Under the pieces are notes generated by a model, which did not search any database, had not been told where the DNA came from, and saw only the letters and a list, made by a program, of their open reading frames with translations. A DNA stretch of 64,000 nucleotides from Flavobacteriaceae bacterium (GTDB taxonomy: Bacteria > Bacteroidota > Bacteroidia > Flavobacteriales > Flavobacteriaceae), in assembly GCA_009926065.1 (NCBI GenBank), contig RFPP01000002.1, forward strand, positions 29,713 through 93,712. Direction: 5' to 3'. Numbering within the stretch: the first letter of the stretch is position 1; the number at the start of each line of letters is the position of its first letter. Positions 1 to 64,000 of the stretch are shown one piece after another. The translations under genes and the position numbers were made by a program.

Positions 1-1357
1 CAATATCTGGAAGAATAAAGAAGTTACTATCTGTATCTTTTGATAAAAATTGAATTCCATTATTTGATAATTCAACCTGATTGTTTTTTTCTTCAATTAC
101 AAAATACAAGGCCTCATCCACAAGATGCATGTCCCTTTTATTGTCTTGTAAGTATTGATTTTCAGTTTTTTGAAGTAATTGTTTAATTCCTTCTTCACTT
201 AAAAACTTTATTAATGCTTTGTTTTTTGGTAAACTTCGGTATGCACGTAACAAGTTAAAACCGCCATCTTTAGTATTACCCTCCTTAATTAACCGTTTTG
301 CTTCTGTTAAAAAACCATTTGATATTTGTTTTTGTAAATTAACTAAATTTTCAATTTTTGGTTTCAATTCGTTAAACTCATGCCGATCGCCTTGAGGAAC
401 TGGACCAGAAATAATCAAAGGGGTTCTTGCGTCATCAATTAATACAGAATCGACCTCGTCTACAATTGCAAAATTGTGTTTTCTTTGCACTAATTCTGCC
501 GGTGAATGCGCCATATTATCTCTCAAATAATCGAAACCAAATTCGTTATTTGTTCCATAAGTAATGTCGGCTTCGTAGGCTTTTCTTCTCTCGTCAGAAT
601 TTGGTTGGTGGTTGTCGATACAATCAACTGTCAATCCATGGAATTCGAATAAAGGCGCTTTCCAAGTACTATCTCTTTTTGCCAAATAATCATTTACAGT
701 TACTAAATGCACTCCGTTTCCAGTTAAAGCATTTAGGTATAATGGTAAGGTTGCTACCAATGTTTTTCCTTCACCCGTTTGCATTTCAGCAACTTTTCCT
801 TCATGAAGTACCATTCCTCCAATTAACTGTACATCATAGTGAATCATATCCCAGGTAATTTGCTTTCCTGCCGCACTCCATGAATTAGACCAAATAGCAT
901 GTTCTCCTTCTAAAGTAATGTAGGTTTTTGTAGCAGAAAGTTCTCTGTCTTTTGCTGTAGCTGTAACTTTTATAGTAGTATTTTCTTTAAAACGTTTTGC
1001 AGTTTCTTTAACTACTGCAAATGCTTCAGGAAGAATATCATTTAAAGTTTTTTCAGAAATCTCATAAGCTTCTTTTTCTAAAGCATCGATTTCTAAATAT
1101 AAATCTTCTCTTTTGTCAATATCTTCAATTGTTTCAACTTCAGCTTTTAGAGTGGCAATTTTAGCATCTTTTTCAGATCGAGCTTGTTTAATTAACTCTT
1201 TAAAATAGGCTGTTTTTGCTCTCAATTCATCATTTGATAATGATTCTAAAGCGCTTTCAAACGATTTTATTTTATTTACATTTCCCTGTAAAGCCTTTAC
1301 ATCTTGTTGCGATTTATCTCCTACAAAGACTTTTAATATGCTGTTTATGAAACTCAT
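1..1357 (-). CDS. secA: Preprotein translocase ATPase SecA, 5' part (runs off window start)
   Basis: Absent from ORF track (no stop in window). Reverse-complement translation begins [21 protein letters not shown] at 1357 and contains [12 protein letters not shown] (Walker A) and [22 protein letters not shown]. Confidence 0.97.
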
Positions 1358-1401
1358 AATATGATTTCTATTTCAATTTATAATAGGTGTGCAAAATAAC
1401 C

Positions 1402-1428
1402 AAAAAAAAAGTCTCGTTGGAGACTTTT
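1402..1428 (-). terminator. Rho-independent terminator after DUF2795 gene
   Basis: AAAAGTCTC-GTTG-GAGACTTTT hairpin; A-run at 1402-1410 reads as a U-tract on the minus strand. Confidence 0.7.
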
Positions 1429-1447
1429 CATGGGTTTTAATATTTTT

Positions 1448-1669
1448 TTAATATTCATCCTCGTTCCAAAGATAATCTTCGTCCGTTGGATAATCAGGCC
1501 AAATTTCTTCCATTGATTCATAAATCTCTCCTTCATCCTCTATAGATTGTAGGTTCTCCACTACTTCAAGTGGCGCACCAGCTCTAATAGCGTAGTCAAT
1601 AAGTTCGTCTTTGGTAGCAGGCCATGGTGCATCACTTAAATAAGATGCTAATTCTAATGTCCAATACAT
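1448..1669 (-). CDS. DUF2795 family small acidic protein
   Basis: 73 aa MYWTLELASYLSDAPWPATKDELIDYAIRAGAP..., the conserved Bacteroidota protein recalled upstream of secA. Confidence 0.85.
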   Translation of the reverse strand: MYWTLELASYLSDAPWPATKDELIDYAIRAGAPLEVVENLQSIEDEGEIYESMEEIWPDYPTDEDYLWNEDEY

Positions 1670-1832
1670 TTTTACTTATTTTTAGTTTATGCAAAAATAA
1701 ATTTTTTACTTAAAAAGTCAAGTAAAATTCCATTTATTTTACAAAATAGTTAAGAACGTGATTAATATTACCTAAATATTGATAGTAAATAATTGGTTAT
1801 CAATATTTTAATTAAATGATTTTTTCTAAAAA

Positions 1833-2402
1833 TTACTTTCTTGGAATCCATTTAACTTCAGCAGCTTTGAGGTCGTAGCTCAACTTTCGTGCCAACACAA
1901 AAAGGTAGTCAGAAAGGCGGTTTAAGTACTTAATTGCATTTTCATCCACAGTTTCATTATGGTTTAAATGCACTGCTAATCGTTCGGCACGACGGCAAAC
2001 ACATCTTGCAATGTGACAATATGACACTGTTGTATGTCCTCCAGGTAAAATAAAATGAGTCATCGGCGGAAGTAATTCCTCCATGGTATCAATTTCTTTT
2101 TCTAAAAATTCAATATCACCTTCAACAATTCCTAGATTTTTCAATCTTAATTCACCATTTTTTTTTACCGCTTTTTCAGGTGGTGTTGCTAAAATTGCAC
2201 CAACAGTAAATAATCGGTCTTGAACTTCGATCAAAACTTCTTTGTAATGGGAATCCATTTCTTGATCGCGAAGTAAACCAATATGTGAATTTAATTCGTC
2301 AACAGTGCCGTAGCTTTCTATTCTAATGTGGTCTTTTGGAACTCTTGTGCCTCCAAAAAGAGCTGTAGTTCCTGTATCTCCAGTTTTAGTGTAAATTTTC
2401 AT
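1833..2402 (-). CDS. pduO: ATP:cob(I)alamin adenosyltransferase, PduO type
   Basis: [25 protein letters not shown] and [10 protein letters not shown] motifs. Confidence 0.93.
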
Positions 2403-3103
2403 TCTACCGTTTTGTTTTTATTATTGGTGTCACTTTCAATTAAACCATCACGCAAACGGATTACTCGGTGAGCATATGCCGCAACTTCTTCCTCGTGAGT
2501 TACAATAATTACTGTATTTCCTAATTTATGAATGTCACCAAATAATTTCATTATTTCTTCCGATGTTTTACTATCTAAATTTCCAGTAGGTTCATCTGCA
2601 AGGATAATTGAAGGCCTGTTAACCAGTGCTCTGGCAACCGCAACACGTTGACGTTGTCCTCCAGAAAGTTGGTTGGGTTGGTGGTCCATTCTATCAGCTA
2701 ATCCTACTTGATTCAGTACTTCTTCCGCTCTAATCATACGTTCGGATTTTGAATATCCTGCATATATCATCGGTAAAGCAACATTGTCTAAAGCGGTTGT
2801 TCTTGGCAATAGATTGAAAGTTTGAAATACAAAACCAATTTCTTTATTACGAATTTCAGCTAGTTCATCATCGTGCATTTTACTTACATCTTTTCCGTTC
2901 AAAATATAACTTCCTGATGTTGGTGTATCCAAACAACCTAATAAATTCATTAAAGTTGATTTTCCTGAACCTGAGGGCCCCATTAAAGCAACATATTCTC
3001 CTTTATTTATTTCTAAATCAATTCCTTTTAGAACATAAACAAATTCATTTCCTAGAACGAAATCTCTTTTTATTTTGGTAATTTGAATTAGTGGTTTTGC
3101 CAT
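2399..3103 (-). CDS. ABC transporter ATP-binding protein (LolD/MacB-like)
   Basis: [47 protein letters not shown]; 4-nt overlap with pduO. Confidence 0.92.
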
Positions 3104-3215
3104 TTTTTTATTTGGAATTCAATTGGTGTTAGTTTTTGTATTTTATTTTAGGGGTTAAAAGTACAAAAATGAATCATGGATTTGTTAATTCCTAGATTTT
3201 TTTAACGTTTCGATT

Positions 3216-3710
3216 TTATACTCGAATGGTGAAATGTTCTTTTACTTGTTCTTTTCGAATAAATGCTAATCCAAATGAATAGGTGTCAATTGTAACATTA
3301 AAATTAGAACTTACAACAACTGATTTCCATTGTATTTCAGTTGCTTTGGAATAATGAGGATTTTCGAAAATAAAACAAGTTTCATTATTAGCCAAAGTAA
3401 TAATTGACTCTAATTCAATATTTTGATCATTTAAATAAGTCGAATCTATATAAATAAAATCAACTTTTAAAGTTTCATTTTCTTTATTTTCCGAAATATA
3501 AATCCCTTTTTCAAACTGGAAATAATGAAACAATCGATTTAAAAATTTTCCTTTTTTAGTCTTTGTTTCCAAATTCGGAAAGTAAGGAGATAAGTTTGTT
3601 TTGTCATAAAAACATTTGGTTACCAATAAAAAAACAAATGGTGAATGAACCCCATGTTCGTTTTTGGAGTTCCAGAGAAATTTCAGATATGATATTATTA
3701 GGTGTATCAC
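3216..3710 (-). CDS. Shortened class I SAM-methyltransferase-like protein
   Basis: N-terminus (NEHGVHSPFVF) and C-terminus (VTIDTYSFGLAFIRKEQVKEHFTIRV) resemble a conserved Bacteroidota methyltransferase family; no glycine-rich SAM motif is visible. Confidence 0.6.
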   Translation of the reverse strand: MIHLIISYLKFLWNSKNEHGVHSPFVFLLVTKCFYDKTNLSPYFPNLETKTKKGKFLNRLFHYFQFEKGIYISENKENETLKVDFIYIDSTYLNDQNIELESIITLANNETCFIFENPHYSKATEIQWKSVVVSSNFNVTIDTYSFGLAFIRKEQVKEHFTIRV

Positions 3711-3813
3711 AGATTATCACTAAGTTTGGCACAAAATTATATAATTAAATAAAAGAAAGCTATGATAAACTAAGTGCCCTATGTTAGTGAATCTTCCTTA
3801 AATTCTAAATAAA

Positions 3814-5676
3814 TCACCCTTCCAATTTGCTAGAAAGTTCAAACCATCTTACCTCTTTTATTTCTATTTTATCGATGATATTTTTCAATTCGTTTGCCTT
3901 TTTTTCAATATCATTGGAGTCTATTTTTCCCTCAGAGAATAATTGCTCAATTTTGGCTTTTTCAATTTCTAAATCTTTGATCTCTCTCTCAATTTTCTGA
4001 TATTCTTTCTGCTCATTAAAGGTCAAATTTCCCACTGGATTATTTTGCTTCCAATCTTTTTTCTCTGTTTTATTGTACTCTTTTTGAGCGACATCCACAC
4101 TATCTTCATAGGCTCTAAAATCAGAGTAATTTCCCGGAAAATTATCTATTTCTCCTTGACCTCTAAACACAAACAAATGGTCTACAATTTTATCCATGAA
4201 GTAACGGTCATGAGAAACCACAAGTAAGCAACCAGGAAAATCCAATAAAAAACTCTCTAAAACATTTAACGTTACAATATCTAAGTCGTTTGTTGGTTCA
4301 TCAAGAATTAAAAAGTTAGGATTCTGAATTAAAACCGTACATAAATATAAACGTTTCAGTTCGCCACCACTCAATTTTTCAACGTAATCGTATTGTTTTT
4401 TGCTATCAAATAAAAATCGTTCTAACAATTGAGAAGCCGAAATAATTTTTCCTTTCGTTAACGGAATATACTCCCCATATTCTTTAATAACATCAATTAC
4501 ACGTTGTGCCGGTTTAGGATTGATTCCACTTTGAGTGTAATAACCAATTTTAATGGTGTCTCCTACAACTACTTTTCCATTATCAGGTGGTAATGTACCT
4601 GTCAATAAATTTAAAAAAGTAGATTTACCAGTACCGTTTTTACCTATAATCCCAATACGTTCTCCACGCTGAAAATCAAAACTGAAATTGTTTAAAATTA
4701 CATGGTCCTTGAATTTCTTTGAAACCTTGTGAAGCTCTATAATTTTGCTTCCCATACGTTCCATATTAATTTCTAATTCCACCACATTTTCCTTTCTTCG
4801 ACTTTGCGCTTTCTCCTTAATTATATAAAAATCATCTTGACGAGATTTCGATTTAGTAGTTCTCGCTTTTGGTTGGCGACGCATCCATTCTAATTCCTTT
4901 AAAAATAGGTTCTGTGCCTTATCAATACTCGAATTTTCAGAAGCTATTCGCTCTTCTTTTTTTTCTAAATAATAGGAGTAATTTCCTTTGTATTGGTATA
5001 TTTTTCCGTTGTCCAATTCAATTATTTCATTACAAACACGCTCTAAAAAGAAACGGTCGTGGGTTACCATAAACAACGTAATATTTTCTTTAGCAAAATA
5101 ACTTTCTAGCCATTCAATCATCTCTAAATCTAAGTGATTCGTTGGCTCATCAAGAATTAGTAAATCGGGGCGATTGATTAATATAATTGCTAATGATAAT
5201 CTTTTTTTCTGTCCGCCAGATAGATTTTTAACTTTCAATTTAAAATCCTCCAACTTCAATTTGAACAAAATTTGCTTGTATTGTGTTTCAAAATCCCAAG
5301 CATTATGTAGGTCCATTGCATCAAATGCCTTTTGATAGGAATCTTGGTCTTCAGGATTTTCTAAAGCTTTTTCATAAGTCTCAATCACCTTTAAACTCTC
5401 ATTATCTGATGCAAAAATGCACTCTTCAATAGTTAATTCTTCCTGCAATTTATTATCTTGAGATAAAAATGCCATTCTAATGCTCTTTCTCAAAACCACT
5501 TGCCCAGTATCCGGTTCTTCAAAACCATTAATGATGTTCATGATGGTGGTTTTTCCCGAACCATTTTTGGCTATGAATGCAATTTTTTGGTCCTTATTGA
5601 TACCAAAAGACAGGTTTTCAAAAAGTGTTTTTTCTCCAAATGATTTAGAGATATTTTCAACAGATAAATAATTCAC
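3814..5676 (-). CDS. ABC-F family ATPase (Uup-like)
   Basis: Two ABC domains (AKNGSGKTT/LSGGQKKR; GKNGTGKST/LSGGELKR), no TM segments, C-terminal coiled coil. GTG start at 5676 (VNYLSVENISK) preferred over the ORF-track start at 5787. Confidence 0.9.
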   Translation of the reverse strand: MNYLSVENISKSFGEKTLFENLSFGINKDQKIAFIAKNGSGKTTIMNIINGFEEPDTGQVVLRKSIRMAFLSQDNKLQEELTIEECIFASDNESLKVIETYEKALENPEDQDSYQKAFDAMDLHNAWDFETQYKQILFKLKLEDFKLKVKNLSGGQKKRLSLAIILINRPDLLILDEPTNHLDLEMIEWLESYFAKENITLFMVTHDRFFLERVCNEIIELDNGKIYQYKGNYSYYLEKKEERIASENSSIDKAQNLFLKELEWMRRQPKARTTKSKSRQDDFYIIKEKAQSRRKENVVELEINMERMGSKIIELHKVSKKFKDHVILNNFSFDFQRGERIGIIGKNGTGKSTFLNLLTGTLPPDNGKVVVGDTIKIGYYTQSGINPKPAQRVIDVIKEYGEYIPLTKGKIISASQLLERFLFDSKKQYDYVEKLSGGELKRLYLCTVLIQNPNFLILDEPTNDLDIVTLNVLESFLLDFPGCLLVVSHDRYFMDKIVDHLFVFRGQGEIDNFPGNYSDFRAYEDSVDVAQKEYNKTEKKDWKQNNPVGNLTFNEQKEYQKIEREIKDLEIEKAKIEQLFSEGKIDSNDIEKKANELKNIIDKIEIKEVRWFELSSKLEG

Positions 5677-5691
5677 AAGTGTATTTTTTTG

Positions 5692-5699
5692 CAAAAGTA
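5692..5699 (-). promoter_or_regulatory. Bacteroidota sigma-A -7 box (TACTTTTG) for ABC-F gene
   Basis: Exact TAnnTTTG 16 nt upstream of the GTG start. Confidence 0.5.
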
Positions 5700-5731
5700 A
5701 GCTATTGTATTGAAACTTGTTACTTTGAAAC

Positions 5732-5763
5732 TTTGCAACTTTACAACTTAAAATATATCTTTG
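5732..5763 (+). promoter_or_regulatory. Bacteroidota sigma-A promoter (-33 TTTG / -7 TATCTTTG) for GT2 gene
   Basis: TTTG at 5732-5735, 20-nt spacer, TATCTTTG at 5756-5763, ATG at 5768. Confidence 0.6.
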
Positions 5764-5767
5764 AAAA

Positions 5768-6928
5768 ATGCAATTATCAGTAATCATCCTTAATTATAAT
5801 GTTCGCTTCTTCTTAGAGCAATGTGTTGCAAGTGTTCAAGAGGCACTGACCAACATTGATAGTGAAATTATTGTAGTTGATAATGATTCTTCTGATTATA
5901 GTTGTGAAATGATTAAATCTCGTTTTCCAAACGTGAAACTCATTGAAAATAATTCTAATTTGGGATTTCCAAAAGGGAATAATATTGGTGTAAGTCAGGC
6001 CAAAGGTGATTATATTTGTATATTAAATCCGGATACTGTTGTTGCTGAGGATACCTTCGCTATGATTCTCGCATTTGCTGAAAAGCAAGAAAATCTGGGA
6101 ATTGTTGGATGCAAATTAATAGATGGCTCGGGTAATTTTTTACCAGAGAGTAAAAGAGGGATTCCAACTCCTTTTGTAGCGTTCACTAAAATAGTTGGTC
6201 TTAATAAATTATTTCCAAATTGGGAAATTTTCAATCGTTATTATGCTCAATATTTATCTGAAAATGAAACAGGGAAAGTCGATATTCTTGTTGGTGCTTT
6301 TATGATAATGAAGCGCGATTTATATAATGAAATTGGTGGATTTGATGAAAATTGTTTTATGTATTCTGACGATATTGATTTGTGTTTTATGGCCTTAAAA
6401 ATCGGAAAAAACAATTTTTATTTCCATGAAACTTCTGTAGTACATTATAAAGGAGAAAGCACCATAAAAGACGGTTTGTACATGAAGCGATTCCGAGATG
6501 CGATGCAGTTTTTTTATAAGAAACATTATAAAAGTTCTCCGTTATTTGATTTTTTCATGAAAATAGGAACTTTGTTTTTTTCTTTAATCAAAAAAAATCA
6601 GGGGAATAGTAATCCAATTGAAATTGATGATTATATTTTGATATCTAAGGATGAAAATTTGAAGAATAAATTGGAAAAACAATTGAATAAAAAATTAAAT
6701 TGGGAAACTAAATTAGATTCAAATAGCTTATTTTCGCATGGAAATAATAGTAAAAAGCAAACAGAGATTTTGATTGATAATAACTCATTTTCATTTAAAT
6801 TGATTATTTCATTTATAGAAACATATAACAATCAAGGTTTTACCTTTAAAATTATTCCTAAAAATACTTTATTTATGATAGGAAGTAACAATAGCAACGA
6901 CAAAGGAACAGTAGTAAAAATTGATTAA
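5768..6928 (+). CDS. Glycosyltransferase family 2
   Basis: LSVIILNYN, VVDNDSSD, ILNPDT, DENCFMYSDDIDLC, HYKGES motifs. Confidence 0.9.
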   Translation: MQLSVIILNYNVRFFLEQCVASVQEALTNIDSEIIVVDNDSSDYSCEMIKSRFPNVKLIENNSNLGFPKGNNIGVSQAKGDYICILNPDTVVAEDTFAMILAFAEKQENLGIVGCKLIDGSGNFLPESKRGIPTPFVAFTKIVGLNKLFPNWEIFNRYYAQYLSENETGKVDILVGAFMIMKRDLYNEIGGFDENCFMYSDDIDLCFMALKIGKNNFYFHETSVVHYKGESTIKDGLYMKRFRDAMQFFYKKHYKSSPLFDFFMKIGTLFFSLIKKNQGNSNPIEIDDYILISKDENLKNKLEKQLNKKLNWETKLDSNSLFSHGNNSKKQTEILIDNNSFSFKLIISFIETYNNQGFTFKIIPKNTLFMIGSNNSNDKGTVVKID

Positions 6929-6965
6929 TATTTCATATAACGCAGTAATTATTCATATTATTTAG

Positions 6966-6973
6966 TAATTTTG
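6966..6973 (+). promoter_or_regulatory. Putative -7 box (TAATTTTG) for E2 gene
   Basis: TAnnTTTG match about 38 nt upstream of the ATG. Confidence 0.45.
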
Positions 6974-7010
6974 CAAAACGAATACACCAAAACAACTTTA
7001 GTTTAAGAAT

Positions 7011-8294
7011 ATGGCAAAGTTTGAATTGAAATTACCAAAAATGGGAGAAAGTGTTGCTGAAGCGACAATTACCAATTGGTTAAAAAAAGTTGGAGATAAA
7101 ATAGAAATCGATGAAGCGGTCTTAGAAATTGCTACCGACAAAGTAGACAGTGAAATACCCTCTGAAATTTCTGGTGTTTTATCTGAAATACTTTTTAATG
7201 TAAATGATATTGTTAAAGTAGGACAAACTATTGCAATTATTGAAACTGAAGCTCAAGACTTAATTCCTGTTGTTTCAGAACCTGAAGTTGCTCCAGAAAG
7301 CGTTGTAGCTGTTGAAGAAATTATCGAAAAAGCCGTTGCTACAGTTTCTGAACCGGTTAATTTTTCAAGTTCACATAAATTCTTTTCACCTTTAGTTAAA
7401 AATATTGCCAAAGAGGAAGGAATAACAATTGCAGAATTAGAAGCTATAAATGGATCTGGAAAAGAAGGTCGTGTTACTAAAGAAGACCTATTGAAATTTG
7501 TGGAAACTCGTAAATCAAATTTTGCTACGGAACTTTCAAAACCAATAAATATCAACCAACAACCAACAACTATTTTGGTAAATGGTGGTGATGAAATTGT
7601 GGAAATGGATAGAATGCGAAAGCTGATTTCTGGATATATGATGGCTTCGATTTCTACCTCTGCTCACGTGCAGTCATTTATAGAAGTGGATGTAACCAAT
7701 ATTTGGAAATGGCGTGAGAAAAACAAAAATGCTTTTGAAAAGAGAGAAGGTGAGAAGCTGACTTTTACTCCAATTTTTATGGAAGCAGTTGCTAAAGCGT
7801 TAAAAGATTTCCCAGGAATGAATATTTCTGTTGATGGTGAATATATAATCAAAAAGAAAAACATCAATTTAGGTATGGCTGCGGCTTTACCCAACGGTAA
7901 TTTGATTGTTCCAGTAATAAAAAATGCCGATCAATTGAATTTAGTTGGAATGGCAAAAGCGGTTAACGATTTAGGAAATCGTGCTAAAGAAGGTAAATTG
8001 AAACCAGACGATACTCAAGGAGGAACCTATACCGTAACAAATGTGGGAACTTTCGGAAGTGTTTTTGGAACACCAATTATCAATCAGCCGCAAGTGGGGA
8101 TTTTAGCATTGGGCGCTATACGTAAAGTCCCAGCTGTTATTGAAACTCCAGAAGGGGATTTTATAGGAATTCGTAACAAAATGTTCTTATCTCACAGTTA
8201 CGATCACCGTGTGGTGGACGGAGCGCTTGGCGGTAGTTTTGTTAAACGAGTTGCCGATTATTTGGAAGCATTTGACATTAATAGAGAATTTTAA
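7011..8294 (+). CDS. 2-oxoacid dehydrogenase E2 (dihydrolipoamide acyltransferase, probably branched-chain)
   Basis: Lipoyl domain ATDKVDSEIPS, E3-binding SPLVKNIAKEEGI...GSGKEGRVTKED, catalytic DHRVVDG. Confidence 0.93.
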   Translation: MAKFELKLPKMGESVAEATITNWLKKVGDKIEIDEAVLEIATDKVDSEIPSEISGVLSEILFNVNDIVKVGQTIAIIETEAQDLIPVVSEPEVAPESVVAVEEIIEKAVATVSEPVNFSSSHKFFSPLVKNIAKEEGITIAELEAINGSGKEGRVTKEDLLKFVETRKSNFATELSKPININQQPTTILVNGGDEIVEMDRMRKLISGYMMASISTSAHVQSFIEVDVTNIWKWREKNKNAFEKREGEKLTFTPIFMEAVAKALKDFPGMNISVDGEYIIKKKNINLGMAAALPNGNLIVPVIKNADQLNLVGMAKAVNDLGNRAKEGKLKPDDTQGGTYTVTNVGTFGSVFGTPIINQPQVGILALGAIRKVPAVIETPEGDFIGIRNKMFLSHSYDHRVVDGALGGSFVKRVADYLEAFDINREF

Positions 8295-8321
8295 TTATTC
8301 TTTAATAATAAATATTTTTTC

Positions 8322-8358
8322 AAACCCATCTGTTTAATCAGGTGGGTTTTTGTTTTTT
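8322..8358 (+). terminator. Rho-independent terminator
   Basis: AAACCCATCTG / CAGGTGGGTTT stem followed by a T-rich tract. Confidence 0.75.
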
Positions 8359-8376
8359 TATATTGTATTATAAAAG

Positions 8377-8384
8377 TATATTTG
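8377..8384 (+). promoter_or_regulatory. Putative -7 box (TATATTTG) for exonuclease gene
   Basis: TAnnTTTG located between the terminator and the ATG at 8403. Confidence 0.5.
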
Positions 8385-8402
8385 TTTTCTAAATCATAAA
8401 TA

Positions 8403-9173
8403 ATGGAATTAAAATTAACCCGACCTATTTGCTTTTTTGATCTTGAAACTACTGGTATTGATGTGGCTAAAGACAGAATAGTAGAAATATCAATTTTTAA
8501 GGTTTTTCCCAATGGGAATAAGGAAAGCAAGACGTGGTTGGTAAATCCGACGGTTCCTATCCCACCTCAATCAACTGCGGTTCATGGAATTTCAAATGAG
8601 AAAGTGGCCAACGAACCTACCTTTAATGAACTGGCTCCGGTGATTTATAATATGATTAAGGATAGTGATTTAGCGGGTTATAATTCCGATCGATTTGACA
8701 TTCCTTTATTGGCGGAAGAATTGTTACGAGCTGGAGTTGATTTTGATATGAAAGGACGAGTTTCAGTGGATGTTCAAACGGTATTTCATAAAAAGGAAGA
8801 ACGAACTTTGAGTGCGGCATTGAAATTTTATTGTGGTGAAGATTTGGAGAACGCCCATTCAGCTGAAGCCGATACGATGGCGACTTATGAAATTTTGAAA
8901 GCCCAGTTGGATCGATATTCCGATTTAGATAACGACATAAAAGCTTTATCAGAGTTTACCACAAGAAAAAAGAACGCTGATTTTGCAGGAATGATAGTTT
9001 TTGATGAAGATGGAGATGAGGTTTTTAATTTTGGAAAACACAAAGGTCTAAAGGTAAGTACTGTTTTGGAAGCAGAACCAGGTTATTACAGTTGGATTCA
9101 AAACGCTGATTTTCCATTGTATACCAAGAAAATTCTGACAGCTATTAAGTTAAGAAAATTGAATACAAAATAA
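8403..9173 (+). CDS. DEDDh 3'-5' exonuclease (DNA pol III epsilon-like)
   Basis: FFDLETTG, GYNSDRFD, HSAEADT motifs; C-terminal FGKHKG motif. Confidence 0.9.
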   Translation: MELKLTRPICFFDLETTGIDVAKDRIVEISIFKVFPNGNKESKTWLVNPTVPIPPQSTAVHGISNEKVANEPTFNELAPVIYNMIKDSDLAGYNSDRFDIPLLAEELLRAGVDFDMKGRVSVDVQTVFHKKEERTLSAALKFYCGEDLENAHSAEADTMATYEILKAQLDRYSDLDNDIKALSEFTTRKKNADFAGMIVFDEDGDEVFNFGKHKGLKVSTVLEAEPGYYSWIQNADFPLYTKKILTAIKLRKLNTK

Positions 9174-9203
9174 GAACGATTTAGTTTATTGAAAAAAATA
9201 CCA

Positions 9204-9274
9204 TAGCCCCGATAGTAGAGGAAATCCCTCGCTTTTTGTGCGAGGATTGAAACGAATAGCGGGAAAAAGCTCTA
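9204..9274 (+). ncRNA. Structured intergenic repeat, copy A (probable Flavo-1 RNA motif family)
   Basis: TAGCCCCGATAGTAGAGGAAATCC-[stem-loop]-GGATTGAAACGAATAGCGGGAAAAAGCTCTA; conserved flanks shared with three other copies in the window. Family name is by recall, not by a covariance-model search. Confidence 0.7.
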
Positions 9275-9280
9275 AAAAAA

Positions 9281-9892
9281 ATGAAATTAATTTGTATCGG
9301 TAGGAATTATACCAAGCACATTGAAGAATTAAATAATGAACGTCCTGATGAACCGGTGGTTTTTATGAAGCCAGATTCGGCGATTTTGTTGAAGCAACAC
9401 CCGTTTGTAATACCAGAATTCTCAGAGGATATTCACCATGAATTGGAGGTTATTGTTAAGATTAACAAAGTTGGGAAATGTATTGAACCTAAATTTGCGC
9501 ATAAATATTATGATGAAATTAGTGTTGGAATTGATTTCACCGCGAGAGATTTGCAGCAAAAATTGAAAGACAAAGGACTTCCGTGGGAAAAAGCTAAGGC
9601 ATTTGATGGTTCGGCTGTGATAGGTGATTTTGTTTCAAAAAGTGACTTTAAATCGTTGGATAATCTTAATTTTGAAATGACCAACAACGGAGTTACGGTT
9701 CAAAAAGGCAATACGAGTTTTATGTTGTGGAAAATAGACGAATTGATAGCCTATGTTTCACAATTTTTCACCCTTAAAATCGGTGATATCATATTCACAG
9801 GAACACCTGAAGGGGTTGCTGTTGTTCGTCCAGATGATGTTTTGGAAGGATATTTAGAAGGAAATAAATTGTTTCGAATTCAAGTAAAATAA
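9281..9892 (+). CDS. Fumarylacetoacetate hydrolase family protein
   Basis: ICIGRNY, HHELEV, DFTARDLQ, WEKAKAFD, GDIIFTGTPEGV motifs. Confidence 0.92.
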   Translation: MKLICIGRNYTKHIEELNNERPDEPVVFMKPDSAILLKQHPFVIPEFSEDIHHELEVIVKINKVGKCIEPKFAHKYYDEISVGIDFTARDLQQKLKDKGLPWEKAKAFDGSAVIGDFVSKSDFKSLDNLNFEMTNNGVTVQKGNTSFMLWKIDELIAYVSQFFTLKIGDIIFTGTPEGVAVVRPDDVLEGYLEGNKLFRIQVK

Positions 9893-10251
9893 TGGCTCTA
9901 CATTACAATTTATCTAAAGTATATGCGATTTCAGAAAATGATTCTGATTTTGTTCATCAAATAATAAATTTATTTGTTTTAGATACCCCCATTCATTTGA
10001 ATCATATTAAGATTGCCATTGAAGAAAAAAACCATCAAAAATGTTATGAACATTCAAATAAAATAAAGCCATCATTGGATTTATTGAGTTTGAATATAGC
10101 TTTAGATGAAATTATTTTAATAGAAAATTGGGCAAAATCAATGGGTAAAAAGAAAGAAGTTATTGAACTTTATAAAAGCGTTTCTGATAGAATTGAGAAA
10201 GCTATTAAAGAAATCAAAAAAGATTTTAATTTAAATAATACTTTAATTTAA
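9892..10251 (+). CDS. Stand-alone Hpt (histidine phosphotransfer) domain protein, atypical active site
   Basis: All-helical 119 aa; xxKIKPSLDLL motif of Bacteroidota Hpt proteins, but Asn56 occupies the expected His position. Confidence 0.75.
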   Translation: MALHYNLSKVYAISENDSDFVHQIINLFVLDTPIHLNHIKIAIEEKNHQKCYEHSNKIKPSLDLLSLNIALDEIILIENWAKSMGKKKEVIELYKSVSDRIEKAIKEIKKDFNLNNTLI

Positions 10252-10275
10252 TAAAATTAGTTATCAATTCGATTT

Positions 10276-11529
10276 ATGAGAGCAGCCATTATAACCATTG
10301 GAGACGAAATATTAATTGGTCAAATAGTTGACACCAATTCAGGTTTTATTGCAAAATCGTTGGATAAAATCGGGGTTGATATTCATGAAATGATTTCAAT
10401 AAGGGATAATAAAAATCACATTTTAGAAACATTTTCTAAACTTCAAAATCAAGTAGATTTAGTATTAATCACTGGCGGATTGGGTCCTACAAAAGATGAC
10501 ATTACCAAACATACCTTTTGCGAGTATTTTGAAGATCAATTGGTTAGAAATGAAGAGGTTGAAAAGCATGTAATTGCTTTGATTGAAAAGGCAATGAATC
10601 GACCTGCTTCGCAAATGAACAAAGACCAAGCATTGGTTCCATCAAAATGTACTGTACTTCATAATGCTTATGGAACAGCACCAGGTATGTGGATGAAAAA
10701 AGGAAATACCGTTTATATTTCTTTGCCTGGAGTCCCTTATGAAATGAAATATATACTTGATAATGGTATTATTCCAAAAATAGTTAATGAATACAAGCGA
10801 CCTTATATTATCCATAAAACAATTTTAACTTATGGTCAAGGGGAGAGTTTGATTGCGGAACGAATTGAAGATTGGGAAAATAATTTACCTGAATATATTA
10901 AATTAGCCTATTTACCTAGTCCTGGAAGGGTGAGATTGCGACTTTCGGCTAGGGGAATTGATAAAGAATTATTGGAAAAAAAAATCAATGAAAATGTATT
11001 TTCATTAAATCAAATAATAAGAGATATTATTGTTGGTTACGAAGAGGATGAAACTATAGAGGTCATGTTGGGGCGATTATTAACAAGTAATAACTTAACA
11101 TTAGCAACAGCTGAAAGTTGCACAGGAGGGAAGATTGCTCAAATGATCACATCGGTTCCTGGTTCATCTAATTATTTTAAGGGAAGTGTGGTAAGTTATG
11201 CTACGGAAACTAAAATTTCGATGCTTGGAATATCTCCAGAATTAATCAAAGAGCATTCAGTTATAAGTTTTGAGGTGGCAAAAGAAATGGCTTTAGCTAT
11301 TAAAAATAGGATGAACACCGATTATGCTATTGCTACCACAGGAAATGCTGGACCTTCAAAAGGAGAAGGAAATTCAGAAATTGGCACCGTTTTTATAGCA
11401 ATTGCAACTCCAAATGACCTAATTGTAGAAGAATTTAATTTTGGTCAACCGCGAGTAAAAGTGATAGATAGGGCTGTAAATAAGGCTTTTGAAATGCTTC
11501 AGAAAGAAATTTTAAAAAATGTACTTTAA
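10276..11529 (+). CDS. cinA: Competence/damage-inducible protein CinA (molybdopterin-binding-like domain + PncC NMN deamidase)
   Basis: [42 protein letters not shown]. Confidence 0.93.
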
Positions 11530-11600
11530 TAATTTTGTATAATAGGTTTATTTTTGTTTCTTTGCACCCTGATTTTGAATAACGATAAAAGAAAAGCATA

Positions 11601-11837
11601 ATGTCAAGAGTTTGTGACCTTACTGGTAAAAAAGCAATGGTAGGAAATAATGTTTCCCACGCCATGAATAAAACTAAAAGAAAGTTTTCTGTAAACTTAC
11701 TTAAAAAACGTTTTTATCTTCCTGAAGAAGACAAGTGGATTACACTTAGAGTGGCTGCATCTACTATTAAAACTATCAACAAAAACGGAATCGCTGCAGT
11801 TTTGAAAAAAGCACAGTCAGAAGGTTTTATTAAATAA
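11601..11837 (+). CDS. rpmB: 50S ribosomal protein L28
   Basis: [29 protein letters not shown]. Confidence 0.98.
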
Positions 11838-11871
11838 TCCTCTCTTAAATCGAGAAGAATAATCATACAAA

Positions 11872-12054
11872 ATGGCAAAAAAAGGTAATAGAATTCAGGT
11901 AATTTTAGAATGTACTGAGCACAAAACTTCAGGTGTTCCAGGTACTTCTAGATATATAACAACAAAGAACAAAAAAAATACTCCAGATAGATTAGAGATA
12001 AAAAAATTCAATCCTATCTTGAAAAGAGTAACAGTTCATAAAGAAATTAAATAA
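11872..12054 (+). CDS. rpmG: 50S ribosomal protein L33
   Basis: [17 protein letters not shown]...[19 protein letters not shown]. Confidence 0.98.
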
Positions 12055-12129
12055 TTAGAGATTTTAATTTAATTCTCAAATGGTTTCATTTAGATTTATT
12101 AAAATACACAAATAAAAAAATAATTAGTC

Positions 12130-12282
12130 ATGGCAAAGAAAACCGTAGCAACATTACAGACATCTTCTAAAAGACTGTCAAAAGCTATTAAAATGGTAAG
12201 ATCTCCAAAAACTGGAGCATATACTTTTGTAGAATCTATTATGGCTCCTGAATTAGTAGACGAATTCTTGAAAAATAAATAA
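12130..12282 (+). CDS. DUF4295 protein (Bacteroidota ribosomal protein bL38)
   Basis: Below ORF-track cutoff; 50 aa MAKKTVATLQTSSKRLSKAIKMVRSPKTGAYTFVESIMAPELVDEFLKNK directly after rpmG. Confidence 0.88.
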   Translation: MAKKTVATLQTSSKRLSKAIKMVRSPKTGAYTFVESIMAPELVDEFLKNK

Positions 12283-12302
12283 TTTTCAATAGCATTATAT
12301 AG

Positions 12303-12340
12303 AAAAGCTACTTTCATTCGGAAGTAGCTTTTTTATTTTT
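12303..12340 (+). terminator. Rho-independent terminator of the rpmB-rpmG-bL38 operon
   Basis: AAAAGCTACTT / AAGTAGCTTTT 11-bp stem followed by a T-run. Confidence 0.8.
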
Positions 12341-12406
12341 TATATTTACCACTTAATTTATTGGTTTTAATCAAACCCGAAAATTCGGGCGATAAAATAT
12401 ATAATA

Positions 12407-13387
12407 ATGAGTTTTTTTAAAAAATTATTCTCTTCTGAAAAAAAAGAAACGAGCCTTCCTGAAGAAGTAAAAGCGTCATTGGATAAAGGATTAGAAAAAT
12501 CAAAGACTACTTTTTTTTCAAAACTAACCAAAGCAGTTGCAGGAAAAACTAAAGTTGATGCGGATGTTTTAGATCATTTAGAGGAAATTCTAATATCATC
12601 AGATGTTGGAGTGAAAACCACTCTTAAAATTATTGAGCGCATTGAAAACTATGTTTCTGAAAATAAATATCTAGGAACAGAGGAACTTAATGAAATTCTT
12701 AGAAATGAAATTGCGAGTCTTTTATCAGAAACCAATTCTGGCGAAGGAACTCAATTTGAAATACCAACAACAACAAAACCGTATGTATTAATGGTTGTAG
12801 GAGTTAATGGTGTTGGAAAAACCACTTCAATAGGTAAATTGGCTTATCAATTCAAGAAGCAAGGTTTTAATGTAATTTTGGGTGCTGCTGATACTTTTAG
12901 AGCGGCCGCTATTGATCAATTACAAGTTTGGGCTGATCGAGTAGGAGTTCCATTAGTAAAACAACAAATGGGAAGTGATCCAGCATCAGTAGCATTTGAT
13001 ACTTTGCAATCGGCTGTTTCTCAAAGTGCCGATATTGTTATAATTGATACTGCAGGACGTTTGCATAATAAAGTGAATTTAATGGCTGAATTAACTAAAG
13101 TTAAACGAGTAATGCAAAAGGTGGTTGGCGATGCGCCACACGATGTAATGTTAGTTTTAGACGGTTCAACGGGTCAAAATGCCTTTGAACAAGCAAAACA
13201 ATTTACTGCTGCAACAGAAGTGACTTCCTTAGCGGTTACCAAATTAGACGGAACAGCAAAGGGTGGTGTGGTAATTGGAATTTCAGATCAGTTTCAAATT
13301 CCAGTAAAATATATAGGAGTAGGTGAAGGAATTGAAGACTTACAAGTTTTCAATAAATACGAATTTGTGGATAGTTTCTTTAAATAA
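12407..13387 (+). CDS. ftsY: SRP receptor GTPase FtsY
   Basis: GVNGVGKTT, DTFRAAA, DTAGR, TKLDGTAKGG. Confidence 0.97.
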   Translation: MSFFKKLFSSEKKETSLPEEVKASLDKGLEKSKTTFFSKLTKAVAGKTKVDADVLDHLEEILISSDVGVKTTLKIIERIENYVSENKYLGTEELNEILRNEIASLLSETNSGEGTQFEIPTTTKPYVLMVVGVNGVGKTTSIGKLAYQFKKQGFNVILGAADTFRAAAIDQLQVWADRVGVPLVKQQMGSDPASVAFDTLQSAVSQSADIVIIDTAGRLHNKVNLMAELTKVKRVMQKVVGDAPHDVMLVLDGSTGQNAFEQAKQFTAATEVTSLAVTKLDGTAKGGVVIGISDQFQIPVKYIGVGEGIEDLQVFNKYEFVDSFFK

Positions 13388-13394
13388 TCAGCTG

Positions 13395-13571
13395 ATGAAT
13401 TTTCCATCAATAAAAAACATACCGCCTATTTATTTGTACTTAATAAGTATTTTATCATTTGTAATATCCAATTTAATTAGAGAAAAAAGTCCACTTTTTT
13501 ATGGAATATTTTTGGCTGTTGGATTAATTTTCTTCCTTTTAGGACTTTACAATCGTATTTCAAATAAATAA
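13395..13571 (+). CDS. Small two-TM membrane protein, hypothetical
   Basis: 58 aa from ATG 13395 (MNFPSIKNIPPIYLYLISILSFVI...FYGIFLAVGLIFFLLGLY); fills the gap after ftsY. The ORF-track start at 13323 overlaps ftsY. Confidence 0.6.
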   Translation: MNFPSIKNIPPIYLYLISILSFVISNLIREKSPLFYGIFLAVGLIFFLLGLYNRISNK

Positions 13572-14657
13572 TTACTGGTACAACGCATTGATTTTCTGCC
13601 ATAAGACTTCGTCAAATGTTGAAAGTGCTAAATTTGCTGAATCTGCAGCATCTCCCATTCGGATAACAACCATTTTTTTACTTGGAATAACGTAAATTTT
13701 CTGGTCGTCTTTCCCTAAAGCCATATACATATCGTTTGCTCCAGATGCAATTAAACTTCCATTAAATTGCAATTGAGTTTGAGGTAATCGGTAACTCGTT
13801 TTGCCGTTTAACCACCATAAATAACCGTAAGCTAAATTGATGTTTTGTGAAGTTGTTGTAGCTTGATTTAAAAAGCCAGAATTAATAACTTGAGTACCAT
13901 TCCAATTTCCATTGTTTAAAGCTAACAATCCAAATCTTGCCATGCTTCTTGTATTACTAAAATAGATTCGTAAACCTAAATTTGCTCCGGTTGCATTATA
14001 CCAAACTCCAGATGAACTCATACCAATTTTATCTCTAAGTTTAGTATTGAAATAGTTATTCCATGTTTGTCCGGTAGCTTGTTCTACCACATCTTGAAGT
14101 TTTACATATACATTATGATATGCCCATCTTGTTCCAGCATCAGCAACATATCGAAGATTGTTTGGAGAAACATCATCACCTAATGTATCATCCAAACCAG
14201 AGTCCATTTTTAATAAATTTTTGCAGGTAATCAGATTTTCTTTTGCTAATGGAGCACTTGTCCAACCTATTCCTATGTAGTCAGAAACCTTATTGTTAGT
14301 ATTAATAAAACCCTCCTGTTCGGCAATTCCTGTAACTGTTGAAGTCAACGTTTTTCCTGCACTATTCCATCTCCAAAGTGTAGATGCGGTATGACCATTA
14401 AAGTAATTTTCCATTACAATTCTACCATTTACAAGAATCATAAATGATTTAGTATTTTTTAATATTAAATAATCAATCAAAGGCTGAACCGCATTCTGAT
14501 TCCAACCTAAAGAAGAAATTGATTGAGTTTCCCAGTTATCAGATCCATTTGGAGGGAAATACATGGTATTGTAATTAATATTTGAACTACTATTATTGTC
14601 GTTTGAACAATTAGTAAATATTGTAAATATAAGTATGATATAAATTATTTTTTTCAT
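13572..14657 (-). CDS. Serine hydrolase, beta-lactamase/class C-like lipoprotein
   Basis: Lipobox FTNC, SxxK (SAGK), YxN (YHN), YGYLWWLN, ALGKDDQ. Confidence 0.88.
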   Translation of the reverse strand: MKKIIYIILIFTIFTNCSNDNNSSSNINYNTMYFPPNGSDNWETQSISSLGWNQNAVQPLIDYLILKNTKSFMILVNGRIVMENYFNGHTASTLWRWNSAGKTLTSTVTGIAEQEGFINTNNKVSDYIGIGWTSAPLAKENLITCKNLLKMDSGLDDTLGDDVSPNNLRYVADAGTRWAYHNVYVKLQDVVEQATGQTWNNYFNTKLRDKIGMSSSGVWYNATGANLGLRIYFSNTRSMARFGLLALNNGNWNGTQVINSGFLNQATTTSQNINLAYGYLWWLNGKTSYRLPQTQLQFNGSLIASGANDMYMALGKDDQKIYVIPSKKMVVIRMGDAADSANLALSTFDEVLWQKINALYQ

Positions 14658-14749
14658 AGCTAAAATTTGAAATAAGACTTTAAAAATAAAAAATAGTTTA
14701 ATATAAATATATTTTTATGTTTAAATTGGTATTAAAAACTATAAAGAAG

Positions 14750-14757
14750 TAAATTTG
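14750..14757 (+). promoter_or_regulatory. Putative -7 box (TAAATTTG)
   Basis: TAnnTTTG 17 nt upstream of ATG 14774. Confidence 0.5.
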
Positions 14758-14773
14758 TATAAATCACAATAAA

Positions 14774-15211
14774 ATGAAAAAAATAGTTTCAATTGCTTTA
14801 TTAATACTATTGTCTGCTTGTAATCAAAAAGTGACTTCTGATGATATTGCTAATTTGAATGGCTATTGGGAAATAGAAAAGGTAGTTTTTTCAAATGGAA
14901 CTAAAAAAGAATACACCTATAATGAATCGTATGACTATTTTCAGATAAAAGATAAATCAGGTTTTAGGAAAAAAGTAATGCCTCAATTGGATGGTCGTTT
15001 TTTAGTTAATAACCAATTGGAAAAAATTACTATTTTGTTTGATAACGGTAACGCTTATATCAATTATAGTACTCCATTTGCAAAATGGAAAGAAAAAATT
15101 GAAGCTATTTCCTCAGATAAATTAGTCATAGTAAACGCTTCAAAAGCGGTGTATTATTACAAAAAGGCTTCGCCAATAAACATATCAGGAGATGGCAAAA
15201 CGACTAAATAA
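14774..15211 (+). CDS. Lipocalin-like lipoprotein, hypothetical
   Basis: Lipobox LSAC, GYWEI lipocalin-type motif, beta-rich. Confidence 0.65.
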   Translation: MKKIVSIALLILLSACNQKVTSDDIANLNGYWEIEKVVFSNGTKKEYTYNESYDYFQIKDKSGFRKKVMPQLDGRFLVNNQLEKITILFDNGNAYINYSTPFAKWKEKIEAISSDKLVIVNASKAVYYYKKASPINISGDGKTTK

Positions 15212-15488
15212 CGAAAATTCAATTGGTGAAGTTTTGAAAGAATTCATCCGAAGTAACAAACTACAGTCTGGAATAGATCAAATTTCTGTCAAAGAAGCAT
15301 GGGTTTCATTGATGGGAAATGGGGTAAACAGTTATACTAAAAATGTAACTTTAAAAGGAGAAACTTTGTATGTGGAATTGTCATCCTCTGTTTTAAGGGA
15401 AGAATTAAGTCATGGAAAATCAAAAATTATCACTATGATAAATGAAGAATTAAAGCGTGAAATTGTAAAAAGTATAGTACTCCGATAA
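15192..15488 (+). CDS. DUF721 / DciA-like protein
   Basis: 98 aa with WVSLMG and LYVELSSSVLREEL; 20-nt overlap with the upstream gene. Confidence 0.8.
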   Translation: MAKRLNNENSIGEVLKEFIRSNKLQSGIDQISVKEAWVSLMGNGVNSYTKNVTLKGETLYVELSSSVLREELSHGKSKIITMINEELKREIVKSIVLR

Positions 15489-15501
15489 ATAAATTTAGAG
15501 C

Positions 15502-15534
15502 AAAAAAAATCCCGTTTCATTGAAACGGGATTTT
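15502..15534. terminator. Bidirectional terminator between DUF721 gene and ndk
   Basis: AAAATCCCGTTTCA-T-TGAAACGGGATTTT inverted repeat between convergent genes. Confidence 0.85.
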
Positions 15535-15552
15535 ATATTTTAATGAGTTGGA

Positions 15553-15972
15553 TTAGAATTGCTCTCTTCCAGCGAAATGGAATGCACTTTCTATAGCAGC
15601 ATTCTCATCACTATCAGAACCGTGAACTGCATTTTCACCAATAGAAGTTGCATATGCTTTTCTAATTGTTCCTTCAGCAGCTTCAGCAGGATTGGTAGCG
15701 CCTATTAATACTCTAAAATCTTCAACTGCGTTTTCTTTTTCTAAAATTGCAGCAACAATTGGTCCTCTTGACATGAATTCTACTAATTCTCCGTAGAAAG
15801 GTCTTGTAGCGTGAACAGCATAAAATGCTTTAGCATCATCCACAGTTAATTGAGTTAATTTCAAAGAAACGATTTTGAAACCTCCGTTTGTAATCATTGC
15901 TAAAATGTTACCGATGTGTCCTTTTTCAACAGCATCTGGTTTAATCATGGTAAATGTTCTATTTGTAGCCAT
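15553..15972 (-). CDS. ndk: Nucleoside diphosphate kinase
   Basis: [27 protein letters not shown]; ATG at 15972 preferred. Confidence 0.97.
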
Positions 15973-16031
15973 TTTTTTATAATTTTTTTGCAAAAGTAAG
16001 ATATTTTAATCGAATTCCAATTATTAACTGA

Positions 16032-17621
16032 TTATAATGTTAGAATCGTAAAATTAGTATCAAATGGATCTAAATTATTATATAATTTTGAAAAAAATGT
16101 AATTCCATTTTCCAAATAAAACTCAGAAAAATTAGCTTGTCGTTCTTGCAAACTTTGATTTGGAAACAACTCGTTTTGTAATTTGATTACACGCTCTAAT
16201 TCTGAATGGAATTTCTTTTTTTGAGCCTTCAAAAATCGCTTTTCTAAATTTTCTAATCCTTTGATTTGCTTAGCCTCTTGCGCTTTTACCGCTCCTAAAA
16301 AGGATTTATCTGTTTGATTTACAATAGTATGTAAATCTGAGAATTGCTTTTTCAATGCCATTTTTTGCTCTGAAAAATCAATTGGAATTTCAGATAATTC
16401 TTTTACTCTAATATTAATTAATACTTCTTGTTTTGAAAACAATTGTTCCCAACTCAATTGAAGTTTTTCGATCCTTTCTACTTGTTTTTCGGTAACTATA
16501 AGAGCTGAATTTCTGAGCAATAATATAGGAAAAGTACACTGAAAAGCTTTAAATGTTGACTTTAATTCCAACCAATACGCAATTTCTCCACCGCCACCAA
16601 TGTAACATAAATTGGGTAAAATTACTTCTTGATATAAAGGTCTCAGAATAACATTTGGACTAAATCTCTCTGGATTGATTTCTAATAATTCCAATAATTC
16701 ATTTTGAGTAAATGTAATTTTTGTATTATTGATTTTGAAATCTCCTTTTTCGAAAATAATACGTTCTCGTAAATTATCTTCAATATAAAAAAGATTAATA
16801 TTACGAGGATTTACTTGAGTTGGATATTTCTTTAATTGAATTATTGTATCGCTTACATTTTTAAAAGAAGTATTTTGTAAAAGTTCCTCTTTAATATAAG
16901 GAATAAATTGCCTTTTTAATTCGGAATTATCCCCATCAATTATTACTAAACCGTAAGATCCAAAAAGTTCATTTGCTAATTTTCGAGTTGCATTGGTTAA
17001 CGAATCAATATTTGCGTAAGCGCTTTCAAACAGTTTTTTTATTTCATTGGCATTCGAACTACAACCTAGTTCATTCTCAAATACCGATAGTATTTCTTGA
17101 AGTCCATCTGTAGTTAATCTTCCAACCGGCCCTGAACTTTCTTTATTCCATTTGAACTTTTTACCTTTAAAATTAAAGTAATTTATTTCATCAAAATCAT
17201 GGTCTTCAGTAGCCATCCAATAGATTGGTACAAAATTATAAGATGGATACTTCTTCTTTAATTCTTCTGTTAATTTAATGGTTGAGATTATTTTGTAAAG
17301 AAAATACAGTGGCCCTGTAAATAAATTTAACTGATGACCAGTAGTAATTGTGAAAGTGTTTTCTTTCGAAAGTAAAGCAATATTGTTCTTTGTTAATTCC
17401 GATATTGAAATGTTTTCGTATTGTTTATTTAAAACAGAAACTAGTATTTCTCGTGTTTTAGGATTGTAATTTTGCTGTTTTTCCGTTATCTGATTTTCGA
17501 AATTTTCAATTTTTGGAAAACGATTGTAAAATGATTGTAAGCTAGATTCCTGATTTAAATAATCATTCATCATAAGAGTGAAATATCCTGAATTTTGATA
17601 GCTAATACAATCCGTTGGCAT
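16032..17621 (-). CDS. bshC: Bacillithiol biosynthesis cysteine-adding enzyme BshC
   Basis: TTGHQLNLFTGPLY, YWMATEDHDFDEI, FSPNVILRPLYQE, YIGGGGEIAYW, LQERQANF. Confidence 0.92.
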   Translation of the reverse strand: MPTDCISYQNSGYFTLMMNDYLNQESSLQSFYNRFPKIENFENQITEKQQNYNPKTREILVSVLNKQYENISISELTKNNIALLSKENTFTITTGHQLNLFTGPLYFLYKIISTIKLTEELKKKYPSYNFVPIYWMATEDHDFDEINYFNFKGKKFKWNKESSGPVGRLTTDGLQEILSVFENELGCSSNANEIKKLFESAYANIDSLTNATRKLANELFGSYGLVIIDGDNSELKRQFIPYIKEELLQNTSFKNVSDTIIQLKKYPTQVNPRNINLFYIEDNLRERIIFEKGDFKINNTKITFTQNELLELLEINPERFSPNVILRPLYQEVILPNLCYIGGGGEIAYWLELKSTFKAFQCTFPILLLRNSALIVTEKQVERIEKLQLSWEQLFSKQEVLINIRVKELSEIPIDFSEQKMALKKQFSDLHTIVNQTDKSFLGAVKAQEAKQIKGLENLEKRFLKAQKKKFHSELERVIKLQNELFPNQSLQERQANFSEFYLENGITFFSKLYNNLDPFDTNFTILTL

Positions 17622-17885
17622 AGGAATTAATTTTTGCTAAATTACAAAAAAAGCAATACAATTACTTGTTTAGTAAGATTAGGAATTAGATATTTGCCCA
17701 ACTACTTATATAAAAAACTAGGATTACCAATAGATATTGTTAAAATCCCAATAGTATTTTATAGATAGTTTTCCTTTTAACCTTTTTTTAATTTGTATTA
17801 TTAGTGCAATTGTGTCTTTATAATTTTGATATTATTAATAACTCAAATTAAACAATAATACATTTTATTCTAAATTAAATTACAT

Positions 17886-19289
17886 ATGAAAAGAATAGTC
17901 ACTTTTATTTTTATTTTCGGAGCAATTTCAACCATTTTCAGTCAAGATATTACAGGTACTTGGAACGGAATTTTAAAAGTCCAAGGGATGCAATTGAGTT
18001 TGGTTTTTCATATCAATAAAACCGAAAAAGGATTTTCATCAACCATGGATAGTCCAGATCAAAAAGCATTTGGAATACCTGTTACAACTACCAATTTTGA
18101 GAATTCAAAGTTAATTATTGCTTTGGCAAATCCTAGAATTGAATACGAAGGGGTTTTGGGTGCGGATGGAAATATTACAGGTACATTTAAACAATCTGGC
18201 CAAAGTTTTCCAATGAATTTATCGAAAGATAAAGTGGAAAAAGAAATAATTAAACGACCACAAGAACCTAAAAAACCCTATTCTTATTACACTGAAGAGG
18301 TAGTTTTTGAAAATAAAGATGCAAATATAAATCTTGCAGGAACTTTGTCGTTACCAACTAAAGAGGGTATTTTTCCAGCTGTAATTTTAATTTCAGGGAG
18401 TGGAGCTCAAAATAGAGACGAAGAATTATTAGGTCACAAGCCCTTTTTAGTAATTGCTGATTATTTAACCAAAAATGGAATAGCAGTTTTACGTTTCGAC
18501 GACAGGGGAACTGCAATGTCAAAAGGGGATTTCAAAACGGCAACCACATTGGATTTTTCTTCAGATGTAGAAGCTGCGTTACATTATTTACAAACCCGTA
18601 AGGAAATCGACCAAAAGAAAATTGGATTAATAGGTCATAGCGAAGGTGGAATTATTGCTCCTATGGTAGCTGCTAAATCTAAAAATGTCACTTTTATAAT
18701 TTTATTAGCAGGGACAGGAATACCTGGAGACAAACTTTTATTATTACAACAAGAGTTAATTGGTAGAGCATCAGGAATTTCTGAAGAGGATTTACAAAAA
18801 TCAAAAATCATTAATACTGAAGTTTTTGATTTGGTGAAAAAAGAGACGAATTCAGAACAATTGAAAAAGGATATAACAGCATTGATTATAAAATCAATTA
18901 AGTCAGATCCAAATACCCAAATTCCAGATGGAATTAGCGAATCCGATTTTATTGCAATGCAAGTGAATGAAATAACTAGCCCTTGGATGCAATTTTTTAT
19001 TAAATACAATCCAGCAATAGCATTAGAAAAAGTAAAATGTCCGGTGTTAGCACTTAATGGTGATAAAGACCTCCAAGTTCCGTCTAAAGTAAATTTAGAG
19101 GCAATAAATAAAGCGCTTGTAAAAGGAGGAAATAAGAAAGTTATTACAAAAGAATTACCAAATTTGAATCATTTATTTCAAGAATGTAAAACAGGTTCGC
19201 CTGAAGAATATTCAGAAATCGAACAAACATTTTCGCCTTCAGCATTAATAGAAATCTTAAATTGGATTCAAAATCAAATCAAGAAATAA
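17886..19289 (+). CDS. Secreted alpha/beta hydrolase (S9/S15-like peptidase/esterase)
   Basis: Signal peptide, ISGSGAQNRDE, GHSEGG nucleophile elbow, NGDKDLQV, LNHLFQ. Confidence 0.88.
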   Translation: MKRIVTFIFIFGAISTIFSQDITGTWNGILKVQGMQLSLVFHINKTEKGFSSTMDSPDQKAFGIPVTTTNFENSKLIIALANPRIEYEGVLGADGNITGTFKQSGQSFPMNLSKDKVEKEIIKRPQEPKKPYSYYTEEVVFENKDANINLAGTLSLPTKEGIFPAVILISGSGAQNRDEELLGHKPFLVIADYLTKNGIAVLRFDDRGTAMSKGDFKTATTLDFSSDVEAALHYLQTRKEIDQKKIGLIGHSEGGIIAPMVAAKSKNVTFIILLAGTGIPGDKLLLLQQELIGRASGISEEDLQKSKIINTEVFDLVKKETNSEQLKKDITALIIKSIKSDPNTQIPDGISESDFIAMQVNEITSPWMQFFIKYNPAIALEKVKCPVLALNGDKDLQVPSKVNLEAINKALVKGGNKKVITKELPNLNHLFQECKTGSPEEYSEIEQTFSPSALIEILNWIQNQIKK

Positions 19290-19335
19290 AAATCAGTTCG
19301 TTTTATTTTAGTTATTTTTGTCAAAAACAAATTAA

Positions 19336-21534
19336 TTGAAAACCAACGTTTTTATTATCACCCCGCCGTTCACCCAACTGAACACCCCATATCCGGCTTC
19401 TGCCTATATTAAAGGTTTTCTAAATACGTTGAATGTTCCAACTTTTCAAGCTGATTTAGGAATTGAGGTGATTTTAGAATTGTTTTCCAAAGAAGGACTT
19501 ATAAATTTGTTCAAAGTTGAAAGTTTGAAGTTGAATCTTGATGAACTTTCAGACAATTCCTCTCGTATTTTAGCGCTACAAGACGAGTACATCAAAACGA
19601 TTGACAGTGTTATTTCTTTTTTGCAAGGAAAAAATCCAACTTTAGCATTGCAAATATGTCAAGGTGATTATTTGCCTGAAGCTTCCCGTTTTAATCAAAT
19701 TGAAGAAATGGATTGGGCTTTTGGAACCATGGGAACTCAAGACAAAGCCAAGCATTTGGCCACTTTATATTTAGAAGATATTTCAGATTATATTGTAGAA
19801 TGTATCGATGAAAATTTTGGATTCAGTCGTTATGCGGAACGTTTGGGCAGGAGCGCCAATTCCTTTGATGAATTGTATGATACTTTAAATCAACAAACTA
19901 CTTATATCGATACCATTTTAATTTCGATATTAAAATCGAAAATTGAAACCATTCAACCGGCATTATTCCTTATTTCTGTTCCATTTCCAGGAAATTTGTA
20001 TGCTGCTTTTCGATGTGCCCAATGGGTGAAAAAAAATCACCCTACTATTAAAATTTCAATGGGCGGTGGATTCCCAAATACTGAACTACGTTCGCTTTCC
20101 GATAAAAGAGTTTTTGAATTTTTCGATTTTATTACCCTTGACGATGGCGAATTACCACTAAAATTACTAATTGACAATTTAAATTTACAAGCTTCTGGGG
20201 AATATAAAAGAACTTTTCTTTTAGAAAATGGCAAAGTGGTTTACAAGAATAATACTTCAAAATCCGATTACAAACAAGCCGAGGTCGGAACTCCTGACTA
20301 TTCCGATTTACTTTTAGATAAATACATTTCTGTAATTGAAATTGTAAATCCAATGCATCGAATGTGGAGCGATGGACGTTGGAATAAACTAACCATGGCG
20401 CACGGTTGTTATTGGGGAAAATGTACTTTTTGTGATGTTTCACTGGATTATATAAAATTATACGAACCCGTTGCAGCCAATATTTTGTGCGATAGAATAG
20501 AACAGTTAATTGCTCAAACGGGACAAAACGGTTTTCACTTTGTTGACGAAGCCGCTCCTCCAGCATTAATGAGAGCGCTAGCTTTAGAAATATTACGGAG
20601 GAAAATAGATGTAACTTGGTGGACCAATATCCGATTTGAAAAGAGTTTTTCTAAAGAGCTATGTCAATTATTGAAAGCCTCTGGTTGTATTGCCGTTTCT
20701 GGCGGATTGGAAGTTGCCTCGGATAGATTATTGGCTCTTATTGATAAAGGAGTAACAGTTGAACAAGTTGCAAAAGTGACCCGAAATTTCACTGAAGCCG
20801 GAGTTATGGTTCATGCCTATTTAATGTATGGTTATCCAACGCAAACAGTTCAAGAAACCGTTGATAGTTTGGAAATGGTGCGTCAGTTATTTGAATCTGA
20901 TGTTATACAATCTGGATTTTGGCACCAATTTGCAATGACCGCCCATAGTCCCATTGGATTAAATCCAGAAAAATTTGGTGTTTTTAAAGATACAGAGGAA
21001 ATAGGAACCTTCGCCAATAATGATATTAATTTTGTTGATTCGACTGGTGTTGACCACAATCAATTTAGTTTTGGGTTAAAGAAATCACTTTACAATTTCA
21101 TGCACGGAATATGTTTTGATTATCCATTACAAGATTGGTTTGATTTTAAAATACCACCAACTACAATTTCAGAAGATTTCATTTATAATGCACTAACTGA
21201 AGAAACAGATTTATCTATCAAGCCGAATTCAAAGGTGATTTGGATAGGAGGAGAGCCACAAGTTGCTAATTTTGTTAAAACCAAAAAAGGAAATTCCTGG
21301 GAAATGAGCACATTGACATTTCACGATAAAAAGGAGTCTTATTCTGTACAATTGAATCGTGAAGAGGGGGATTGGTTAATTGAAACACTCAAGAAAGTTT
21401 CGATTTCAAATACTAAATTAAAGACACTTCAAGAAATTAAATCAGACTTTGAATCTCAATTTGAGAATTTTGAATTGTTTTGGTTTTCTAAGCCAATACT
21501 AACATTGAGAGATTACGGATTATTAATTGTCTAA
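19336..21534 (+). CDS. B12-binding-domain radical SAM protein
   Basis: TTG start; PPFTQLNTPYP N-terminus, GGGFPNTELR, CYWGKCTFC cluster motif, FVDEAAPP, SGGLEVAS, YLMYGYP. Confidence 0.88.
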   Translation: MKTNVFIITPPFTQLNTPYPASAYIKGFLNTLNVPTFQADLGIEVILELFSKEGLINLFKVESLKLNLDELSDNSSRILALQDEYIKTIDSVISFLQGKNPTLALQICQGDYLPEASRFNQIEEMDWAFGTMGTQDKAKHLATLYLEDISDYIVECIDENFGFSRYAERLGRSANSFDELYDTLNQQTTYIDTILISILKSKIETIQPALFLISVPFPGNLYAAFRCAQWVKKNHPTIKISMGGGFPNTELRSLSDKRVFEFFDFITLDDGELPLKLLIDNLNLQASGEYKRTFLLENGKVVYKNNTSKSDYKQAEVGTPDYSDLLLDKYISVIEIVNPMHRMWSDGRWNKLTMAHGCYWGKCTFCDVSLDYIKLYEPVAANILCDRIEQLIAQTGQNGFHFVDEAAPPALMRALALEILRRKIDVTWWTNIRFEKSFSKELCQLLKASGCIAVSGGLEVASDRLLALIDKGVTVEQVAKVTRNFTEAGVMVHAYLMYGYPTQTVQETVDSLEMVRQLFESDVIQSGFWHQFAMTAHSPIGLNPEKFGVFKDTEEIGTFANNDINFVDSTGVDHNQFSFGLKKSLYNFMHGICFDYPLQDWFDFKIPPTTISEDFIYNALTEETDLSIKPNSKVIWIGGEPQVANFVKTKKGNSWEMSTLTFHDKKESYSVQLNREEGDWLIETLKKVSISNTKLKTLQEIKSDFESQFENFELFWFSKPILTLRDYGLLIV

Positions 21535-21572
21535 TAATTAGATAATTGTTTTTTTTTATTGAAATATTATTC

Positions 21573-21580
21573 TATTTTTG
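21573..21580 (+). promoter_or_regulatory. Putative -7 box (TATTTTTG) for ankyrin-DOMON unit
   Basis: TAnnTTTG 18 nt upstream of ATG 21598. Confidence 0.5.
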
Positions 21581-21597
21581 AGACGCGATTCAATCCA

Positions 21598-22119
21598 ATG
21601 AAAAACTACTTTCAAATAGTCCTTTTGCTGCTTCTATGTACTTCTTTGAAAGGACAAGTTAAAAATGTATTCGATGTTGCTCGAAAAGGAACCTTATCAG
21701 AAATACAAAATATCTACAAACAAAATCCAGAACTTGTAAATGCTATTAATGATAATAAAGCTACGCCCTTAATTTTAGCTTGCTATAGAAATAATGAAGC
21801 CGTAGCATTATATTTATCAGATATAGTTTCAAACATAAATTACAATTCTGGCATGGGAACTGCATTGATGGCAGCAATTATGTCGGGAAATAAAGTAATT
21901 ATAGAGAAATTAATTTCAAAAAAAGCAGATTTAGATCAGCAAGATATTCAAGGAAAAACGGCATTAATCTATGCTGCTTTTAATAATAATTTTGAAGTTG
22001 CTCAGTTGCTTGTTAAAGCGGGTGCGAATTCTAAGCTTGCTGATAATGAAAAAAGAACCGCATTAGATTACGCAAAATTTAATAAGAATACCCAGTTAAT
22101 CATATTATTAGATAAATAA
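21598..22119 (+). CDS. Exported ankyrin-repeat protein
   Basis: ATG 21598 gives a Sec signal (MKNYFQIVLLLLLCTSLKG-Q); ankyrin repeats TPLILAC, TALMAAI, TALIYAA, TALDYA. Confidence 0.9.
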   Translation: MKNYFQIVLLLLLCTSLKGQVKNVFDVARKGTLSEIQNIYKQNPELVNAINDNKATPLILACYRNNEAVALYLSDIVSNINYNSGMGTALMAAIMSGNKVIIEKLISKKADLDQQDIQGKTALIYAAFNNNFEVAQLLVKAGANSKLADNEKRTALDYAKFNKNTQLIILLDK

Positions 22120-22144
22120 AACACAACCATTCAATTAAAAAATT

Positions 22145-22903
22145 ATGAAAAAACTTTACTTTGCAATTGCCTTATTAGTTGGGCTAAATGTCTCAATGGC
22201 ACAAACAAAATCCACTGGAGTTGTAAATTTAAATAGTTTAATGACTCTAAAAATTGATTTGAATTCAGCCACATCAACTGTTACAATAACACTAACTGGT
22301 CCATCCGACCGATGGTTTGGAATAGGATTTAATGCAACTTCAATGTTTAACGGTACGGATTGTATATACTATACAACCTCATTAGTAGATTCAGTTATAA
22401 CAGGCCAATCTTCACCCTCAACTGATACTACAAACGAATGGACTGTAGTTAGCGATAATATAATATCAGGCACAACAAGGTCTCTTGTAATTACTAGAAA
22501 TTTTGTTGGTGGAATAGGTGATTATACTTTTAATTATAATAATAATACTTTAAATATTATTTGGGCTTATGGATCAAGTGTAACAATGTCACAACATTCA
22601 GGCATAGGTAGAGGCTCGAGTAATTTAGGATTTACACTTGGGGTTCATGATTTCTCTTCTTTAGATAACATTACAATTGCTCCAAATCCTTCTAATGGTA
22701 TTTTCAAAATTACAAAAAATATTCAAACTTCCATTTCTAAAGTTACCGTATTTGATATCAATGGAAAGGTTCTAAAAGTGATTGATTCAGAATTAAGCTT
22801 AGATTCAATACAAATGAATTTATCAGATTTTTCTAAAGGGGTTTATTTTGTAGAAATCAGTAATGATATCGATAAAGTAGTTCGCAAAATAGTAATTGAT
22901 TAA
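22145..22903 (+). CDS. T9SS type-A cargo with DOMON-like domain
   Basis: Signal peptide; WFGIGFNATSM and IIWAYG...QH DOMON strands; C-terminal IAPNPSNGIF...FDINGK...LSDFSKGVYFVEI...RKIVID type-A CTD. Confidence 0.82.
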   Translation: MKKLYFAIALLVGLNVSMAQTKSTGVVNLNSLMTLKIDLNSATSTVTITLTGPSDRWFGIGFNATSMFNGTDCIYYTTSLVDSVITGQSSPSTDTTNEWTVVSDNIISGTTRSLVITRNFVGGIGDYTFNYNNNTLNIIWAYGSSVTMSQHSGIGRGSSNLGFTLGVHDFSSLDNITIAPNPSNGIFKITKNIQTSISKVTVFDINGKVLKVIDSELSLDSIQMNLSDFSKGVYFVEISNDIDKVVRKIVID

Positions 22904-22922
22904 TTCAATTTCTAAAATTTTT

Positions 22923-22956
22923 AAAAACTCTATTTTTTGAAATAGAGTTTTTTTTT
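22923..22956 (+). terminator. Rho-independent terminator after DOMON gene
   Basis: AAAAACTCTATTT / AAATAGAGTTTTT stem followed by a T-run. Confidence 0.75.
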
Positions 22957-23056
22957 GTCATTAATTCAGATTTATTAAGCATAATGAGGTTTCAACCTTA
23001 ATTATTTAATTATGAAAATCTTACCATTTTTAGACTGTTTATGATATTTATTTTAA

Positions 23057-23064
23057 TAAATTTG
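23057..23064 (+). promoter_or_regulatory. Putative -7 box (TAAATTTG) for OB-fold/DUF5777/cytochrome/YceI unit
   Basis: TAnnTTTG 23 nt upstream of ATG 23087. Confidence 0.5.
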
Positions 23065-23086
23065 AATAATATTAATTCAGCTAAGA

Positions 23087-23482
23087 ATGTCTAAGAAAAC
23101 AAAAATAATAGGATTTCTGATTGGAGTAGTTTTGCTAATATTAGTTACTTTAATTTATGTTTTTTATGGAGGTTCAAGAAATATAGCTACCGAAGAAGCT
23201 GAATTTATTATACCATCAAAAGTTATTACCGCTGAATTCACTGCTGATGTTGCTAAAGCTACACTTAACTATTCCGACAAAACTATTGCTGTTTCTGGAA
23301 AAGTAACTGCGGTTTCTGATAGTATTGTTACTATCGATAATACGATAATATGTAATTTTAATATTCCTGATAAAAGTATAAAAACAGATCAATCTGTTTC
23401 CATTAAAGGAAGATTGGTAGGTTATGATGACTTGATGGGTGAGTTAAAATTAGACCAATGTTCAATAAATAAAAACAATTAA
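23087..23482 (+). CDS. Membrane-anchored OB-fold protein (tRNA_anti-like family)
   Basis: N-terminal TM helix; KTIAVSGKV and VSIKGRLVGYDDL OB-fold strands; two Cys. Confidence 0.72.
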   Translation: MSKKTKIIGFLIGVVLLILVTLIYVFYGGSRNIATEEAEFIIPSKVITAEFTADVAKATLNYSDKTIAVSGKVTAVSDSIVTIDNTIICNFNIPDKSIKTDQSVSIKGRLVGYDDLMGELKLDQCSINKNN

Positions 23483-23483
23483 A

Positions 23484-24359
23484 ATGAAAATTAAGAACTT
23501 ATTGTCGATCATTCTAGTCTTTTGTGCTCTCGGTTCTACAAAGGCACAAGATGATTTATTAAACCAATTGGACGCTGGTGCACCAAAACAAGATAATATA
23601 GAAATAGCAGCATTCAAAGGCCTTCAAATTTGCAATATGCAATCCACAAAATTGCCAGGTAAAGGAGAATTTTATTTCATAGTTTCACATCGTTTTGGAG
23701 ATTTAGCACAAGGAATGGAGAATTTTTTCGGATTGGATAATGCTTATACTAAATTAGGAGGAATTTACGGAGTTTCTAATTGGTTTGCTATTAGCGCTTC
23801 ACGACATACTTTTCAAAAAACATTTGAATTGGCTACTAAATATAAAATAGCAAATCAGGAAGAAGAGGGATTTCCGCTTACCTTAGTAGGTTACAATACA
23901 ATGGATATCAATAGTGAATTGAAAAAGAATGATATAATGCCTGGATTACAATTCAATCACCGATTGGCATTTACAACTCAATTATTGGTTTCTAGAAAAT
24001 TCAATGATTCTTTTTCATTTGAAGTAGCTCCAATATACGTTCATAAAAATTTATATGATGGAATTTTAGATCAAAAATCGACCTTATTGTTGGGAACAGG
24101 AGCTAGATATAAAATTGCTAAGCGATTAAGCTTAAATTTAGAATATGCAGCTAGGTTAAATCTTCCAGAAGGATTTGTTTCAAATTATAGCAACCCACTA
24201 ACTTTAGGTTTAGATATTGAAACTGGTGGTCACGTATTCCAATTGGTATTCTCAAACAGTCAAGCTATGAATGACGTAGCTGTATTTACTAATGCAAATG
24301 GGCGTTGGGATGGCACTAAACAATTGTATTTTGGTTTTAATATGTACAGAGTTTTTTAA
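23484..24359 (+). CDS. Outer-membrane beta-barrel, DUF5777-like
   Basis: Signal peptide ending AQDDLL, SHRFG, GLDIETGGHVFQL, amphipathic strands, C-terminal YFGFNMYRVF with terminal Phe. Confidence 0.82.
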   Translation: MKIKNLLSIILVFCALGSTKAQDDLLNQLDAGAPKQDNIEIAAFKGLQICNMQSTKLPGKGEFYFIVSHRFGDLAQGMENFFGLDNAYTKLGGIYGVSNWFAISASRHTFQKTFELATKYKIANQEEEGFPLTLVGYNTMDINSELKKNDIMPGLQFNHRLAFTTQLLVSRKFNDSFSFEVAPIYVHKNLYDGILDQKSTLLLGTGARYKIAKRLSLNLEYAARLNLPEGFVSNYSNPLTLGLDIETGGHVFQLVFSNSQAMNDVAVFTNANGRWDGTKQLYFGFNMYRVF

Positions 24360-24370
24360 AATAAATTATT

Positions 24371-24712
24371 ATGAAAAATTTAAAATTATTTTTATTCGCA
24401 ATTAGCAGTTTGTTTATTGTTTCATGCGAATCTACAACCATTCAGGATATATCAGGTGTAGTTACTAATCCTACTTACAATTTGCATATAAAACCAGTAA
24501 TGACATCAAAATGTACAGGTTGTCATGCTGCAGGAGGTCAATTTCCAAATTTAACTTCCTATTCTGCAGTTAAAAATGCAACTCAAAATGGTGCTTTGTT
24601 GTGCAGGTTAGATGCCTCATGCGGTAACATTATGCCACAATCGGGGAGTTTGCCTCAAGCTACAATTACAATGATTAATACTTGGGCTACCAATAATTTC
24701 CCTGAAAATTAA
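24371..24712 (+). CDS. Monoheme c-type cytochrome lipoprotein
   Basis: Lipobox IVSC (Cys19), CTGCH heme motif (48-52), distal MP motif (Met88), extra Cys78/Cys84 pair. Confidence 0.85.
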   Translation: MKNLKLFLFAISSLFIVSCESTTIQDISGVVTNPTYNLHIKPVMTSKCTGCHAAGGQFPNLTSYSAVKNATQNGALLCRLDASCGNIMPQSGSLPQATITMINTWATNNFPEN

Positions 24713-24718
24713 ATTAAG

Positions 24719-25261
24719 ATGAAAAAAATAATCTTATTTACGTTATTATTAGTTGTAAACATAACTTTGGCGCAAAGATTGTTAACTCGTTCTGGGGAAA
24801 TTAAATTTGATGCATCTATGCCGAATTTAGTTGAAATTGCTGGAAAAAGCAACACTGTTTCAGCAATTTTAGATCTCCCAACTGGACAATTTGCAACAAG
24901 TGTGATAATTAAATCGATACGTTTCAAAATACCTTTAATGGAGGAACATTTTAATGAGAATTATATGGAATCTTCTAAATTTCCTAATTCTACATTTAAA
25001 GGAAAAGTTATAGGTTTTGATGCTACAAAATTATCTATTAATAAAGTTGCTTTTGATATTGAAGGCGATTTAACTATTCATGGAGTAACTAAGAAAGTAA
25101 AAACTAAAATCTATTTATCTTCAAATGGAAGTAAGGTTGCTGCAACAGGAAATTTTACGGTTCATGCACAAGATTATGGAATTGAAATTCCAAAACTTGT
25201 AAAAGATAAATTTGCTGAACAGATTAAAGTTAGCTTTAATTTCGATTTAGATTCAAAATAA
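24719..25261 (+). CDS. YceI family protein
   Basis: Signal peptide; LMEEHFNENYMESSKFPNSTFKG, GDLTIHGVTKKV, DYGIEIP. Confidence 0.9.
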   Translation: MKKIILFTLLLVVNITLAQRLLTRSGEIKFDASMPNLVEIAGKSNTVSAILDLPTGQFATSVIIKSIRFKIPLMEEHFNENYMESSKFPNSTFKGKVIGFDATKLSINKVAFDIEGDLTIHGVTKKVKTKIYLSSNGSKVAATGNFTVHAQDYGIEIPKLVKDKFAEQIKVSFNFDLDSK

Positions 25262-25269
25262 GATTTATT

Positions 25270-25298
25270 AAAAAAACCGCGATAATCGCGGTTTTTTT
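25270..25298. terminator. Bidirectional terminator
   Basis: AAAAAAACCGCGAT-A-ATCGCGGTTTTTTT perfect inverted repeat between convergent genes. Confidence 0.88.
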
Positions 25299-25304
25299 AA
25301 TACT

Positions 25305-25784
25305 CTATCTGTTTCTCCTAGAATAAGCTTCTTGTTGTTTTTTAGCATCTTCAGCAAGCAATTTGTATTTTGCTTTTTGATCTTTATTAAGTAAAATCAT
25401 AATATCAAGATCCATTTTTTCGGCAATTGCTTTAAGCTCATTTGCTTTTTCTTCATTTCCACCTTCTTCTTTTTTTATTATCGCATTTTGCTTTTTTATA
25501 TTTTCAGTGATAATATTAGAAATAGCAATAACCTGAAGTTCATCTAGTTTTAGTTGTTGGTTGAGTCTATCGACCACTTTTTTTACCGTTTCTTCAATTG
25601 CCGGTTCTTTTGGTTGAGATCTTTGAGGTTGCATATTGCGGTTTCCATTCATTCCACCATTCATTCCACCACCCATTCCACCACCCATTCCACCTTGGCC
25701 CATTCCGCCTTGGCCAAATTGAGCTGAAATAGATTGCATTGAAAATAGTAAAATTAAAGTGCAAATTATTTTAATTGATTTCAT
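25305..25784 (-). CDS. Exported helical protein with Gly/Met-rich repeat (Spy/CpxP-like hypothetical)
   Basis: Signal peptide, GQGGMGQGGMGGGMGGGMNGGMNG, then LKLDELQ and LNKDQKAKY helices. Confidence 0.7.
   Translation of the reverse strand: MKSIKIICTLILLFSMQSISAQFGQGGMGQGGMGGGMGGGMNGGMNGNRNMQPQRSQPKEPAIEETVKKVVDRLNQQLKLDELQVIAISNIITENIKKQNAIIKKEEGGNEEKANELKAIAEKMDLDIMILLNKDQKAKYKLLAEDAKKQQEAYSRRNR
25645..25715 (-). repeat. In-frame tandem repeats (12- and 15-nt units) encoding the G/M-rich tract
   Basis: TTCATTCCACCA x2, CCCATTCCACCA x2, CCCATTCCRCCTTGG x2 on the + strand. Confidence 0.8.
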
Positions 25785-25808
25785 ATCTAATCTTTATTAA
25801 ATTAATAA

Positions 25809-27110
25809 CTAAATAGGTTCGCCATATAAATCAAATTCGGTAGCTTCAGTAATTTTAATCATCACAAATTCACCAGTTTTTACATAGTGTTTTGAAGCAT
25901 CAATTAATACTTCGTTATCCACATCTGGACTGTCAAATTCTGTTCGTCCTACAAAATGACCGCCTTCTTTTCTGTCAATAATACATTTGAATACCTGACC
26001 AATTTTCTCTTGGTTTAAATCCCAAGAAATTTGCGATTGCAGTTCCATAATTTCTTCCGCTCTCGCTTGTTTTACTTCACTAGGAACATCATCTTCTAAT
26101 AGGTAAGCATGTGTATTTTCTTCATGTGAATAGGCAAAACATCCCATTCTATCAAATTTCATTTCTTGAACAAAGTCTTTCAAAATTTCAAAATCTTCCT
26201 GAGTTTCTCCTGGATAACCCACAATTAAAGTAGTTCTAATTGCCATTCCAGGAACTGCAGCTCTAAAATCTTTCAATAATTGCGTGGTTTTTTCTCTCGT
26301 TGTCCCACGGCGCATCGATTTCAATATAGAATCAGAAATATGCTGAAGAGGAATATCAATATAGTTACAAATTTTTGGTTCGCGCTTCATGATTTCCAAA
26401 ACGTCCATTGGAAAACCTGTTGGAAAAGCATAATGCAAACGAATCCATTCTATCCCTTCCACTTTAACTAAAGCCTCTAATAATTCACCTAAATTACGTT
26501 TTTTGTATATATCAAGTCCGTAATAAGTTAAATCTTGAGCGATTAATATCAATTCCTTTACGCCATTTTTAGCCAAACCTTCTGCTTCTTTTACCAATTT
26601 CTCAATAGTTTGAGAAACGTGTTTTCCTCGCATAATTGGAATTGCACAAAAACTACAAGGGCGGTCACAACCTTCTGCTATTTTTAAATAAGCATAATTT
26701 TTTGGTGTAGTCGTCAAGCGTTCCCCTAATAATTCATGTTTGTAATCGGCACCTAAAGCTTTCAATAAACCAGGCAATTCTGTAGTACCAAAATACTGAT
26801 CTACATCTGGAATTTCTTTTTCTAAATCTGGTCGGTATCTTTCAGATAAACAACCTGTAACAAAGACTTTATCTACAATTCCACGTGATTTTTTATCAGC
26901 ATATTCAAGGATGGTATTCACCGATTCTGCTTTGGCATTATCAATAAAACCACAAGTATTTATAACCACTATATTTCCCTCCTCCTCATGAACAACGTCT
27001 TTTCCACTGGCACGCAATTGCCCCATTAAAACCTCACTGTCGTAAACATTTTTGGAACACCCAAGGGTAATCACATTGATTTTATTCTTTTTTAACGATT
27101 TCGTTCTCAT
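25809..27110 (-). CDS. rimO: Ribosomal protein S12 methylthiotransferase RimO
   Basis: TLGCSKNVYDSE, INTCGFI, KIAEGCDRPCSFCAIP, C-terminal TRAM domain GRTEFDSPDVDN. Confidence 0.96.
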   Translation of the reverse strand: MRTKSLKKNKINVITLGCSKNVYDSEVLMGQLRASGKDVVHEEEGNIVVINTCGFIDNAKAESVNTILEYADKKSRGIVDKVFVTGCLSERYRPDLEKEIPDVDQYFGTTELPGLLKALGADYKHELLGERLTTTPKNYAYLKIAEGCDRPCSFCAIPIMRGKHVSQTIEKLVKEAEGLAKNGVKELILIAQDLTYYGLDIYKKRNLGELLEALVKVEGIEWIRLHYAFPTGFPMDVLEIMKREPKICNYIDIPLQHISDSILKSMRRGTTREKTTQLLKDFRAAVPGMAIRTTLIVGYPGETQEDFEILKDFVQEMKFDRMGCFAYSHEENTHAYLLEDDVPSEVKQARAEEIMELQSQISWDLNQEKIGQVFKCIIDRKEGGHFVGRTEFDSPDVDNEVLIDASKHYVKTGEFVMIKITEATEFDLYGEPI

Positions 27111-27142
27111 ATATTGTAAATCCTCAACTAATTTGAAGTCAG

Positions 27143-27150
27143 CAAAATTA
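27143..27150 (-). promoter_or_regulatory. Putative -7 box (TAATTTTG) for rimO
   Basis: CAAAATTA on the + strand, 33 nt upstream of the ATG; lies between repeat copy B and rimO. Confidence 0.5.
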
Positions 27151-27188
27151 CACTATTTATTTCTAGGAGCATAAAGTTGGTTGGTTTT

Positions 27189-27256
27189 TATGACGTTATT
27201 TCCCGCTATTCGCTATATCCACGCAAACACGTGGGATATCGCTACTATTGGGGCTA
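27189..27256 (-). ncRNA. Structured intergenic repeat, copy B (probable Flavo-1 family)
   Basis: Reverse complement TAGCCCCAATAGTAGCGATATCC(C)ACG-TGTTTG-CGTGGATATAGCGAATAGCGGGAAATAACGTCATA; shortest and most diverged copy. Confidence 0.65.
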
Positions 27257-27284
27257 ATTATTACGTTATTTATTCAATAAAATA

Positions 27285-30200
27285 TTATCTTTTAAGCGTA
27301 AAATGACCTTTTGCGGTTCTACCATCTTCAAAATAAATAGTATACCAATAATCATCTGATGGCAGGGGTTGACCATTAAAAGTTCCATCCCAACCTTTAC
27401 TGATAGGGCTTAATTCTTTCAATAATTTACCATAACGGTCAAAAATATAAATCGAAGTATTATAATTTTTTGTTGTAGTTAAACCTAGAACATTCCAAGT
27501 ATCGTTGAATCCATCAGCATTTGGAGTGAAAAATTTTGGAATACCAATAACATTAATTATTTGAGATGTTGTTCCACAACCATCCAGGTCTTTAACATAA
27601 ACGGTATGAACACCTGGAGCGACATCAGTAAAAATATTTATTGTTTGATATGCATTTGGATAATCTAAACTGAAAACATAATTGCCTAATCCTGTTACAT
27701 TTATTATTACAGTATTATTTTCACTCAAATCCATTATTGTTGGCATTTCAAAATGTGCTGCATCTGAAGCTATTACAGTAATTGTTCTAATTCTAAAACA
27801 ACCTGAAGAATTAATTACTTTAACGGTATAAATCCCTTCGGTATTTACATTTAATGTATAAGATGTTGCAGTTGGTATTACCACTCCATCTTTATACCAT
27901 TCATAAGTATAATTTGTTATTGGAGTTCCATCGGTTATTCCTGCATTCAATAACACAAAGAAAGTTGGATCATTACTACAAACTAATGTTGAAGTTTGTA
28001 ACTCAATCACCGGCACCGGATTTACAGTAAATGTAATTGTTTTAGTTAATTTACAAGTTGGATTAATCGGATTGTAAACAACAATTTTAATGTTCTTTGT
28101 TAATGTTACTGGCAATGGATTAGGCAGTGGTGTTGATAAAAGTACATTATTTTCATCATAATATTCAAACGCCATTCCTGACGGTTGATTAAAAGTTACA
28201 ATATCATGAATCGCTTGCGAAGTAGTAAAATCAAACTGACCGTTTTGCAATGCAGGGTCAGTTTCATCATCACAAATAGTAGTCAACGAAGCAGGTATTG
28301 TAAAATCAATGGGTGATTTATCAACTGTAAATTGAATAGTTGTATCATACCAGCAAGCTTGTGGCGTGGTATTGGTTACAACCGCTCTAATCGTTTGTGA
28401 AGTTGAGGAGAATGTTGCTGGAAATGGACTTGTAATTAAGTTATTATTTGAATCTCTCAGCGGGTTATTTGAAGAATCAAAATAAGTGACCGCAACTCCA
28501 GTTTGCCCTAGTAATAAATCGCTTTCTAAGTTAGCAGTATTAAAATTAAAAATACCGTCTGTATTATCGTCACATTGTCTAGGTATATTCACAGTATGTG
28601 CAAAAGGTTTTGCCTGAACATTTAAAGTAACCCAGGGTCCTAAGCCATAACAAGCATTCGTTAAATCGCTATCTACTCTCACCCAAATATTTTGAGTTGA
28701 GGGATATCCTATGTTTCTATAGTTGGTTAAATTAGTTATCTCATTTTGTTGTGCTAAAGCATCAGCTCTATTTCTGTAATATTTAATAAAATAATTTCCA
28801 GTTGATGGTAATAAAGCTCTAATTGTTGGTTCAGTAGAACTAAAATCGAAGGATGCAACACCATCACGGTCATTATTGTTTGCATTGTTATTACCATTAA
28901 TATCTAAAAAATCATCGCATACCGCAGGCAAAGTAATATTATAGGTACTTGGAATATTTGGCGCAGCAACTTTTAAAGTTATTTTTGCAACTCTATAACA
29001 GCCATTAACAGTAGTTACTCTTGTCCAAATGTACATTAGGCTAGGAGTAGTATTTGTAAAAGCAAGTGGAGTAGTTATTTGATCAAAGGTCGGATTTGCG
29101 TTAGCTCCAGCCAAAGAAGTATAATAAGTAAATGTCTCATTTGCCGAATTAGCTGAAATTTGATTATTATTTACAGTCAAATTGAAAGCGGTAATTGCAT
29201 CTAAATCATCGTCACATTGAACTATTGTAATGTCATTAATTACAGGTAATGGATTTACAATTACCTCCGAAATATTGGTAGAAACAGTTCCACAATTTCC
29301 ATTGGCATAAGTGGCAACACAATAATAATATAAAGTTCCTACTACAGAAGTTATTGGGGTATAACTGAGTGAAGTTGCCCCTGAAATTATTGTTCCTCCT
29401 GTATAGGAATTAACAGTATTAGAATACCATTGATAAGTTGGAGTTCCAGTACCATTAATGAAGGCGGTTGTTAAATTAACCGGAGTGTTATTTATACAAA
29501 TAGACTGACTCGCTAATGGTTGTATGCTAACTGATGGATTATTAACTGTTTGAACATTTACTACAGGACTTGTTACTAAACATCCTAATCCAGATTGAGC
29601 AATTACACAATAGTAAGATTGGGTACCTACATTTGAAGTTGAAGGTGTGTAATTTGCATTTGTTGCTCCTACTATCGAGGGGTTGGGAGAGGTATTATAC
29701 CATTGGTAATAATAAGTTCCCACTCCTCCTGTTGGAGTTACAACCAAATCAGTAGGGGTTGTTCCTTGGCAAATAATTTGATTATTTGGGGTAATCGTTA
29801 CAGTTGGATCAGCGACAACACGAACTAAAGCGGTATTTGTTGGTACACTTCCACAATCTAAACCTGAAAAAGAAACCGTTGCATAATAATAAAAGTCGCC
29901 TCCAATATTGAAAGTTGGAGTGAAATAAGAAGTGTTTGTAGCACCTGAAATAGCATTACCACTGGTTGTATTGTTAGTACTTGTACTGTACCACTGAATT
30001 GATGGTGTTCCTAATCCTCCTGAATAAGCTATCGTAAATGGAGCAACAGCTGCTCCCACACAAATATCTTGAGTTGTTAAAGGTTGAGTGGTTATGGTTT
30101 GAACAGGATTTACAACTAAATTAAAGGTAGTAGTTAAAAAACACCCTGAGGCTGCCATAGTTAACCTTACATAAATTATTCTATTTCCTGTATTTATGGA

Positions 30201-32213
30201 AGTGATACCATTTTGACCCAAATTAGCATCATTCTGAGAGGTATGATAAGTAACATTAACACCAGTTTGTGAACCCAATACTTCACTATTTTTTAATAAT
30301 AAGTTGAAAGTTGCAGTTCCATTTGTCGCACTTCCGTCAACGGCATCATCACATTTTGAAAAATCAGTAATTGCATTTATAATTGGAACTGCTGAATTAT
30401 TTACATTAACTGTAGACGATACTAATGGACAAGCTCCAGTGGCAGGAAAACTATATGTATATATCCCACCTGCGTCTACCGCTGGATTAAAAACTCCAGT
30501 TCCAGAACTTAAAACTGGACTCCATGTACCTCCAACTTCTGCGGTACTTCCTAACAAACTGAATAAATTATAAGAAGGTGTAGTTACACACGATGAGGTA
30601 TTTGTGCTAACTCCAGGATTTTTAATTTGCTGAATAGTTACATTTACTTTTACACTTATAGTAGTTAGTGAAGTATTACAAGATTTTGTAAACGTGTATA
30701 TGTATTCCCCAGGTAAATTAATTGAAGGATCAAAAATATTTCCATTTAGTGGGGCTCCACCCGCTGGAACAGTCCATGTTCCACCTGGTCCAGGATTTCC
30801 ATTAATTACCGTGAATAAATCTCTAGTACTATTGGAACAAACTGTGACATTTGTATCCTGAGGGGTACTTCCAAAACCAGAATAGTAACCTGCAAATCCA
30901 ACAGCTGATCCCTGAAATCCAAAAACCCCAACGGCTAAAGGTCCTGTTGAAGTAATATTAAGATTTCCAGATTGATTTGAAACTCTGTAAGATACCCAGT
31001 CGGTATTTCCCAAAACTGCTTGAGCTTGGGATGTAGGTACAGCAACTCCATTAATTGATATTGTTGCGTTAGAGTAGGTCAACATCATTAAGTCAGTTGT
31101 GTAAGTATTGGTTCCTATTTGATTTACATTGGGAATATTAACAGAATTTTGGAAGAAACAGCTCAAAGGAGGTATAAAATTTAATCCGGAGGTAGCAGTG
31201 TCTGAACCCCCACCTAATAATTGATATGCGAAAACAGGCTTACTTGATCGAACATATATATTACTATTATTTGTGCCTTGATAATAAGAATTAGGAACTA
31301 AATAATATTGGCCAGCATTTAATGTAGTTACCGGAGTTGTACTTCCATTTACAAAAATAGCTGTGTTGTCTTCGTGAGCAACTATTAAGGGATTTTCCAT
31401 AGCAGGACTACCATTTCCTTCTATAAATATATAATCGGTTCCAATTTGGGTTGCAGAAACTATTTGGTCTAAAGTTAGGTCAGCCCGACCATTTGCAATA
31501 CCACCTAGTGCATTTCCAGTATTTACAGAAACAGGTTTATCTGAAGTGATTAAACCGCCTATAATACCATCTAGATTAGCAGTTACATTACTGTATCCAC
31601 TAAATACAATGCACTCTCCAGCATTTAATGTAAATGTTTGTGTGTCGGCAGTTATATTTCCAGCACCACTTGAAAAAATTACCCCAGTATTATAATTTGA
31701 TAAAGTTACCGTAGTATTATTTTCAGTTGCCATAACACTGGCTACAAAGTTTTTTCTATTGTCTTGACTTTCATTAATTGTACATCCTAATCTAAAACTT
31801 GTTCCAATTCCTGGTTTTCCTTTTGAAATAATAGTTTCGGCATGACTTGCATGTCGCATTCTAAAACTAACATAAAAATCTTTTGGTCCTTGAAGAATTA
31901 CTCCTCTTCCTGAAACAACGGTATTTACATCACTAAGACTTAAAAACATTTTTGTAGGTTGTCCAGTACCTATTGTAAAAAAAGCTGGGCTGGTTGCCGA
32001 AATAGTAAACGGAGAACCGGCATAAGGTGTTCCATTTCCATCAGTTGCTGTTACTTGAAACGGAGTAGTTTCATTGGTTGACATGTAGATATATTGGTCA
32101 GAAATAGCAGTGTTATCTCTTGAATGTAAAGGCGGTATCCAGTGTTTATTACTCAACTGAGAAAATGAAATCGCAGTAGCGAATAATAAAAACAATAATG
32201 CTAATTTTTTCAT
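27285..32213 (-). CDS. Large T9SS type-B cargo (IgGFc-binding-like N-terminal domain, Ig-like repeats, gliding-motility CTD); probable adhesin
   Basis: ATG 32213 gives a signal peptide; repeated ICxG...YQWY...GAT...YTP...YYYC and CDD..DG..xF(N/D) modules; CTD IPKFFTPNADGFND...FDRYGK...WDGTFNG...DDYW...GHFTLKR. Confidence 0.9.
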   Translation of the reverse strand: MKKLALLFLLFATAISFSQLSNKHWIPPLHSRDNTAISDQYIYMSTNETTPFQVTATDGNGTPYAGSPFTISATSPAFFTIGTGQPTKMFLSLSDVNTVVSGRGVILQGPKDFYVSFRMRHASHAETIISKGKPGIGTSFRLGCTINESQDNRKNFVASVMATENNTTVTLSNYNTGVIFSSGAGNITADTQTFTLNAGECIVFSGYSNVTANLDGIIGGLITSDKPVSVNTGNALGGIANGRADLTLDQIVSATQIGTDYIFIEGNGSPAMENPLIVAHEDNTAIFVNGSTTPVTTLNAGQYYLVPNSYYQGTNNSNIYVRSSKPVFAYQLLGGGSDTATSGLNFIPPLSCFFQNSVNIPNVNQIGTNTYTTDLMMLTYSNATISINGVAVPTSQAQAVLGNTDWVSYRVSNQSGNLNITSTGPLAVGVFGFQGSAVGFAGYYSGFGSTPQDTNVTVCSNSTRDLFTVINGNPGPGGTWTVPAGGAPLNGNIFDPSINLPGEYIYTFTKSCNTSLTTISVKVNVTIQQIKNPGVSTNTSSCVTTPSYNLFSLLGSTAEVGGTWSPVLSSGTGVFNPAVDAGGIYTYSFPATGACPLVSSTVNVNNSAVPIINAITDFSKCDDAVDGSATNGTATFNLLLKNSEVLGSQTGVNVTYHTSQNDANLGQNGITSINTGNRIIYVRLTMAASGCFLTTTFNLVVNPVQTITTQPLTTQDICVGAAVAPFTIAYSGGLGTPSIQWYSTSTNNTTSGNAISGATNTSYFTPTFNIGGDFYYYATVSFSGLDCGSVPTNTALVRVVADPTVTITPNNQIICQGTTPTDLVVTPTGGVGTYYYQWYNTSPNPSIVGATNANYTPSTSNVGTQSYYCVIAQSGLGCLVTSPVVNVQTVNNPSVSIQPLASQSICINNTPVNLTTAFINGTGTPTYQWYSNTVNSYTGGTIISGATSLSYTPITSVVGTLYYYCVATYANGNCGTVSTNISEVIVNPLPVINDITIVQCDDDLDAITAFNLTVNNNQISANSANETFTYYTSLAGANANPTFDQITTPLAFTNTTPSLMYIWTRVTTVNGCYRVAKITLKVAAPNIPSTYNITLPAVCDDFLDINGNNNANNNDRDGVASFDFSSTEPTIRALLPSTGNYFIKYYRNRADALAQQNEITNLTNYRNIGYPSTQNIWVRVDSDLTNACYGLGPWVTLNVQAKPFAHTVNIPRQCDDNTDGIFNFNTANLESDLLLGQTGVAVTYFDSSNNPLRDSNNNLITSPFPATFSSTSQTIRAVVTNTTPQACWYDTTIQFTVDKSPIDFTIPASLTTICDDETDPALQNGQFDFTTSQAIHDIVTFNQPSGMAFEYYDENNVLLSTPLPNPLPVTLTKNIKIVVYNPINPTCKLTKTITFTVNPVPVIELQTSTLVCSNDPTFFVLLNAGITDGTPITNYTYEWYKDGVVIPTATSYTLNVNTEGIYTVKVINSSGCFRIRTITVIASDAAHFEMPTIMDLSENNTVIINVTGLGNYVFSLDYPNAYQTINIFTDVAPGVHTVYVKDLDGCGTTSQIINVIGIPKFFTPNADGFNDTWNVLGLTTTKNYNTSIYIFDRYGKLLKELSPISKGWDGTFNGQPLPSDDYWYTIYFEDGRTAKGHFTLKR

Positions 32214-32245
32214 AATAGTAATCACAAAGTGTAAAAATAGAATAT

Positions 32246-34543
32246 TTATCTCAATAGAGCAAAGTGTCCTTTAATTATTCTATCATTATTGATAGTTATA
32301 GAAAACCAATAATCATCCGCGGGTATTGGTTGCCCGTTATAGGTTCCATCCCAACCACTTCCTCTAGGGTTGACTTGTGTTATTAATTTTCCATATCTAT
32401 TATATACATAAATTGTCATATTTGGATATTTAGCGCTATTTTTTATAGTCCAAAAATCATTAAAACTATCTCCATTTGGAGTAAAAAATCTAGGATAATC
32501 TAATACAAAAACCTTAGTAGGAGTTGGAATTCCGCATCCATTTATATCTCTAATATAAATTAGGTAACTTCCTTCGGCGACATTATAAAACTGAGGGCTG
32601 TTTTGATAATTGATTCCGTCAATTGAAAATTCATATACACCAATCCCAGTATAATTTATTACTATAGAATTCTCATTCCCTGAAAAATCAACTACGTCAA
32701 CAGATGTAATTGTTGCAGTTCCTGAATTTAATGCAATAAATTTCTTTGTAGCTTGACATCCTATTACATTAGTAACTGTAACTGTATATGTTCCGGGGGA
32801 GCTAATATTTGTATAGCTTGTTCCGACTCCATTACTCCATTGGTAACTTGAAAACCCATTTGATACAGCAATTCGCTTCGGATTTCCGTTGCAGATATAA
32901 ACGGTTTCATCTTCAAATCGTGATGGAGAAAAAACGGCTATTTTTAATATTACTGGGGTAATTCCAAAACAATCGGGACCATTAATAATTCTTGCATAAA
33001 TAGTTTGTTCATTAACTATAGAATTGGTATAATTATTAGGTAAAGGATTTTGTTGAGATAGAGCATCATTATTGGTTAAATAGTATTCTACAACTAATCC
33101 AGTTGGCAATCCAGTTAAAATTTGTGGAGTTGCATCGATATTCAAATTAAATGCTGCAAATCCATCTAGATTTCCATCGCTATCACACTTAATAATTGGA
33201 TTTTGTGGACTAATAATTTGATTTGATATTTGCAAATTTACTGTCGCAAAAGCCACACATCCAAAGGAATTTGAAACTCTACCATAAACAGTATTTGTTG
33301 TTGTATTTCTGTAGCTTCTAGGATTTGTAATCGGATTTATATCTGTAATATTCTCAAAGTAAACCACATTGCTCAGTTGGGGGTTATTGCCAGTAATTAT
33401 CGAATCAACTTTCGTCAAATCAAAAGTTGCCATTCCATCACTATCATCATCACATTGAATAAGTCGTGTATTTGTTAATGATGGTTTTGAGCTGTATTCA
33501 ATGGTCACTTCATCTGTTGCAACGCAGTTAGTTCCAACTAATGTGATTTCTACTTTATAAATTCCAGAATCTCTAACGGTGTATATTGGAGAGGTTTGAC
33601 CTACGATTTCATTATTATTTTTATACCATTTATAGGAATAAAATCCAGGAATTGTTGCGTCTAGGGTATAAGTGTCGCCTTCGCAAATAGGATTATTAGT
33701 TGCAATTAATCTATCAGAACCTAAATTTGCACCAACATTAAAACTATTTGCCCCAAGAAAAATTGCTGAATCATAGAGATTGTTTCCTTGGTCAGCAATT
33801 ACTAATTTTATATGATATGGAGTTCCTGGAACTACATTGGCCTCAGCCTTCATAATAATAGTTTGACCGTTAAAATTGGTAGGGTGATTGGTTCCGTTAA
33901 ATGCATCAAAATAGGATTGATTTGCGGGAGGACAAATACTTCCGCTTCCTCTTACTGTATTTATTTTCACAGGAATATTTGTACCTGGAACAATAGCTAA
34001 ATTTTGATAGGGTGTTGAGTTGTCTATTGGTTTCAATAAGAAAGCAAACCCATCTGTATAGTTACATTGGTTAGCTGTAGCATTCAATAAATATTGTTCT
34101 GATGAAAAGATATAATCGAAACTTACTTTATTAGTTATTGGAACGAAGTCAAATTCTAATACAGTTGCATTTATCGAATTTGAAATTCCAAGTGCCGATT
34201 CTAAATCTGAATCACCAAGCCAGTTGGTGCCACCTTGACTCAATATAAAACTATTGGGACCAACCGCAGATGCTGCCCTACCCGTGCTCAATATAATTCC
34301 CTGAGAAAATGGAAAATTGCTGGTTCCAGAATTGAAATAACCATAACTATTTTGACCTCCGCTAAAGGGGTCTCCACTAACAGAAAAATTACTTACGTTA
34401 GCACATGGACTATTGCCAACCAACACGTTTTGCACTAATTGTTGTGCAGTATAAGTATCGTTAACTTGAATGTACTGGGCGTTAATTGCTCTTGAAAAGC
34501 AAATTAAAAGTATGAAATAGAGGGATTTTTGTGTAATTTTCAT
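32246..34543 (-). CDS. T9SS type-B cargo with choice-of-anchor-L-like N-terminal domain
   Basis: Signal peptide; GIILSTG, VLEFDFVP, YTDGFAFLL, HIKLVIADQG; CTD YPRFFTPNGDSFND...WDGTYNG...DDYWF...GHFALLR. Confidence 0.88.
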   Translation of the reverse strand: MKITQKSLYFILLICFSRAINAQYIQVNDTYTAQQLVQNVLVGNSPCANVSNFSVSGDPFSGGQNSYGYFNSGTSNFPFSQGIILSTGRAASAVGPNSFILSQGGTNWLGDSDLESALGISNSINATVLEFDFVPITNKVSFDYIFSSEQYLLNATANQCNYTDGFAFLLKPIDNSTPYQNLAIVPGTNIPVKINTVRGSGSICPPANQSYFDAFNGTNHPTNFNGQTIIMKAEANVVPGTPYHIKLVIADQGNNLYDSAIFLGANSFNVGANLGSDRLIATNNPICEGDTYTLDATIPGFYSYKWYKNNNEIVGQTSPIYTVRDSGIYKVEITLVGTNCVATDEVTIEYSSKPSLTNTRLIQCDDDSDGMATFDLTKVDSIITGNNPQLSNVVYFENITDINPITNPRSYRNTTTNTVYGRVSNSFGCVAFATVNLQISNQIISPQNPIIKCDSDGNLDGFAAFNLNIDATPQILTGLPTGLVVEYYLTNNDALSQQNPLPNNYTNSIVNEQTIYARIINGPDCFGITPVILKIAVFSPSRFEDETVYICNGNPKRIAVSNGFSSYQWSNGVGTSYTNISSPGTYTVTVTNVIGCQATKKFIALNSGTATITSVDVVDFSGNENSIVINYTGIGVYEFSIDGINYQNSPQFYNVAEGSYLIYIRDINGCGIPTPTKVFVLDYPRFFTPNGDSFNDFWTIKNSAKYPNMTIYVYNRYGKLITQVNPRGSGWDGTYNGQPIPADDYWFSITINNDRIIKGHFALLR

Positions 34544-34550
34544 AACTACA

Positions 34551-34558
34551 CAAAGATA
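34551..34558 (-). promoter_or_regulatory. Putative -7 box (TATCTTTG) for the T9SS cargo genes
   Basis: CAAAGATA on the + strand abutting the permease stop codon, 7 nt before ATG 34543. Confidence 0.5.
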
Positions 34559-35398
34559 CTATAAATCTCGTTTTTTTAGCAATTTATAAGAAAGAAAAAC
34601 AAAAATTATAGTCCAAACCAAAACTATTACAATTGAACTAAAATGTACGCTATAGTCTTTACCATTTCCAGCACCACCAATGGCTGTTTGGATATTTTTA
34701 ATAACCGATAATCTAGAAAACGGTTCTACAATTAAATTTCCCATTGACTCTAAAGGAAAAAACTGCATAATGTTATCAGCTGTATTTCCTTTTGGAAAAA
34801 GTTTGAAGTTCAATATACCTTTAGCAATACCTTCTAAAATATTCCAAACAAAAAGGAATCCAATTGCAAAAGCGGATCTTTTTACTAATATTCCTAAAAA
34901 AAGACAGAAAGAAAAGAACCCAAGTAGTTTTACAAAATAAGCTAGTAAATATTCAAGGTCAGAAAAAACAATACTAAATTCCGTATATGAAGAAAAGCTG
35001 TATCCTAGAATTAATGACATTACAAACACAAATAAGGTCGATGCTGCTGCAAATACTACTACAGTTAAAAATTTTGAAAGTACAAATTCTTCTTTGCTCA
35101 TTCCATCAATCAAGTTTTGCTTTAACGTTCCATAACTGTATTCGTTAGCCATCATTGAAACAATTACAATAGCTAAAAAGAATTTTAAGATAGCTGCAAT
35201 ATAGGTATTAAAATGCCATATATAAGGAAAATTAAAAATCCCTTGCTCTGCAATATGAAGTTGGAAACTACCAATATTAAATTTTATAGAAGCTATTAAT
35301 GCGATAAAAGAAAGTATGAAAAAATAGGCTATCGATAATATTCTACTAGATCTGCTCAACCATATTTTTTGTAATTCTATTGAAAGTAATCTTTTCAT
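34559..35398 (-). CDS. ABC-2 type permease
   Basis: About six TM helices; NEYSYGTLKQNLIDG motif; follows the ATPase gene. Confidence 0.88.
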   Translation of the reverse strand: MKRLLSIELQKIWLSRSSRILSIAYFFILSFIALIASIKFNIGSFQLHIAEQGIFNFPYIWHFNTYIAAILKFFLAIVIVSMMANEYSYGTLKQNLIDGMSKEEFVLSKFLTVVVFAAASTLFVFVMSLILGYSFSSYTEFSIVFSDLEYLLAYFVKLLGFFSFCLFLGILVKRSAFAIGFLFVWNILEGIAKGILNFKLFPKGNTADNIMQFFPLESMGNLIVEPFSRLSVIKNIQTAIGGAGNGKDYSVHFSSIVIVLVWTIIFVFLSYKLLKKRDL

Positions 35399-35453
35399 TG
35401 ATATTTATGATTTTAGATTTTTGATATTGTTATTGCAATTGCAATTGATATTC

Positions 35454-36353
35454 CTATTTATTCTTGGTTAATTCTAAAAATTGGTCTTCCAAACTTGTTT
35501 TTCGTTTAACTAAATGATTCAAAAAGATATTATTTTCAAATAAATATTTATTTAAATCGGCTGCGGCCAATGGGCTATTAAGATAAACAAGTACTTTTCC
35601 ATCTTCTGCAACTATTTTTTCAATTGCGGAGTGCGATTGTAAAACTTTTATTAAAGCATCATTATTTTCAGATTGTAATTCGAAAAATCCTTCATTGGAA
35701 GACATTCCATCTACTGTTCCAGAATATAAAATTTTACCTTTTTGTAATACTAAAACATGCGAACATACTTTTTCAACTTCATCAAGTAGGTGAGAAGCCA
35801 GTAAAATAGTTGTTCCTTGCAAGGCAATTAATTTTATAATATCCCGAATTTGATGAATTCCCTGCGGATCCAATCCATTGGTAGGTTCATCTAAAATTAG
35901 GATTTCAGGATCGTTCAATAAAGCAGAAGCAATTGCTAATCGCTGCTTCATACCCAAAGAAAAAGTATTGAATTTGCTATTTTCACGTTCAACTAAACCA
36001 ACTAGCGTCAGTTTTTCTTGAACTTTCGAATAGTCAATATTTTTGATTTTACATACCAACTCCAAGTTTTGTTTGGCAGTCATGTAAGGATAAAAATTCG
36101 GACGCTCTATTATAGCTCCTACTTTTTTTAGTGCTTCATGGGTTTCCACTTTACCGTCAAACCAACTGTAAGATCCCGAAGTTTTATTAACTACATTTAA
36201 AACAATTCCTAAAGTAGTAGATTTCCCACTTCCATTAGGTCCTAAAATACCGTAAACATTACCTTTTTTTATCTCTAGTGAGACATTGTTTACCGCGTGA
36301 ACATATTTGTTATAAATTTTGTTCAGATTATTAATCGATAGTATTGTTTCCAA
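35454..36353 (-). CDS. ABC transporter ATP-binding protein (BcrA/CcmA-like)
   Basis: GPNGSGKST, FSLGMKQRLAIA, ILDEPTNGLDP, SHLLDEVE. Confidence 0.92.
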   Translation of the reverse strand: METILSINNLNKIYNKYVHAVNNVSLEIKKGNVYGILGPNGSGKSTTLGIVLNVVNKTSGSYSWFDGKVETHEALKKVGAIIERPNFYPYMTAKQNLELVCKIKNIDYSKVQEKLTLVGLVERENSKFNTFSLGMKQRLAIASALLNDPEILILDEPTNGLDPQGIHQIRDIIKLIALQGTTILLASHLLDEVEKVCSHVLVLQKGKILYSGTVDGMSSNEGFFELQSENNDALIKVLQSHSAIEKIVAEDGKVLVYLNSPLAAADLNKYLFENNIFLNHLVKRKTSLEDQFLELTKNK

Positions 36354-36421
36354 ATTTTATATTTTTTATAAATGTATGACGTTTAAGGTTTCTAAATGTT
36401 ACAAAAACTATAATTTTTAAC

Positions 36422-36450
36422 AAAAAAAATCCCTTATTTTAAGTAAGGGA
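36422..36450 (-). terminator. Rho-independent terminator after nucleoid-associated protein gene
   Basis: TCCCTTA / TAAGGGA stem with an A8 run reading as a U-tract on the minus strand. Confidence 0.65.
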
Positions 36451-36470
36451 CTAAAAATTTATGTTGTTAT

Positions 36471-37529
36471 CTAGCTTTTTTGCTCTTTGTTGAAATAAAC
36501 TAAGTAATAATACATTTGCTTTTCTTCATCCCAACCTTTTTCTACAAATTTTTCAGCACTCTCGGGATTAATAAAATCCATCTTAATTTGAATGTGTGTA
36601 TCTAAATTGATTACATTTTTTATCGATTTTCGAGCATCAGAAACAGCTGTATTTGCAATAGGAAAAGTAGTCACATCTTCAATACTATATTTTTCACCTT
36701 TATCCACTTTGTAGCTTCTAAATTCTGGAATTAAATCAGGATTGTCCATCACTTCATTTAAGAAATTACTCTCTTCAAATTGATCGTTTTTAGCAAAATA
36801 ATTCACCGAACGATTCATGAACATCACTTCTTGTTTTTTATCTTCTGCAGGAAAAACCACATCTTTAGCAAATCCTTGACAGAATTTTAAATATTTCTTA
36901 GTGATAAAATTTTCGTCCTGAAAAGCATCAACAGATAGGAAATGTTCTAGCCAATATCTTGCATCGTAGCGGTTACTATCAACGGATAAAATCTTATAAC
37001 CTTCCTCTTTTTTGTAATTAAAAATCAAGCATCCTTTGTCTAATTTGCTGAGGTTTATCCCTTGTTGCAAGATCATTTCTAAAGTTGTTCCTCGCTCTTC
37101 AAATTGTAAAAAATCTGTTTGAACCTCACTTTTAAAAACCCCAATAGCATCTACAACATTATTGTCAATATTAACATTAGATAAATAAGTCACATAAACT
37201 TCTCCGTTTTTAATATGCGGATGGTTTGATTGCTCAAATAAATGATTAGTTATTTTCTTAGAAACTTCATGAAGACTACTCGGATTAGCAAAAACTTCCG
37301 AAGCAAATTTGTACATTTCATTGTAATCCAAATCCACTTCGTGTGCAAATTGAAAATAGTTTTCCTCTTTTTCTCTAAAAGATCGGAAGAAATATTCCTT
37401 CATCAAAGGCACAATTTCATCGGTAAGATGAAAAGGTTGTTCAGATAAAAATTGAGTTTCGTTTCTACTTTTATTACCAACTCTATGAATGGATAACGTT
37501 TCAATGTGGGTATTATATAGGTTTAGCAT
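36471..37529 (-). CDS. Nucleoid-associated protein (NdpA/YejK-like)
   Basis: LSIHRVGNK, HPHIKNGEVYV, GINLSKLDKGCLIFN, YWLEHFL; size and pattern match the recalled Bacteroidota family. Confidence 0.8.
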   Translation of the reverse strand: MLNLYNTHIETLSIHRVGNKSRNETQFLSEQPFHLTDEIVPLMKEYFFRSFREKEENYFQFAHEVDLDYNEMYKFASEVFANPSSLHEVSKKITNHLFEQSNHPHIKNGEVYVTYLSNVNIDNNVVDAIGVFKSEVQTDFLQFEERGTTLEMILQQGINLSKLDKGCLIFNYKKEEGYKILSVDSNRYDARYWLEHFLSVDAFQDENFITKKYLKFCQGFAKDVVFPAEDKKQEVMFMNRSVNYFAKNDQFEESNFLNEVMDNPDLIPEFRSYKVDKGEKYSIEDVTTFPIANTAVSDARKSIKNVINLDTHIQIKMDFINPESAEKFVEKGWDEEKQMYYYLVYFNKEQKS

Positions 37530-37656
37530 TTATTTATTTTCGAAAAAAAAGAACCAAGAAAAAGAAGCTTTATTGTTTTTCTTCTTGGCTTTAAGTATTT
37601 ATATTTTTTGTATTTGAGCCTTTGCTCCTTAATTTTAACTTTGGACCTATTTTAAA

Positions 37657-38193
37657 CTACCAATTCTCTTCAGACCCGTAATCCTCAAAACTGTCGTCAC
37701 CGCTGAACATATCTAAATCATCTTCGTCCAAGTCGTCCTCAAATTCGCCATATATATCATCGTGCATATCAGCCTCAAAGTTTTTTTCAATTGCTTCATC
37801 TGGCATTTCACCGTGAGAAAAAATGGTTTCAGGATATGTATTTCCTGGAATCTGTTCCTCAATAGCGGCCAATTCCACTAGGAATGTCCACATATTTATA
37901 AAATCGTAAACGTATATTATCTTCGTATTTTGCTTATCTAATAAATCTTCCAACTGATAATCGCTCATCGTTTTTTGCTCACCCGGAACATCTCCTGAAT
38001 CAAACATTGGAATTTCATCCTCCTGATTCCAGGTATCGTCACAAGTGTAAAACGACGCAACTTCCATTCCGTCAAATCCAAATGAATTGAAAATTGCATT
38101 GTGTAAATCCTCCAAAGTATCGTCAGAAAGTATAGCAATATCTCTAAAAATATCTTCCTCCGCGTCTAGAATTACTCTAAATTTATAAACCAT
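37657..38193 (-). CDS. pRiA4b ORF-3 / IS1096 passenger TnpR-like family protein
   Basis: FRDIAI...TLEDLHNAI...FGF, YVYDFINMWTFLVEL, acidic tail. Confidence 0.75.
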   Translation of the reverse strand: MVYKFRVILDAEEDIFRDIAILSDDTLEDLHNAIFNSFGFDGMEVASFYTCDDTWNQEDEIPMFDSGDVPGEQKTMSDYQLEDLLDKQNTKIIYVYDFINMWTFLVELAAIEEQIPGNTYPETIFSHGEMPDEAIEKNFEADMHDDIYGEFEDDLDEDDLDMFSGDDSFEDYGSEENW

Positions 38194-38215
38194 ATTCTTA
38201 ATTTTTGTAAAGCAA

Positions 38216-38223
38216 CAAAGTTA
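38216..38223 (-). promoter_or_regulatory. Putative -7 box (TAACTTTG)
   Basis: CAAAGTTA on the + strand, 23 nt upstream of ATG 38193. Confidence 0.5.
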
Positions 38224-38278
38224 AAATTAAATTTCAGATTTCGATTTCCCATTTCCGATTTGTTAATAAGATTTTTTT

Positions 38279-38363
38279 TAGGAGCTAATCCGGCTATCAT
38301 TCCAAATCCGCTTTATTTTTGCTTACGCAAAATAAAGCGGGATTTTCCCTTCTATCCGGGCTA
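38279..38363 (-). ncRNA. Structured intergenic repeat, copy C (probable Flavo-1 family)
   Basis: Reverse complement TAGCCCGGATAGAAGGGAAAATCC(C)GCTTTATTTTGC-GTAA-GCAAAAATAAAGCGGATTTGGAATGATAGCCGGATTAGCTCCTA. Confidence 0.72.
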
Positions 38364-38481
38364 AAAATAATGATGATTTTTTTATTTTATATTCAAATTA
38401 TTTCAAACAATACTACTTCAATTTTGAAATAAAAAGTGAGTGCTTTGATAATATAATTACCAATAGAAAGTTGTCTTATAA

Positions 38482-38520
38482 AATGAAAAAGTAACCGATT
38501 TTAAAAACTGGATTGGTTAA
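38482..38520 (-). terminator. Possible terminator downstream of the CDP-alcohol phosphatidyltransferase gene
   Basis: Imperfect TAACCAAT / ATCGGTTA stem followed by CTTTTTCATTTT on the minus strand. Confidence 0.4.
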
Positions 38521-38613
38521 AAATTTATTTAACTTTTTTATTTAATTAATTTACTTTAAAATACTGAAAAACAATTTTTTAAATTACCACTATCAATTTA
38601 TTCTATAGTGATT

Positions 38614-39387
38614 TTACGCCTTAAAAAACGTTTTTCGAATGCCAATTATTACAAAAATAAAGAAGGTGTAAAAAATAAAAAAAGGAATAATATATTCAAT
38701 CAAATTCATCGGTAACATTAACGCAATAATTAGTAATTGAAAACCCAATCCGTAAATGGATAAAAACGTCATAAACCAATTTGGAAACGTTTTTACTTTA
38801 TAAGCTTCAGGATCTAAAAAGTGAATTATCTTATCAAAAGTTCCGTAAACCAAGGTGTAAATTTTAAACAAAATATCAACCGATTTTTGTGTTTCTCCGG
38901 GTAAAGCTCTTGGTGATTTATACTCAAAAATTTTACTTGTGGTATCTCCACCCACCGATTTATTTCTTAAAATCACATAGTAATAATTGTATAAAGTACC
39001 TTGTAATTGAATGCCAATAAATGCCAAAATGGTTAACCAAATTGTCGTTTTTGAGACATAACAAATGGTCACAAGAATCATGAAATTTAAGACAATATCA
39101 AAAACACTATCGAGGTATCTTCCTACATAAGAAGGTGTGTTTTTTAGCCGTGCTAATTCACCATCAGCGGCATCAATTGCCGATTTTAAAACAATAAAGA
39201 AACCTGCCCAGAAATAATGGTTTTGTAAGATACAAACTATCGAAATTAGTCCTGAAAGACCAAACATTAACGTTACGTGAATAGGAGTGAAGCGGGTGTT
39301 CTTTAGCTGATTGGCGATTAATTTTCCAACTGGCCTTCCATAATCTGATAGATCTAAGAACTTATCTTTTTTTAATAGTTTAGACAT
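38614..39387 (-). CDS. CDP-alcohol phosphatidyltransferase family protein
   Basis: IDAADGELAR...GRYLDSVFD signature (DxxDGxxAR...GxxxDxxxD). Confidence 0.9.
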   Translation of the reverse strand: MSKLLKKDKFLDLSDYGRPVGKLIANQLKNTRFTPIHVTLMFGLSGLISIVCILQNHYFWAGFFIVLKSAIDAADGELARLKNTPSYVGRYLDSVFDIVLNFMILVTICYVSKTTIWLTILAFIGIQLQGTLYNYYYVILRNKSVGGDTTSKIFEYKSPRALPGETQKSVDILFKIYTLVYGTFDKIIHFLDPEAYKVKTFPNWFMTFLSIYGLGFQLLIIALMLPMNLIEYIIPFFIFYTFFIFVIIGIRKTFFKA

Positions 39388-39431
39388 TTATAGTAATCAA
39401 AACAAAGAAATGCGACAATATAGTCTTGGTA

Positions 39432-40448
39432 TTATTTTGTATTTTTTTTACTGTTTTCTAATAATAAATAGAGTTGTAAACCAAAAATAATAGTAGCAAT
39501 TACAATATGTACCGTTTGTGATCCAAAAGGAAAATTGAAATAGAACATTGTTATTCCTGATAAAATTTCTACACAAAGTAAAGATATTACCCAATTAATT
39601 TTATAAAACCCTAATTTTAATTCCTTATTTTTCCAAAACAAAAACAAGTTGGTAAATAGAACTACTATCGAAAAACTTCGGTGCATGTAGAAACCTCCTT
39701 TAGGATTTTGTAACCAAACTTCCTCTGGTAAACCAGCTTCTACAATGGTGTCAACTGATTCTCGAACCTGAGTTCCAAAAATGATTTGAGCAATTGTTAA
39801 TCCTAATGCAGCTATTAAAACCCATTTGAATTCAGCACTGAAGGTTCTTTTCTTATGCTTTTCTTGAACGGAATAAATCACAAACAACTGAACTGCAACA
39901 ATTAGTAAAGCGGCAAGCATGTGAGTGGTTATTTTATAAGGGTTTAACACAGAATCAACAACTGTTTTTCCAAGCCATGCTTGGAATCCCATTAAGAAAC
40001 AAATCAATAAACTAAGAAAAACCAACTTTTTATTTTCTTTCCAATATCCAAAGGAGAAAAACAAAGTAACAAGACAGGCTAAACCTGCCAAAGCACCTAT
40101 TAAACGGTTAATATATTCTACCCAAGTGTGCAACGGATTGAAAATTGCATATTCATGCTTGGTGTATTTTTCCCAATGTATATTTTCAAAATTATTTGAA
40201 GCAACAAAACGATCTTTAGCGACTAATAGTTTTTCATCTTTGATAATTACTTGCCCTTTTGAATATTCTTTTCCTGGGGTATATAATAGTTCTTTAGCTT
40301 CGGTTGGTGGAATGTAGTATCCAAAGCACTTTGGCCAATCAGGGCAGCCCATTCCAGAGCCAGTCATCCTAACTAATGCGCCAGCAACAATAACAAAATA
40401 TACTAAAATTAAAGAAGCTTTTGCCCAAGAAATAAAATATTTTCTCAT
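39432..40448 (-). CDS. ctaA: Heme A synthase COX15/CtaA
   Basis: GSGMGCPDWPKCFG, WVEYINRL, HMLAAL, HRSFS, HIVIA. Confidence 0.9.
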   Translation of the reverse strand: MRKYFISWAKASLILVYFVIVAGALVRMTGSGMGCPDWPKCFGYYIPPTEAKELLYTPGKEYSKGQVIIKDEKLLVAKDRFVASNNFENIHWEKYTKHEYAIFNPLHTWVEYINRLIGALAGLACLVTLFFSFGYWKENKKLVFLSLLICFLMGFQAWLGKTVVDSVLNPYKITTHMLAALLIVAVQLFVIYSVQEKHKKRTFSAEFKWVLIAALGLTIAQIIFGTQVRESVDTIVEAGLPEEVWLQNPKGGFYMHRSFSIVVLFTNLFLFWKNKELKLGFYKINWVISLLCVEILSGITMFYFNFPFGSQTVHIVIATIIFGLQLYLLLENSKKNTK

Positions 40449-40455
40449 TATTTTT

Positions 40456-41868
40456 CTAGTTTTTTAAACCCAATTTTTCAGCTTTTTTTATCATAAATTC
40501 AAAGGCTTCATCATATTCATTTGCAATTTCCCCTTCCAAAATAGCTTCTTTTATAGCTTCTTTCAAAACTCCAATTACTTTAGAAGGCTTTAAATTGAAT
40601 AACTTCATGATTTCTTCACCAGTAATAGGTGGTTGAAAATTTCTTATATGATCACGTTCTTCAACTTCTATAATTTTTTTGCGAACAATTTCAAAATTAT
40701 TATGATATTTCTTAAATTTCTTTGGATTTTTAGTAGTAATATCTGCTTCACACAATGTCATTAAATCATCAACATCTTCACCAGCATCAAAAATTAGTCT
40801 TCGAACTGCTGAATCCGTAACTACATCTTCTGAAAGCACAATTGGTCGAGAACTCATCATTACCATTTTTTGTACAAATTTCATTTTTTGATTGAGCGGC
40901 ATATGAAGTCGTTCAAATATTTTTTTTACCATTTTTCCACCTAAAAACTCATGTCCATGGAAGGTCCAACCATGTTTTTTATTAAATTTTTTAGTAGGAG
41001 CTTTTCCAATATCATGTAATAATGCCGACCAACGCAACCAAACATCATCGGTATTTTGACAAATATTATCAACTACTTCCAAGGTATGATAAAAATTGTT
41101 TTTATGAGACTGTCCTTCTATTTCTTCAACGTGATTCAAGGCGGTTAGTTCAGGCAAAATAATATCCAAAAGCCCAGTATTATATAGTAAAAGAAATCCA
41201 ATTGAAGGTCTATCAGTAGATAAAATTTTGTTTAATTCTTCTACAATTCTTTCGCCAGTAATTATATTTATTCTATCTTTATTTTTAGCAATTGATAGCA
41301 GAGATTTTTCTTCAATTTCAAACATTAATTGATTTGCAAAACGGATTCCCCTTAGCATTCGTAATGGATCATCAGAATAGGTAATATCGGGGTCAAGGGG
41401 AGTTTTGATGATTTTATTCTTCAAATCTTCCAATCCGTTAAATGGATCTAATAAATCACCATAATTGTTCATATTCAAAGAAATCGCAAGAGCATTTATG
41501 GTAAAATCACGACGGTTTTGATCGTCCTCTAAAGTTCCGTTTTCAACAACGGGATTTCTGCTGTCAAAATGATATGATTCTTTCCGAGCACCTACAAATT
41601 CAATTTCGGTGTCTTCAAAACGCAGCATTGCGGTCCCATAGGTTTTGAAAATTTGAACTTTTGGTTTTTTAGGAAGCATTTCAGAAACTTTTAATGCCAA
41701 CTCAATTCCACTTCCGAGGGCAACAATATCAATATCTTTTTTTAATTCTTGTCCTAATAAATAATCACGAACATAGCCGCCTATAACGTAGCTTTCTATG
41801 TTTAGTTCTTGTGAAGCTCTAGAAATCACTTCGAATATTTTGTTATTTAAGGCCGATTTGTAATTCAT
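40456..41868 (-). CDS. cca: CCA tRNA nucleotidyltransferase with HD domain
   Basis: IGGYVRD, DIDIV, RRDFTINA, DDPLRMLRG, ERIVEEL, LLHDIGK. Confidence 0.92.
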   Translation of the reverse strand: MNYKSALNNKIFEVISRASQELNIESYVIGGYVRDYLLGQELKKDIDIVALGSGIELALKVSEMLPKKPKVQIFKTYGTAMLRFEDTEIEFVGARKESYHFDSRNPVVENGTLEDDQNRRDFTINALAISLNMNNYGDLLDPFNGLEDLKNKIIKTPLDPDITYSDDPLRMLRGIRFANQLMFEIEEKSLLSIAKNKDRINIITGERIVEELNKILSTDRPSIGFLLLYNTGLLDIILPELTALNHVEEIEGQSHKNNFYHTLEVVDNICQNTDDVWLRWSALLHDIGKAPTKKFNKKHGWTFHGHEFLGGKMVKKIFERLHMPLNQKMKFVQKMVMMSSRPIVLSEDVVTDSAVRRLIFDAGEDVDDLMTLCEADITTKNPKKFKKYHNNFEIVRKKIIEVEERDHIRNFQPPITGEEIMKLFNLKPSKVIGVLKEAIKEAILEGEIANEYDEAFEFMIKKAEKLGLKN

Positions 41869-41900
41869 GCTTTAATTTGAAAAATTTTCAAATTATTTTT

Positions 41901-42473
41901 TTACTTTCTAATGATTTTTACTTGGGAATCATTTGTCAATTTTATAATCGTTGACGGTTTTCCTGCAATTTTATCTTGGTGCAAATTTACAACATAGTCT
42001 ACACCTTTAATAATTTCTTGACTAATATCTTTAAATGAAATTGGGGAAGGTTGTCCGGAAATATTTGCAGATGTTGAAACTAATGGCTTTTTCATTTTCT
42101 CCATTAATTTGAAGCAAAACGGTTCTTTTACTAATCGAATTCCTAATGTTTTATCAGATGCGATTAAATTGGCTGCTACATTTCTGGGTTCATCCAAAAT
42201 AATTGTAGTTGGCTTTTCTGATAAATCAATAATTTGCCATGCCACTTCTGGAACTTCCTTAAAAACATTGTAAATCATTTTATCTCCATTCATCAAAACG
42301 ATCATACTTTTTGATTCTTCACGCTGTTTTAATCGGTAAATTTTAGCCACAGCGTCAGGATTTGTAGCATCGCAACCAATTCCCCAAACAGTATCTGTTG
42401 GATAAAGAATTATTCCGCCTACTTTGATTATTTCGAACGCTTTATTAATTTCTTGATTGATATCTGAATTCAT
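41901..42473 (-). CDS. tsaC: L-threonylcarbamoyladenylate synthase (TsaC/Sua5/YrdC)
   Basis: YPTDTVWGIGC, KLKQR, STSANISG. Confidence 0.92.
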   Translation of the reverse strand: MNSDINQEINKAFEIIKVGGIILYPTDTVWGIGCDATNPDAVAKIYRLKQREESKSMIVLMNGDKMIYNVFKEVPEVAWQIIDLSEKPTTIILDEPRNVAANLIASDKTLGIRLVKEPFCFKLMEKMKKPLVSTSANISGQPSPISFKDISQEIIKGVDYVVNLHQDKIAGKPSTIIKLTNDSQVKIIRK

Positions 42474-42489
42474 TATTTGAAAATTTCAG

Positions 42490-42572
42490 CAAATATATTA
42501 CTAAATTCCTATAGATACCCAACCTTTTTTGATTGAATCGTATTGTTATTTTTATTAATTAAATTACATTTG
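42490..42572. promoter_or_regulatory. Divergent promoter pair (-7 boxes TATATTTG on - at 42490-42497; TACATTTG on + at 42565-42572)
   Basis: Two exact TAnnTTTG boxes between divergent tsaC and the glycan operon. Confidence 0.5.
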
Positions 42573-42643
42573 CTACAATATTTAAGAACTAGTATTATTT
42601 TCATAATAGTAGCTTTTAAACATTTCTTAGCAACGATAAAATA

Positions 42644-43435
42644 ATGATAGGAATAACAGGAGCTAGAGGCGTTTTAGGAAAAATTATTTGTCAAAAATTA
42701 AAAAGTCAAAATATAGATTTTTCAATTTTTAACGATGATATTCGAAATGAAAATGCTGTTTATGAATGGCTAAAATCAGATGAAATTACTTATATAATTC
42801 ATTTAGCATCAAAAGTTGCTGTTTCTGACGTTGAAAATAATATCTCTGAAGCTTATGAAGTAAATGTTTCAGGAACTATTAATTTGATAAAAGCAATAGG
42901 CAAAATAAACAAATCAATCGGAGTTTTTTACGCGAGTACAAGCCATGTGTATGAAAGTTCTGCTTTGCCATTGAAAGAAACTGATGTTATCAATCCTATT
43001 AATTCTTATGGCTTAACCAAAAGAATTTCAGAATTACTTTTACTAGATTACAGTAAAAAAAATAAGACTATAAATTTATGCATTGGAAGGATATTTAGCT
43101 TCTATCATGAATCACAAAATCCACCATTTTTATATCCAAATTTGCTTAACAGATTTAAAAATGAAGATTTATCAAAACCGTTTAAATTATTTGGTGCATA
43201 CTCCACACGAGATTTTTTAAATGCTGAATCCGTTTGCGACAGAATTATCGATTTAGTTAAAATTAATCATGTTGGAATTGTAAATATTGCCTCTGGAAAA
43301 TCGACTAAAATTATAGATTTTGTGAAAAGTATTTCGCCGGTAGATTTGACTTTTGATATAGATGATTCAGAAAAAATAAATCATTTAAATGCCGATATTT
43401 CTTTGTTAAATAAAATTCTTAATACCAATGAATAA
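42644..43435 (+). CDS. NAD(P)-dependent epimerase/reductase (extended SDR)
   Basis: ITGARGVLG, IIHLAS, YASTSHVY, YGLTK (YxxxK). Confidence 0.85.
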   Translation: MIGITGARGVLGKIICQKLKSQNIDFSIFNDDIRNENAVYEWLKSDEITYIIHLASKVAVSDVENNISEAYEVNVSGTINLIKAIGKINKSIGVFYASTSHVYESSALPLKETDVINPINSYGLTKRISELLLLDYSKKNKTINLCIGRIFSFYHESQNPPFLYPNLLNRFKNEDLSKPFKLFGAYSTRDFLNAESVCDRIIDLVKINHVGIVNIASGKSTKIIDFVKSISPVDLTFDIDDSEKINHLNADISLLNKILNTNE

Positions 43436-44258
43436 AAACGTTTCTATAATAATTCCAACTTTCAATAGAGCCGATTTTTTGATTGAATGTATCGATTCTT
43501 GTCTTGCTCAAACGCAACCTTGTGAAATCATTGTTTGTGATCACGGAAGTACCGATACTACTCCTGAAGTGGTTAAAAAATATGGAGATAAAATAAAATA
43601 CATTCGTAGAGAATTGGATTCAGGAGTTCATTTTTGTTGGCTTGACGGAATTTTACATGCAACAAATGAACTTATTCATATCAATTATGATGACGATTGG
43701 ATTTATCCAACTTATATTGAAGAATGCCTACAATTATTTCATGAAAATGTTGGTTGCGTTTTTTCTGACGCTATTGCTTATCACCACGATGAAAAGAAAT
43801 TTGGGCGAACTTTATTTAATTTAACCAATAGTTCGGGAGTTTTTTCTACAAAATCACTGCTTAACTTTAATATTAAAAAATTAACTTCGCCAGGAGCTGG
43901 AATTTTCAGAAAACAAATTTTGTTAGATTCATTATTTGTTGGAAAAGTACCTTTTTCTAAAAATCATTACCACGGAGTAGGTCCAGATATATTATTTTCA
44001 ATGATGAGCTGTATAGATTATAAGTATTTTGGATATGTAAACAAGCCTTTAGCAGTTTTTAGAGTTCATGAGAATTCTATAACAATAGATGCTGCTTCTG
44101 ACCAGAAAAAACAACATAAAATTAAAATAGCTTATCAAGACGCGCGATTTTTTTATTTTATTACTAAATTCATCGAAAACTTTAAAATATATTATTTAGC
44201 AAAATACTATTACAAAATAAAAAAGAACTTTATTAAATTAGAAAAAAATAAAAATTAA
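43428..44258 (+). CDS. Glycosyltransferase family 2
   Basis: SIIIPTFNR, VCDHGSTD, INYDDD, GVGPD. Confidence 0.88.
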   Translation: MNKNVSIIIPTFNRADFLIECIDSCLAQTQPCEIIVCDHGSTDTTPEVVKKYGDKIKYIRRELDSGVHFCWLDGILHATNELIHINYDDDWIYPTYIEECLQLFHENVGCVFSDAIAYHHDEKKFGRTLFNLTNSSGVFSTKSLLNFNIKKLTSPGAGIFRKQILLDSLFVGKVPFSKNHYHGVGPDILFSMMSCIDYKYFGYVNKPLAVFRVHENSITIDAASDQKKQHKIKIAYQDARFFYFITKFIENFKIYYLAKYYYKIKKNFIKLEKNKN

Positions 44259-44262
44259 TATA

Positions 44263-45426
44263 ATGATCAGATTAGCCGAAAATACAATAACTCACGAGGA
44301 ATTATTAGCTTTAAGCGAATGGATTCCTAATTCCCCACAATTAACAAAAGGACCTTTAGTAATTGAATTTGAAAAAAAATTCGCAAGTTTTACCGGGACT
44401 AAGCATTGTGTGATGGTTAACAGCGGATCTTCAGCAAATTTATTGATGGCTTATTCACTTTTGGAAGGGAATTATCTAAAAAATAAAAAAGTGGTGGTGC
44501 CCGCAATTAGTTGGATTACAACACTTTCTCCTTTTTTGCAATTTGGCTTCGATGTATTATTATGCGATAGTAATAATGTTAATTTAGGTTTAGATACTCA
44601 AAAACTTGAGGAAATATTTATTAAAGAAAAACCAGCTCTATTGATTTTGGTGCATGTATTAGCACATTTAAATGACATGGAAGAAATTAATAGACTTTGT
44701 GAAAAATACGATGTGTTGTTAATTGAAGACGCTTGTGAAGCCCTTGGCACCTCTGATATTAATGGGAAAAAAGCTGGTAATTTATCTTTGGCAGGTTCTT
44801 TTTCATTCTATTATGGTCACCATATTTCAACAATAGAGGGAGGTGCTGTCACAACAAACGATACAAAATTGTATAATTTAATGCTTTCAATTCGTTCTCA
44901 CGGTTGGTCTAGAGATGTCGATTCTAATTTTAAAGATCAATGGAAAAAAGAGTTTAATATCGATGATGTTCGAGAATTTTATACATTTTATTATCCAGGA
45001 TTTAATTTAAGATCTACAGATTTAAATGCCTTTATCGGTATAAGTCAATTGGATAAAATGGATGAGATTATTAAAGTTCGAGAAAATAATTTTAATTTTT
45101 ACAACAAGTATTTAGAGGGAAAATACTGGAAACAGGAAAGTAAATTTTCTAAATTATCCTCGTTTGCTTATGGAACTATTGTAGAAAATAGAATGGAAGT
45201 TTTCAATCATTTGAAGAAAAATAATATTGAAGTTAGACCTTTAATTTGTGGAAGCATGGGAAAACAGCCTTTTTGGATTAAAAAATTTGGGCATACACCC
45301 TTGGAAGTTGCCGATGTAATTCATGATTACGGACTTTATTTACCAAATCATTTGTATTTGGATGAAGAGAAAATAAAATTTGTTTGCGATAAATTCAAAG
45401 AAGTTGCGGTACCTAAATTCTTTTAA
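44263..45426 (+). CDS. PLP-dependent nucleotide-sugar 3-dehydratase, ColD-like (DegT/DnrJ fold)
   Basis: NSGSSANL, EDACEA, SFYYGHHISTIEGG with His rather than Lys at the PLP position, GFNLR, EVRPLICG; 387 aa. Confidence 0.78.
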   Translation: MIRLAENTITHEELLALSEWIPNSPQLTKGPLVIEFEKKFASFTGTKHCVMVNSGSSANLLMAYSLLEGNYLKNKKVVVPAISWITTLSPFLQFGFDVLLCDSNNVNLGLDTQKLEEIFIKEKPALLILVHVLAHLNDMEEINRLCEKYDVLLIEDACEALGTSDINGKKAGNLSLAGSFSFYYGHHISTIEGGAVTTNDTKLYNLMLSIRSHGWSRDVDSNFKDQWKKEFNIDDVREFYTFYYPGFNLRSTDLNAFIGISQLDKMDEIIKVRENNFNFYNKYLEGKYWKQESKFSKLSSFAYGTIVENRMEVFNHLKKNNIEVRPLICGSMGKQPFWIKKFGHTPLEVADVIHDYGLYLPNHLYLDEEKIKFVCDKFKEVAVPKFF

Positions 45427-45497
45427 TTTCGGACTATTCAACTTAATTTTTATTAGGTTTCGACTTATATCTTCATTTTATTTTTAATAAATAATCT

Positions 45498-46316
45498 ATG
45501 ACTAAAATATCAATAATTACTATTAATTATAATGACAAAATTGGTTTGTCAAAAACAATAAATAGTGTGCTAAATCAAAGTTGGCAAAAATTTGAATTTA
45601 TCGTAATTGATGGTGGAAGTAACGATGGGGGTCTTGAAGTAATCGAGCAATTTAAAGATAAAATTGATTATTGGGTAAGTGAACCTGACAAAGGTGTTTA
45701 TAATGCTATGAATAAAGGCATAAAAGTTGCCAAAGGGGAATATTTAATTTTTATGAATAGTGGCGATACTTTTTATGATGATCAAGTATTAGAAAAAATA
45801 GAAAACCAACTTACAGACGAATTTGATATTTATTATGGCGATTATTATAGAGTTTACAGTAATTCCACCAAAAAAAGAACATTTCCCGAAAAACTATCTT
45901 TTTCATTTTTTTATTCGAGTTCATTAAGTCATCAATCTTCAGTTATAAGGAGAAAATTATTTTTCGATATTTTCTTGTACAATGAAGAATATAAAATTGC
46001 TTCAGATTGGGAATTTTTTATTTATGCAATTTGTCATAAAAACGTCCCTTATAAATATTTAAATCTTACAATTAGTAATTTTGATTTCAGTGGAATTTCA
46101 TCAATTGGTAAATTCAAAGATCTTGATAAGGAAGAACGCGCTAAAACAATTAATAAGTATTTTCCTCTTTTTGTAGATGATTATACACAAGTTTCTGAGC
46201 TTAATTCAAAACGCTTTAAACAAATTTTTCATATTCAAAATTATTCAAAAGCCTGGAAATTTTTAAAAATGATGATCAGTTTTACGCTGTTATTTGTTCC
46301 TAAAATTAAGAAATAA
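45498..46316 (+). CDS. Glycosyltransferase family 2 (WcaE-like)
   Basis: SIITINYN, IDGGSNDG, GVYNAMNKG, MNSGD, ASDWEF. Confidence 0.9.
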   Translation: MTKISIITINYNDKIGLSKTINSVLNQSWQKFEFIVIDGGSNDGGLEVIEQFKDKIDYWVSEPDKGVYNAMNKGIKVAKGEYLIFMNSGDTFYDDQVLEKIENQLTDEFDIYYGDYYRVYSNSTKKRTFPEKLSFSFFYSSSLSHQSSVIRRKLFFDIFLYNEEYKIASDWEFFIYAICHKNVPYKYLNLTISNFDFSGISSIGKFKDLDKEERAKTINKYFPLFVDDYTQVSELNSKRFKQIFHIQNYSKAWKFLKMMISFTLLFVPKIKK

Positions 46317-46352
46317 AGCATATTTTTTGGAAATAAATTATAACTATAAAAG

Positions 46353-47225
46353 ATGAAAAAAATACATGTAGGTTTTTTATTTTCATATGATTATGAGAAA
46401 TTAAAAAATTCTATTCCACCAGTTTATAATTCTGCCGATGCTATTTTTATTGCTATTGATAAGGATTATAGAACTTGGTCTGGTCAAAAATTTGATGTTG
46501 ATGAATCTTTTTTTGAGTGGCTAAATAATTTTGATATAGATAATAAAATTACTTTATACCGTGATGATTTCTATGTACCTGAATTATCAGCAATTGAAAA
46601 TGACAATAGAGAAAGACACATGCTTTCTTTAAAAATGGGAATTGGGAATTGGTTAGTTCAAGTTGATGCCGATGAAATATTTATAAACTTTGAAAAATTT
46701 GTCAAGGAACTAAGAAAACGCAATAAATATCTTGATAATCCTAAGAAAACTCCAATACAAATTGCTGCATTTTTAGTCCATTTGTATAAGTTCACCGAAA
46801 ATGGAATTTTATATGTAAATGCACCTCATAAGTTTATGTTGGCAACTAATTTTCCAAACTATAAATGTGCAAGACAAACTAAAGAGCGAATTATTTATAC
46901 CAATACCATTTTGCTTCATGAAACGTTGTGTAGAACCGAAGAGGAATTGCGTTTTAAAATTGAAAATTGGGGTCACAATGTCGATGTAAACGATACCTTC
47001 ATGGAGAAATGGTTAGCCGTAAACGAAACAAATTATAAAGAGTTTGAAAATTTTTATTTTATAGAACCTGACAGATGGAAGAAATTAGGATATTTAAATT
47101 CAAAAGATTTTAATGAGATCATGTACATAGCTGAAAATGATAAGAATTTTAATATTTCAAAAACCTTTCTATTTTTCAAGAATTTTGGGCAGTGGTTTAA
47201 GCATTTTATAAAAATTAAATTTTAA
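46353..47225 (+). CDS. Hypothetical GT-A-like protein
   Basis: 290 aa with QVDADEIF DxD motif; embedded in the glycan operon. Confidence 0.55.
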   Translation: MKKIHVGFLFSYDYEKLKNSIPPVYNSADAIFIAIDKDYRTWSGQKFDVDESFFEWLNNFDIDNKITLYRDDFYVPELSAIENDNRERHMLSLKMGIGNWLVQVDADEIFINFEKFVKELRKRNKYLDNPKKTPIQIAAFLVHLYKFTENGILYVNAPHKFMLATNFPNYKCARQTKERIIYTNTILLHETLCRTEEELRFKIENWGHNVDVNDTFMEKWLAVNETNYKEFENFYFIEPDRWKKLGYLNSKDFNEIMYIAENDKNFNISKTFLFFKNFGQWFKHFIKIKF

Positions 47226-47270
47226 ATTCATTTCACGATTAGTATATATTTTGTACTTAAATAATTAATA

Positions 47271-48041
47271 TTGAAAACAGCAATTTATTTTAATTCAGAA
47301 TACTTATCAATTAAAAAAGAGATATTTAATATTATTGAAAATTTCAATAATTCAGGATTGATTTTTGGTGATGGAAATAGAAATATTATTAAGATTTTTG
47401 AATTAAATTCCACCAAAATAAATATAAAATCATTCAAAAAACCACATCTACTCAATTCAATAATCTATAAGTATATTAGAAAATCGAAAGCTAGGCGTTC
47501 ATTTGAATATGCCAATAGATTATTAGCAAATCAAATTGGTACTCCACAACCGATAGCTTATTTTGAGTACACAAACTTATATGGATTAAAAAGCAGCTTC
47601 TATGTAAGTGAACATTTAGAGTGCGATTTAACATTCAGAGAATTAGTTCAAATTCCTGAATTTCCCAATCATGAGATAATTTTAAGACAATTTACTCGTT
47701 TTTCTTATTTGTTACACCAAAAAGGAATTGAGTTTTTAGATCATTCACCTGGAAATACTTTGATTAAAAAGAATGAAAATGGAAGTTATGATTTTTTCTT
47801 GGTCGATTTAAATAGAATGACATTTCACCAAAATATGTCTTTCCATAGTCGAATGAAAAATCTATGTCGATTGACTTACAAAGAGGAAATGGTTAAAATA
47901 ATGAGTAATGAATATGCTATAGTTTCTGGAGAATCAGAAGATATAATCTTTCGAACACTTTGGAAAATGACTACTGATTTTCAAAATCAATACTTTAGAA
48001 AAAGAAGATTGAAAAAGAAATTGAAATTTTGGAAGAAATAG
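47271..48041 (+). CDS. Lipopolysaccharide kinase, Kdo/WaaP/InaA family
   Basis: TTG start; KARRSFEYA, GTPQPIAY, LDHSPGN catalytic loop, LVDLNR metal-binding loop. Confidence 0.82.
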   Translation: MKTAIYFNSEYLSIKKEIFNIIENFNNSGLIFGDGNRNIIKIFELNSTKINIKSFKKPHLLNSIIYKYIRKSKARRSFEYANRLLANQIGTPQPIAYFEYTNLYGLKSSFYVSEHLECDLTFRELVQIPEFPNHEIILRQFTRFSYLLHQKGIEFLDHSPGNTLIKKNENGSYDFFLVDLNRMTFHQNMSFHSRMKNLCRLTYKEEMVKIMSNEYAIVSGESEDIIFRTLWKMTTDFQNQYFRKRRLKKKLKFWKK

Positions 48042-48079
48042 TAGTGAAAAAATAGTATTTTCACTTTTCAAAAGTAAAA

Positions 48080-48904
48080 ATGAAAGTTTCAGTAATTATC
48101 ACAACATACAATGCAGTTGAATGGTTGCAAAAGGTACTTATTGGGTATAGCGTCCAAACGGAGTGCGATTTTGAAATTGTTATTGCCGATGATGGTTCGA
48201 ATTCTGAAACTAAAAATTTAATTTCTAAATACTCCTCAAAATTCAAGTTTCCTATAGTTCATGTATGGCATGAAGATAACGGATTCCAAAAAACAAAAAT
48301 TTTAAATAAAGCTATTTTAAAGTCAAATTCTGACTATTTAATATTCACAGATGGCGATTGTATTCCTAGAAAAGATTTCGTTGAAAAACATCTTAAATAC
48401 AGGGAAATTGGTTATTTTCTTTCAGGTGGTTATTTTAAATTACCATTAACTATTTCTAAACTTATTTCTGAAAAGGATATAATTGATTCAAATTGTTTCA
48501 AACTTTCATGGTTAAAAAACAATGGATTTAAATTGAACTTTAAAAGTATTAAATTGACCAATAATAGATTTATTGCTCAATTTATGAATTGGATTACTCC
48601 AACAAAAAGATCGTGGAACGGACACAACTCTTCAGGTTGGAAATGTGATATTTTAGCTGTAAATGGATTTAATAATGAAATGCAGTATGGCGGTGAAGAT
48701 AGAGAAATGGGCGAGAGAATGTTTAACAACGGCATGCTTTCAAAGCAAATTCGTTACAGTGCGATTTGCGTTCATTTAGATCACAGTCGTGGATATTCTT
48801 CTCCTGAAATTTGGAACAACAACAACAAAATTCGTGCTTACAATAAAAAACATGGCATTATCAAAACTGATAATGGAATTGATAAGGTTGAAGGTTTTTT
48901 ATAA
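48080..48904 (+). CDS. Glycosyltransferase family 2 (GT2/GT7-C type)
   Basis: SVIITTYN, ADDGS, FTDGDCIP, NGFNNEMQYGGEDRE, HLDH. Confidence 0.9.
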   Translation: MKVSVIITTYNAVEWLQKVLIGYSVQTECDFEIVIADDGSNSETKNLISKYSSKFKFPIVHVWHEDNGFQKTKILNKAILKSNSDYLIFTDGDCIPRKDFVEKHLKYREIGYFLSGGYFKLPLTISKLISEKDIIDSNCFKLSWLKNNGFKLNFKSIKLTNNRFIAQFMNWITPTKRSWNGHNSSGWKCDILAVNGFNNEMQYGGEDREMGERMFNNGMLSKQIRYSAICVHLDHSRGYSSPEIWNNNNKIRAYNKKHGIIKTDNGIDKVEGFL

Positions 48905-49735
48905 TTGAAATATTCCTCCGAAAGCGATAATTTTTTGAAAAAACATAAAATTTTGTGAAGCACTATCGGCATTATCAAATGTAGTTTTGATATTTGGCAT
49001 ATTTATATAACCTCCTTTTAATTCCCCTTGAATAAAATAGTGTTTTAAAAAAGTAATGTTTAATCCCGCTTTTGCTGAAAATCCATAACCGGCTACATTA
49101 AAATCATCATGACGGGCTTTTCCCATTAACATCACATTTGTTTTTGGATATAATAAACCCGCTCCAGCTCCCTCTGTTAAACTAATTTGAATTTTATCGG
49201 TGTTATTTATTCTGAATATTTTCGAAATATCATCTACTCTTGAAAATTCAGAATTTACATAATTCAAGCCATCAGTATGTTCAAAGGTTAAAAAACTTTC
49301 ATCGGTTAAATCAATTATTCCATTATTTATTACTGTTGAATTATAAGTATTTGGGTAGTTTCCAGTTATTCTAACTGATTGATTTTGAACCATTACGTAT
49401 TTCATGTGGTCCACTCCAATAGATATATTATAATGATCATTTAAAAAATAACCAATTCTAAAGTTAGTTTGAGGTATTGTCATTTTTAATGGGTTAATAT
49501 AATCTATATGCCAACCCACCGGCCTGTCAACTGAGGCAACGTCATGTAGCGTAAAATCGTAATTTTCACCTTTGAAATGAATGTCAGAATTACTGTGACT
49601 ATCTCTGTTTCCTCCCCAATATATATACATTTTACCCTTATTATGTGCAGTATATTTTTCTGTAATTGGCTTAATAATTTGAGAGAATCCTAATGAAAAA
49701 CTTATAAAGGTAATTATAAAGTGAAATTTGTGCAT
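48899..49735 (-). CDS. Outer-membrane beta-barrel protein, hypothetical
   Basis: Signal peptide; YIYWGGNR, FEHTDGLN; amphipathic strands ending IAFGGIFQL. Confidence 0.65.
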   Translation of the reverse strand: MHKFHFIITFISFSLGFSQIIKPITEKYTAHNKGKMYIYWGGNRDSHSNSDIHFKGENYDFTLHDVASVDRPVGWHIDYINPLKMTIPQTNFRIGYFLNDHYNISIGVDHMKYVMVQNQSVRITGNYPNTYNSTVINNGIIDLTDESFLTFEHTDGLNYVNSEFSRVDDISKIFRINNTDKIQISLTEGAGAGLLYPKTNVMLMGKARHDDFNVAGYGFSAKAGLNITFLKHYFIQGELKGGYINMPNIKTTFDNADSASQNFMFFQKIIAFGGIFQL

Positions 49736-49780
49736 TGAGTTTTATTTATTAAAATTAATTAATTACTACTATTATTAAAT

Positions 49781-50905
49781 TTATTGTAAACTTATTAATT
49801 TATTATAAGTTTCAATCCAGTTTCTAGCAATAATTTCATCATTAAACTTTTGAACAAATTCAAATCCTTTTTGTTGCATAAACTCTCTTTTTTCTGAATT
49901 TATTAATAAATCTTCTAATTCTATTCTTAGCTCTTCCGAATTTTGTGGGTCAATGTAAATTGAATTTTCTCCTCCTGCTTCAGCAAAACAACCTCCTTCT
50001 GAAGTGATTACAGGAGTTTTTGAATATAATGCTTCAATTATTGGAATTCCAAATCCTTCAAAAATTGAGGGATAAATAAATACAGTTGCCATCCTATATA
50101 TAGATGCTAATTCTTTCAAATCAAGGTTTTCAAGGAAAATAACTTTATTTTGAAGATTATTTTCTATAATAAAAGAGTTTATTTCTTTAATATAAGCTGT
50201 TTTTTTGCCAATGACAACTAACTGCGTTTCAATTTCTTTTATGGCCTTAATAACTGATAGCAAATTTTTTCGAGTTTCAATTGTTCCAACATTCAAAATG
50301 AATTGGGTTGGTAATTTGTATTTAGTTCTTGTTATTTCTAAAAATTCATTCGGGATTTCCTCTTTGAAAACAGGAGCACATCCCTGATAAATTACTTTTA
50401 TTTTGTCAGGATTAATATTTAAATAAGTGACAATATCCTTTTTTGTTTGCTCGCTTATTGCAATCACTAAATCGGCTTTATTAGCAGCATATTTAAATTT
50501 GTAATAATGAATTTTACGATCAAAAAAAGAATACAAATTGGGATATCTCATGAATATTAAATCATGAATGGTCACCACAGTTTTTACACCAGTTTTATGT
50601 AAACCAATCGGAATTTCCCCAGATAAGCCATGAAACAATTCGACTCTATCATTTTTTATTTGTGAACAAACTGAAAACAACCTCCAAAGCGAGGATAACT
50701 TTTTATCTTTTTTGGAGTCTGGCAAATGTTCGACAATAATTTTTCCATCTATTGGAATTCGATTGATTTTTTTTGGCTTAGGATTGTATAATAAATAACT
50801 ATTTTCTGGATGATATTGCGCCAAAATCCTTATCAGATCTCGACTATAATTGCCCAAACCTGTTTTGTTATGAAAGAATCTTTTAGCGTCAAAACCTAGT
50901 ATCAT
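49781..50905 (-). CDS. Glycosyltransferase family 4
   Basis: TGLGNYSR, TIHDLIF, VGTIETRKN, EGFGIPIIEA. Confidence 0.92.
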   Translation of the reverse strand: MILGFDAKRFFHNKTGLGNYSRDLIRILAQYHPENSYLLYNPKPKKINRIPIDGKIIVEHLPDSKKDKKLSSLWRLFSVCSQIKNDRVELFHGLSGEIPIGLHKTGVKTVVTIHDLIFMRYPNLYSFFDRKIHYYKFKYAANKADLVIAISEQTKKDIVTYLNINPDKIKVIYQGCAPVFKEEIPNEFLEITRTKYKLPTQFILNVGTIETRKNLLSVIKAIKEIETQLVVIGKKTAYIKEINSFIIENNLQNKVIFLENLDLKELASIYRMATVFIYPSIFEGFGIPIIEALYSKTPVITSEGGCFAEAGGENSIYIDPQNSEELRIELEDLLINSEKREFMQQKGFEFVQKFNDEIIARNWIETYNKLISLQ

Positions 50906-51955
50906 CTATCTTAGATTGTTATTATTAAGAAATAAAAGTAATGAATTATTAAATAGTTCAGGTTTTAATAATTTATATATTTCATTGTCATTTTTAGAAT
51001 TTTCAAGCTCTAAATTGGGGTAATAATCAGATAGGTGAACTGAAATATTTGTAGTTTCATTTTCAAACATATTCCAATCATTTTTCAAAATATAGGGTGA
51101 GAATATTGTGAATGTTGGAATATCTAACGCTTTTGCCATGTTTATTGCTCCGCCCTCATTTCCAATTAAAGCCGCACATTGGCTAGTTAAACCCATGAAT
51201 TCTCGTAATGATTTTGCATATACGTCAAAAAATATTTTTTCTTTAGTTTCAAGTTTACACAAATTATACAATTCTAACGCAATGTCTTTTTGATTTGGAA
51301 TGTAATTAAATAGTATTTGAACCTTTTTATTTTCAGCAATTTCATCGATTACTTTAGCCATGTATTCTAGTGGGTATGTTTTTGCTGCGCTACTGCCAAT
51401 GGCGCTAATCATGATTATAGGTTGATTTAAATCAATATTATTCTGTTTTAATAAATTGATTGCATTGTCAATTTCGTAGTTTTTTAAATACAATTTTGGT
51501 TTGATAACTTGAAAATCAATCTCTAATGGTTTTAATAATTGCAATCGATGTTCAATTGCTTTTGTTGCTTTAGAGATAGAATGCTCTGTTCTAATTATTG
51601 TATCTGTATAAAAAAATCTCGAGTAACTTTTATGAAACGAAATTGTTTTTTTAGCACCTGAAAATTTGCAGAAAAGAGCTGTTTTTAATTTCGAATAGGA
51701 ATCAATTATTATATCGTAATTTTCATTTCTGATATTATTCAATTGCTTTATAAACCCAATGAATCCAATTTCAATATTTGGATCTAAAATGATGACTTTA
51801 TCTATAAATGGATTATTTTCTAAAACGGGAATAGTATTTTTATTTACGATAAAATGCAATTCAGCAATAGGAAATTTTTGTTTTAATACTTCAAAAATCA
51901 CACTAGTTATCAAAACGTCACCAATCATTTTTGGCTGAATCACTGCTATTTTCAT
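50906..51955 (-). CDS. Glycosyltransferase family 9 (LPS heptosyltransferase-like)
   Basis: MIGDVLIT, KTYP, IGNEGGAINMAKALDIPT. Confidence 0.88.
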   Translation of the reverse strand: MKIAVIQPKMIGDVLITSVIFEVLKQKFPIAELHFIVNKNTIPVLENNPFIDKVIILDPNIEIGFIGFIKQLNNIRNENYDIIIDSYSKLKTALFCKFSGAKKTISFHKSYSRFFYTDTIIRTEHSISKATKAIEHRLQLLKPLEIDFQVIKPKLYLKNYEIDNAINLLKQNNIDLNQPIIMISAIGSSAAKTYPLEYMAKVIDEIAENKKVQILFNYIPNQKDIALELYNLCKLETKEKIFFDVYAKSLREFMGLTSQCAALIGNEGGAINMAKALDIPTFTIFSPYILKNDWNMFENETTNISVHLSDYYPNLELENSKNDNEIYKLLKPELFNNSLLLFLNNNNLR

Positions 51956-52740
51956 GCTGATTTTGATTTTATTTTATGAATTAAATCTCGAGTACAATGA
52001 AAATGATAATTCTTTTTTTTCATCCAAATGATAAGATTATCCAATCTTTCATACATCTGAATTCCAGAGTTTTTTGACACATATCCTGGAAAACCAAATC
52101 TATTAAAATCCCTTAAATCAGTAAATTCCCATGGATGAAAATAGATATTTAAGTAGTTATCTTTAATAAAAGTAAAATTGCAAATTATTTTATATATCCA
52201 AAGAGGAAGATTATGAAAGGAAAGCCAAAAAAGCGGGAAACGGATAATTGGACTGACTGATGCGGGTATTTGCCAAACACCATCTTGAGTAAAATAGGTT
52301 CTAGGCTTTGAAAAATTATTATATCTTCCAGGTAAGTACGTTGGATTTATTGATGAATTGTAAATATAACCTGCTTTATAAATTTCTTTTTCCTCAACAG
52401 GTTGCATTCTCGGCATTCTAAATCCTATTACCTTGGTATTGGTAATTTCCTCTAATTTTTTCTTGGATTCAAATAAATGTTCTACTTTAAAATCACTATG
52501 GTAATAACTATGTGATGCAATTTCATGACCGTCTTTAATTATTCTTTTAATTATTTCGGGAGCATTTATTGCAAAAACAACTGTACTAAAAAATGTAGCT
52601 TTAATTTGGTGTTTTTCTAACAAATCTAATATTATCGAAGTCCCTTTAATAGAAATACTAATTTGATCTTCAAAACTAATTGTTTTTCCATATTCAAATG
52701 GCATGTCAAATTCTTCAATATCAAAACTCAATAAAATCAT
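51952..52740 (-). CDS. Polysaccharide deacetylase (CE4, DUF3473-like C-terminus)
   Basis: SFDIEEFD, ATFF, HEIASHSYYH, GFRMPR, YFHPWEF. Confidence 0.88.
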   Translation of the reverse strand: MILLSFDIEEFDMPFEYGKTISFEDQISISIKGTSIILDLLEKHQIKATFFSTVVFAINAPEIIKRIIKDGHEIASHSYYHSDFKVEHLFESKKKLEEITNTKVIGFRMPRMQPVEEKEIYKAGYIYNSSINPTYLPGRYNNFSKPRTYFTQDGVWQIPASVSPIIRFPLFWLSFHNLPLWIYKIICNFTFIKDNYLNIYFHPWEFTDLRDFNRFGFPGYVSKNSGIQMYERLDNLIIWMKKKNYHFHCTRDLIHKIKSKSA

Positions 52741-53681
52741 TTTTTTTCTTCTAAATTAGTATCTCTAATTAAATAGTTAGGTCGTTGTTTTGACTGCATA
52801 AATAGTTTACCTACATATACCCCAATTATACCCAATACAATTAAATTTAGTCCACCAAATATTACGATTGTGAAAATTACGGATGCCCACCCAGATATTA
52901 CATGACCATAATAAATACTGTAAAAAACATATAAAATGTAAAAAAGTAAAGAAAAGAAAAATAGTGAAATCCCTAAAAATATTGATATATATAATGGACG
53001 AATACTAAACGAGGTAATGCCTTTAATTGCAAATTGCATCATTTTTTTTACAGTATATTTACTGTTTCCTGAAAATCGTTTGGATGGTATATAGTCAATA
53101 GCGAATTGATTAAAGCCTACCCAATTTACTAATCCTCGTATAAAAAGTTCATTTTCGCTAAAAGCAAAAAATACCGTAGAGACTTTTTTATCCATTAATC
53201 TAAAATCGGCAGTACCTTCCTCTATTTTAATTTCAGAAATAGAATTTATGAATTTGTAAAAATATTTTGAAGTTATTTTTTTGAATGGTGAAAGATTTTT
53301 ATCTTCTAAGCGTCGGGTGTAAACTATATCATATCCTTCTTCCCATTTTTCTATTAACTTTGGGATCATTTCGGGTGGATGTTGCATATCACCATCCATA
53401 GTAATGATGCAATCTCCAGAAGCTAAGTCCAATCCTGCTTTCAGTGCATTTTGATGTCCAAAATTTCTTGATAATTCTATGTAGAAAACGTTAGAATCAT
53501 TAGCTGAAATTTCTTGTAAAATACGCAATGTTTTGTCACTACTTCCATCGTCAACAAATATTAATTCGTATCGATAATTTAAGTTTTGAAGCACTTCATT
53601 TAGTGCTTTTACAATAATTTTAATATTTCCTTCCTCATTAAATGAAGGAATAACAACAGATATTTTCTTTTGTAAAGTCAT
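52737..53681 (-). CDS. Polyprenyl-phosphate glycosyltransferase (GtrB/ArnC-like GT2)
   Basis: FVDDGSSD, SRNFGHQ, MDGDMQHPP, ADFRLMD, two C-terminal TM helices, GIIGVYVGK...RPNY. Confidence 0.9.
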   Translation of the reverse strand: MTLQKKISVVIPSFNEEGNIKIIVKALNEVLQNLNYRYELIFVDDGSSDKTLRILQEISANDSNVFYIELSRNFGHQNALKAGLDLASGDCIITMDGDMQHPPEMIPKLIEKWEEGYDIVYTRRLEDKNLSPFKKITSKYFYKFINSISEIKIEEGTADFRLMDKKVSTVFFAFSENELFIRGLVNWVGFNQFAIDYIPSKRFSGNSKYTVKKMMQFAIKGITSFSIRPLYISIFLGISLFFFSLLFYILYVFYSIYYGHVISGWASVIFTIVIFGGLNLIVLGIIGVYVGKLFMQSKQRPNYLIRDTNLEEKK

Positions 53682-53683
53682 CT

Positions 53684-54883
53684 TTAATGAGTAATTGAAT
53701 TGTAGTTTTTAAATTTATTTCTTAGCATTTCATAAAAAATAGTAAACCAAATTAATACACAAGGTAATGCTTTTAATGCATAAGGACGTATAAAATTGTC
53801 TTTTAAATATTTTGGAATTAAATCGGATGGCGATAAACTCGTGAGAATTAAAGCAAAAATAAATAATAGAATGTAAAAATTCGAAATAGGTTTCGGCTGA
53901 ATTACAAACCAAATTGCGACTCCTACAAATGCGATTATATAGGTTGGTGATTCAGATCCCGAGCTAAAAATAACGGTGAAAATTAATACCGAAGCCAATA
54001 ACATTAATCGGTATGAAACTTCTTTGTATTCTTTTATTCTTAAATATTGTAATCCAAATAAGATAATTCCACTTATCAAAAAAGGCAAATTAGGGATACT
54101 GCTATCTTGAAAAAATCGACGTACAATTCCCATTAATGAAATGTCTTGGTAGGAATTTAATCCAGCATTTTCATTATTTTTTTCAACTAATCTTTCAAAC
54201 CACTCTTTATATGTTTGGATAATATATTCAGGAGAAGATAGCAACATTGGTAAACAGAACAAAACAATACTCCAGAATGTAAGTGACAATATAAATTTAA
54301 ATTTATTTTTAGAAAAGAAGAAAAATGCCAAACCTACAATTCCATACAATTTTACAAAAACACCTAAAACTATAAAAAATGCTGACCAGAAATCTTTTGC
54401 TTTTTCGATATAAACAAAAGAAAGTAAAATAATTGCTGTCATTAACGGATTAAATTGTAAACCCAATAATGTGGTTAATAGTTCATGCAAACAGATCCAA
54501 AGAATAGCATTTATTTGAGAAGATTTTAATGGTAATTGAGTAATTGCCCACGCTAAAATTCCTGCATTAAATAAAGACCAAAGAGGGATTCCAATGTAAT
54601 CTGGTAACATTGCAAATGGAGCAATTACTATACTAAAAATGGGTCCATAGTGGTTATGATCAAAATATTCTAGAGGATATTCTTTATATAAAGGAAGTTT
54701 GTTTATCGTATGATAAAATACATTTTTAAAAATTTTATAGTTATTAATATCATTAATATCTAATTTCACCAAAACAGATAGCAAGGCAATAATTAACCAT
54801 AAAGAAATAATTATCAATCTATTATTGAAAAATGACAAATTAAAAAAAGTTGAAATTTTTTTTATAATGGGATTAGATATCAT
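53684..54883 (-). CDS. GT87/DUF2029 family membrane glycosyltransferase (GT-C)
   Basis: Multi-TM; YPLEYFDHNHYGP, QFNP, KLYG, SESPTY motifs. Confidence 0.82.
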   Translation of the reverse strand: MISNPIIKKISTFFNLSFFNNRLIIISLWLIIALLSVLVKLDINDINNYKIFKNVFYHTINKLPLYKEYPLEYFDHNHYGPIFSIVIAPFAMLPDYIGIPLWSLFNAGILAWAITQLPLKSSQINAILWICLHELLTTLLGLQFNPLMTAIILLSFVYIEKAKDFWSAFFIVLGVFVKLYGIVGLAFFFFSKNKFKFILSLTFWSIVLFCLPMLLSSPEYIIQTYKEWFERLVEKNNENAGLNSYQDISLMGIVRRFFQDSSIPNLPFLISGIILFGLQYLRIKEYKEVSYRLMLLASVLIFTVIFSSGSESPTYIIAFVGVAIWFVIQPKPISNFYILLFIFALILTSLSPSDLIPKYLKDNFIRPYALKALPCVLIWFTIFYEMLRNKFKNYNSITH

Positions 54884-54917
54884 TTCAGATCGTTTAAATA
54901 TTCATGAAATTTCTCAA

Positions 54918-55733
54918 TTAAATGGCGACATCATATTCTCTTAACGCGTCGTTTAAACTCGTTTTTAAATCGGTTGAAGGTTTGCGGGTTCCAATAATCA
55001 ATGCGCATGGAACTTGATAATCTCCTGCTGTAAAATTTTTGGTGTAACTTCCAGGGATCACCACTGATCTAGCCGGAACAAATCCTTTCATTTCAATTGG
55101 AGTTTTACCGGTAACATCAATAATTTTTGTAGATGCAGTTAAACAAACATTTGCACCCAGTACAGCTTCTTTCCCAACATGAACCCCTTCGACTACAATG
55201 CATCTAGATCCTATGAAAGCACCATCTTCAATGATAACAGGCGCTGCTTGTAAAGGCTCTAAAACACCACCAATTCCAACACCGCCACTTAAATGCACGT
55301 TTTTTCCAATTTGAGCGCAACTTCCTACTGTAGCCCAGGTATCAACCATAGTTCCTTCGTCTACGTGTGCTCCAATATTAACATAGCTAGGCATTAAAAT
55401 AACCCCTTTTGAAATGTATGCACCATGTCTTGCAACCGCATTTGGAACTACACGAATTCCTTTTTCTGCATAACCTCTTTTCAATGGAATTTTATCATGA
55501 TATTCAAATATACCTGATTCTAAAGTTTCCATTTTTTGAATAGGGAAATACATTACAACTGCTTTTTTTACCCATTCGTTAACTTGCCATTTTTCGCCAA
55601 TTGGCTCTGCAACTCTTAAATTACCTGAATCCAGCAAATCAACAACTTTTCTTATTGCATCTAAAGTAGCCTCTTCTTTTAACAATTCTCTATTGTTCCA
55701 AGCCTGTTCTATAATAGTTTGTAAATTATTCAT
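54918..55733 (-). CDS. dapD: 2,3,4,5-tetrahydropyridine-2,6-dicarboxylate N-succinyltransferase
   Basis: NEWVKKAV, RVVP, LMPSYVNIGA, DTWATVGSCAQIG, GGVLEPLQAAPVIIED. Confidence 0.96.
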   Translation of the reverse strand: MNNLQTIIEQAWNNRELLKEEATLDAIRKVVDLLDSGNLRVAEPIGEKWQVNEWVKKAVVMYFPIQKMETLESGIFEYHDKIPLKRGYAEKGIRVVPNAVARHGAYISKGVILMPSYVNIGAHVDEGTMVDTWATVGSCAQIGKNVHLSGGVGIGGVLEPLQAAPVIIEDGAFIGSRCIVVEGVHVGKEAVLGANVCLTASTKIIDVTGKTPIEMKGFVPARSVVIPGSYTKNFTAGDYQVPCALIIGTRKPSTDLKTSLNDALREYDVAI

Positions 55734-55864
55734 TTTAAAATATTTTAAGCAAAGATAACTTATTTGTTTATTTTCAAGAGTGTTAAAAATGGATTTTATT
55801 TATCATTTTTTTGCAACTTAACAAGTTAATTTACTTTGTTTATATTTGTATAAATATTAAAAAG

Positions 55865-56269
55865 ATGCCTCGAATTTTAGCAATTGATTACGGACAAAAA
55901 CGAACAGGAATAGCTGTTACAGACGAAATGCAAATTATCGCTTCTGGATTAACAACCATCCCCTCAACATCCACAATCGATTTTTTGAAAGATTATTTCT
56001 CTAAAGAAAACGTAGAAAAAGTACTTATTGGTGAACCCAAACAAATGAATGGAGAACCATCACAAAGTACTGAAATCATTGAAGCATTTGTAAGAAAATT
56101 TACTTTATTTTTCCCAAATATGCCTGTAGTTCGTGTTGATGAACGGTTTACTTCAAAAATGGCATTTCAAACCATGATAGATAGTGGTTTAAATAAAAAT
56201 CAAAGAAAAAATAAAGCTCTATTAGATGAAATTTCTGCAACAATAATGTTACAAGATTATTTGAGATGA
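55865..56269 (+). CDS. ruvX: Pre-16S rRNA maturation nuclease / Holliday junction resolvase-like RuvX (YqgF)
   Basis: MPRILAIDYGQKRTGIA, DERFTS, DEISA; ATG 55865 preferred, preceded by TATATTTG at 55841. Confidence 0.93.
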   Translation: MPRILAIDYGQKRTGIAVTDEMQIIASGLTTIPSTSTIDFLKDYFSKENVEKVLIGEPKQMNGEPSQSTEIIEAFVRKFTLFFPNMPVVRVDERFTSKMAFQTMIDSGLNKNQRKNKALLDEISATIMLQDYLR

Positions 56270-56473
56270 CTTAATTATATAAAGATTTATTTTTTAATGT
56301 GTTGAAATATAACCTTGAAATGATTATTATTAAATAATGTATCATTTTCTTTAAATTACTAAAAAAATATTATTTGTAATTAAACTATTTCAACTTGTAT
56401 TTTTTGTTATTTTTGCCAACAAATATTACTAAATTAACTGAATTTTATTTTTCAAATCCAAAATACTATTTTA

Positions 56474-57061
56474 ATGATTTTACCAATTGTAGGATATGGG
56501 GACCCAGTATTAAGAAAAGTAGCTGAAGCAATTTCATCTGATTACCCTTATTTAAAAGAGACAGTTGCAAACATGTATGATACTATGTATAATGCTAGTG
56601 GGGTAGGACTTGCAGCTCCACAAGTTGGATTGAGTATTCGTTTATTTGTAATAGATACTTCTGCTTTTGGAAATGACGATGATTTAGCAACCGAAGAACA
56701 GATTAAATTGAAAAATTTCAAACGTACTTTTATTAATGCTAAAATGATAAACGAAGACGGTGAAATTTGGGGATTTAACGAAGGATGTTTAAGTATTCCT
56801 GATGTTCGTGAAGATGTTTTTAGAAACGAAAGAATCACATTAGAATATTGTGAGGAAGATTTTGTTGTTAAAACTGAAGTATTCGATGGCTTGATTGCTC
56901 GTGTAATCCAACATGAATACGATCATATTGAAGGAATTTTATTCACTGATTTAATTTCATCACTAAAAAAACAATTAATAAAGAAAAAACTACAAAATAT
57001 TATGGATGGGAAAGCGCGTCCAGACTATAGAATGAAATTTTGTAACAAAAAAGGTAGATAA
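56474..57061 (+). CDS. def: Peptide deformylase
   Basis: GVGLAAPQVG, EGCLS, QHEYDH. Confidence 0.97.
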   Translation: MILPIVGYGDPVLRKVAEAISSDYPYLKETVANMYDTMYNASGVGLAAPQVGLSIRLFVIDTSAFGNDDDLATEEQIKLKNFKRTFINAKMINEDGEIWGFNEGCLSIPDVREDVFRNERITLEYCEEDFVVKTEVFDGLIARVIQHEYDHIEGILFTDLISSLKKQLIKKKLQNIMDGKARPDYRMKFCNKKGR

Positions 57062-57087
57062 ATAAAATTAAATTGATAAAAAATACA

Positions 57088-57567
57088 ATGACATTAGATA
57101 AAATATTAGCAATAGCAGGAAAACCAGGTTTATTTCAATTAAAGATTCAAACTCGCACCGGTTTTGTTGCTGAATCATTAATTGACGGTAAGAAAATTAC
57201 AGTAGGATTAAAAAGTAACGTGAGCTTACTATCTGAAATTTCTGTTTATACCTATACTGAAGAAAAACCCTTGACTGATATAATGAGAACTATTGCAATA
57301 AAAGAAGATAATGGACCTGCAATTTCTCATAAGGAAGAAAATTCAAAACTAATTGATTATTTTCTAGAGGTTCTACCTGATTATGATCAAGACAGAGTTT
57401 ATCCATCAGATATTAAAAAAATATTAAATTGGTACAACATGCTTCAAGCCAAAGGTTTAGTTTCTAAAGAGGAGCAAAAAAAAGAAGAGGATAATTTAAA
57501 CATTGAAAAAAATCAAGTTGCTTCTGAAAAAGTAGATAAACCTGCTAAAAAAACAAAATCAAAATAA
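57088..57567 (+). CDS. DUF5606 family protein
   Basis: MTLDKILAIAGKPGLF, SLLSEIS, YDQDRVYPSDIKKILNWYN; ATG 57088 preferred. Confidence 0.8.
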   Translation: MTLDKILAIAGKPGLFQLKIQTRTGFVAESLIDGKKITVGLKSNVSLLSEISVYTYTEEKPLTDIMRTIAIKEDNGPAISHKEENSKLIDYFLEVLPDYDQDRVYPSDIKKILNWYNMLQAKGLVSKEEQKKEEDNLNIEKNQVASEKVDKPAKKTKSK

Positions 57568-57590
57568 TATTTACAATTCAATATAAATTC

Positions 57591-57630
57591 ATCCTGTCAA
57601 GAGGTAATCCTGACGGGATTTATTATTTTT
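57591..57630 (+). terminator. Hairpin / probable terminator before mazG
   Basis: ATCCTGTCA / TGACGGGAT stem (one G-U pair) followed by a T-rich tract. Confidence 0.5.
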
Positions 57631-57663
57631 ACAGTTAATACTTCAAGAATTTTAATATTTCAA

Positions 57664-58437
57664 ATGAAAAATAGAAAAAATCAACTTCAAGCTTTTGATA
57701 GATTGTTAACTATAATGGACGATTTACGCGAAAAATGCCCTTGGGATCAAAAGCAAACCTTGCAAAGTTTACGTCATTTAACCATTGAAGAAACATATGA
57801 ATTGGGTGATGCTATTTTAAATAATGATCTGAATGAAGTTAAAAAAGAGTTGGGAGATTTACTGTTACATATTGTTTTTTATGCTAAAATAGGTAGTGAA
57901 ACTAACAATTTTGATATTGCTGATGTTTGTAATGAAATTTGTGACAAACTAGTTCATCGTCATCCACATATTTACAGTGATGTAGTTGTTAAAGATGAAG
58001 AAGAAGTGAAACAAAACTGGGAAAAATTGAAATTGAAAGAAGGGAAAAAGTCGGTTTTAGAAGGCGTTCCTAAAAGTTTACCAGCATTAGTAAAAGCAAG
58101 TAGAATTCAAGACAAAGTTAAGGGGGTGGGATTTGATTGGGAGAAACCGAAGCAAGTTTGGGATAAAGTAAAAGAGGAAATTAAGGAATTTCAAATTGAA
58201 GTTGCTACTGGGAATCAAGATAAAATGGAATCTGAATTTGGAGATGTACTTTTTTCAATGATCAATTATGCTCGTTTTTTGAATATCAATCCTGAGGATG
58301 CTTTAGAACGTACTAATAAAAAATTTATAAAGAGATTTCAATATTTAGAGTCGAAAGCACAAGAATTGGGAAAACCATTAATGGAAATGACTTTAGCAGA
58401 AATGGATGTTTTTTGGGAGGAAGCAAAGAAAATTTAA
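57664..58437 (+). CDS. mazG: Nucleoside triphosphate pyrophosphohydrolase MazG
   Basis: LREKCPWDQKQT, EETYEL, EELGDLL-like KKELGDLL, second domain EFGDVLF. Confidence 0.95.
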   Translation: MKNRKNQLQAFDRLLTIMDDLREKCPWDQKQTLQSLRHLTIEETYELGDAILNNDLNEVKKELGDLLLHIVFYAKIGSETNNFDIADVCNEICDKLVHRHPHIYSDVVVKDEEEVKQNWEKLKLKEGKKSVLEGVPKSLPALVKASRIQDKVKGVGFDWEKPKQVWDKVKEEIKEFQIEVATGNQDKMESEFGDVLFSMINYARFLNINPEDALERTNKKFIKRFQYLESKAQELGKPLMEMTLAEMDVFWEEAKKI

Positions 58438-58471
58438 AATAATTTACCTTACTATTTTATAATTTTTTCAT

Positions 58472-58498
58472 AAAAAAAACCTCGCATTGCGAGGTTTT
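58472..58498. terminator. Bidirectional terminator between mazG and DUF349 gene
   Basis: AAAACCTCGCA-T-TGCGAGGTTTT inverted repeat. Confidence 0.85.
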
Positions 58499-58515
58499 AA
58501 ATCAAAAATTTAGTT

Positions 58516-60516
58516 TTATGATTCTACATTTATACTTCTAATTTGTTTTAGTTTTTCTTTCCAAACTTCAAGTGTTTCTTTTTGAATTTCAATGTTCTTT
58601 CTAACTTCTAATACAATTGAATTTTCTTTCTTCGCATTTTTAGTATTTGTAAAAAACTGAATATTATTTTCTAATTGAAAAATTTCATTTTGTACTTCAT
58701 CAATTTTACGCATGATGAATATCTTTTCATTTTCAATTTTTCGAGTATCATTAGATTCAGATAAATTACCAACTCTATTTGAAAATCGAGCCATTTCAGT
58801 TTCTTTTTTGCTTAAACTCAATTTTTCAAATAAGGCATCTAATATTTTATTAAATTTTCCTTCTATATGGCGTCTTGTGTAGGGTACTTTTCCGAGAGAT
58901 TTCCAATTTTCAATATGCAATTTTATAGCTTCTAAATCTGCTTTGTGTTCACCAATTAGTTCGAATTCTCTGAGTTTTTCTAAATATGCTTTCTTTTTCT
59001 CAAATGATTCAATTTCTTCCGAATTAGATTCATTTTTTTGAGCTTTTAAAACTTCAAAATAATGATTACAAGCATCTTTAAATTCAGACCAAATAGAATC
59101 TGAATATTTTCTTGGTACATGTCCAATCAATTTCCATTCTTCTTGAATTTTTTTCATTAAAGGAGTAGTAGCTGCAAAATCCTCACTTAATTGAAGTTCT
59201 TTTGCTCTTTTAACTAATTCCATTTTCTTGATTAAATTCTCTTGCTGTTCTTTTTTAATTTCCTTATAAAACGAATTTTTAAAACTATTAAAATTACGGA
59301 CTGCAGTTTTAAATTCATTCCAAATACTGACATTAACTTCGGCGGGAACTTTCCCTGTTTTTAAAAAGGCAGCTCTTAGATTTTCAACTTTATTTATTTG
59401 TGATTGCCACTGACTATGTGAATGAACTTTTTCTTTAGCCAAAACTTCAATCTGTGAAATTATATCTTTTTTATATTCTAAATTTTCTTTTTCTTTTGAT
59501 CGTTGCTCTTCGGATAACAATTCACGTTTATCGTGCATTAATTTGGTTAATTCACTGAATCGATTCCAAATTTCTTCACGATGTTCTCTTGAGACAGGAC
59601 CAATATCTTCTTTCCAAATTTTGTGTAAATCTTGTAATTCACGGAAAGCTTTACTAATATCTACTTCACCTATTAATTCTTCAACTCGTGAAATTATTTT
59701 AAGTTTTTGTTCTAAATTGTATTTGAAATCAAGGTCCCTAGCTTCACGATCTAAGTGTAAATAATCGTAAAAATTTTCAACGTGAAAATGATAATTATTC
59801 CAAACGTGATTGTATTTATCTTTGGGTATTGGTCCAGCATTTTTCCAACGCTCTCTTAATTCGTTAAAATGTTTAAGGGTGTCTTTTATATTTTCTTGAG
59901 GATTTATTAAATCTTTTAATTCCTCAACTATAGCTAAACGAATTTCTAAATTGTTTTTTAAATTATTTTGTAAATTCTTAAAATGAACATTCTTTTTATC
60001 TCGATAGCTAGAATATAATTGATCAAATTTTGATTTTAATGGAAAATCATAATAAAAATTGTCTTTTGATTCCGAGTTCTCATTATTTAATTCTTCCTTT
60101 TTATCTTCAATAAATAGATAATATTTAGCTAAAAATGAATTTTTTATTTCTTCAATATGATCCTTAACAGACATTATCTTTTCGATACCACTTAATTTTT
60201 CCAATTCAGAAATCAATTCTTCCATTGTTAAGGATTCGTAATCCAACATAGGAATTTCATGACGTTCTTTAAGCGATTCATCTTCATTTTCAGCCGCATT
60301 TTCATTTTCGATAGCAGTAATAGCATCAATAGTTTGGTAATCTATCACATCCTTAAAATCTTTGATAGTTTCAATTTCAACCTCTGCAACTGGCTCCGTC
60401 TGGGCTTCATCAATTTGAAGTATTTCTCTTTGAATTACTTCTTGTGATTCAATTTCTAAATTTCCATCTGTCTCGTTTGATTGAACTGACAGGTTATCAT
60501 TCTTTTCTTCTAACAT
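58516..60516 (-). CDS. DUF349 domain protein
   Basis: Acidic N-terminus; repeated W...GP(I/V)P/S...W..F modules (WKNAGPIP, WKEDIGPVS, WKLIGHVP, WKSLGKVP). Confidence 0.85.
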   Translation of the reverse strand: MLEEKNDNLSVQSNETDGNLEIESQEVIQREILQIDEAQTEPVAEVEIETIKDFKDVIDYQTIDAITAIENENAAENEDESLKERHEIPMLDYESLTMEELISELEKLSGIEKIMSVKDHIEEIKNSFLAKYYLFIEDKKEELNNENSESKDNFYYDFPLKSKFDQLYSSYRDKKNVHFKNLQNNLKNNLEIRLAIVEELKDLINPQENIKDTLKHFNELRERWKNAGPIPKDKYNHVWNNYHFHVENFYDYLHLDREARDLDFKYNLEQKLKIISRVEELIGEVDISKAFRELQDLHKIWKEDIGPVSREHREEIWNRFSELTKLMHDKRELLSEEQRSKEKENLEYKKDIISQIEVLAKEKVHSHSQWQSQINKVENLRAAFLKTGKVPAEVNVSIWNEFKTAVRNFNSFKNSFYKEIKKEQQENLIKKMELVKRAKELQLSEDFAATTPLMKKIQEEWKLIGHVPRKYSDSIWSEFKDACNHYFEVLKAQKNESNSEEIESFEKKKAYLEKLREFELIGEHKADLEAIKLHIENWKSLGKVPYTRRHIEGKFNKILDALFEKLSLSKKETEMARFSNRVGNLSESNDTRKIENEKIFIMRKIDEVQNEIFQLENNIQFFTNTKNAKKENSIVLEVRKNIEIQKETLEVWKEKLKQIRSINVES

Positions 60517-60653
60517 TTTTAAAATGTTTAAGGTTTATAATTTTAAAGCACGAAAGATAACAAAACACTAATCAAAATTCAAAGTTTTTTTTTAATTTAA
60601 ACATTTTTAAGAAAAAAAAGTAGGTAAATTACGCTATTATTTAAATATAGGTA

Positions 60654-61394
60654 TCAAATACCCCAAATTTCCCAAGATTTTTCGGCTTGAATTGTTAACA
60701 TTTCCAAGCCATTTTTTATAACCGCACCTTGTTCCTTTGCTTTTTTTAGAAACAAGGTTTCTGCGGGATTGTAGATTAAATCAAAAGCTATATGTTTTGG
60801 AGTGAAATTTTCATAAGGGATTTCGGGACAAGAATTGGTATTTGGAAATGTACCTAAAGGAGTGCAATTAATGATTATATGAAATTCTTCAAATGTTTTT
60901 TCGTTTACTTGGTTGTAACCAATTGCATCAACATTAGTGCTTCTAGACACTAATAAATAGGGAATCTCTAATTGTTTTAATGCATAAGCTACTGCTTTTG
61001 AGGCTCCTCCAGTTCCTAAAATAAGTGCTTTTTTGTGATTTACATTTAATAATGATTTTATTGATTTTTGGAATCCAATGTAATCGGTATTAAACCCTTT
61101 TAATTTTCCTGATTTTGAAATTTTTATTGTATTTACTGCTCCAATTTCAGTTGCTATTTTTGATAATTTATCTAAATATGGTATTATAGCTTCTTTATAG
61201 GGTATAGTTACATTTAGTCCACAAATATTTCGATTTTGTTCTATATATTCAGGGAATTCTTCTATTTTTTGAAAGTCTAAATTTTCATAAGAAAAATCTA
61301 CTAAATTTAATTTTTGAAATTTATCAATAAAATAGCTTTTTGAAAAAGAATAATTGATATCTTTTCCAACTAATCCAAATTGGTATTTTGTCAT
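60654..61394 (-). CDS. aroE: Shikimate dehydrogenase
   Basis: YSFS, NVTIPYK, GAVNT, NTDY, LGTGGAS, DLIYNP, NGLEML. Confidence 0.93.
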   Translation of the reverse strand: MTKYQFGLVGKDINYSFSKSYFIDKFQKLNLVDFSYENLDFQKIEEFPEYIEQNRNICGLNVTIPYKEAIIPYLDKLSKIATEIGAVNTIKISKSGKLKGFNTDYIGFQKSIKSLLNVNHKKALILGTGGASKAVAYALKQLEIPYLLVSRSTNVDAIGYNQVNEKTFEEFHIIINCTPLGTFPNTNSCPEIPYENFTPKHIAFDLIYNPAETLFLKKAKEQGAVIKNGLEMLTIQAEKSWEIWGI

Positions 61395-61401
61395 TCAAAA
61401 A

Positions 61402-62796
61402 TTATTTTAAACTTTTATTGATTGCATTTTGTACCATTTTACGGGACCAAACTACTGGGAATAATTTTTCAAGTAGAGTATTATTACTAAAACTTAACCT
61501 TAGTCCGTTACTTAAATGGAAAATTGCTTTAGTATTATCGTGAATCATGAAATACAATCCTGCTAAACGGTATTCTACTTCATATTCTTCTGGGAAGTAT
61601 TCTGAAGCTTGTAACAACGCATGAATTGCGCTTTCAAATTCTCCTAAAAACTGAAGAATATCAACCCAAAATAACCATGTATCTAATTGGTAGTCTCCAA
61701 ATTCAACAGCTTTTCTATAGCCAAATTCAGCTTCTTCAAATAAATTTAGTTCTTTATTTATAGTTGCAAAACGCTTCCAATAAAAACGATTTTGGTTATC
61801 TATATTTAGTGCTTTATTTACATAATAAAGTGCCTTTTCGAATTTTTTTTGTCTAACGTAAAAATCTGTTATTGCAATCCAACCTTTATCCAATAAAGGG
61901 TCTTCGTGAACAGTTTTATTGAAATATTTAATTGCTAACGATTTTTTTCCTAGTTTTTCATAACATTTCCCCATTCTTAATAAAGCATAGGAAGTAGGTT
62001 CGTCCAATTCAATTGTTCTGGTGTAACTTTCTATAGCTTTTTCATACATTTTTAGTCTTTCGTATGTTTTGGCTTTTTCCATGTATGCTCCCAGAAATTC
62101 ATCATCTATTAAGGTTGCATATTCAAAAGCACGAAGTGCTTCTTCGTATTTTTTTAAACCGTAATTCAACCTTCCAATTTGGTGCCAAGCAATTTCACTG
62201 TAAGGATTCTTGTTGGTATATTTGGTAAGATATTCTATTGCTTCTTCGTTTTTATCCAAAAATTCAAAGCAATAAACCACATTATATAGTGCTGCTTGGT
62301 CTTCAGTATCTTCTTCTAAACACTTAATAAAATTATCTTTGGCTAATTCTAATTTATCCATGAAAAGGTATTCCATTCCAATTAAATTATAAACATCTGC
62401 ATAATCATCAGTATATTTTAAGGCAATTTGAAGAAGTTCTACGGCTTTTTCGTGGTTGTCTTTTTTTGAATAAATGTTGGCTTTTTGAATATAAATTTCT
62501 TCATTGGTTGGTTCTATTGCATACAATTCGTTAAGTAACTTTTCAGCAAGATCTAATTTATCTTCAAAAACTAGCATTTCTACTTGAACTAATTTTAATC
62601 CGGTGGATCTTGGGTGCTGTTCCAAAGCTAATTTAAGGGCTTTTTTTGCCAAAGCTGACTTTCCCATGTCAAGGTAGTGAAGAATAATTTCTTCAAATTC
62701 TTCGGAATCAAAAAAGAGTACTTTGTTGGTTTTCAACATCGACTCAAACTTTAATAAGGATAATTTGTACTCGTCTTCTTCGTCGCTGATATGCAT
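61402..62796 (-). CDS. Tetratricopeptide repeat protein
   Basis: Multiple TPR-like units; conserved Bacteroidota N-terminus FESMLKTNKVLFFDSEEFE. Confidence 0.88.
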   Translation of the reverse strand: MHISDEEDEYKLSLLKFESMLKTNKVLFFDSEEFEEIILHYLDMGKSALAKKALKLALEQHPRSTGLKLVQVEMLVFEDKLDLAEKLLNELYAIEPTNEEIYIQKANIYSKKDNHEKAVELLQIALKYTDDYADVYNLIGMEYLFMDKLELAKDNFIKCLEEDTEDQAALYNVVYCFEFLDKNEEAIEYLTKYTNKNPYSEIAWHQIGRLNYGLKKYEEALRAFEYATLIDDEFLGAYMEKAKTYERLKMYEKAIESYTRTIELDEPTSYALLRMGKCYEKLGKKSLAIKYFNKTVHEDPLLDKGWIAITDFYVRQKKFEKALYYVNKALNIDNQNRFYWKRFATINKELNLFEEAEFGYRKAVEFGDYQLDTWLFWVDILQFLGEFESAIHALLQASEYFPEEYEVEYRLAGLYFMIHDNTKAIFHLSNGLRLSFSNNTLLEKLFPVVWSRKMVQNAINKSLK

Positions 62797-62918
62797 GCTT
62801 ATTTTGTTTAATTTATCCTTTAATAAAGGTACATAATATTATTTCAATGTTAGAATTAGAGACTTTTTTTTGTGAACAATTTAATTAACAAAAAACAGTC
62901 TTATAATAAGTAATTTTT

Positions 62919-63003
62919 TAGCCCTGATAGAAGGGAAAATCCCTCAATATTGCTTAAGATGAAGCAATATTGAGGATTGGAAGGATAGCAGGAATAGCTT
63001 CTA
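62919..63003 (+). ncRNA. Structured intergenic repeat, copy D (probable Flavo-1 family)
   Basis: TAGCCCTGATAGAAGGGAAAATCC(C)TCAATATTGCTT-AAGATG-AAGCAATATTGAGGATTGGAAGGATAGCAGGAATAGCTTCTA. Confidence 0.72.
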
Positions 63004-63010
63004 AAATGAC

Positions 63011-64000
63011 TTAGATTTCTTTTAAGATTTCATCCATAACTTGAAGAATAATCGAGCATCCTTCTTCAATTTCGCTCTCTGAAATAGTGAGCGGCGGGGT
63101 AATTCTGATGGCGCAACCTTCAAATAACAACCAGAATAAAATGAGGCCTTTTTCTTGGCATTTTAGAATTACTTTGGTTGTGATATCAGGAGATTCGGTC
63201 ATGGCTGCCAACATTAATCCTTCCCCTCGAACTTCTTTTATTAACGGGTGAATTAGGTATTTTCTGAATATTTTTTCTTTGTGAATAGCATCTGACATTA
63301 AGGTGCTTTCGGTTAATTCTTGTAATGTTGCTAGGCAAGCAGCCGCAATTACAGGGTGTCCCCCAAAGGTGGTTATGTGTCCTAATTTAGGGTTATTGCT
63401 CAATAAATCCATATGTTCTTCGGAGGCTGTGAAACCTCCTACGGGCATTCCACTTCCCATTCCTTTTCCCATAATTACAATATCGGGAACGACATCGTAG
63501 TTTTGAAATCCGAATAATTTTCCTGTTCGTCCAAAACCGGGTTGGATTTCATCGAGAATCATTATGGCACCAACTTCGGTGCATCGGGCGCGAACTTTTT
63601 TTAGAAATCCATTGAAAGGTTGGATAAATCCTGCACCACCTTGAATAGTTTCTAAGATAATTCCCGCTGTTTTTGTGGTTATTTTCTGTAAATCGTCTTC
63701 ATTATTGAAGGTTATAAAATTGACATCAGGTACTAATGGTCGGAAAACTTGTTTGCGTTCTTCAAATCCCATTACGCTCAGCGAGCCCATTGTATTTCCG
63801 TGATAGGCATTATGGCAAGAAATTAATTGACTTCGGCCAGTAATGCGTCGTGCCAATTTTAATGCACCTTCAGTAGCTTCGGTTCCTGAATTTACCAAGT
63901 AGGTTTTTTTTAATGGAAAGGGAAGGTGATCGGCTAATAATTTACAAAATTCTACCGCTGGACTTTGAGAATATTCCCCGTAAACCATCACGTGTGAATA
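63011..64000 (-). CDS. Class-III PLP aminotransferase (acetylornithine aminotransferase-like), 3' part; start lies beyond the window
   Basis: NSGTEA, AYHGNT, ETIQG, LDEIQPGFGRTG, MGKGMG, TTFGGHP. Confidence 0.9.
   Translation of the reverse strand, partial: YSHVMVYGEYSQSPAVEFCKLLADHLPFPLKKTYLVNSGTEATEGALKLARRITGRSQLISCHNAYHGNTMGSLSVMGFEERKQVFRPLVPDVNFITFNNEDDLQKITTKTAGIILETIQGGAGFIQPFNGFLKKVRARCTEVGAIMILDEIQPGFGRTGKLFGFQNYDVVPDIVIMGKGMGSGMPVGGFTASEEHMDLLSNNPKLGHITTFGGHPVIAAACLATLQELTESTLMSDAIHKEKIFRKYLIHPLIKEVRGEGLMLAAMTESPDITTKVILKCQEKGLILFWLLFEGCAIRITPPLTISESEIEEGCSIILQVMDEILKEI

Follow-up and report, generated by a model that had tools for sequence, protein, structure and literature searches.

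Four Flavo-1 (RF01705) copies in a Flavobacteriaceae contig: a known structured motif that is probably a dispersed intergenic repeat

The window analysed here, a 64,000-nt stretch of DNA whose nearest relatives are Flavobacterium MAGs, carries four copies (A to D) of a structured element, with the T of TAGCCC at 9204(+), 27256(-), 38363(-) and 62919(+). An earlier note, made from the sequence alone, had described their arms at these places and likened them to the Flavo-1 RNA motif, proposing a search with the Rfam model and another with a model built from the copies. The resemblance proved to be true membership: each copy matches positions 1-76 of RF01705 in full, and all four pass the curated gathering score of 42 bits in Rfam cmscan (Table 1). 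Our own covariance model (R1) likewise recovered the four copies (48.6-80 bits) but no further one, and an E-value search of the 64,000-nt window also gave no fifth copy. The pattern TAGCCCNRATAGNAG, with at most one mismatch, matched exactly these four sites, against 0.04 matches expected from shuffled sequence, and none of 100 shuffles gave four matches. We conclude that the four sequences are genuine members of an already known family.

Two copies lie on each strand, and all four are intergenic in the ORF map, in which gene calls are heuristic ORF calls. The A-run of copy A enters the ATG (9281) of a gene of the FAA-hydrolase family (ORF map, Pfam). Copy D is antisense to both of its neighbours, a TPR protein gene (61402..62796, minus strand) and a class-III aminotransferase gene (63011..63991, minus strand), and its tail ends 4 nt from the stop codon of the convergent aminotransferase gene. 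Orthology between copy D and the bioA-adjacent copy of F. psychrophilum was considered and rejected, as the two aminotransferases are paralogues that are only 35-42% identical. Copy C has an orthologous copy (L105) with 87.5% identity.

Table 1. Cores and 3' tails of the four Flavo-1 copies in the window
Feature	Positions	Strand	Evidence
Copy A core: TAGCC, P1 CCCG/CGGG, AUAG/AUAG block, P2 AAUC/GAUU + bulged C, apical CUCGC...GCGAG	9204..9263	+	Rfam 59.4 bits; model R1 80 bits
Copy A 3' tail: AAAAAGCTCT + A-run	9264..9281	+	tail conservation in 116 copies
Copy B core: 55 nt, shortest apical hairpin, ATATCC variant of P2	27202..27256	-	Rfam 45.1 bits; model R1 48.6 bits
Copy B long tail: AAATAACGTCATAAAAACCAACCAACTTTAT-GCTCCT	27165..27201	-	long-tail class listing
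Copy C core: AGGGAAAAUCC / GGAAUGAUAGC sub-variant	38290..38363	-	Rfam 44.4 bits; model R1 75.6 bits
Copy C tail: ATTAGCTCCT + A8	38272..38289	-	
Copy D core: sub-variant shared with copy C	62919..62992	+	Rfam 49.0 bits; model R1 74.8 bits
Copy D tail: AATAGCTTCT + A4	62993..63006	+	

From the base upward, the fold consists of P1, two 2-bp mini-helices flanked by conserved A.G/G.A mismatches, P2 with a bulged C, and an apical hairpin that is free in both sequence and length; in copy A it is also the minimum-energy fold. The covarying outer-stem pair pointed out in the earlier note was confirmed as C-G in copy A, G-C in copy C and U-A in copy D, while copy B has C-G at this position next to an A.C mismatch. 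The single unpaired C is likewise found in all four inner stems: the C count of ATCC-C exceeds the G count of GGAT by one, and one C is therefore bulged. The enclosed hairpins had been called unrelated, and among the four copies they do differ in sequence and length, but a small number of types, for instance GTGCCGGGGTTCGGCAC and CTTTTTTTCTTTAAAAAAG, are found repeatedly across species.

Far larger samples back the view that selection acts on structure. A set of 139 copies, drawn from about 120 Flavobacteriales loci and biased by the retrieval of 119 loci with the exact 5'-arm pattern, had 96.6% of its pair cells paired, compared to 84% in shuffles; in 30 copies fetched without any DNA pattern, double changes were present at 17 of 19 pairs. 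The n-n' pair was composed of CG (72), UA (37), AU (15) and GC (7). G.U and U.G pairs greatly outnumbered A.C and C.A (52 versus 14), indicating that one strand is the folding one. The Flavo-1 fold is genuine and strand-specific, and a sub-family with a flipped P1 still scores as Flavo-1. A candidate outer helix, formed by the 5' flank with the A-run tail, was rejected, with no covariation and C predominant opposite A.

The element extends further than had been noted: the arms were delimited correctly, but the 3' end was set too short, and beyond it lies a conserved tail, A(A/T)TAGCTCCT followed by an A-run, of which AGCTCCT plus the A-run is kept in 116 copies. On the 5' side, the core is often preceded by a leader of ~22 nt. 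A 'long-tail' class, to which copy B belongs, accounts for ~11%; the first 14 nt of the copy B tail form a direct repeat (13/14 identical) with the 14 nt just 5' of its core (27258-27271). The Rfam model ends 8 nt past P1 and leaves out the long-tail class, the AGCTCCT/A-run tail and the leader on the 5' side. A regular expression for solo leader-tail units that lack the core was too loose and gave no convincing matches. Some copies have a leader with an ATG and a tail with a TAA. A small ORF running across the element was rejected, given that lengths differ by non-multiples of three and that many leaders have no in-frame ATG.

The 5' flank consists of a T-run or GCCC, the 3' flank of an A-run. 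This order of T-run, hairpin and A-run is the reverse of a terminator, which allows Flavo-1 to occupy operon interiors such as the nuoH-nuoI spacer. An intrinsic terminator, with a G+C-rich hairpin followed by a U-tract, is not formed on either strand, as the flanks are the wrong way round. Piggy-backing on terminators is uncommon, with just 9 of 132 tails adjoining a terminator-like hairpin of the opposite strand.

Flavo-1 copies are confined to intergenic space, where they occur in either orientation and in every type of intergenic region, often touching or overlapping the start or stop codons of the flanking genes. Relative to these genes, 43 copies were tandem-antisense, 32 tandem-sense, 18 divergent and 17 convergent; orientation relative to adjacent genes is random. 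The neighbours are functionally diverse housekeeping genes, and the steady sense position before related genes that would mark a cis-regulatory leader or riboswitch was not seen. No bias was detected with respect to gene strand or local GC skew, the latter a weak proxy for replication strand here because it follows gene strand (r=0.73). The high genomic copy number suggested in the earlier note is plausible: the window holds one copy per 16 kb, and 27 matches above 30 bits were found in 282 kb of unrelated Flavobacterium loci.

Comparison between species reveals both persistence and turnover. At the site of copy A, just 8 of 80 species have Flavo-1, with different palindromes taking its place in the nearest relatives; a second and a third polymorphic site were also found. 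In one clean filled/empty pair, an insert of ~130 nt sits at the T-run of a terminator and is flanked by this T-run on either side. At some orthologous sites the copy is retained across species with its apical hairpin swapped, while at others Flavo-1 has been gained, lost or replaced even among close relatives. Complex apical hairpins can be identical at non-orthologous sites and different at orthologous ones, and the same 48-nt insertion occurs in the 3' arm of copies at two unrelated loci (L092 and L114). The arms stay intact at orthologous sites despite large divergence, with an A-U to G-C exchange at one of them (L095/L098/L022), and such retention could equally reflect host-level purifying selection for function.

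Evidence for target-site duplication is weak. Direct repeats with a score of at least 8 flank 9.3% of copies compared to 3.2% in permutations, and none of 200 permutations reached the real mean, an excess that is inflated by A-rich flanks and by orthologous, non-independent copies; general tests gave negative results (p=0.13 and p=0.54). Nor does the element have terminal inverted repeats, its leader and tail ends not being inverted copies of one another. In place of the terminal inverted repeats and fixed-length target-site duplications of a MITE, the flanks show A-rich repeats of varying length, and these in weak excess only. Next to none of the copies did we find a gene for a transposase, recombinase or reverse transcriptase. 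Strain-level presence/absence at copies B and C was not seen in four metagenomes, and this lack of polymorphism among close strains indicates that any mobility is slow.

Weinberg et al. (2010, PMC2864571) devote a single sentence to it, and the window copies share its consensus fold and taxon, with nothing to set them apart. In F. psychrophilum, Flavo-1 was reported sense or antisense of transcribed regions, with many matches outside them and part of the copies in 5' UTRs (Guerin 2021, PMC9723704). Contigs assembled from F. psychrophilum RNA-seq break off at the repeat arms and show only that transcripts contain arms; for the window organism, the metatranscriptome contigs are in fragments and derive from relatives. 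Four poly-A runs from 2026 contained no bacterial reads.

We suggest, with a probability of roughly 0.6, that Flavo-1 is a structured dispersed intergenic repeat of Flavobacteriales, akin to REP/BIME, ERIC or BOX, and neither a set of promoter-driven sRNA genes nor a gene-specific cis-regulator. The earlier note implied a discrete RNA gene, and this did not find support, given the random orientation, the repeat-like turnover between species and the lack of an own promoter. That each copy is an independent small-RNA gene we regard as very improbable: Rfam does type the family as 'Gene; sRNA', and the orthologous copies L015 and L048 are preceded by a TAnnTTTG box at ~12-16 nt, but this promoter box is found on the same strand within 100 nt upstream in just 11 of 135 copies, the leader is the only conserved upstream motif, and the element directly adjoins or overlaps start and stop codons of adjacent genes. 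Nor does a terminator or U-tract follow the hairpin, since the 3' end is an A-run. Somewhat less unlikely, though still doubtful, is a cis-acting RNA module through which an RNA-binding protein or RNase tunes the stability, processing or translation of the mRNA it lies in, with function limited to sense copies and antisense ones being by-products. The large excess of G.U over A.C in the modelled strand, internal loops with conserved A.G/G.A that are typical of protein-binding RNA, the 5' UTR copies and the arms within long transcripts of RNA-seq assemblies all point this way, as do persistent sense sites right before start codons (the nuoH-nuoI spacer, tRNA-synthetase genes, a prephenate-dehydrogenase-like gene and copy A). 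However, antisense copies are no rarer than sense ones and are equally persistent with intact arms (five species at the fumC/peptidase site, three at the clpP-tig site), neighbours share no common gene class, and many F. psychrophilum matches lie outside transcribed regions (PMC9723704).

A double-stranded DNA site, read for instance by a nucleoid protein or recombinase through the repeated TAGC/GATAG motifs, would fit the orientation data, its function being direction-independent, and four direct TAG(C) motifs do occur ~9-12 bp apart; compensatory changes at many pairs and the G.U versus A.C asymmetry are unexpected for duplex recognition, and we give this explanation very little credence. 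A REPIN-like doublet moved by a RAYT (Y1 HUH transposase), as in gamma-proteobacteria, would account for two imperfect inverted arms with a spacer, a TAG at the stem foot and long-lived vertical inheritance, and RAYT-type genes are present and highly conserved in Bacteroidota. As to an inverted doublet of short palindromic REPs with a tag at the stem foot, the signs are mixed, with TAG before P1 and two asymmetric arms that are not palindromes themselves. The RAYT reading is nevertheless most unlikely: the arms of Flavo-1 are strongly asymmetric, and the one-sided tail also sets it apart from symmetric REPINs. Moreover, the RAYT (Y1_Tnp) gene at one locus (L073) is bracketed by a different palindrome, CCACGGTTAAAACCGTGG, and relatives of this gene have no Flavo-1 within 1.2 kb at any of 80 loci, of which Flavobacterium contributes ~30. 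Equally far-fetched is a SINE-like structured RNA retroposed by a host reverse transcriptase primed on T-runs. The strand-specific fold, the A-rich 3' end, the variable length of the 5' leader, the absence of terminal inverted repeats and the A/T-run insertion with its duplicated run would agree with such an origin, but no reverse-transcriptase gene was seen nearby, a promoter-bearing source gene is lacking, the A-run is short with a nearly fixed length, and ~25% of copies have a T-run rather than an A-rich duplication directly at the 5' junction.

Among known systems, ERIC/IRU and the pneumococcal BOX resemble Flavo-1 in being intergenic imperfect palindromes of ~100-130 nt in either orientation, often co-transcribed, patchy between species, modular or mosaic with other repeats, and with no known transposase. 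They come from a different host phylum and share no sequence similarity with Flavo-1, whose asymmetric core, with the A.G/G.A blocks and the bulged C, is far more strongly conserved and whose apex varies freely. REP/BIME and REPIN-RAYT likewise involve palindromes outside genes that bear a TAG-type tag at the foot of the stem, show compensatory stem changes, persist vertically over long times and cluster in mosaics with other repeats. Flavo-1 differs from them in its asymmetric arms and one-sided tail, and no RAYT association was found for it; the L073 locus represents a separate, genuine REP/RAYT pair in the same genus. Integron attC sites are similar in having a conserved base helix, an unpaired or mismatched centre, an extrahelical base, a terminal structure that varies, also in length, and strand-specific folding. 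Unlike attC, Flavo-1 does not form same-orientation cassette arrays beside an integrase and is scattered in both orientations among core and housekeeping genes, with a far more conserved primary sequence.

As part of the repeat reading, we infer that the conserved purine-mismatch core and bulged C serve as the recognition module of a putative protein, which would copy, insert or homogenise the element via a single-stranded intermediate, of DNA or, less likely, RNA. Insertion would take place preferentially at A/T-runs; adjoining transcripts would be affected at most secondarily, by a hairpin sitting passively at their 5' or 3' side. Flavo-1 may further, and we propose this only tentatively, be the substrate of an unrecognised, Flavobacteriales-specific and RAYT-independent system in which a protein reads the strand-specifically folded core, with its A.G/G.A-bracketed mini-helices and bulged C, and then copies the element, inserts it at A/T-runs or gene-converts it. 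In that case it would be a structured non-autonomous repeat of a new kind, whose apical stem offers a free cargo position colonised by other small palindromes. The family is among the most abundant 'sRNA'-typed entries of Rfam and has been without a function since 2010. Should it be a structured genomic repeat instead of an RNA gene, counts of sRNAs in Bacteroidota would have to be revised, the element could serve Flavobacterium annotation as a marker for repeat-driven intergenic turnover, and the search for its function would shift to a protein recognising a folded single strand. For the window itself, four ordinary members are added to the family.

The four window elements (copies A to D; table) belong to a family that is already known, and both the observation made in the earlier note and the identity it proposed are correct. 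The arms it described are present in all four stretches by sequence inspection, and a 15-nt degenerate 5'-arm pattern with at most one mismatch matches exactly these four sites in the window (shuffle mean 0.04). The likeness to Flavo-1 (Rfam RF01705) is borne out by cmscan, which places 4/4 copies in the family at 59.4 (A), 49.0 (D), 45.1 (B) and 44.4 (C) bits (gathering score 42 bits), each spanning the full model; a permissive Rfam search and our own covariance model found no further Flavo-1 copy in the window. The covarying pair in the outer stem (P1) is indeed C-G, G-C and U-A among the window copies, adjoined by an A.C mismatch in copy B, and the inner stem has, as claimed, one additional C at its base. 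Minimum-energy folding recovers the consensus fold of copies A, B and C.

A pattern scan with one genome per species gave 119 loci, nearly all from Flavobacterium, the others including Chryseobacterium, Halpernia and some Bacteroidota MAGs; in these and the window our covariance model (91 positions, 3' tail included) found 139 copies. Standard pairs fill 96.6% of pair cells in the 139-copy alignment, compared to 84% when shuffled, and the variable P1 pair is CG in 72 copies, UA in 37, AU in 15, GC in 7 and UG in 3. As the 5' arm in the 119-locus sample is fixed by the search pattern, the pair count was redone on 30 copies from 80 loci fetched through a protein. Here 95.5% of cells are paired and 17/19 pairs show changes on both sides, conserved core included; these larger samples support the selection on structure proposed from four copies. 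Rfam still scores as Flavo-1 a sub-family in which P1 CCC/GGG becomes GGG/CCC and a second hairpin is present. A second architecture (table) has an outer helix GCGTGA/TCACGC around a flipped-P1 (GGG..CCC) core plus a second hairpin, and is without the TAGCC start or the AGCTCC tail.

Inward from P1, the core runs through A.G / U-A / A-U / G.A, a purine mismatch, A.G / G-C / U-A / G.A, another mismatch, A.G and AAUC/GAUU, the bulged C and usually UUUU/AAAA to a free apex. Almost every copy carries A(A/T)(A/T)AGCTCC(T) and then an A-run 3' of P1, this tail beginning 4-5 nt past P1 in 102/116 copies; about 11%, copy B among them, hold a ~30-nt insert ahead of CTGCTCCT. Slightly more than half have a C-rich (nCCC-type) 5' flank, many of these preceded by the leader consensus (A)AAG-TTCTTATGAAAAC-n3-TGCCC, to which the long tail of the insert class is similar, and in about a quarter of copies a T-run lies immediately 5'. 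Other small palindromic repeats can lodge in the apex and, in one case, in the 3' arm. Nested Bacteroidetes palindromic repeats (GTCATACTGAGCTTGTCGAAG.., CCCTTCGAC..GGGTGAC) occupy apical loops in loci L025, L035, L057, L058, L075, L095 and L098 (L numbers denote loci fetched from other genomes), and two unrelated loci share a 48-nt insert, identical in sequence and in its position within the 3' arm. Short AAATC/GGAAAT-type repeats on the 3' side of copy C are also found in its L105 orthologue, and similar AAATTCCAAATTCC runs come after copies in L002, L037 and L069.

Coordinates of the elements and associated features
Feature	Location	Remark
Flavo-1 copies A, B, C, D	window 9204(+), 27256(-), 38363(-), 62919(+)	position of the T of TAGCCC
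Second Flavo-1 architecture	L040:1629-1721; L149, L153, L171, L172 about 2480-2612 (-)	
G+C-rich composite palindrome in place of copy A	L121:1430-1495; L122:1430-1495	
Heptamer-repeat palindromes	L124-L199, about 1340-1500	intergenic, upstream of FAA-hydrolase-family gene
Copy B direct repeat	window 27188-27201 and 27258-27271	TTATGACGTTATTT / TTATTACGTTATTT as + strand
Repeats 3' of copy C	window 38220-38272 (-)	AAATCGGAAATGGGAAATCGAAATCTGAAAT
48-nt insert	within L092:5446-5581; L114:6006-6143 (3' arm)	
ORF upstream of copy B	window 27285-32225 (-)	1646 aa
Sub-threshold Rfam cluster	window 25207-25362	both strands
Convergent ORFs around this cluster	window 24719..25261(+) and 25305..25784(-)	
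Terminator/promoter junction	window 8325-8400	terminator AAACCCATCTGTTTAATCAGGTGGGTTTTTGTTTTTTT
Y1_Tnp gene with bracketing REP-like palindromes	L073:1-840	153 aa

We suggest, with a probability of about 0.6, that Flavo-1 is a structured dispersed repeat of which one folded strand is read by a putative factor. The main rival, a sense-only RNA module, we consider unlikely. Of the window copies only D is antisense to its neighbours, the other three being sense; among copies with genes on both sides (heuristic gene calls) 43 are tandem-antisense, 32 tandem-sense, 18 divergent and 17 convergent, counts that match the expectation for random placement in intergenic DNA, and orientation is associated with neither local GC skew nor gene-strand bias. 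Matches both sense and antisense to transcribed regions, many lying outside such regions, were reported by Guerin et al. 2021 (PMC9723704). Free-standing sRNA genes are far less probable still: a Bacteroidetes -7 box (TAnnTTTG) lies on the same strand within 100 nt upstream of only 11/135 copies, and a U-tract after the hairpin is absent from the flanks on both strands. Many copies touch a start or stop codon (the 3' end of copy A reaches the ATG of an FAA-hydrolase-family gene, that of copy D lies 4 nt off the stop of an aminotransferase gene), and the neighbours are housekeeping genes (valS/metG, thrS, fumC, nuoH-nuoI, nrdA, clpP-tig, fabG), with no transposase among them. Directly upstream of copy B is a long ORF whose product combines an IgGFc-binding-like domain with a CHU_C type IX secretion signal. 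Elsewhere in the window, weak Rfam matches below threshold (Leu, Trp and rimP leaders, STnc430) cluster between convergent ORFs and probably mark a bidirectional terminator hairpin. Weinberg et al. 2010 (PMC2864571) list Flavo-1 as covarying, with a variable stem and no associated genes, and describe it in a single sentence, a 2022 review lists it with no function given, and our literature search found no paper treating it as a repeat element.

G.U and U.G outnumber A.C and C.A (52 vs 14 in the 139-copy alignment), and the modelled strand is therefore the folding strand; minimum-energy folds of the opposite strand of the window copies are nearly as stable, weaker by about 2-4 kcal/mol. Duplex-DNA binding sites and retroposed RNAs are each improbable as explanations. 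Direct repeats in the flanks were looked for by general tests, with negative outcome; when only the bases immediately following the tail were considered, scores of at least 8 occurred in 9.3% of copies vs 3.2% in permutations and 0/200 permutations reached the real mean, a modest excess that orthologous copies and A-rich flanks inflate. On either side of the copy B core lies a 14-nt direct repeat (13/14 positions identical; one T separates the upstream repeat from TAGCC), possibly a target-site duplication, possibly a leader/tail duplication. Mobilisation as REPINs by a RAYT, a Y1 transposase, has an equally slender chance. Screening every ORF in 1.25 Mb by phmmer with Y1-transposase queries yielded one RAYT-type gene (L073; PF01797, Pfam E=5e-26), flanked by a different repeat, the REP CCACGGTTAAAACCGTGG. 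The 80 loci of its relatives across Bacteroidota (L200-L279; 61-100% identical; Flavobacteriia, Cytophagia, Chitinophagia, Sphingobacteriia) hold no Flavo-1, so the RAYT hypothesis does not pass the test that defines it; the gene looks like a domesticated single-copy gene. The REP-like palindromes bracketing it read CCACGGTT(A/T)AAACCGTGG, and one begins TAGCCCACGG, sharing a TAGCCC foot with Flavo-1.

At several sites a copy is kept in 3-6 species with arms intact, sense and antisense alike, and the apical hairpin is swapped among a few recurrent types; at clpP-tig an A-U -> G-C exchange has occurred within P1. The complex apex GTGCCGGGGTTCGGCAC has the same form at many unrelated sites, and L009 and L072 are near-identical copies on different contigs of one genome. 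No presence polymorphism was found at copies B and C among close strains (four metagenomes). At the site orthologous to copy A, Flavo-1 is present in only 8/80 species. Among relatives lacking Flavo-1 there, the closest two (L121, L122) have instead another palindrome, G+C-rich and composite (AGCCCCCTAAACCCCGAAAGGGG...CCCCCTTCGGGG..GGGGGGCT), and the spacer was replaced whole between close relatives (window/L120 vs L121/L122). Many other Flavobacterium species have long imperfect palindromes of tandem heptamers there (CTGAAAA, CTTAGAA, CAGTGTT and similar), ending in an A-rich stretch and then ATG, and in four species (L128, L132, L136, L137) the palindrome's apex is occupied by Flavo-1. Two more polymorphic Flavo-1 sites lie in the same 3.6-kb region. 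The empty state at one of them (window, L120, L121) has a terminator T-run abutting the next promoter; the filled state (L122, L123) has some 130 nt, made up of leader, core and long tail on the reverse strand, between two T-runs. The window carries a textbook intrinsic terminator followed immediately by a TAnnTTTG promoter box, and this junction is the Flavo-1 insertion point in L122 and L123.

Follow-up and report, generated by a model that had tools for sequence, protein, structure and literature searches.

A conserved outer-membrane barrel, cytochrome c and YceI gene module of Flavobacteriales: a candidate for electron transfer between cell envelope and surface

Cyc2 of the Fe(II) oxidisers is a monohaem cytochrome fused to a porin, and the Acidithiobacillus chain runs from cyc2 through rusticyanin to cyc1. 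In eukaryotes, DOMON-cytochrome b561 and Reeler-DOMON-b561 proteins are ferric reductases. YceI proteins are periplasmic lipid binders of a family known for holding isoprenoid quinones, and in E. coli the cytochrome b561 gene yceJ adjoins yceI. Candidate Fe(II)-oxidation genes of the Cyc2 kind have been reviewed (PMC5566968). YceI-like X158 domains are ubiquinone-8 binders, and Cbp2D, an extracellular redox protein, has them fused to c-type cytochrome domains (PMC8981238). The X183 cytochrome of Cbp2D/Cbp2E type, from Cellvibrio japonicus and related Teredinibacter proteins, can reduce a copper enzyme, LPMO (PMC8981238, PMC10916295, PMC12542752).

Here we analyse six co-oriented genes on the + strand, at 21598-25261 of a 64,000-nt stretch of DNA (the window) from a freshwater Flavobacterium. 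Their arrangement resembles MtrCAB of Shewanella and Pcc/OmbB-OmaB-OmcB of Geobacter. There, too, the gene for an outer-membrane barrel has as neighbours those for a cytochrome c on the periplasmic side and for a lipoprotein or a redox protein at the surface; some clusters also include a regulator, and the presumed aim is a redox link between periplasm and exterior (PMC4282303, PMC4245776). It departs from them in strand number (12 in the barrel against ~20-26 in theirs) and in haem number (one in the window cytochrome against 8-12), in having a DOMON or cupredoxin protein exported by T9SS as terminal carrier, and in including YceI, which is without a counterpart there. No family matches indicating Mtr/Pcc homology were found among the six window proteins. 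A literature search returned no paper describing such a gene set, which agrees with the statement in a preliminary description of this DNA that its author knew of no characterised system with such a composition; the module is real, conserved across Flavobacteriales relatives and uncharacterised.

With the Cyc2 chain the module shares a minimal design, one c-haem and an outer-membrane barrel, with cupredoxin and small cytochrome c as high-potential carriers, and the DUF5777 relative P0286 is similarly fused to a CxxCH-bearing domain; but in the window barrel and cytochrome are separate genes and the barrel is smaller. The comparison is one of design. In DOMON-b561 systems, too, an extracellular DOMON ends a transmembrane electron path, and Reeler-like and DOMON domains share a partner, whereas here the membrane crossing would be an outer-membrane beta-barrel with a c-type cytochrome instead of the b561 helix bundle. 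Unlike the eukaryotic DOMON cytochromes, the window DOMON is exported by T9SS and its haem binding is putative. The modelled DOMON fold is like that of the cytochrome domains of CDH and pyranose dehydrogenase (1d7b, 6jt6), with a Met/His pair where haem-b ligands would be expected. Cbp2D and Cbp2E are single multidomain secreted proteins with carbohydrate-binding modules, for which the available portions of the sources describe no barrel or DOMON, while the window parts are separate, membrane-associated and T9SS-linked. As in E. coli yceJ-yceI, YceI is genetically paired with a small cytochrome, although in that pair the cytochrome is b-type and sits in the inner membrane, and there is neither barrel nor secreted carrier.

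The genes are separated, in order, by 25, 183, 1, 11 and 6 nt. All six ORFs claimed in the preliminary description were recovered, and each product carries an export signal or anchor as read directly from its sequence, those of the ankyrin, DOMON, barrel and YceI proteins being signal peptides with a terminal Q. A TAnnTTTG box of the Bacteroidota -7 promoter type (TATTTTTG, 21573..21580, + strand) lies 18 nt 5' of the ankyrin start codon, and a second, promoter-like box (TAAATTTG, 23057..23064, + strand) lies 23 nt 5' of the OB-fold gene and is kept in the closest relatives (L003 and L004). Both boxes are where they had been reported, but the AT-rich window holds no excess of the motif (108 copies versus 116 expected), so it is only their position that speaks for them as promoters. 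The terminators reported at 22923 and 25270 are both genuine hairpins. The former (22923..22952, + strand; dG -11.2 kcal/mol, z -3.6) is followed by a T run and forms a terminator-like end to the ankyrin-DOMON unit; the latter (25266..25302; dG -21.5 kcal/mol, z -7.9) is a strong bidirectional intrinsic terminator with a 17-bp stem. It is common to the YceI unit and a convergent gene at 25305-25784. Metatranscriptome contigs from relatives (90-95% identical) in freshwater metatranscriptomes, libraries of a kind that may contain DNA carry-over, cover 21599-22881 and 22875-25079. These contigs and the two hairpins agree with two transcription units, the arrangement originally proposed.

The first unit begins with a 173-aa ankyrin-repeat protein (21598..22119, + strand; Pfam Ank_2, E 2e-20) with a signal peptide, predicted to be periplasmic. 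Its ATG at 21598 agrees with orthologue starts, and the TTG at 21559 given in the ORF list probably makes the protein too long; conserved residues are seen among the orthologues. Next comes a DOMON protein with a T9SS type A C-terminal sorting domain, predicted to be secreted or surface-bound (22145..22903, + strand; Pfam DOMON 33.7 bits against a cut-off of 32.7, Por_Secre_tail E 1e-14). Its model is of low confidence (pLDDT 62), with DBH DOMON, the 6jt6 cytochrome b domain and the CDH cytochromes 1pl3/1d7c/1d7b as best matches. Among ankyrin-linked orthologues His151 is invariant and Met67 is kept in 21 of 22, which makes the protein a candidate b-type haem carrier with these two residues as ligands; the pair is chosen by conservation, and the likeness to CDH is one of modelled fold. 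Taking Cj1386, an ankyrin protein that traffics haem, as an analogue, we propose that the ankyrin protein may be a dedicated periplasmic helper or chaperone for the DOMON protein.

The second unit opens with a 131-aa protein (23087..23482, + strand) anchored by an N-terminal transmembrane segment and carrying a predicted periplasmic OB-fold, whose tRNA_anti-like match scores only 19.8 bits, under the Pfam cut-off of 23.5. Its stop codon lies 1 nt ahead of the start of the barrel gene (23484..24359, + strand), which encodes a DUF5777 outer-membrane beta-barrel (Pfam 280 bits) ending in Phe. This family, of 1493 clusters at 50% identity, supplies the core of the module. The AlphaFold2 model has 12 strands (pLDDT 90.6), and its Foldseek matches are NanC/KdgM, FapF, OmpG and the COG4313 channel. 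The motifs HRFG and ETGGHxFQ are invariant, as are many charged and polar residues in the family; by strand periodicity the conserved His187 and His250 face the hydrophobic side, not the lumen, and the phase of His69 is ambiguous. An enclosed cytochrome, as in Mtr/Pcc-type porin-cytochrome complexes, is ruled out, the barrel being too small. The specific wire of the preliminary description, quinone-YceI-cytochrome c-barrel-DOMON, is a hypothetical one. One barrel relative (P0286) is fused to a Reeler-like domain bearing CTECH, a motif of the CxxCH type.

Downstream lies the gene for a lipid-anchored monohaem cytochrome c of 113 aa (24371..24712, + strand), with the lipobox VSC19 and the haem-attachment motif CTGCH (C48xxC51H52). 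Although no Pfam family scores above its cut-off, the family profile matches cytochrome c6 (E 1.6e-6), CcoP and PccH (4rlr). CxxCH, Met-Pro (Met88-Pro89 here) and the lipid Cys19 are all invariant in the family, and the protein is thus predicted to be a class I electron carrier with His52 and Met88 as ligands. Some distant relatives have 2-3 haem units. Because cytochromes of the family carry an acidic stretch after the lipid Cys, and some a long tether, the protein may be at the cell surface rather than in the periplasm. The last gene (24719..25261, + strand) encodes a YceI-family protein (Pfam 64 bits), predicted to be periplasmic and of the polyisoprenoid/quinone-binding type.

The genes co-occur across related loci, the outcome of the neighbourhood check that the preliminary description had suggested. 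Barrel, cytochrome and YceI genes are found together in 79 of 82 loci, the YceI gene always immediately 3' of the cytochrome gene; the OB gene is present in 62, always immediately 5' of the barrel, and is missing from Chryseobacterium; the ankyrin gene is present in 33, always as Ank>DOMON>. This grouping is far beyond chance co-occurrence. Even distant DUF5777 relatives (~32-38% identity) have the same cytochrome family and/or YceI adjoining in all nine informative contexts. Three tight pairs, OB>Barrel, CytC>YceI and Ank>DOMON, occur in at least five relative arrangements. The ankyrin-DOMON pair, which accompanies the barrel set in Flavobacterium, Chryseobacterium and several marine genera, may lie upstream or downstream of it, on the opposite strand or, in some loci, between OB and barrel. 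It is an accessory to the module, given its presence in 33 of 82 loci and its occurrence as rSAM-Ank-DOMON in locus L092, where the barrel module was not found within 7 kb on each side. In four genera (L049, L057, L062, L070) the T9SS partner is a cupredoxin with the type-1 copper ligands His/Cys/His/Met all kept. Other T9SS partners (lamin-tail-like, CBM96-like, FlgD_ig-like) have no redox motif, and about half of the loci are without a DOMON or cupredoxin partner within 6 kb.

On balance we lean towards a role for the module in electron transfer between the Flavobacteriales cell envelope and surface. Gene content, conservation, barrel fold, cofactor-ligand conservation and transcription are observed; what we propose on cofactor loading, on topology and on the path, direction and substrate of electron flow is inferred. 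The core would be the 12-strand DUF5777 barrel, the lipid-anchored His52/Met88 cytochrome and periplasmic YceI, to which the window adds an inner-membrane-anchored OB-fold protein, presumably translationally coupled to the barrel, and the T9SS DOMON unit with its putative ankyrin helper. Single electrons would move between the periplasmic quinone/c-cytochrome pool and a one-electron carrier located at the cell surface or beyond it, DOMON in the window and cupredoxin in other genera; all carriers would be of high-potential types. The module has no gene for an inner-membrane quinol dehydrogenase, and the 12-strand barrel offers no obvious protein route for electrons. As it is too narrow for a cytochrome, the barrel might pass the acidic N-terminal tether of the cytochrome, or a small redox-active solute or quinone head group; alternatively, it might dock the lipoprotein cytochrome at the membrane. 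Likely roles would include reduction of Fe(III) or Cu(II) chelates for uptake, extracellular Fe(II) oxidation, and feeding or draining extracellular oxidoreductases, metal reduction thus being one among several possibilities.

The barrel could instead be a small substrate-specific porin for a small redox-active or hydrophobic solute (for instance a metal ion, a compound resembling quinone, or some reactive species of oxygen or sulfur), with all redox chemistry periplasmic, no protein-borne electrons crossing the outer membrane and DOMON only loosely related. Its nearest structural neighbours, the specific porins NanC/KdgM and the hydrophobic-solute channel COG4313, are what this would lead one to expect, as are the invariant charged and polar residues, the lipid binding of YceI proteins in the periplasm and the many loci that hold the core trio with no T9SS partner nearby. 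We nevertheless regard it as unlikely, since single-domain T9SS redox carriers, DOMON or cupredoxin, recur inside the operon, between OB and barrel, the acidic stretches and long tethers of the cytochromes suggest surface exposure, and the existence of multi-haem variants hints more at a wire than at one enzymatic step. We give less credence still to the idea that the two units function separately and are adjacent by inherited synteny. They do have their own promoter-like boxes, a terminator between them and distinct transcript contigs in the window, an ankyrin gene with its DOMON lies within 6 kb of the barrel in only 33 of 82 loci, and L092 has the pair with no barrel module within 7 kb on either side; yet the link spans Flavobacterium, Chryseobacterium and several marine genera in varied positions and strands, which points to selection for proximity, not descent, and cupredoxin substitutes fill the same slot.

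Haem capture or trafficking, the other option raised initially, would make DOMON a haemophore, the barrel a haem channel, and ankyrin and YceI periplasmic haem carriers. The ankyrin protein Cj1386 does deliver haem to catalase (PMC11442138), FecR/ECF/TonB-receptor sets of the iron-uptake type (PMC9249621) flank the module in 21 loci, and in Riemerella iron limitation induces an ankyrin gene by a TonB receptor and a YceI gene (PMC5429918), a family-level comparison that does not imply orthology. This reading is nonetheless very unlikely: the conserved partner is a c-type cytochrome with multi-haem relatives, whose haem cannot be handed on because it is covalently fixed, some secreted partners are copper proteins, and the conserved neighbours of the module in related loci include no haem oxygenase, HmuY, HemTUV-type transporter or the like. 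Electron transfer is favoured over it by the class I His/Met cytochrome with its multi-haem relatives, the DOMON Met/His pair and the cupredoxin swap, and of the two themes first put forward it is the redox one that stands. That YceI and the barrel carry menaquinone, a carotenoid or a flexirubin-type pigment precursor to the outer membrane, with a cytochrome merely protective or regulatory in redox, agrees with the polyisoprenoid binding of YceI-family proteins and with the hydrophobic-molecule channels among the barrel's structural matches, but leaves the invariant pairing with c-type cytochromes, the multi-haem variants and the secreted DOMON and cupredoxin proteins unexplained; we consider it the most improbable of these readings.

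The surroundings of the module in relatives recall FecIRA-type signalling, with an ECF sigma factor, FecR anti-sigma and TonB-dependent receptor flanking 21 of 82 loci and a shared promoter motif; such sets typically govern iron-carrier uptake (PMC9249621). In contrast to FecIRA, neither the set nor the motif was found in the window, and the TonB receptor of the relatives has no match to solved structures or NCBIfam families. The motif, GTAGGGT-N15-TGTT, occurs in 47 copies in related loci versus ~2 in shuffles, and 36 of the copies lie upstream of OB, CytC, the FecR-TonB receptor or a surface lipoprotein; it is read as an ECF-sigma-type promoter ahead of the module in many relatives.

All six co-oriented genes that had been read from the window were recovered as open reading frames on the forward strand. 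ORF and domain searches give an ankyrin protein (21598-22119) and a DOMON protein with a type IX secretion system (T9SS) sorting tail (22145-22903); these are followed by an N-terminally membrane-anchored OB-fold protein (23087-23482), a DUF5777 barrel (23484-24359; Pfam PF19089), a 113-aa CxxCH lipoprotein recognized by its lipobox and haem motif (24371-24712), and a YceI protein (24719-25261; Pfam PF04264). The intergenic gaps are, in order, 25, 183, 1, 11 and 6 nt. The domain assignments hold in Pfam and NCBIfam searches, except that the OB-fold match falls below threshold (19.8 bits, cut-off 23.5) and the cytochrome has no match above cut-off. The transcription signals named in the preliminary description are also present: TAnnTTTG boxes lie at 21573 and 23057, and the two terminators correspond to significant hairpins at 22923-22952 (z -3.6) and 25266-25302 (z -7.9). 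TAnnTTTG is not enriched in the window (108 observed versus 116 in shuffles), and a sigma-70 promoter scan returned sites no commoner than chance. The region is naturally transcribed, and the proposed layout of an ankyrin-DOMON unit and an OB-barrel-cytochrome-YceI unit fits metatranscriptome contigs spanning 21599-22881 and 22875-25079, which come from relatives 90–95% identical and may contain DNA carry-over. The region also occurs in freshwater metagenome DNA runs; window G+C is ~31%, and the nearest relatives are Flavobacterium.

To define which genes belong together, we used 82 loci (numbered with the prefix L), 80 from a one-genome-per-species scan and two fetched earlier, the scanned loci coming from Flavobacterium, Chryseobacterium and many marine Flavobacteriaceae. 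When the ORFs of these loci were searched with the window's proteins, the barrel was found in 82/82, the cytochrome and YceI in 79 each, the OB-fold protein in 62, and the ankyrin in 33; the DOMON query matched a T9SS-tailed protein in 40, a count that combines true DOMONs, cupredoxins and others. Unsupervised clustering of all locus ORFs left this ranking unchanged. The neighbourhood, whose conservation across Bacteroidota had been put forward as the check on the grouping, thus holds in these relatives: the core trio of this exported set is kept and the pairs are reshuffled. The order OB-barrel, cytochrome-YceI and ankyrin-DOMON is invariant within each pair. The ankyrin-DOMON pair lies upstream in the window, downstream in Chryseobacterium, and elsewhere between the OB and barrel genes or on the opposite strand; cytochrome-YceI is divergent from the barrel in some loci, and in Chryseobacterium a Crp-family regulator stands in place of OB. 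That the genes stay close together in different genera despite rearrangement argues strongly that they are functionally linked.

At one locus, L092, a radical SAM gene, the ankyrin and the DOMON are present, and the 7 kb read on either side contain no barrel set; ankyrin-DOMON is therefore an accessory unit able to stand alone. The window's own radical SAM gene (19336-21534, forward strand) encodes 732 aa with weak matches to B12-binding families (PhpK/HpnJ/BchE-like), and its counterparts adjoin the module or ankyrin-DOMON in several Flavobacterium loci and at L092. We rejected it as a module member, since it is kept only in close Flavobacterium relatives and L092; its position is probably inherited synteny, with a cofactor-related role possible. 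One marine locus has a cobalamin riboswitch (L075:398-608, reverse strand, 98.8 bits) at a distance of ~5 kb from the module; it is probably unrelated.

The barrel matches PF19089 with 280.2 bits (cut-off 23.1), and AlphaFold2 models it with 12 strands at pLDDT 90.6; the best structural matches of the model are NanC/KdgM porins, FapF, OmpG and the COG4313 channel. HRFG and D-I-E-T-G-G-H-x-F-Q are near-invariant in the family, which has at least 7,313 relatives among a capped set of 8,000 candidates and forms 1493 clusters at 50% identity in an exhaustive search. We considered whether conserved histidines might hold haem in the barrel lumen and rejected this, as strand periodicity places His187 and His250 in phase with the hydrophobic residues of the predicted strands; the phase of His69 is ambiguous, and the model suggests that the conserved histidines probably line no lumen.

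Eleven DUF5777 representatives at ~32–38% identity to the window barrel were sampled singly, and in 9/9 informative contexts the same cytochrome family and/or YceI adjoins the barrel. At L083 there are two small cytochromes and a barrel, P0286 (L083:959-2329), fused to an N-terminal Reeler-like domain carrying CTECH; at L085 the barrel is accompanied by a 134-aa cytochrome and by a 343-aa protein in which CxxCH occurs twice; and at L087 it is accompanied by a 126-aa cytochrome and by a 329-aa lipoprotein containing three PSCyt1-like units. L088 has two cytochromes and YceI, L090 and L091 have YceI, L093 has cytochrome, barrel and YceI, and L094 has a two-domain cytochrome, a CATAGCH variant, barrel and YceI. 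The relative P0183 is a tandem double DUF5777 barrel in one protein of 615 aa, adjoined by YceI. What these contexts have in common, and hence the core, is the barrel, one or more lipoprotein c-type cytochromes, and YceI.

The cytochrome, which carries the sole CxxCH of the 64-kb window, matches no family above cut-off (best PccH, 18.5 bits). C48xxC51H52 and M88-P89 are nevertheless invariant in 23 diverse members, distant ones included, as are the lipid Cys and one Trp. The family profile aligns with cytochrome c6 over the haem motif and Met ligand (E 1.6e-6), and also matches CcoP and PccH. On these grounds the family is class I c-type with His/Met ligands, and haem attachment is predicted. 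Its lipobox (...FIVSC19), with a Cys invariant across the family, marks it as a predicted bacterial lipoprotein. The stretch after the lipid Cys is acidic (CESTTIQD in the window; CYYDKEE, CFYDNKDD and CSKDNEED elsewhere), and long tethers rich in Asp, Pro or Gly occur in some orthologues. Because this stretch resembles the surface-export signal of Bacteroidota lipoproteins, surface exposure of the cytochrome is possible, the acidic residues being suggestive. Odd members of the family occur at L088:7050-7556, L094:767-1117, L094:70-762 and L087:1043-2032; one has a run of ~13 Asp straight after the haem motif, and several units have CxxxCH (CATAGCH, CAMSGCH, CATTGCH) instead of CxxCH. YceI (64.2 bits, cut-off 23.7) is a typical family member and a predicted lipid binder. 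Ubiquinone-8 is a ligand of YceI-like X158 domains, and Cbp2D of Cellvibrio japonicus joins such a domain to c-type cytochrome domains in one protein (PMC8981238, PMC10916295).

The DOMON protein barely passes the Pfam threshold (33.7 bits, cut-off 32.7), and its tail is strongly matched (PF18962, E 1.2e-14; TIGR04183, 50.5 bits versus 23), so that we predict it to be a T9SS type A cargo. When its profile was compared with PDB sequences, the T9SS tail alone matched, to solved T9SS C-terminal domains. Across 22 ankyrin-linked orthologues, His151, Asp72, Arg118 and Asp126 are invariant, and Met67 is present in 21. Fungal cytochrome domains of cellobiose dehydrogenase (CDH) and pyranose dehydrogenase have Met/His haem ligation. 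The DOMON model is weak (pLDDT 62, shallow alignment), and with this low-confidence model the best Foldseek matches were the dopamine beta-hydroxylase DOMON, 6jt6 (pyranose dehydrogenase cytochrome b domain) and 1pl3/1d7c/1d7b (CDH). The ankyrin protein has a signal peptide and precedes the DOMON wherever found. Another ankyrin protein, Cj1386, binds haem and hands it to catalase (PMC11442138); because of this haem delivery, it is plausible by analogy that the ankyrin helps to load the DOMON with haem.

In four loci the DOMON slot, in or beside the module, is occupied by a T9SS-tailed cupredoxin of the plastocyanin/azurin family (L049:5397-5966, L057:6942-7520, L070:5357-5947 and, on the reverse strand, L062:7875-8504). 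These keep the invariant His, Cys, His and Met ligands of type-1 copper, and the DOMON partners, which conserve their candidate haem ligands, likewise carry T9SS tails; secreted blue-copper proteins appear to be undescribed as T9SS cargo. The carrier-swap argument is complicated by other loci, where the T9SS partners have no obvious redox motif: they are lamin-tail-like in L048, L066 and L076, CBM96-like in L068, and FlgD_ig/DUF2271-like in L006 and L011. Elsewhere in the window, a 1646-aa repetitive surface-type protein (27285-32225, reverse strand) has a C-terminal end (…FTPNADGFNDTW…) that resembles a gliding-motility/T9SS type B sorting domain, as would be expected if the organism has a functional T9SS. 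Convergent with the module, a 159-aa secreted protein (25305-25784, reverse strand) has a Gly/Met-rich N-terminal stretch (GGMGQGGMGGGMGGGM...), and its C-terminal half is charged and probably helical; Pfam gave no match, and the protein is conserved in only 2/82 loci. Such Met-rich stretches are often Cu(I)-binding.

The conservation and comparative evidence is strong, and it is the function, direction and substrate of the module that we infer. On balance, it is probable that this is an envelope-to-surface electron-transfer module, in which electrons would pass between the periplasmic quinone/cytochrome pool and a surface carrier. Because twelve strands cannot enclose the cytochrome, the barrel would most likely pass the cytochrome's N-terminal tether, pass a small mediator (a quinone head group or metal ion), or act as a docking platform. 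High potentials are typical of class I c, CDH-type b and type-1 copper centres; such a chain would thus suit Fe(III)/Cu(II) chelate reduction, Fe(II) oxidation, or coupling to an extracellular oxidoreductase, and would be ill suited to iron-mineral respiration. The module lacks a gene for an inner-membrane quinol oxidoreductase and must therefore link to general respiratory cytochromes or to YceI-bound quinone.

Other readings account for parts of the same evidence. Porins and a channel are among the barrel's best structural matches, as would fit a specific channel with chemistry in the periplasm only; beside secreted partners with conserved redox ligands, we consider this unlikely. That the two transcription units are unrelated would agree with the solitary ankyrin-DOMON at L092, and is distinctly unlikely when set against their retained proximity elsewhere. 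Haem trafficking, the alternative raised in the preliminary description, would give the ankyrin a natural role, but the secreted partner may be a blue-copper protein rather than a haem-b-type one. The one property common to haem-b-type and blue-copper domains is single-electron carriage; this speaks more strongly than anything else for electron transfer and against haem trafficking, a reading that we judge very unlikely. Isoprenoid-lipid handling would draw on the predicted lipid binding of YceI and, alongside a cytochrome with invariant haem ligands, is highly improbable.

Within the electron-transfer reading, we tentatively put forward a more specific and rather doubtful possibility, that the module is an outer-membrane conduit for electrons, the first to be described from Bacteroidota, with parts unrelated to Mtr, Pcc or Cyc2 and swappable T9SS carriers. 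The 12-strand DUF5777 barrel would partner a monohaem lipoprotein cytochrome, tethered and possibly exposed at the surface, and a YceI that carries quinone, the extracellular terminus would be an interchangeable T9SS-delivered haem-b DOMON or blue-copper protein, and in many species an extracellular ligand would switch the module on via a TonB-dependent transducer and ECF sigma factor.

Among known systems, the closest functional parallels of the module would be the porin-cytochrome conduits (PMC4282303, PMC4245776) and Cyc2, with its minimal design. In MtrCAB/Pcc, a porin-like barrel of ~20–26 strands encloses a multi-haem periplasmic cytochrome and is joined by a multi-haem surface lipoprotein, whereas the window barrel has 12 strands and its cytochrome a single haem motif; no Mtr/Pcc family match was found among the window proteins in Pfam or NCBIfam. 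Cyc2 has an N-terminal CxxCH domain fused to its barrel and is set apart by this architecture from the separate genes of the window, although a fused barrel occurs elsewhere in the DUF5777 family (P0286). Cbp2D/E are each one secreted polypeptide with CBM2 and the YceI-like X158, Cbp2D adding X183/X132 cytochrome domains; in the window, YceI and cytochrome are separate proteins, so that domain types alone are shared, and Pfam detected no CBM in the module. The haem-b DOMON cytochromes (CDH/AA8, AIR12, DOMON-b561) combine the DOMON fold, Met/His axial ligands and haem b. Eukaryotic DOMON-cytochrome reductases have domain types in common with the module, which differs in architecture, location and export route. 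In kind, the module would be an outer-membrane redox conduit built from unrelated parts.

To our knowledge, no outer-membrane electron-transfer system has been described for Bacteroidota, which rank among the most abundant heterotrophs of lakes, oceans, soils and guts. Our literature search found no paper on DUF5777 or the module gene set, and nothing on the module under YceI-cytochrome Flavobacterium, DOMON extracellular electron transfer, or T9SS with DOMON or cupredoxin; 'DOMON' in Porphyromonas papers is an author's surname. If our proposal is true, it assigns a function to the large DUF5777 family and to an unnamed lipoprotein cytochrome c family, and implies that type IX secretion exports dedicated redox carriers. 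Abundant aerobic Flavobacteriales of fresh water, sea and soil would gain a dedicated extracellular iron/copper redox route or, alternatively, one for generating or removing reactive oxygen species, and with it would come a molecular handle on extracellular iron/copper reduction, Fe(II) oxidation or superoxide chemistry.

Regulation differs between the window and its relatives. FecIRA consists of adjacent ECF sigma, FecR and TonB transducer genes with a sigma-dependent promoter, an arrangement not found in the window and present in 21 related loci. In these 21/82 loci an ECF sigma, a FecR anti-sigma and a TonB-dependent receptor adjoin the module, usually with a surface lipoprotein (cluster u347); receptor and lipoprotein matched neither a solved structure nor an NCBIfam family. 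A bipartite motif, GTAGGGT(A/T)-N15-TGTT, with a variable final position (TGTT(T/A)), was counted 47 times across 1.04 Mb of locus sequence versus ~2 in shuffles, and 36 of these copies lie at most 300 nt upstream of OB, CytC (the cytochrome gene), FecR or u347. Sites include L030 664, 4219 and 97 (reverse strand); L006 3585 (reverse strand), 4155, 5513 and 9772; L019 5502; and L022 5484. The motif heads the FecR-TonB receptor genes, the surface lipoprotein and the OB-barrel-cytochrome-YceI operon, and is probably the target promoter of the neighbouring ECF sigma. In relatives, the module thus looks, by analogy, like part of a ligand-induced cell-surface-signalling regulon; those of the FecIRA kind are best known for iron carriers (PMC9249621). 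The window contains no ECF sigma, FecR or TonB-transducer homologue and no bipartite motif upstream of either unit, and because these are missing its module appears to use ordinary promoters. Rfam found no riboswitch or other RNA family within or before the module in the window and 11 related loci. RNA-seq of Riemerella under iron limitation lists as induced a YceI gene and an ankyrin gene that adjoins a TonB receptor, which may be counterparts of the module genes (PMC5429918).

The module lends itself to direct tests, since Flavobacterium johnsoniae is amenable to genetics and its strain CI04 carries an ECF-controlled version. In F. johnsoniae-type loci, several more motif copies precede a PF03640 lipoprotein ahead of OB. 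This 'Lipoprotein_15' protein (L030:4461-5342 and equivalents), with a Yx(FWY)xxD repeat and an acidic post-Cys stretch, is encoded between the TonB receptor and OB, behind an ECF-type motif. In Chryseobacterium and relatives (L031-L043, L047, L056), a Crp/Fnr regulator without an N-terminal Cys cluster lies directly upstream of the barrel at ~5230-5880; all Chryseobacterium loci have it and lack the OB gene, and it is an alternative regulator of the module.

Follow-up and report, generated by a model that had tools for sequence, protein, structure and literature searches.

The window, that is, the whole stretch of 64,000 nucleotides analysed from a contig of a Flavobacteriaceae bacterium (RFPP01000002.1), contains an open reading frame (positions 22145-22903, + strand) that encodes a protein with a Sec signal peptide, a single DOMON domain and a type A T9SS C-terminal domain (CTD). 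A gene for an ankyrin-repeat protein stops 25 bp upstream of this DOMON gene, and a set of four genes (hereafter, the four-gene set) lies downstream on the same strand. The coordinates of these genes, of the domains in the DOMON protein and of the codons for Met67 and His151, which were proposed as the axial ligands of a heme, are summarized in Table 1. Note that the initial description of the DOMON gene mentioned neither the ankyrin gene linked to it nor the redox genes nearby.

Table 1. Features of the DOMON locus (positions are those of the window; residues are those of the DOMON protein)
Feature	Position	Strand	Basis or remark
Class B (B12-binding type) radical SAM protein, 732 aa	19336..21534	+	PF04055; distant matches to PhpK and RiPP C-methyltransferase
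Periplasmic ankyrin-repeat protein	21598..22119	+	Ank_2, Ank_4 and Ank matches; likely start MKNYFQ, own signal peptide
DOMON protein gene	22145..22903	+	ORF from ATG to TAA, 252 aa; Pfam and NCBIfam matches; homologues
Signal peptide, residues 1-19	22145..22201	+	Predicted cleavage SMA/Q20; judged by eye from the sequence
DOMON beta-sandwich domain, residues 20-170	22202..22654	+	PF03351 match, AF2 model, Foldseek
Met67 codon, proposed axial heme ligand	22343..22345	+	Loop between strands 58-62 and 72-76
His151 codon, proposed second axial heme ligand	22595..22597	+	Loop between strands 135-142 and 156-162
Type A T9SS C-terminal sorting domain, residues 178-252	22676..22900	+	PF18962, TIGR04183, NucA CTD match, Foldseek
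Terminator-like hairpin, 13-bp stem and U-run	22923..22956	+	-11.2 kcal/mol, z -3.1; right after the DOMON stop codon
Protein with N-terminal membrane anchor and OB-fold, 131 aa	23087..23482	+	Weak tRNA_anti-like match (PF12869, E 6e-4); first of the four-gene set
DUF5777 outer-membrane beta-barrel protein	23484..24359	+	PF19089, E 1.6e-83
Lipoprotein monoheme cytochrome c, CTGCH motif, 113 aa	24371..24712	+	Weak PccH cytochrome c match
YceI-like (polyisoprenoid/quinone-binding fold) periplasmic protein	24719..25261	+	PF04264, E 2.3e-17

The product of the DOMON gene had been described from the sequence as a T9SS-secreted, single-domain DOMON protein without a catalytic domain, and the profile searches, with the signal peptide judged by eye, agreed with this description. 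The N-terminus, MKKLYFAIALLVGLNVSMA followed by QTKS, is of the signal-peptidase-I type by inspection, with a KK n-region, a hydrophobic core and an SMA/Q cleavage site, and both A19 and Q20 at the predicted site are invariant in 83 homologues. Pfam assigned residues 30-143 to the DOMON family PF03351 over profile positions 2-124 of 124 (E = 4.9e-8; score 33.7 bits, cut-off 32.7). The margin over the gathering threshold is narrow (1 bit), yet most of the homologues also have a precomputed PF03351 match. The C-terminal region was recognized clearly by the Por_Secre_tail profile (PF18962; residues 180-251 of 252, E = 1.2e-14, 54.7 bits against a cut-off of 27) and by the NCBIfam profile for the type A sorting domain (TIGR04183; 50.5 bits against a cut-off of 23). 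This CTD also matched the NucA CTD in a T9SS translocon complex (8GLK_D) in the PDB sequence search, and in Foldseek it gave TMt values of 0.79-0.81 to 8GLK_D and 8GL6_D, which are CTDs inside T9SS translocon structures. Beyond the DOMON domain and the CTD, no further domain, catalytic or other, was found with Pfam and NCBIfam. PF16010, the family of the cytochrome domain of cellobiose dehydrogenase (CDH-cyt; CAZy AA8), was not matched in Pfam at E up to 1. The profile matches thus place the protein outside the CDH-cyt Pfam family and in PF03351, to which the CYBDOM DOMONs belong. The window contains four Flavo-1 RNA motifs, which, like the Flavobacterium labels of the homologues, suggest a lineage that has T9SS. 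These motifs and the sequencing runs in which the sequence occurs also indicate that the window comes from a Flavobacterium-like freshwater organism. Another likely T9SS cargo is the 1646-aa protein encoded at 27285-32225, whose orthologue at locus L004 bears a CHU_C type B domain.

Met67 and His151 were found exactly where they had been placed previously, the former after the motif WFGIGF and the latter after IIWAYG. In the protein, W57-F58-G59-I60-G61-F62 is followed by N-A-T-S-M67, and I139-W140-A141-Y142-G143 is followed by S-S-V-T-M-S-Q-H151. To examine their conservation, homologues were collected from a word-index database (285 sequences) and by an exhaustive search of 1.84 billion entries, which used the DOMON part alone as the query and yielded 604 cluster representatives. 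Met67 does not vary among 83 close homologues (identity of 64-99%), and His151 is kept in all 83, two of which have it shifted within a longer loop. Since such close homologues say little, we built a diverse alignment of 34 DOMON segments with 22-67% identity to the query and a mean column identity of 34%. Only nine positions are conserved at 90% or more in this alignment (G52, P53, M67, R112, T113, R118, F129, A141 and H151), and both proposed ligands are among them. When shifts within the loops were allowed, 190 of the 198 domain instances from 150 representatives had a Met in the first loop, 177 had a His in the second loop and 173 had both. By these alignments, the retention of Met and His is far above the chance expectation from the frequencies of these rare residues. 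Some tandem-repeat relatives are without the Met or the His. Four acidic residues, D72, D82, D94 and D126, are conserved at 68-78%.

The fold was examined with AF2 models. The full-length model had a pLDDT of 77, with 80-93 in the DOMON part and below 50 in residues 1-18, and a DOMON-only model on the diverse alignment reached a pLDDT of 95.2 and a pTM of 0.89, with block means of about 97 in the loops of Met67 and His151. The eight best PDB matches of the DOMON-only model in Foldseek were all DOMON-fold chains (probability 1.00) and included three heme-b cytochrome domains; no non-DOMON fold had a comparable score. The best match was the non-heme DOMON of human DBH (TMq 0.70-0.71), followed by the cytochrome b domain of the Coprinopsis PQQ pyranose dehydrogenase (PDH) (6JT6; TMq 0.64) and the CDH cytochrome domain (1D7C, 1PL3 and 1D7B; TMq 0.60-0.64). 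NxrC of nitrite oxidoreductase (TMq 0.53) and the putative carbohydrate-binding protein 4JPQ (TMq 0.51) matched more weakly. The beta-sandwich of the model can thus be superposed on solved DOMON domains.

The equivalence of the two residues to the heme ligands of CDH was also examined at the sequence level. The PDB sequence search with the single DOMON protein found CTD matches only, and that with the DOMON family profile found nothing, including no CDH chain, at E up to 10. Because these searches found no CDH chain, an alignment for the comparison was built: the 1D7C sequence was confirmed against the PDB, CDH-type cytochrome domains were collected and aligned, and the two family profiles were compared with hhalign. 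Over 110 columns, M67 was aligned with Met65, R118 with Arg120 and H151 with His163 of CDH, an alignment that is weak alone (P = 0.055, probability of about 1%). The local motifs agree, as RWFGIGFNATSM corresponds to KWIGIALGGAM of CDH and IIWAYG...H to LAWAFS...H. The earlier claim that the Met and the His occupy positions equivalent to the CDH ligands is thus upheld by a weak profile alignment and an agreeing fold match (TMq 0.62-0.64 to 1D7C/1PL3 and 6JT6). According to a review of CYBDOM DOMONs, the Met/His pair is kept in heme DOMONs (CDH and CYBDOM) and lost in sugar-binding DOMONs and DBH (PMC10691727). We consider it quite probable that the domain binds heme b through Met67 and His151.

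The commonest relative of the protein shares its architecture, a single DOMON and a CTD in about 250 aa. In other relatives, the DOMON is located at the N-terminal tip of an Ig-like (Ig_7, PKD) stalk that ends in a CTD. Outside the bacteria, the nearest relatives have several DOMONs fused to electron-transfer modules: cytochrome b561 in P0166 (direct BLASTP, E = 8e-18), Ferric_reduct and NAD_binding_6 in P0122 (phmmer, E = 8e-52) and P0255, and Cyt-b5 with an FAD domain, next to about 18-20 DOMON repeats, in P0199. Each of these architectures is one for bringing electrons across a membrane to a DOMON that faces outward.

We then compared the gene neighbourhoods. The close alignment gave 74 related loci, most of which were CTD-only matches and were left out. 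In all the related loci with upstream sequence (24/24), the ankyrin gene is located directly upstream of the DOMON gene, and this adjacency reaches to about 33-42% identity (identities were 47% in L021, 43-56% in L082, 40-46% in L080 and 33-40% in L081). In L072, from a Crocinitomicaceae MAG, the ankyrin and DOMON genes overlap, and the DOMON protein has an Ig-like extension. All the ankyrin orthologues have signal peptides. An ankyrin-containing protein of Campylobacter, Cj1386, binds heme and delivers it to the catalase KatA (PMC11442138). By analogy with Cj1386, an invariant Tyr in the 'LILAxY' motif of the ankyrin protein might be a heme ligand, which we note as a lead only.

The four-gene set accompanies the ankyrin-DOMON pair in most of the loci (within L004-L021, and in L080 and L082), whereas in L001/L020, L072 and L081 the pair stands without it. 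In the window, as in most loci, the set follows the pair, and the gaps in L021 and L082 measure just 0-12 bp; in L080 the set is located upstream in a permuted order. The conservation of membership despite the changed order in L080 suggests that the pair and the four-gene set are functionally linked. In the window itself, the DOMON gene and the four-gene set are separated by the terminator-like hairpin and 184 nt, so the two units may be transcribed separately there; note that the hairpin falls under the G+C rule of the consensus terminator scan. A sigma-70 promoter scan found sites no more numerous than in shuffled sequence. In the lipoprotein cytochrome c of the set, the CxxCH motif and a downstream MP motif are kept in 14 orthologues, down to 34% identity.

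Some other neighbours were considered as members of the conserved set and rejected. The radical SAM gene, a candidate partner for, e.g., cofactor or peptide modification, is located upstream in L001-L020 and is absent in L021, L072 and L080-L082; it is probably a neighbour in the closer lineage only and not part of the core. A gene for a Tat-signal Rieske protein ahead of the ankyrin gene in L021 and a gene for a T9SS-secreted PQQ-type GSDH two genes from the DOMON gene in L072 are single cases, absent from the window and from all the other loci.

Contigs from freshwater metatranscriptome assemblies, in which DNA carry-over is possible, matched the inside of the DOMON gene with 100% identity at 22296-22515 (X25) and 22205-22407 (X28). 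Contigs of related strains, from freshwater metatranscriptomes with the same possibility of DNA carry-over, extended across the ankyrin and DOMON genes (21599-22881, X29; 22017-22338, X26).

We propose that the DOMON protein is a small b-type cytochrome, displayed on the cell surface or released, that ends an electron-transfer module of the envelope, and we give this reading a probability of about 0.55. The protein would be exported by Sec and cleaved to expose an N-terminal Gln20, and the DOMON beta-sandwich would fold in the periplasm. The folded domain would then take up one heme b with Met67 and His151 as the ligands, as in the CDH cytochrome domain and the CYBDOM DOMONs. By analogy with Cj1386, the ankyrin-repeat protein is possibly a heme-loading helper of the DOMON protein, and it would aid the loading or maturation in the periplasm prior to secretion. 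The type A CTD would steer the folded protein through T9SS, and outside the outer membrane the protein would serve in one-electron transfer. The putative electron suppliers are the products of the neighbouring genes, in a chain that might run from a quinone or isoprenoid carrier (the YceI-like isoprenoid/quinone binder) to the lipoprotein cytochrome c, the DUF5777 barrel and finally the surface DOMON, and that may also involve the membrane-anchored OB-fold protein. The electrons might be accepted by Fe(III) or by a secreted oxidoreductase, as the analogy to the CYBDOM ferric reductases and to fungal CDH/PDH suggests.

An alternative use of the same heme site is capture. As a hemophore, the secreted DOMON would bind heme, either free or from a host or alga, through the Met/His pair and deliver it to a receptor in the outer membrane to supply iron or heme. 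T9SS export of one small domain that has no catalytic partner would suit such a role, Met/His ligation is also found in heme-transport proteins such as IsdE, and T9SS cargo is used for heme capture in Porphyromonas. The DOMON also diverges faster than its neighbours (65-87% against 84-99% identity), as expected of an exposed binding protein, and the long Ig-like stalks of some relatives resemble 'fishing' devices; the same stalks would place the heme far from the membrane, which counts against direct electron transfer. However, no TonB-dependent receptor, heme ABC transporter, heme oxygenase or heme-uptake gene was present in any inspected neighbourhood, and neither the sequence search nor the fold searches of the PDB gave a match to a known hemophore (HmuY, HusA, HasA and similar). 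The genes found nearby encode redox proteins, namely cytochrome c, YceI and, in L021, the Rieske protein. Because these neighbours point to redox rather than uptake, and because the closest non-bacterial relatives are fused to electron-transfer modules, we favour electron transfer over heme capture and regard a hemophore as unlikely.

It could also be argued that the domain binds no heme at all, but serves in adhesion or in the binding of another ligand, such as a sugar, a metal or some other small molecule, with a structural or metal-binding role for the Met and the His. The best fold match being to the heme-free DBH DOMON, the weaker match to 4JPQ and the loss of the Met or the His in some tandem-repeat relatives are consistent with this idea, and the four conserved Asp residues could mark a metal site. 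Against it, the Met and the His occur together in the large majority of the domain instances, whereas the pair is lost in DBH and sugar-binding DOMONs (PMC10691727), and the neighbourhood is one of redox genes and not of glycan use, with no CBM, LPMO or PUL genes seen nearby; we consider a non-heme DOMON improbable. A different objection concerns the partners only: the DOMON cytochrome might act alone, e.g., by removing or generating reactive oxygen species on the cell surface, and the ankyrin-DOMON pair and the four-gene set might be unrelated. The hairpin with the 184-nt gap, and the loci in which the pair stands without the set, would be in line with such independence. However, the units adjoin in most loci, with hardly any gap in L021 and L082 and with the order of the units reversed in L080, and as this pattern is hard to explain otherwise, it argues for selection for the linkage, making unrelated neighbours rather improbable.

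The surface b-type cytochrome, if confirmed, would give the abundant freshwater Flavobacteria an extracellular one-electron chemistry that is not currently ascribed to them; with it they might, for example, reduce iron, activate secreted oxidases or deal with reactive oxygen species. It would also show that T9SS carries a cofactor-loaded redox protein, and the strict pairing with the ankyrin protein would offer a tractable system for studying the delivery of heme b to extracytoplasmic proteins. A more specific and, in our opinion, doubtful extension is that the six genes (for the inner-membrane OB-fold protein, the YceI-like protein, the lipoprotein cytochrome c, the DUF5777 barrel, a putative ankyrin heme chaperone and the T9SS DOMON b-cytochrome) form an envelope module that conducts electrons from the quinone pool to the surface in aerobic freshwater Flavobacteriia. 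If true, extracellular electron transfer would have a novel type of pathway that bears no relation to the multiheme MtrCAB type, and T9SS would for the first time be seen to export a cofactor-loaded cytochrome. In the literature searched, we found no description of a bacterial stand-alone heme DOMON exported by T9SS or of a T9SS DOMON paired with a periplasmic ankyrin protein in such a gene set, and no papers on DUF5777, for which the module suggests a first functional context.

Heme DOMONs have been well studied in fungi, where CDH supplies LPMOs with electrons, as well as in plants and animals, which have the CYBDOM ferric reductases. The cytochrome domains of fungal CDH and PQQ pyranose dehydrogenase (AA8; 1D7C, 1PL3 and 6JT6) are, like the flavobacterial DOMON protein, secreted DOMON-fold beta-sandwiches of similar size. 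In CDH, as in the DOMON protein, the Met loop comes after W-[IF]-G-I and the His loop after [IL]-x-W-A-[YF], and an N-terminal Gln is present after signal cleavage (predicted for the DOMON protein). In contrast to the fungal domains, the DOMON protein is bacterial and exported by T9SS, has only about 15% identity to them with no PF16010 match, and lacks a fused flavin or PQQ dehydrogenase, its putative partners being encoded by separate genes. The secreted PQQ-type GSDH near the DOMON gene of L072 has no counterpart in the window.

The eukaryotic CYBDOM and AIR12-type DOMONs are the closest by sequence (PF03351). They have in common with the flavobacterial protein the Met, the His and an Asp a few residues past the Met, and they face the cell exterior. 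Whereas the eukaryotic DOMONs are covalently tethered to a membrane module that feeds them with electrons (cytochrome b561 or FRE/NOX), the flavobacterial DOMON stands alone and is predicted to cross the outer membrane by T9SS, so its electron supply would have to come from separate proteins.

With respect to these suppliers, Cbp2D/Cbp2E-type proteins, which are extracellular redox proteins of Cellvibrio, Saccharophagus and Teredinibacter, combine a YceI-like X158 domain and a c-type cytochrome and are thought to carry electrons outward (PMC8981238). A YceI-like binder and a small CxxCH cytochrome are likewise encoded beside the DOMON here, whereas in Cbp2D and Cbp2E these domains are fused in one polypeptide with CBM2, without a DOMON and with export other than by T9SS. 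The ankyrin protein is comparable to Cj1386, as in both cases a small bacterial ankyrin-repeat protein is encoded beside a b-heme protein (KatA in Campylobacter and, putatively, the DOMON protein here). Pseudomonas AnkB, which acts with KatB, is another ankyrin helper of a hemoprotein. In comparison with these two, to which it is likened by description, the flavobacterial ankyrin protein has a cleavable signal peptide, and its candidate client is a secreted DOMON rather than a catalase.

In every related locus, the gene for the ankyrin-repeat protein lies directly 5' of the DOMON gene. The mature ankyrin-repeat protein has about 155 residues, its signal peptide stopping just before a Gln residue, and its LILAxY motif, including the Tyr residue, is invariant among the orthologues (29-95% identity). 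The coordinates of these and the other features are summarized in the table.

Features of the window and of two related loci (L021; L072, from a Crocinitomicaceae MAG)
Feature	Location	Strand	Remarks
Flavo-1 RNA motif (Rfam RF01705)	9201-9270	+	
Class B (B12-type) radical SAM protein, 732 aa	19336-21534	+	
Periplasmic ankyrin-repeat protein gene	21598-22119	+	Orthologues in L001-L021, L072, L080-L082
DOMON protein gene	22145-22903	+	
Four-gene set: membrane-anchored OB-fold protein, DUF5777 barrel, CxxCH lipoprotein cytochrome c, YceI-like protein	23087-25261	+	
Flavo-1 RNA motif (Rfam RF01705)	27195-27259	-	
ORF, 1646 aa	27285-32225	-	Near DOMON gene
Flavo-1 RNA motif (Rfam RF01705)	38283-38366	-	
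Flavo-1 RNA motif (Rfam RF01705)	62916-62999	+	
Rieske [2Fe-2S] protein gene, Tat-like signal	L021 5996-6421	+	Directly upstream of ankyrin gene
PQQ-type glucose/sorbosone dehydrogenase, T9SS-secreted (PF07995 + CTD)	L072 3094-4599	-	Two genes from ankyrin-DOMON pair

Among loci L001-L021, the identity of the DOMON protein was 63-87%, whereas that of the flanking gene products was 78-96% (radical SAM) and 90-99% (MiaB-like), and this much faster divergence of the DOMON protein than of its neighbours is the pattern expected of a surface-exposed protein. Four of its residues, D72, D82, D94 and D126, are acidic positions that are 68-78% conserved family-wide, eukaryotic relatives included. D82-S-V and D94-T-T also fit the O-glycosylation motif of Bacteroidetes. 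In a published model of the DOMON domain of CYBDOM, the eukaryotic proteins that combine DOMON with cytochrome b561 or with FRE/NOX ferric reductase modules, an acidic pocket behind the heme is a candidate metal site.

The search of cluster representatives also recovered giant, apparently eukaryotic proteins (P0199, P0122, P0255 and P0166) in which 5 to approximately 20 tandem DOMON repeats of the same subtype as that in the window are joined to a module of the ferric-reductase/NOX, the cytochrome b561, or the cytochrome b5 plus FAD type. Most repeats of P0199 have Ala in the Met column, yet a Met residue is found one position off.

The 732-aa radical SAM protein, whose gene adjoins the ankyrin-DOMON pair only in the closer lineage, has an unusual cluster motif, CX4CX2C (GCYWGKCTFC) instead of CX3CX2C, and its matches to PhpK and RiPP C-methyltransferases were only distant. 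The 1646-aa protein, encoded near the DOMON gene, is probably also exported as T9SS cargo, as its L004 orthologue has a type B T9SS domain (CHU_C) in addition to IgGFc_binding and FIDD domains. The Flavo-1 motif occurs in four copies in the window, all above the gathering score.

The four-gene set accompanies the ankyrin-DOMON pair, with a permuted gene order in L080; for its DUF5777 member, a literature search found no papers. In L021, the run comprises seven genes (Rieske, ankyrin, DOMON, OB-fold, DUF5777, cytochrome c and YceI), and a search of the window and all the other loci turned up no Rieske gene. A secreted PQQ-type dehydrogenase near the pair is a single case, seen in L072 alone. 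This dehydrogenase, together with the nearby DOMON protein, resembles the fungal AA12 dehydrogenase with its own cytochrome b DOMON domain (6JT6, from the Coprinopsis PQQ pyranose dehydrogenase).

Follow-up and report, generated by a model that had tools for sequence, protein, structure and literature searches.

In the MtrCAB, PioAB and MtoAB systems, outer-membrane barrels of 26 strands (MtrB, PioB and MtoB) enclose a decaheme protein, and in Cyc2 of iron oxidisers a single polypeptide forms a barrel of about 16-17 strands with its own N-terminal CxxCH (PMC10654088). The locus described here lies in a window of 64,000 nucleotides (the whole stretch of contig RFPP01000002.1 that was analysed, and to which all positions below refer). 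It resembles the MtrCAB-type systems in that an outer-membrane barrel gene stands beside genes for one or more c-type cytochromes, one of them a lipoprotein, in that all of its parts are extracytoplasmic, and in that a redox role at the outer membrane is plausible here too. However, its barrel has 12 strands and belongs to PF19089, one heme is predicted per cytochrome domain, and neither a 26-strand barrel nor a multiheme cytochrome is present at the locus; MtrCAB, PioAB and MtoAB in turn have no counterparts to the YceI, OB-fold, ankyrin and T9SS partners found in the window. With Cyc2 and Cyc572 the locus shares one heme per unit and a barrel of modest size, although here the barrel is without a CxxCH and the cytochrome is a separate lipoprotein.

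For YceI and cytochrome c as an extracellular redox pair there is a precedent in Cbp2D of Cellvibrio japonicus, whose isolated cytochrome domain reduces lytic polysaccharide monooxygenases (PMC8981238). Cbp2D and Cbp2E likewise bring together a YceI-like X158 polyisoprenoid/quinone-binding domain and a monoheme cytochrome c, secreted or extracytoplasmic, but in Cbp2D they share a single multidomain polypeptide with a carbohydrate-binding module, and a barrel is absent, whereas the genes described here are separate and include no carbohydrate-binding module. A search of the PDB with the cytochrome profile detected no similarity to a solved cytochrome domain of Cbp2D. The small channels NanC, KdgM, FapF, OmpG and COG4313 (12-14 strands) are similar to the window barrel in strand number, size and charged lumen, although the TM-scores normalised to the query are about 0.5 at 10-14 % identity and none of these channels is linked to cytochromes. 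In the DOMON/Reeler-cytochrome b561 proteins, AIR12 and the cytochrome domain of cellobiose dehydrogenase, a DOMON with its Met and His outside the membrane ends an electron path. A DOMON with conserved Met and His is also found here, but the eukaryotic systems either rely on a cytochrome b561 for the membrane step or consist of a soluble flavoenzyme, whereas the DOMON protein in the window is exported by the T9SS and is encoded beside a barrel, a cytochrome c and YceI.

We propose that barrel and cytochrome belong, as two subunits, to a conserved redox module of the Bacteroidota that lies wholly outside the cytoplasm, a reading for which we judge the case to be evenly poised. The module, of four to six genes, is previously undescribed: a literature search for DUF5777 or PF19089 found no mention of either in the papers covered, and searches with combinations of YceI, DOMON, Flavobacterium, cytochrome, beta-barrel and extracellular electron transfer found nothing relevant, the matches to DOMON alongside T9SS being to the surname of an author. 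Its core comprises the 12-strand DUF5777 barrel, an OB-fold protein with a membrane anchor, in most cases YceI, and one or two putative c-type cytochrome lipoproteins that are at most faintly like PSCyt1; in Flavobacteriales these are joined by an ankyrin protein of the periplasm and by a DOMON protein, exported through the T9SS, in which one Met and one His are invariant (Table 1). Each product bears a signal peptide, a lipobox, a membrane anchor or a T9SS tail, and all parts of the module are placed outside the cytoplasm. A redox function is suggested by the company that the barrel and cytochrome keep, namely YceI, the T9SS DOMON with its invariant pair of residues and, in certain genera, a cupredoxin likewise exported by the T9SS, and the module probably moves electrons at the outer membrane.

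Table 1. Features of the module locus, in window coordinates
Feature	Position	Strand	Evidence
Periplasmic ankyrin-repeat protein	21559..22119	+	Pfam Ank_2, E 3.7e-20
DOMON protein, secreted, T9SS C-terminal sorting domain	22145..22903	+	DOMON and Por_Secre_tail matches
AT-rich 13-bp hairpin with a tail of nine Ts	22923..22951	+	RNAfold -11.2 kcal/mol
TAAATTTG, match to Bacteroidetes -7 box	23057..23064	+	Pattern match only
OB-fold (tRNA_anti-like) protein, 131 aa, N-terminal membrane anchor	23087..23482	+	PF12869, 19.8 bits
DUF5777 outer-membrane barrel, 291 aa, signal peptide	23484..24359	+	PF19089, E 1.6e-83
Monoheme c-type cytochrome lipoprotein (putative), 113 aa	24371..24712	+	Motifs, conservation, profile against PDB
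YceI-family periplasmic protein	24719..25261	+	PF04264, E 2.3e-17
17-bp hairpin with T and A runs on its flanks	25266..25302	.	Terminator scan; RNAfold -20.5 kcal/mol

The assignment of the barrel to DUF5777, suggested earlier from the sequence, is borne out by a match of 280 bits that covers profile positions 1-247 of 247, and the AlphaFold2 model (pLDDT 89.9) is a barrel of 12 strands. Its matches in the PDB are all outer-membrane barrels, the top Foldseek matches being FapF, NanC, KdgM and OmpG (TM 0.68-0.78 normalised to the target for NanC and KdgM), and COG4313 is also among the small channels matched. The only cysteines are Cys14 and Cys50. The segment SHRFG at residues 68-72, described in the earlier note as invariant-looking and possibly lining the lumen, is largely but not wholly invariant: in an alignment of 37 sequences, the most distant of them 29 % identical, there is no exception at H69 or F71, R70 and G72 are conserved at 90 % or more, and S68 is variable. 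Strand alternation in the model suggests that Arg70 faces the lumen and that His69 probably does not, since His69 and Phe71 fall in step with the hydrophobic residues on the lipid side. R107, Q125, T247, H250 and R289 are further invariant positions, and the positions predicted by strand parity to face the lumen carry conserved charged residues, mostly Arg and Lys. In the model, the confidently placed N-terminal segment 44-62 may occlude the lumen. A lumenal heme or metal site formed by His69, His187 and His250 was considered and set aside, as a bis-His pair is unlikely if, by the same parity argument, His69 and His250 both point to the lipid and lie near opposite barrel ends; one cytochrome-less paralogue (n=1) is without both His69 and His250.

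The lipobox IVSC, with Cys19 as the lipidated residue, closes the signal peptide of the lipoprotein, and the residues singled out earlier are all where they were said to be: CTGCH at 48-52, which is the only CxxCH in its 113 residues, Cys78 and Cys84, and Met88, followed by Pro89. C48, C51, H52, C78, C84, M88 and P89 are invariant in 20 close homologues (47-78 % identical). Among 83 orthologous ORFs from 80 Flavobacteriales loci the CxxCH is present in 82, with C-x4-CH in its place at locus L057, and the Met-Pro persists both across these ORFs and in the distant orthologues. The Cys78/Cys84 pair, in contrast, is limited to the closest Flavobacterium clade and is missing from Chryseobacterium and the marine genera, and we therefore rejected it as a defining redox disulfide. 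When the PDB was searched with the cytochrome profile, cytochrome c6 was matched with E-values of 0.0036-0.013 in an alignment that spans both CxxCH and MP, and Met88, which aligns with the MP of cytochrome c6, is the predicted axial heme ligand. The AlphaFold2 model (pLDDT 75.6) has four helices, with the CxxCH following a helix at 36-49; cytochromes c6 are again the top Foldseek matches, although these are not significant (E >=0.64, TM 0.3-0.4). Pfam Cytochrome_CBB3 and PccH score below cut-off, and PSCyt1 (PF07635) is not matched by the window lipoprotein at E <=0.1 and is matched only faintly, in precomputed annotation, by its distant orthologues. From the motifs and the borderline profile match (E 0.004), the protein is weakly like a class I (His/Met) c-type cytochrome, to which we putatively assign it.

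The OB-fold protein falls below the cut-off of 23.5 bits for PF12869, whereas its distant orthologues have recorded matches to that family at E <=1e-5; it has no relatives detectable by sequence among solved structures, and its OB-fold domain is predicted to face the periplasm. Its gene is the most constant neighbour of the barrel gene (adjacent in 48 loci), just as YceI is that of the cytochrome gene (adjacent in 77 of the 80 loci that have both). The YceI protein scores above the PF04264 cut-off and matches the YceI structure 5ixg in the PDB at E 2e-4; members of this family are lipocalin-like carriers of lipids that bind polyisoprenoids or quinones (PMC8981238). The DOMON domain (PF03351) of the secreted protein is only marginally above its cut-off (33.7 bits against 32.7), while the Por_Secre_tail match has an E-value of 1.2e-14. 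All 34 orthologues keep Met67 and His151, and on the strength of its sequence the protein is a candidate b-type heme carrier at the surface or outside the cell, although no sequence link was found between its DOMON domain and solved structures, those of heme-binding DOMON cytochromes included. Counted by the N-terminal domain alone, so as to exclude the shared T9SS tail, a T9SS DOMON occurs in 33 module loci, and the ankyrin gene adjoins the DOMON gene in 33 of the 34 loci that have the former. In some marine genera the place of the DOMON protein is taken by a T9SS cupredoxin (six loci) with a C-x2-H-x2-M loop, and PF00127 is above cut-off in both of the two such proteins scanned.

Homologues of the barrel form more than 7,300 clusters at 90 % identity and 1,493 at 50 %, and the neighbourhoods of 80 Flavobacteriales genes, the closest of at least 595 matches, were compared with those of five from distant, thinly sampled lineages (L082-L086; barrels about 37 % identical). 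Among the 73 Flavobacteriales loci with sufficient flank, the cytochrome gene is found within 4 kb of the barrel gene in 72, YceI in 70 and OB in 55; all five of the distant loci keep the barrel and the cytochrome or cytochromes, with OB in four, YceI in two and no T9SS carrier within the locus. In 56 of 86 loci the barrel and cytochrome genes are direct neighbours with a common orientation, and their pairing is far beyond chance. The conserved unit of barrel and cytochrome anticipated by the earlier note is thus real as a pairing, although, in a module of four to six parts, it is not a minimal one. The genes differ in order and strand from one Flavobacteriales locus to another, and in many genomes the cytochrome and YceI genes are transcribed divergently, away from the barrel; co-occurrence in spite of this argues that selection, rather than inherited synteny, keeps the module together. 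The module occurs in both aerobic and anaerobic Bacteroidota. The window genes for BshC, NDK, a hydrolase, radical-SAM enzymes and CHU_C adhesins were considered as further parts and rejected, as different genes flank the orthologous cluster of F. psychrotolerans.

In the working scheme that we favour for the redox module, a His/Met c-heme domain would hang from its lipid anchor by a flexible linker of about 30 residues or more and would exchange electrons with periplasmic carriers, among which YceI might hold an isoprenoid quinone, perhaps as in the YceI-cytochrome c fusion Cbp2D, and also with the heme b or copper carrier that the T9SS would bring to the cell surface. For this chain the barrel would be an outer-membrane dock or a narrow polar passage and not a sheath around the cytochrome. 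The module encodes neither an inner-membrane quinol dehydrogenase nor a catalytic enzyme, and a 12-strand barrel without a cofactor motif offers no obvious route for electrons across a membrane of about 4 nm. We regard as rather unlikely the more ambitious proposal that single-cofactor proteins and a 12-strand barrel (DUF5777, one or more cytochromes, OB, YceI and a T9SS DOMON or cupredoxin) form a phylum-wide electron pathway across the outer membrane, a third architecture beside MtrCAB and Cyc2, in which electrons would cross by way of a lipoprotein linker that threads the barrel or on quinone delivered by YceI. Bacteroidota are among the most abundant bacteria of soils, waters and guts, and we know of no electron route to or from their cell surface. 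If electrons do pass across or along the outer membrane in this way, a widespread domain of unknown function would acquire a role, the T9SS would be tied to the export of redox carriers, and Flavobacterium johnsoniae, which has the cluster (locus L029), would be a genetically tractable test bed; iron acquisition, the use of humic substances and minerals, and the supply of electrons to extracellular oxidative enzymes are matters on which it could bear.

The barrel could instead be a narrow channel with a specific substrate, such as an anion, a metal ion or a hydrophobic compound that is passed on to YceI, with a cytochrome that stays in the periplasm and no crossing of electrons. The structures that match it best are small specific channels, its predicted lumen is charged, YceI proteins are lipid carriers, and a paralogous OB-YceI-barrel set without a cytochrome exists (L076), all of which are consistent with such a channel. 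The module, however, has no catalytic enzyme for which an imported solute could be the substrate, monoheme cytochromes of the His/Met type are carriers and not catalysts, segment 44-62 may block the lumen, and the repeated recruitment of T9SS-exported electron carriers is left unexplained; we consider a channel unlikely, although even a channel with periplasmic accessories would define a conserved operon and a class of function for DUF5777. The same secreted carriers are unaccounted for if the module acts in envelope homeostasis or in defence against stress, be it by dealing with oxidised lipids or quinones or by withstanding reactive oxygen, with the cytochrome as a sensor or auxiliary reductant, and it contains no peroxidase, thiol-redox or repair enzyme. 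This role seems to us very improbable, despite an occurrence in aerobic and anaerobic lineages alike that suggests housekeeping, a Crp/Fnr-type regulator upstream in all 15 Chryseobacterium-type loci, and excerpts from the literature that tie YceI family members to stress and to the capture of hydrophobic compounds. A periplasmic ankyrin protein is, moreover, required for full activity of a heme catalase of Pseudomonas aeruginosa, which would fit a defensive role.

Two further possibilities place the cytochrome, or a part of it, inside the barrel. In the earlier note the folded monoheme lipoprotein was pictured as a plug that carries electrons through a minimal porin-cytochrome conduit, for which the near-universal co-occurrence of the two genes and their frequent same-strand adjacency might be cited, together with one fusion, P0286, in which a CxxCH-bearing Reeler/choice-of-anchor-V domain precedes a DUF5777 barrel in a layout that mimics Cyc2. 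P0286 is the only fusion found and forms a singleton cluster from contigs under 4 kb, so that as Rosetta-stone evidence it carries little weight. With 12 strands, against about 16-17 in Cyc2 and 26 in MtrB, PioB and MtoB, and with conserved charged residues at the positions predicted to face its lumen, the barrel cannot hold a folded, four-helix heme domain of about 75 residues; one heme cannot bridge the membrane, and the cytochrome gene often points away from the barrel in company with YceI, so that a plug is scarcely credible. It is the conserved, acidic N-terminal stretch of the mature cytochrome and its flexible linker, rather than the folded domain, that could pass through or dock in the basic lumen, as RcsF does in OmpA, OmpC and OmpF, leaving the heme domain and the lipid anchor on opposite faces and the heme beside the T9SS carrier. 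Across 81 sequences of the family the mature N-terminus conserves C-x-S-x-T-Y-[ED]-[DE]-[IL], with acidic residues at +2 in 43 % and at +7/+8 in 63-78 %, the linker behind it ranges widely in length, from 29 to 76 residues, and the cytochromes of distant lineages begin similarly with C-x-x-x-N-x-[ED]-E-L. The signal for surface export of Bacteroidota lipoproteins, as defined by experiment, has its acidic residues at about +3 to +5 (C-X-K-(D/E)2, SDDDD or SDDFE; PMC5080379), positions at which the family's acidic residues do not fall (the window protein begins C-E-S-T-T-I-Q-D). As threading is also purely inferential, and the barrel's own N-terminal segment may fill the lumen, we rate it as quite improbable.

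Within the window, the spacing reported earlier is exact: a single nucleotide separates the TAA stop codon of the OB gene from the ATG of the barrel gene, and 11 nt separate the latter from the lipoprotein gene, with a further 6 nt before the YceI ATG. A single metatranscriptome contig of 2206 nt covers 22875-25079, from OB through YceI, and with the flanking terminators it indicates that OB, barrel, cytochrome and YceI look like one transcription unit. The strong hairpin beyond YceI lies between convergent genes and is the operon terminator. The hairpin downstream of the DOMON gene is likely to be an intrinsic terminator that divides the ankyrin-DOMON pair from the other four genes, since metatranscriptome contigs break there and the predicted folding energy is consistent with this role. 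The consensus of the Bacteroidetes -7 promoter box is TAnnTTTG, and TAAATTTG, 23 nt upstream of the OB start codon, is a candidate for such a box. The ankyrin ORF as listed begins at a TTG codon (21559), although the true start is likely to be the ATG at 21598, from which a protein with a signal peptide (MKNYFQIV...) is encoded.

The window comes from a freshwater Flavobacterium, and re-reading of its plus strand returned exactly the gene coordinates and the spacings of 1 nt and 11 nt reported in the earlier note. The barrel gene encodes a full-length DUF5777 protein (PF19089, E-value 1.6e-83 in a profile search). Pfam profile searches match the YceI gene product to its family (E-value 2.3e-17) and the OB protein, which has an N-terminal membrane anchor, weakly to tRNA_anti-like OB-folds; the upstream neighbours are an ankyrin-repeat protein (Ank) with a signal peptide and a DOMON protein with a type IX secretion system (T9SS) sorting tail, and extracytoplasmic targeting is common to every part of the module. 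The DOMON and OB genes are separated by a 13-bp hairpin with a T-run; a TAAATTTG box lies upstream of the OB gene and a strong hairpin 3′ of the YceI gene. A single 2206-nt contig of one freshwater metatranscriptome, from a relative ~93 % identical, spans 22875-25079, starting upstream of OB and ending within YceI, and the end of Ank together with DOMON is on a separate contig at higher depth. This is consistent with two transcription units (Ank-DOMON and OB to YceI), and the contigs could be DNA carry-over.

Genes of the module, their neighbours in the window, and genes in the compared DUF5777 loci of other genomes (L numbers)
Feature	Location	Strand	Remarks
BshC bacillithiol-synthesis gene	window 16032-17621	-	
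Radical-SAM protein gene	window 19336-21534	+	732 aa; just upstream of module
OB-fold protein gene	window 23087-23482	+	131 aa; stops 1 nt before barrel gene
DUF5777 barrel gene	window 23484-24359	+	291 aa; 11 nt gap to next gene
Cytochrome lipoprotein gene	window 24371-24712	+	113 aa; 6 nt gap to next gene
YceI gene	window 24719-25261	+	180 aa
Secreted protein gene	window 25305-25784	-	159 aa; convergent with YceI
CHU_C protein gene	window 27285-32225	-	1646 aa
CHU_C protein gene	window 32246-34543	-	765 aa
Cupredoxin genes	L048 5397-5966; L069 5357-5947; L081 5357-5950; L056 6942-7520; L058; L061		usual site between OB and barrel genes
Ig-like T9SS cargo	L004 3071-3943; L007 7871-8743; L010 7834-8649; L014; L018; L021		~290 aa
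Lamin-tail-domain-like (LTD-like) T9SS cargo	L047 5173-5928; L065; L075		~250 aa
Crp/Fnr regulators	L030-L042, L046, L055, ~5150-5890 per locus	barrel's	no obvious N-terminal Cys cluster
Variant cytochrome	L057 5178-5495		C-x4-CH replaces CxxCH
Two-domain cytochrome	L084 4360-5037		225 aa; C-x4-CH in first domain
Two-domain cytochrome	L072 4226-5020		
Lipoprotein between the two L076 sets	L076 7258-9339		four lamin-tail-domain repeats
Second, paralogous OB-YceI-DUF5777 set	L076 9687-11572		no cytochrome

The features that the earlier note had read in the 113-aa lipoprotein (CTGCH, Met88 and the Cys78/Cys84 pair) are all correct. The signal peptide closing in a lipobox (IVSC), CTGCH at residues 48-52, Cys78, Cys84 and Met88-Pro89 are invariant among 20 homologues (47-78 % identical). 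Beyond the closest Flavobacterium clade the Cys78/Cys84 pair is gone, with CxxCH (once C-x4-CH) and Met-Pro kept. No Pfam profile matched the protein above cut-off, and its family profile matches cytochrome c6 chains with E-values of 0.004-0.013 over both CxxCH and Met-Pro; an AlphaFold2 model (pLDDT 75.6) comprises four helices, the first of which ends with CxxCH, and Foldseek ranks cytochromes c6 first, without significance. On the grounds of motif and conservation we accept it as a putative class-I-like His/Met monoheme cytochrome. The linker from the lipidated Cys to CxxCH is 29-76 residues long and begins with a conserved acidic motif, its acidic residues lying at +2 and +7/+8 rather than at +3 to +5 as in the experimentally defined lipoprotein export signal (PMC5080379). 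In some Flavobacterium (L023-L025, L027, L017) it is lengthened by Pro/Thr/Asn or Gly/Ser/Thr repeats, by up to ~45 residues, which suggests that the distance between the anchor and the working heme domain may vary. Tandem two-domain (diheme) lipoproteins occur in distant lineages and in Lutibacter.

The AlphaFold2 model of the barrel (pLDDT 89.9, from a 37-sequence alignment) has 12 strands, joined by long loops at one face and by tight turns at the other, and Foldseek matches it in the PDB to the small 12-14-strand channels FapF, NanC, KdgM, OmpG and COG4313, with TM-scores, normalised to the query, of ~0.5. Side-chain orientation was taken from the strand-by-strand alternation of hydrophobicity over the alignment, that is, from parity and not from coordinates. 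The SHRFG motif is indeed present (residues 68-72), with H69 and F71 invariant in the 37 sequences (identity down to 29 %), although the lumen-lining role suggested for it probably does not apply to H69; H69 and H250, at opposite ends of the barrel, share the parity of lipid-facing hydrophobic residues. Conserved residues placed lumen-side are R70, K90, R107, K112, K119, R160, R171, R208, K210 and R289, with the acidic E115, E220, D244 and E246, and we infer a lumen set of charged residues that are mostly Arg and Lys.

With one genome per species scanned, at least 595 DUF5777 loci were found, of which the closest 80 were retained (all Flavobacteriales, 42-87 % identical); to find partners, the ORFs of these loci were compared first with the window proteins and, in a second round, with profiles made from the matches. 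Where both flanks reach 3 kb or more (73 loci), the cytochrome lies within 4 kb of the barrel in 72, YceI in 70 and the OB-fold protein in 55. The pairing of barrel and cytochrome is thus real, although they are not each other's tightest partners: counts of same-strand neighbours over all 86 loci (cytochrome-YceI, 77 of the 80 having both; barrel-cytochrome, 56; barrel-OB, 48; Ank-DOMON, 33 of the 34 having Ank) give that place to YceI for the cytochrome and to the OB protein for the barrel. Gene order varies, cytochrome-YceI being often on the opposite strand and divergent from OB-barrel, and Ank-DOMON lying upstream, downstream or between other module genes. The association is kept in five distant Bacteroidota loci (Bacteroidales-like and unclassified metagenome-assembled genomes; barrels ~37 % identical), where the cytochromes are two-domain and/or ~120-aa monoheme lipoproteins of the same family with DUF5777 downstream; OB is found in four of these five and YceI in two, DOMON and ankyrin in none. 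We note that the paralogous barrel of L076 has SVNTRFWN and NWELTDLMLQF in place of the HRFG and ETGGH histidines.

When DOMON is counted by its N-terminal domain alone, so that the shared T9SS tail gives no matches, 33/86 loci have a true orthologue. Met67 and His151 are invariant in 34/34 sequences, and presumably are the two ligands that a heme-b-binding DOMON domain would be expected to have; no alignment was obtained between the module protein and a solved DOMON example. In six marine Flavobacteriaceae loci DOMON is replaced by a T9SS-tailed cupredoxin of the plastocyanin/azurin family with a C-x2-H-x2-M copper loop (PF00127 above cut-off in both of the two scanned), and LTD-like or Ig-like T9SS cargo of unknown function recurs beside the module in other loci. 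In all 15 Chryseobacterium-type loci the OB gene is missing, and in its place, immediately upstream of the barrel, is a Crp/Fnr-family regulator. A fusion of a Reeler/choice-of-anchor-V domain, with CTECH, to a DUF5777 barrel is seen in a single protein, P0286; being a singleton, it is given little weight.

Beyond the demonstrated families, conservation, extracytoplasmic targeting and barrel size, we infer that the module may be an outer-membrane-associated electron-transfer chain, in which a c-heme domain would be tethered by its linker, YceI would plausibly hold a quinone, the barrel would serve as a dock or narrow polar passage, and the DOMON or cupredoxin cargo would form the outer end. 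The strongest sign that the module has a redox function extending to the cell surface is the recruitment of two different pure electron carriers as secreted cargo; the rival reading is that the barrel is a channel specific for a solute or lipid and that its partners work in the periplasm only. The earlier proposal that the cytochrome literally plugs the barrel is contradicted by the model, since a barrel of 12 strands, as against ~16-17 in Cyc2 and 26 in MtrB, PioB and MtoB (PMC10654088), cannot enclose it. Other alternatives are that the linker of the lipoprotein is threaded through the barrel, or that the module has a role in stress defence.

The system lacks both the barrel size and the multiheme insert that define MtrAB-type complexes, and the cytochrome-barrel fusion that defines Cyc2, and the likeness goes no further than the combination of a barrel with a cytochrome. 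The closest functional analogue of the cytochrome-YceI pair is Cbp2D; Cbp2D and Cbp2E, on which the putative quinone role of YceI is modelled, fuse a YceI-like ubiquinone-binding domain to c-type cytochrome domains, one of which reduces extracellular enzymes (PMC8981238). For the DOMON end, eukaryotic DOMON-cytochrome b561 proteins come closest. All component families are already catalogued, and no mention of DUF5777 or this gene set was found in the literature searched; we rate the module as belonging among envelope redox modules, and give a smaller, though real, probability to a new outer-membrane-crossing architecture.

In the window, the BshC and radical-SAM genes show no conservation beside the module in other genomes. 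The 159-aa secreted protein, in which a charged helical region comes after a run rich in Gly and Met (GQGGMGQGGMGGGMGGGMNGGMNG), has no family match and is not kept beside the module in F. psychrotolerans. The two very large proteins farther downstream carry CHU_C type IX secretion signals, the larger also an IgGFc-binding-like domain, and are probably surface adhesins.
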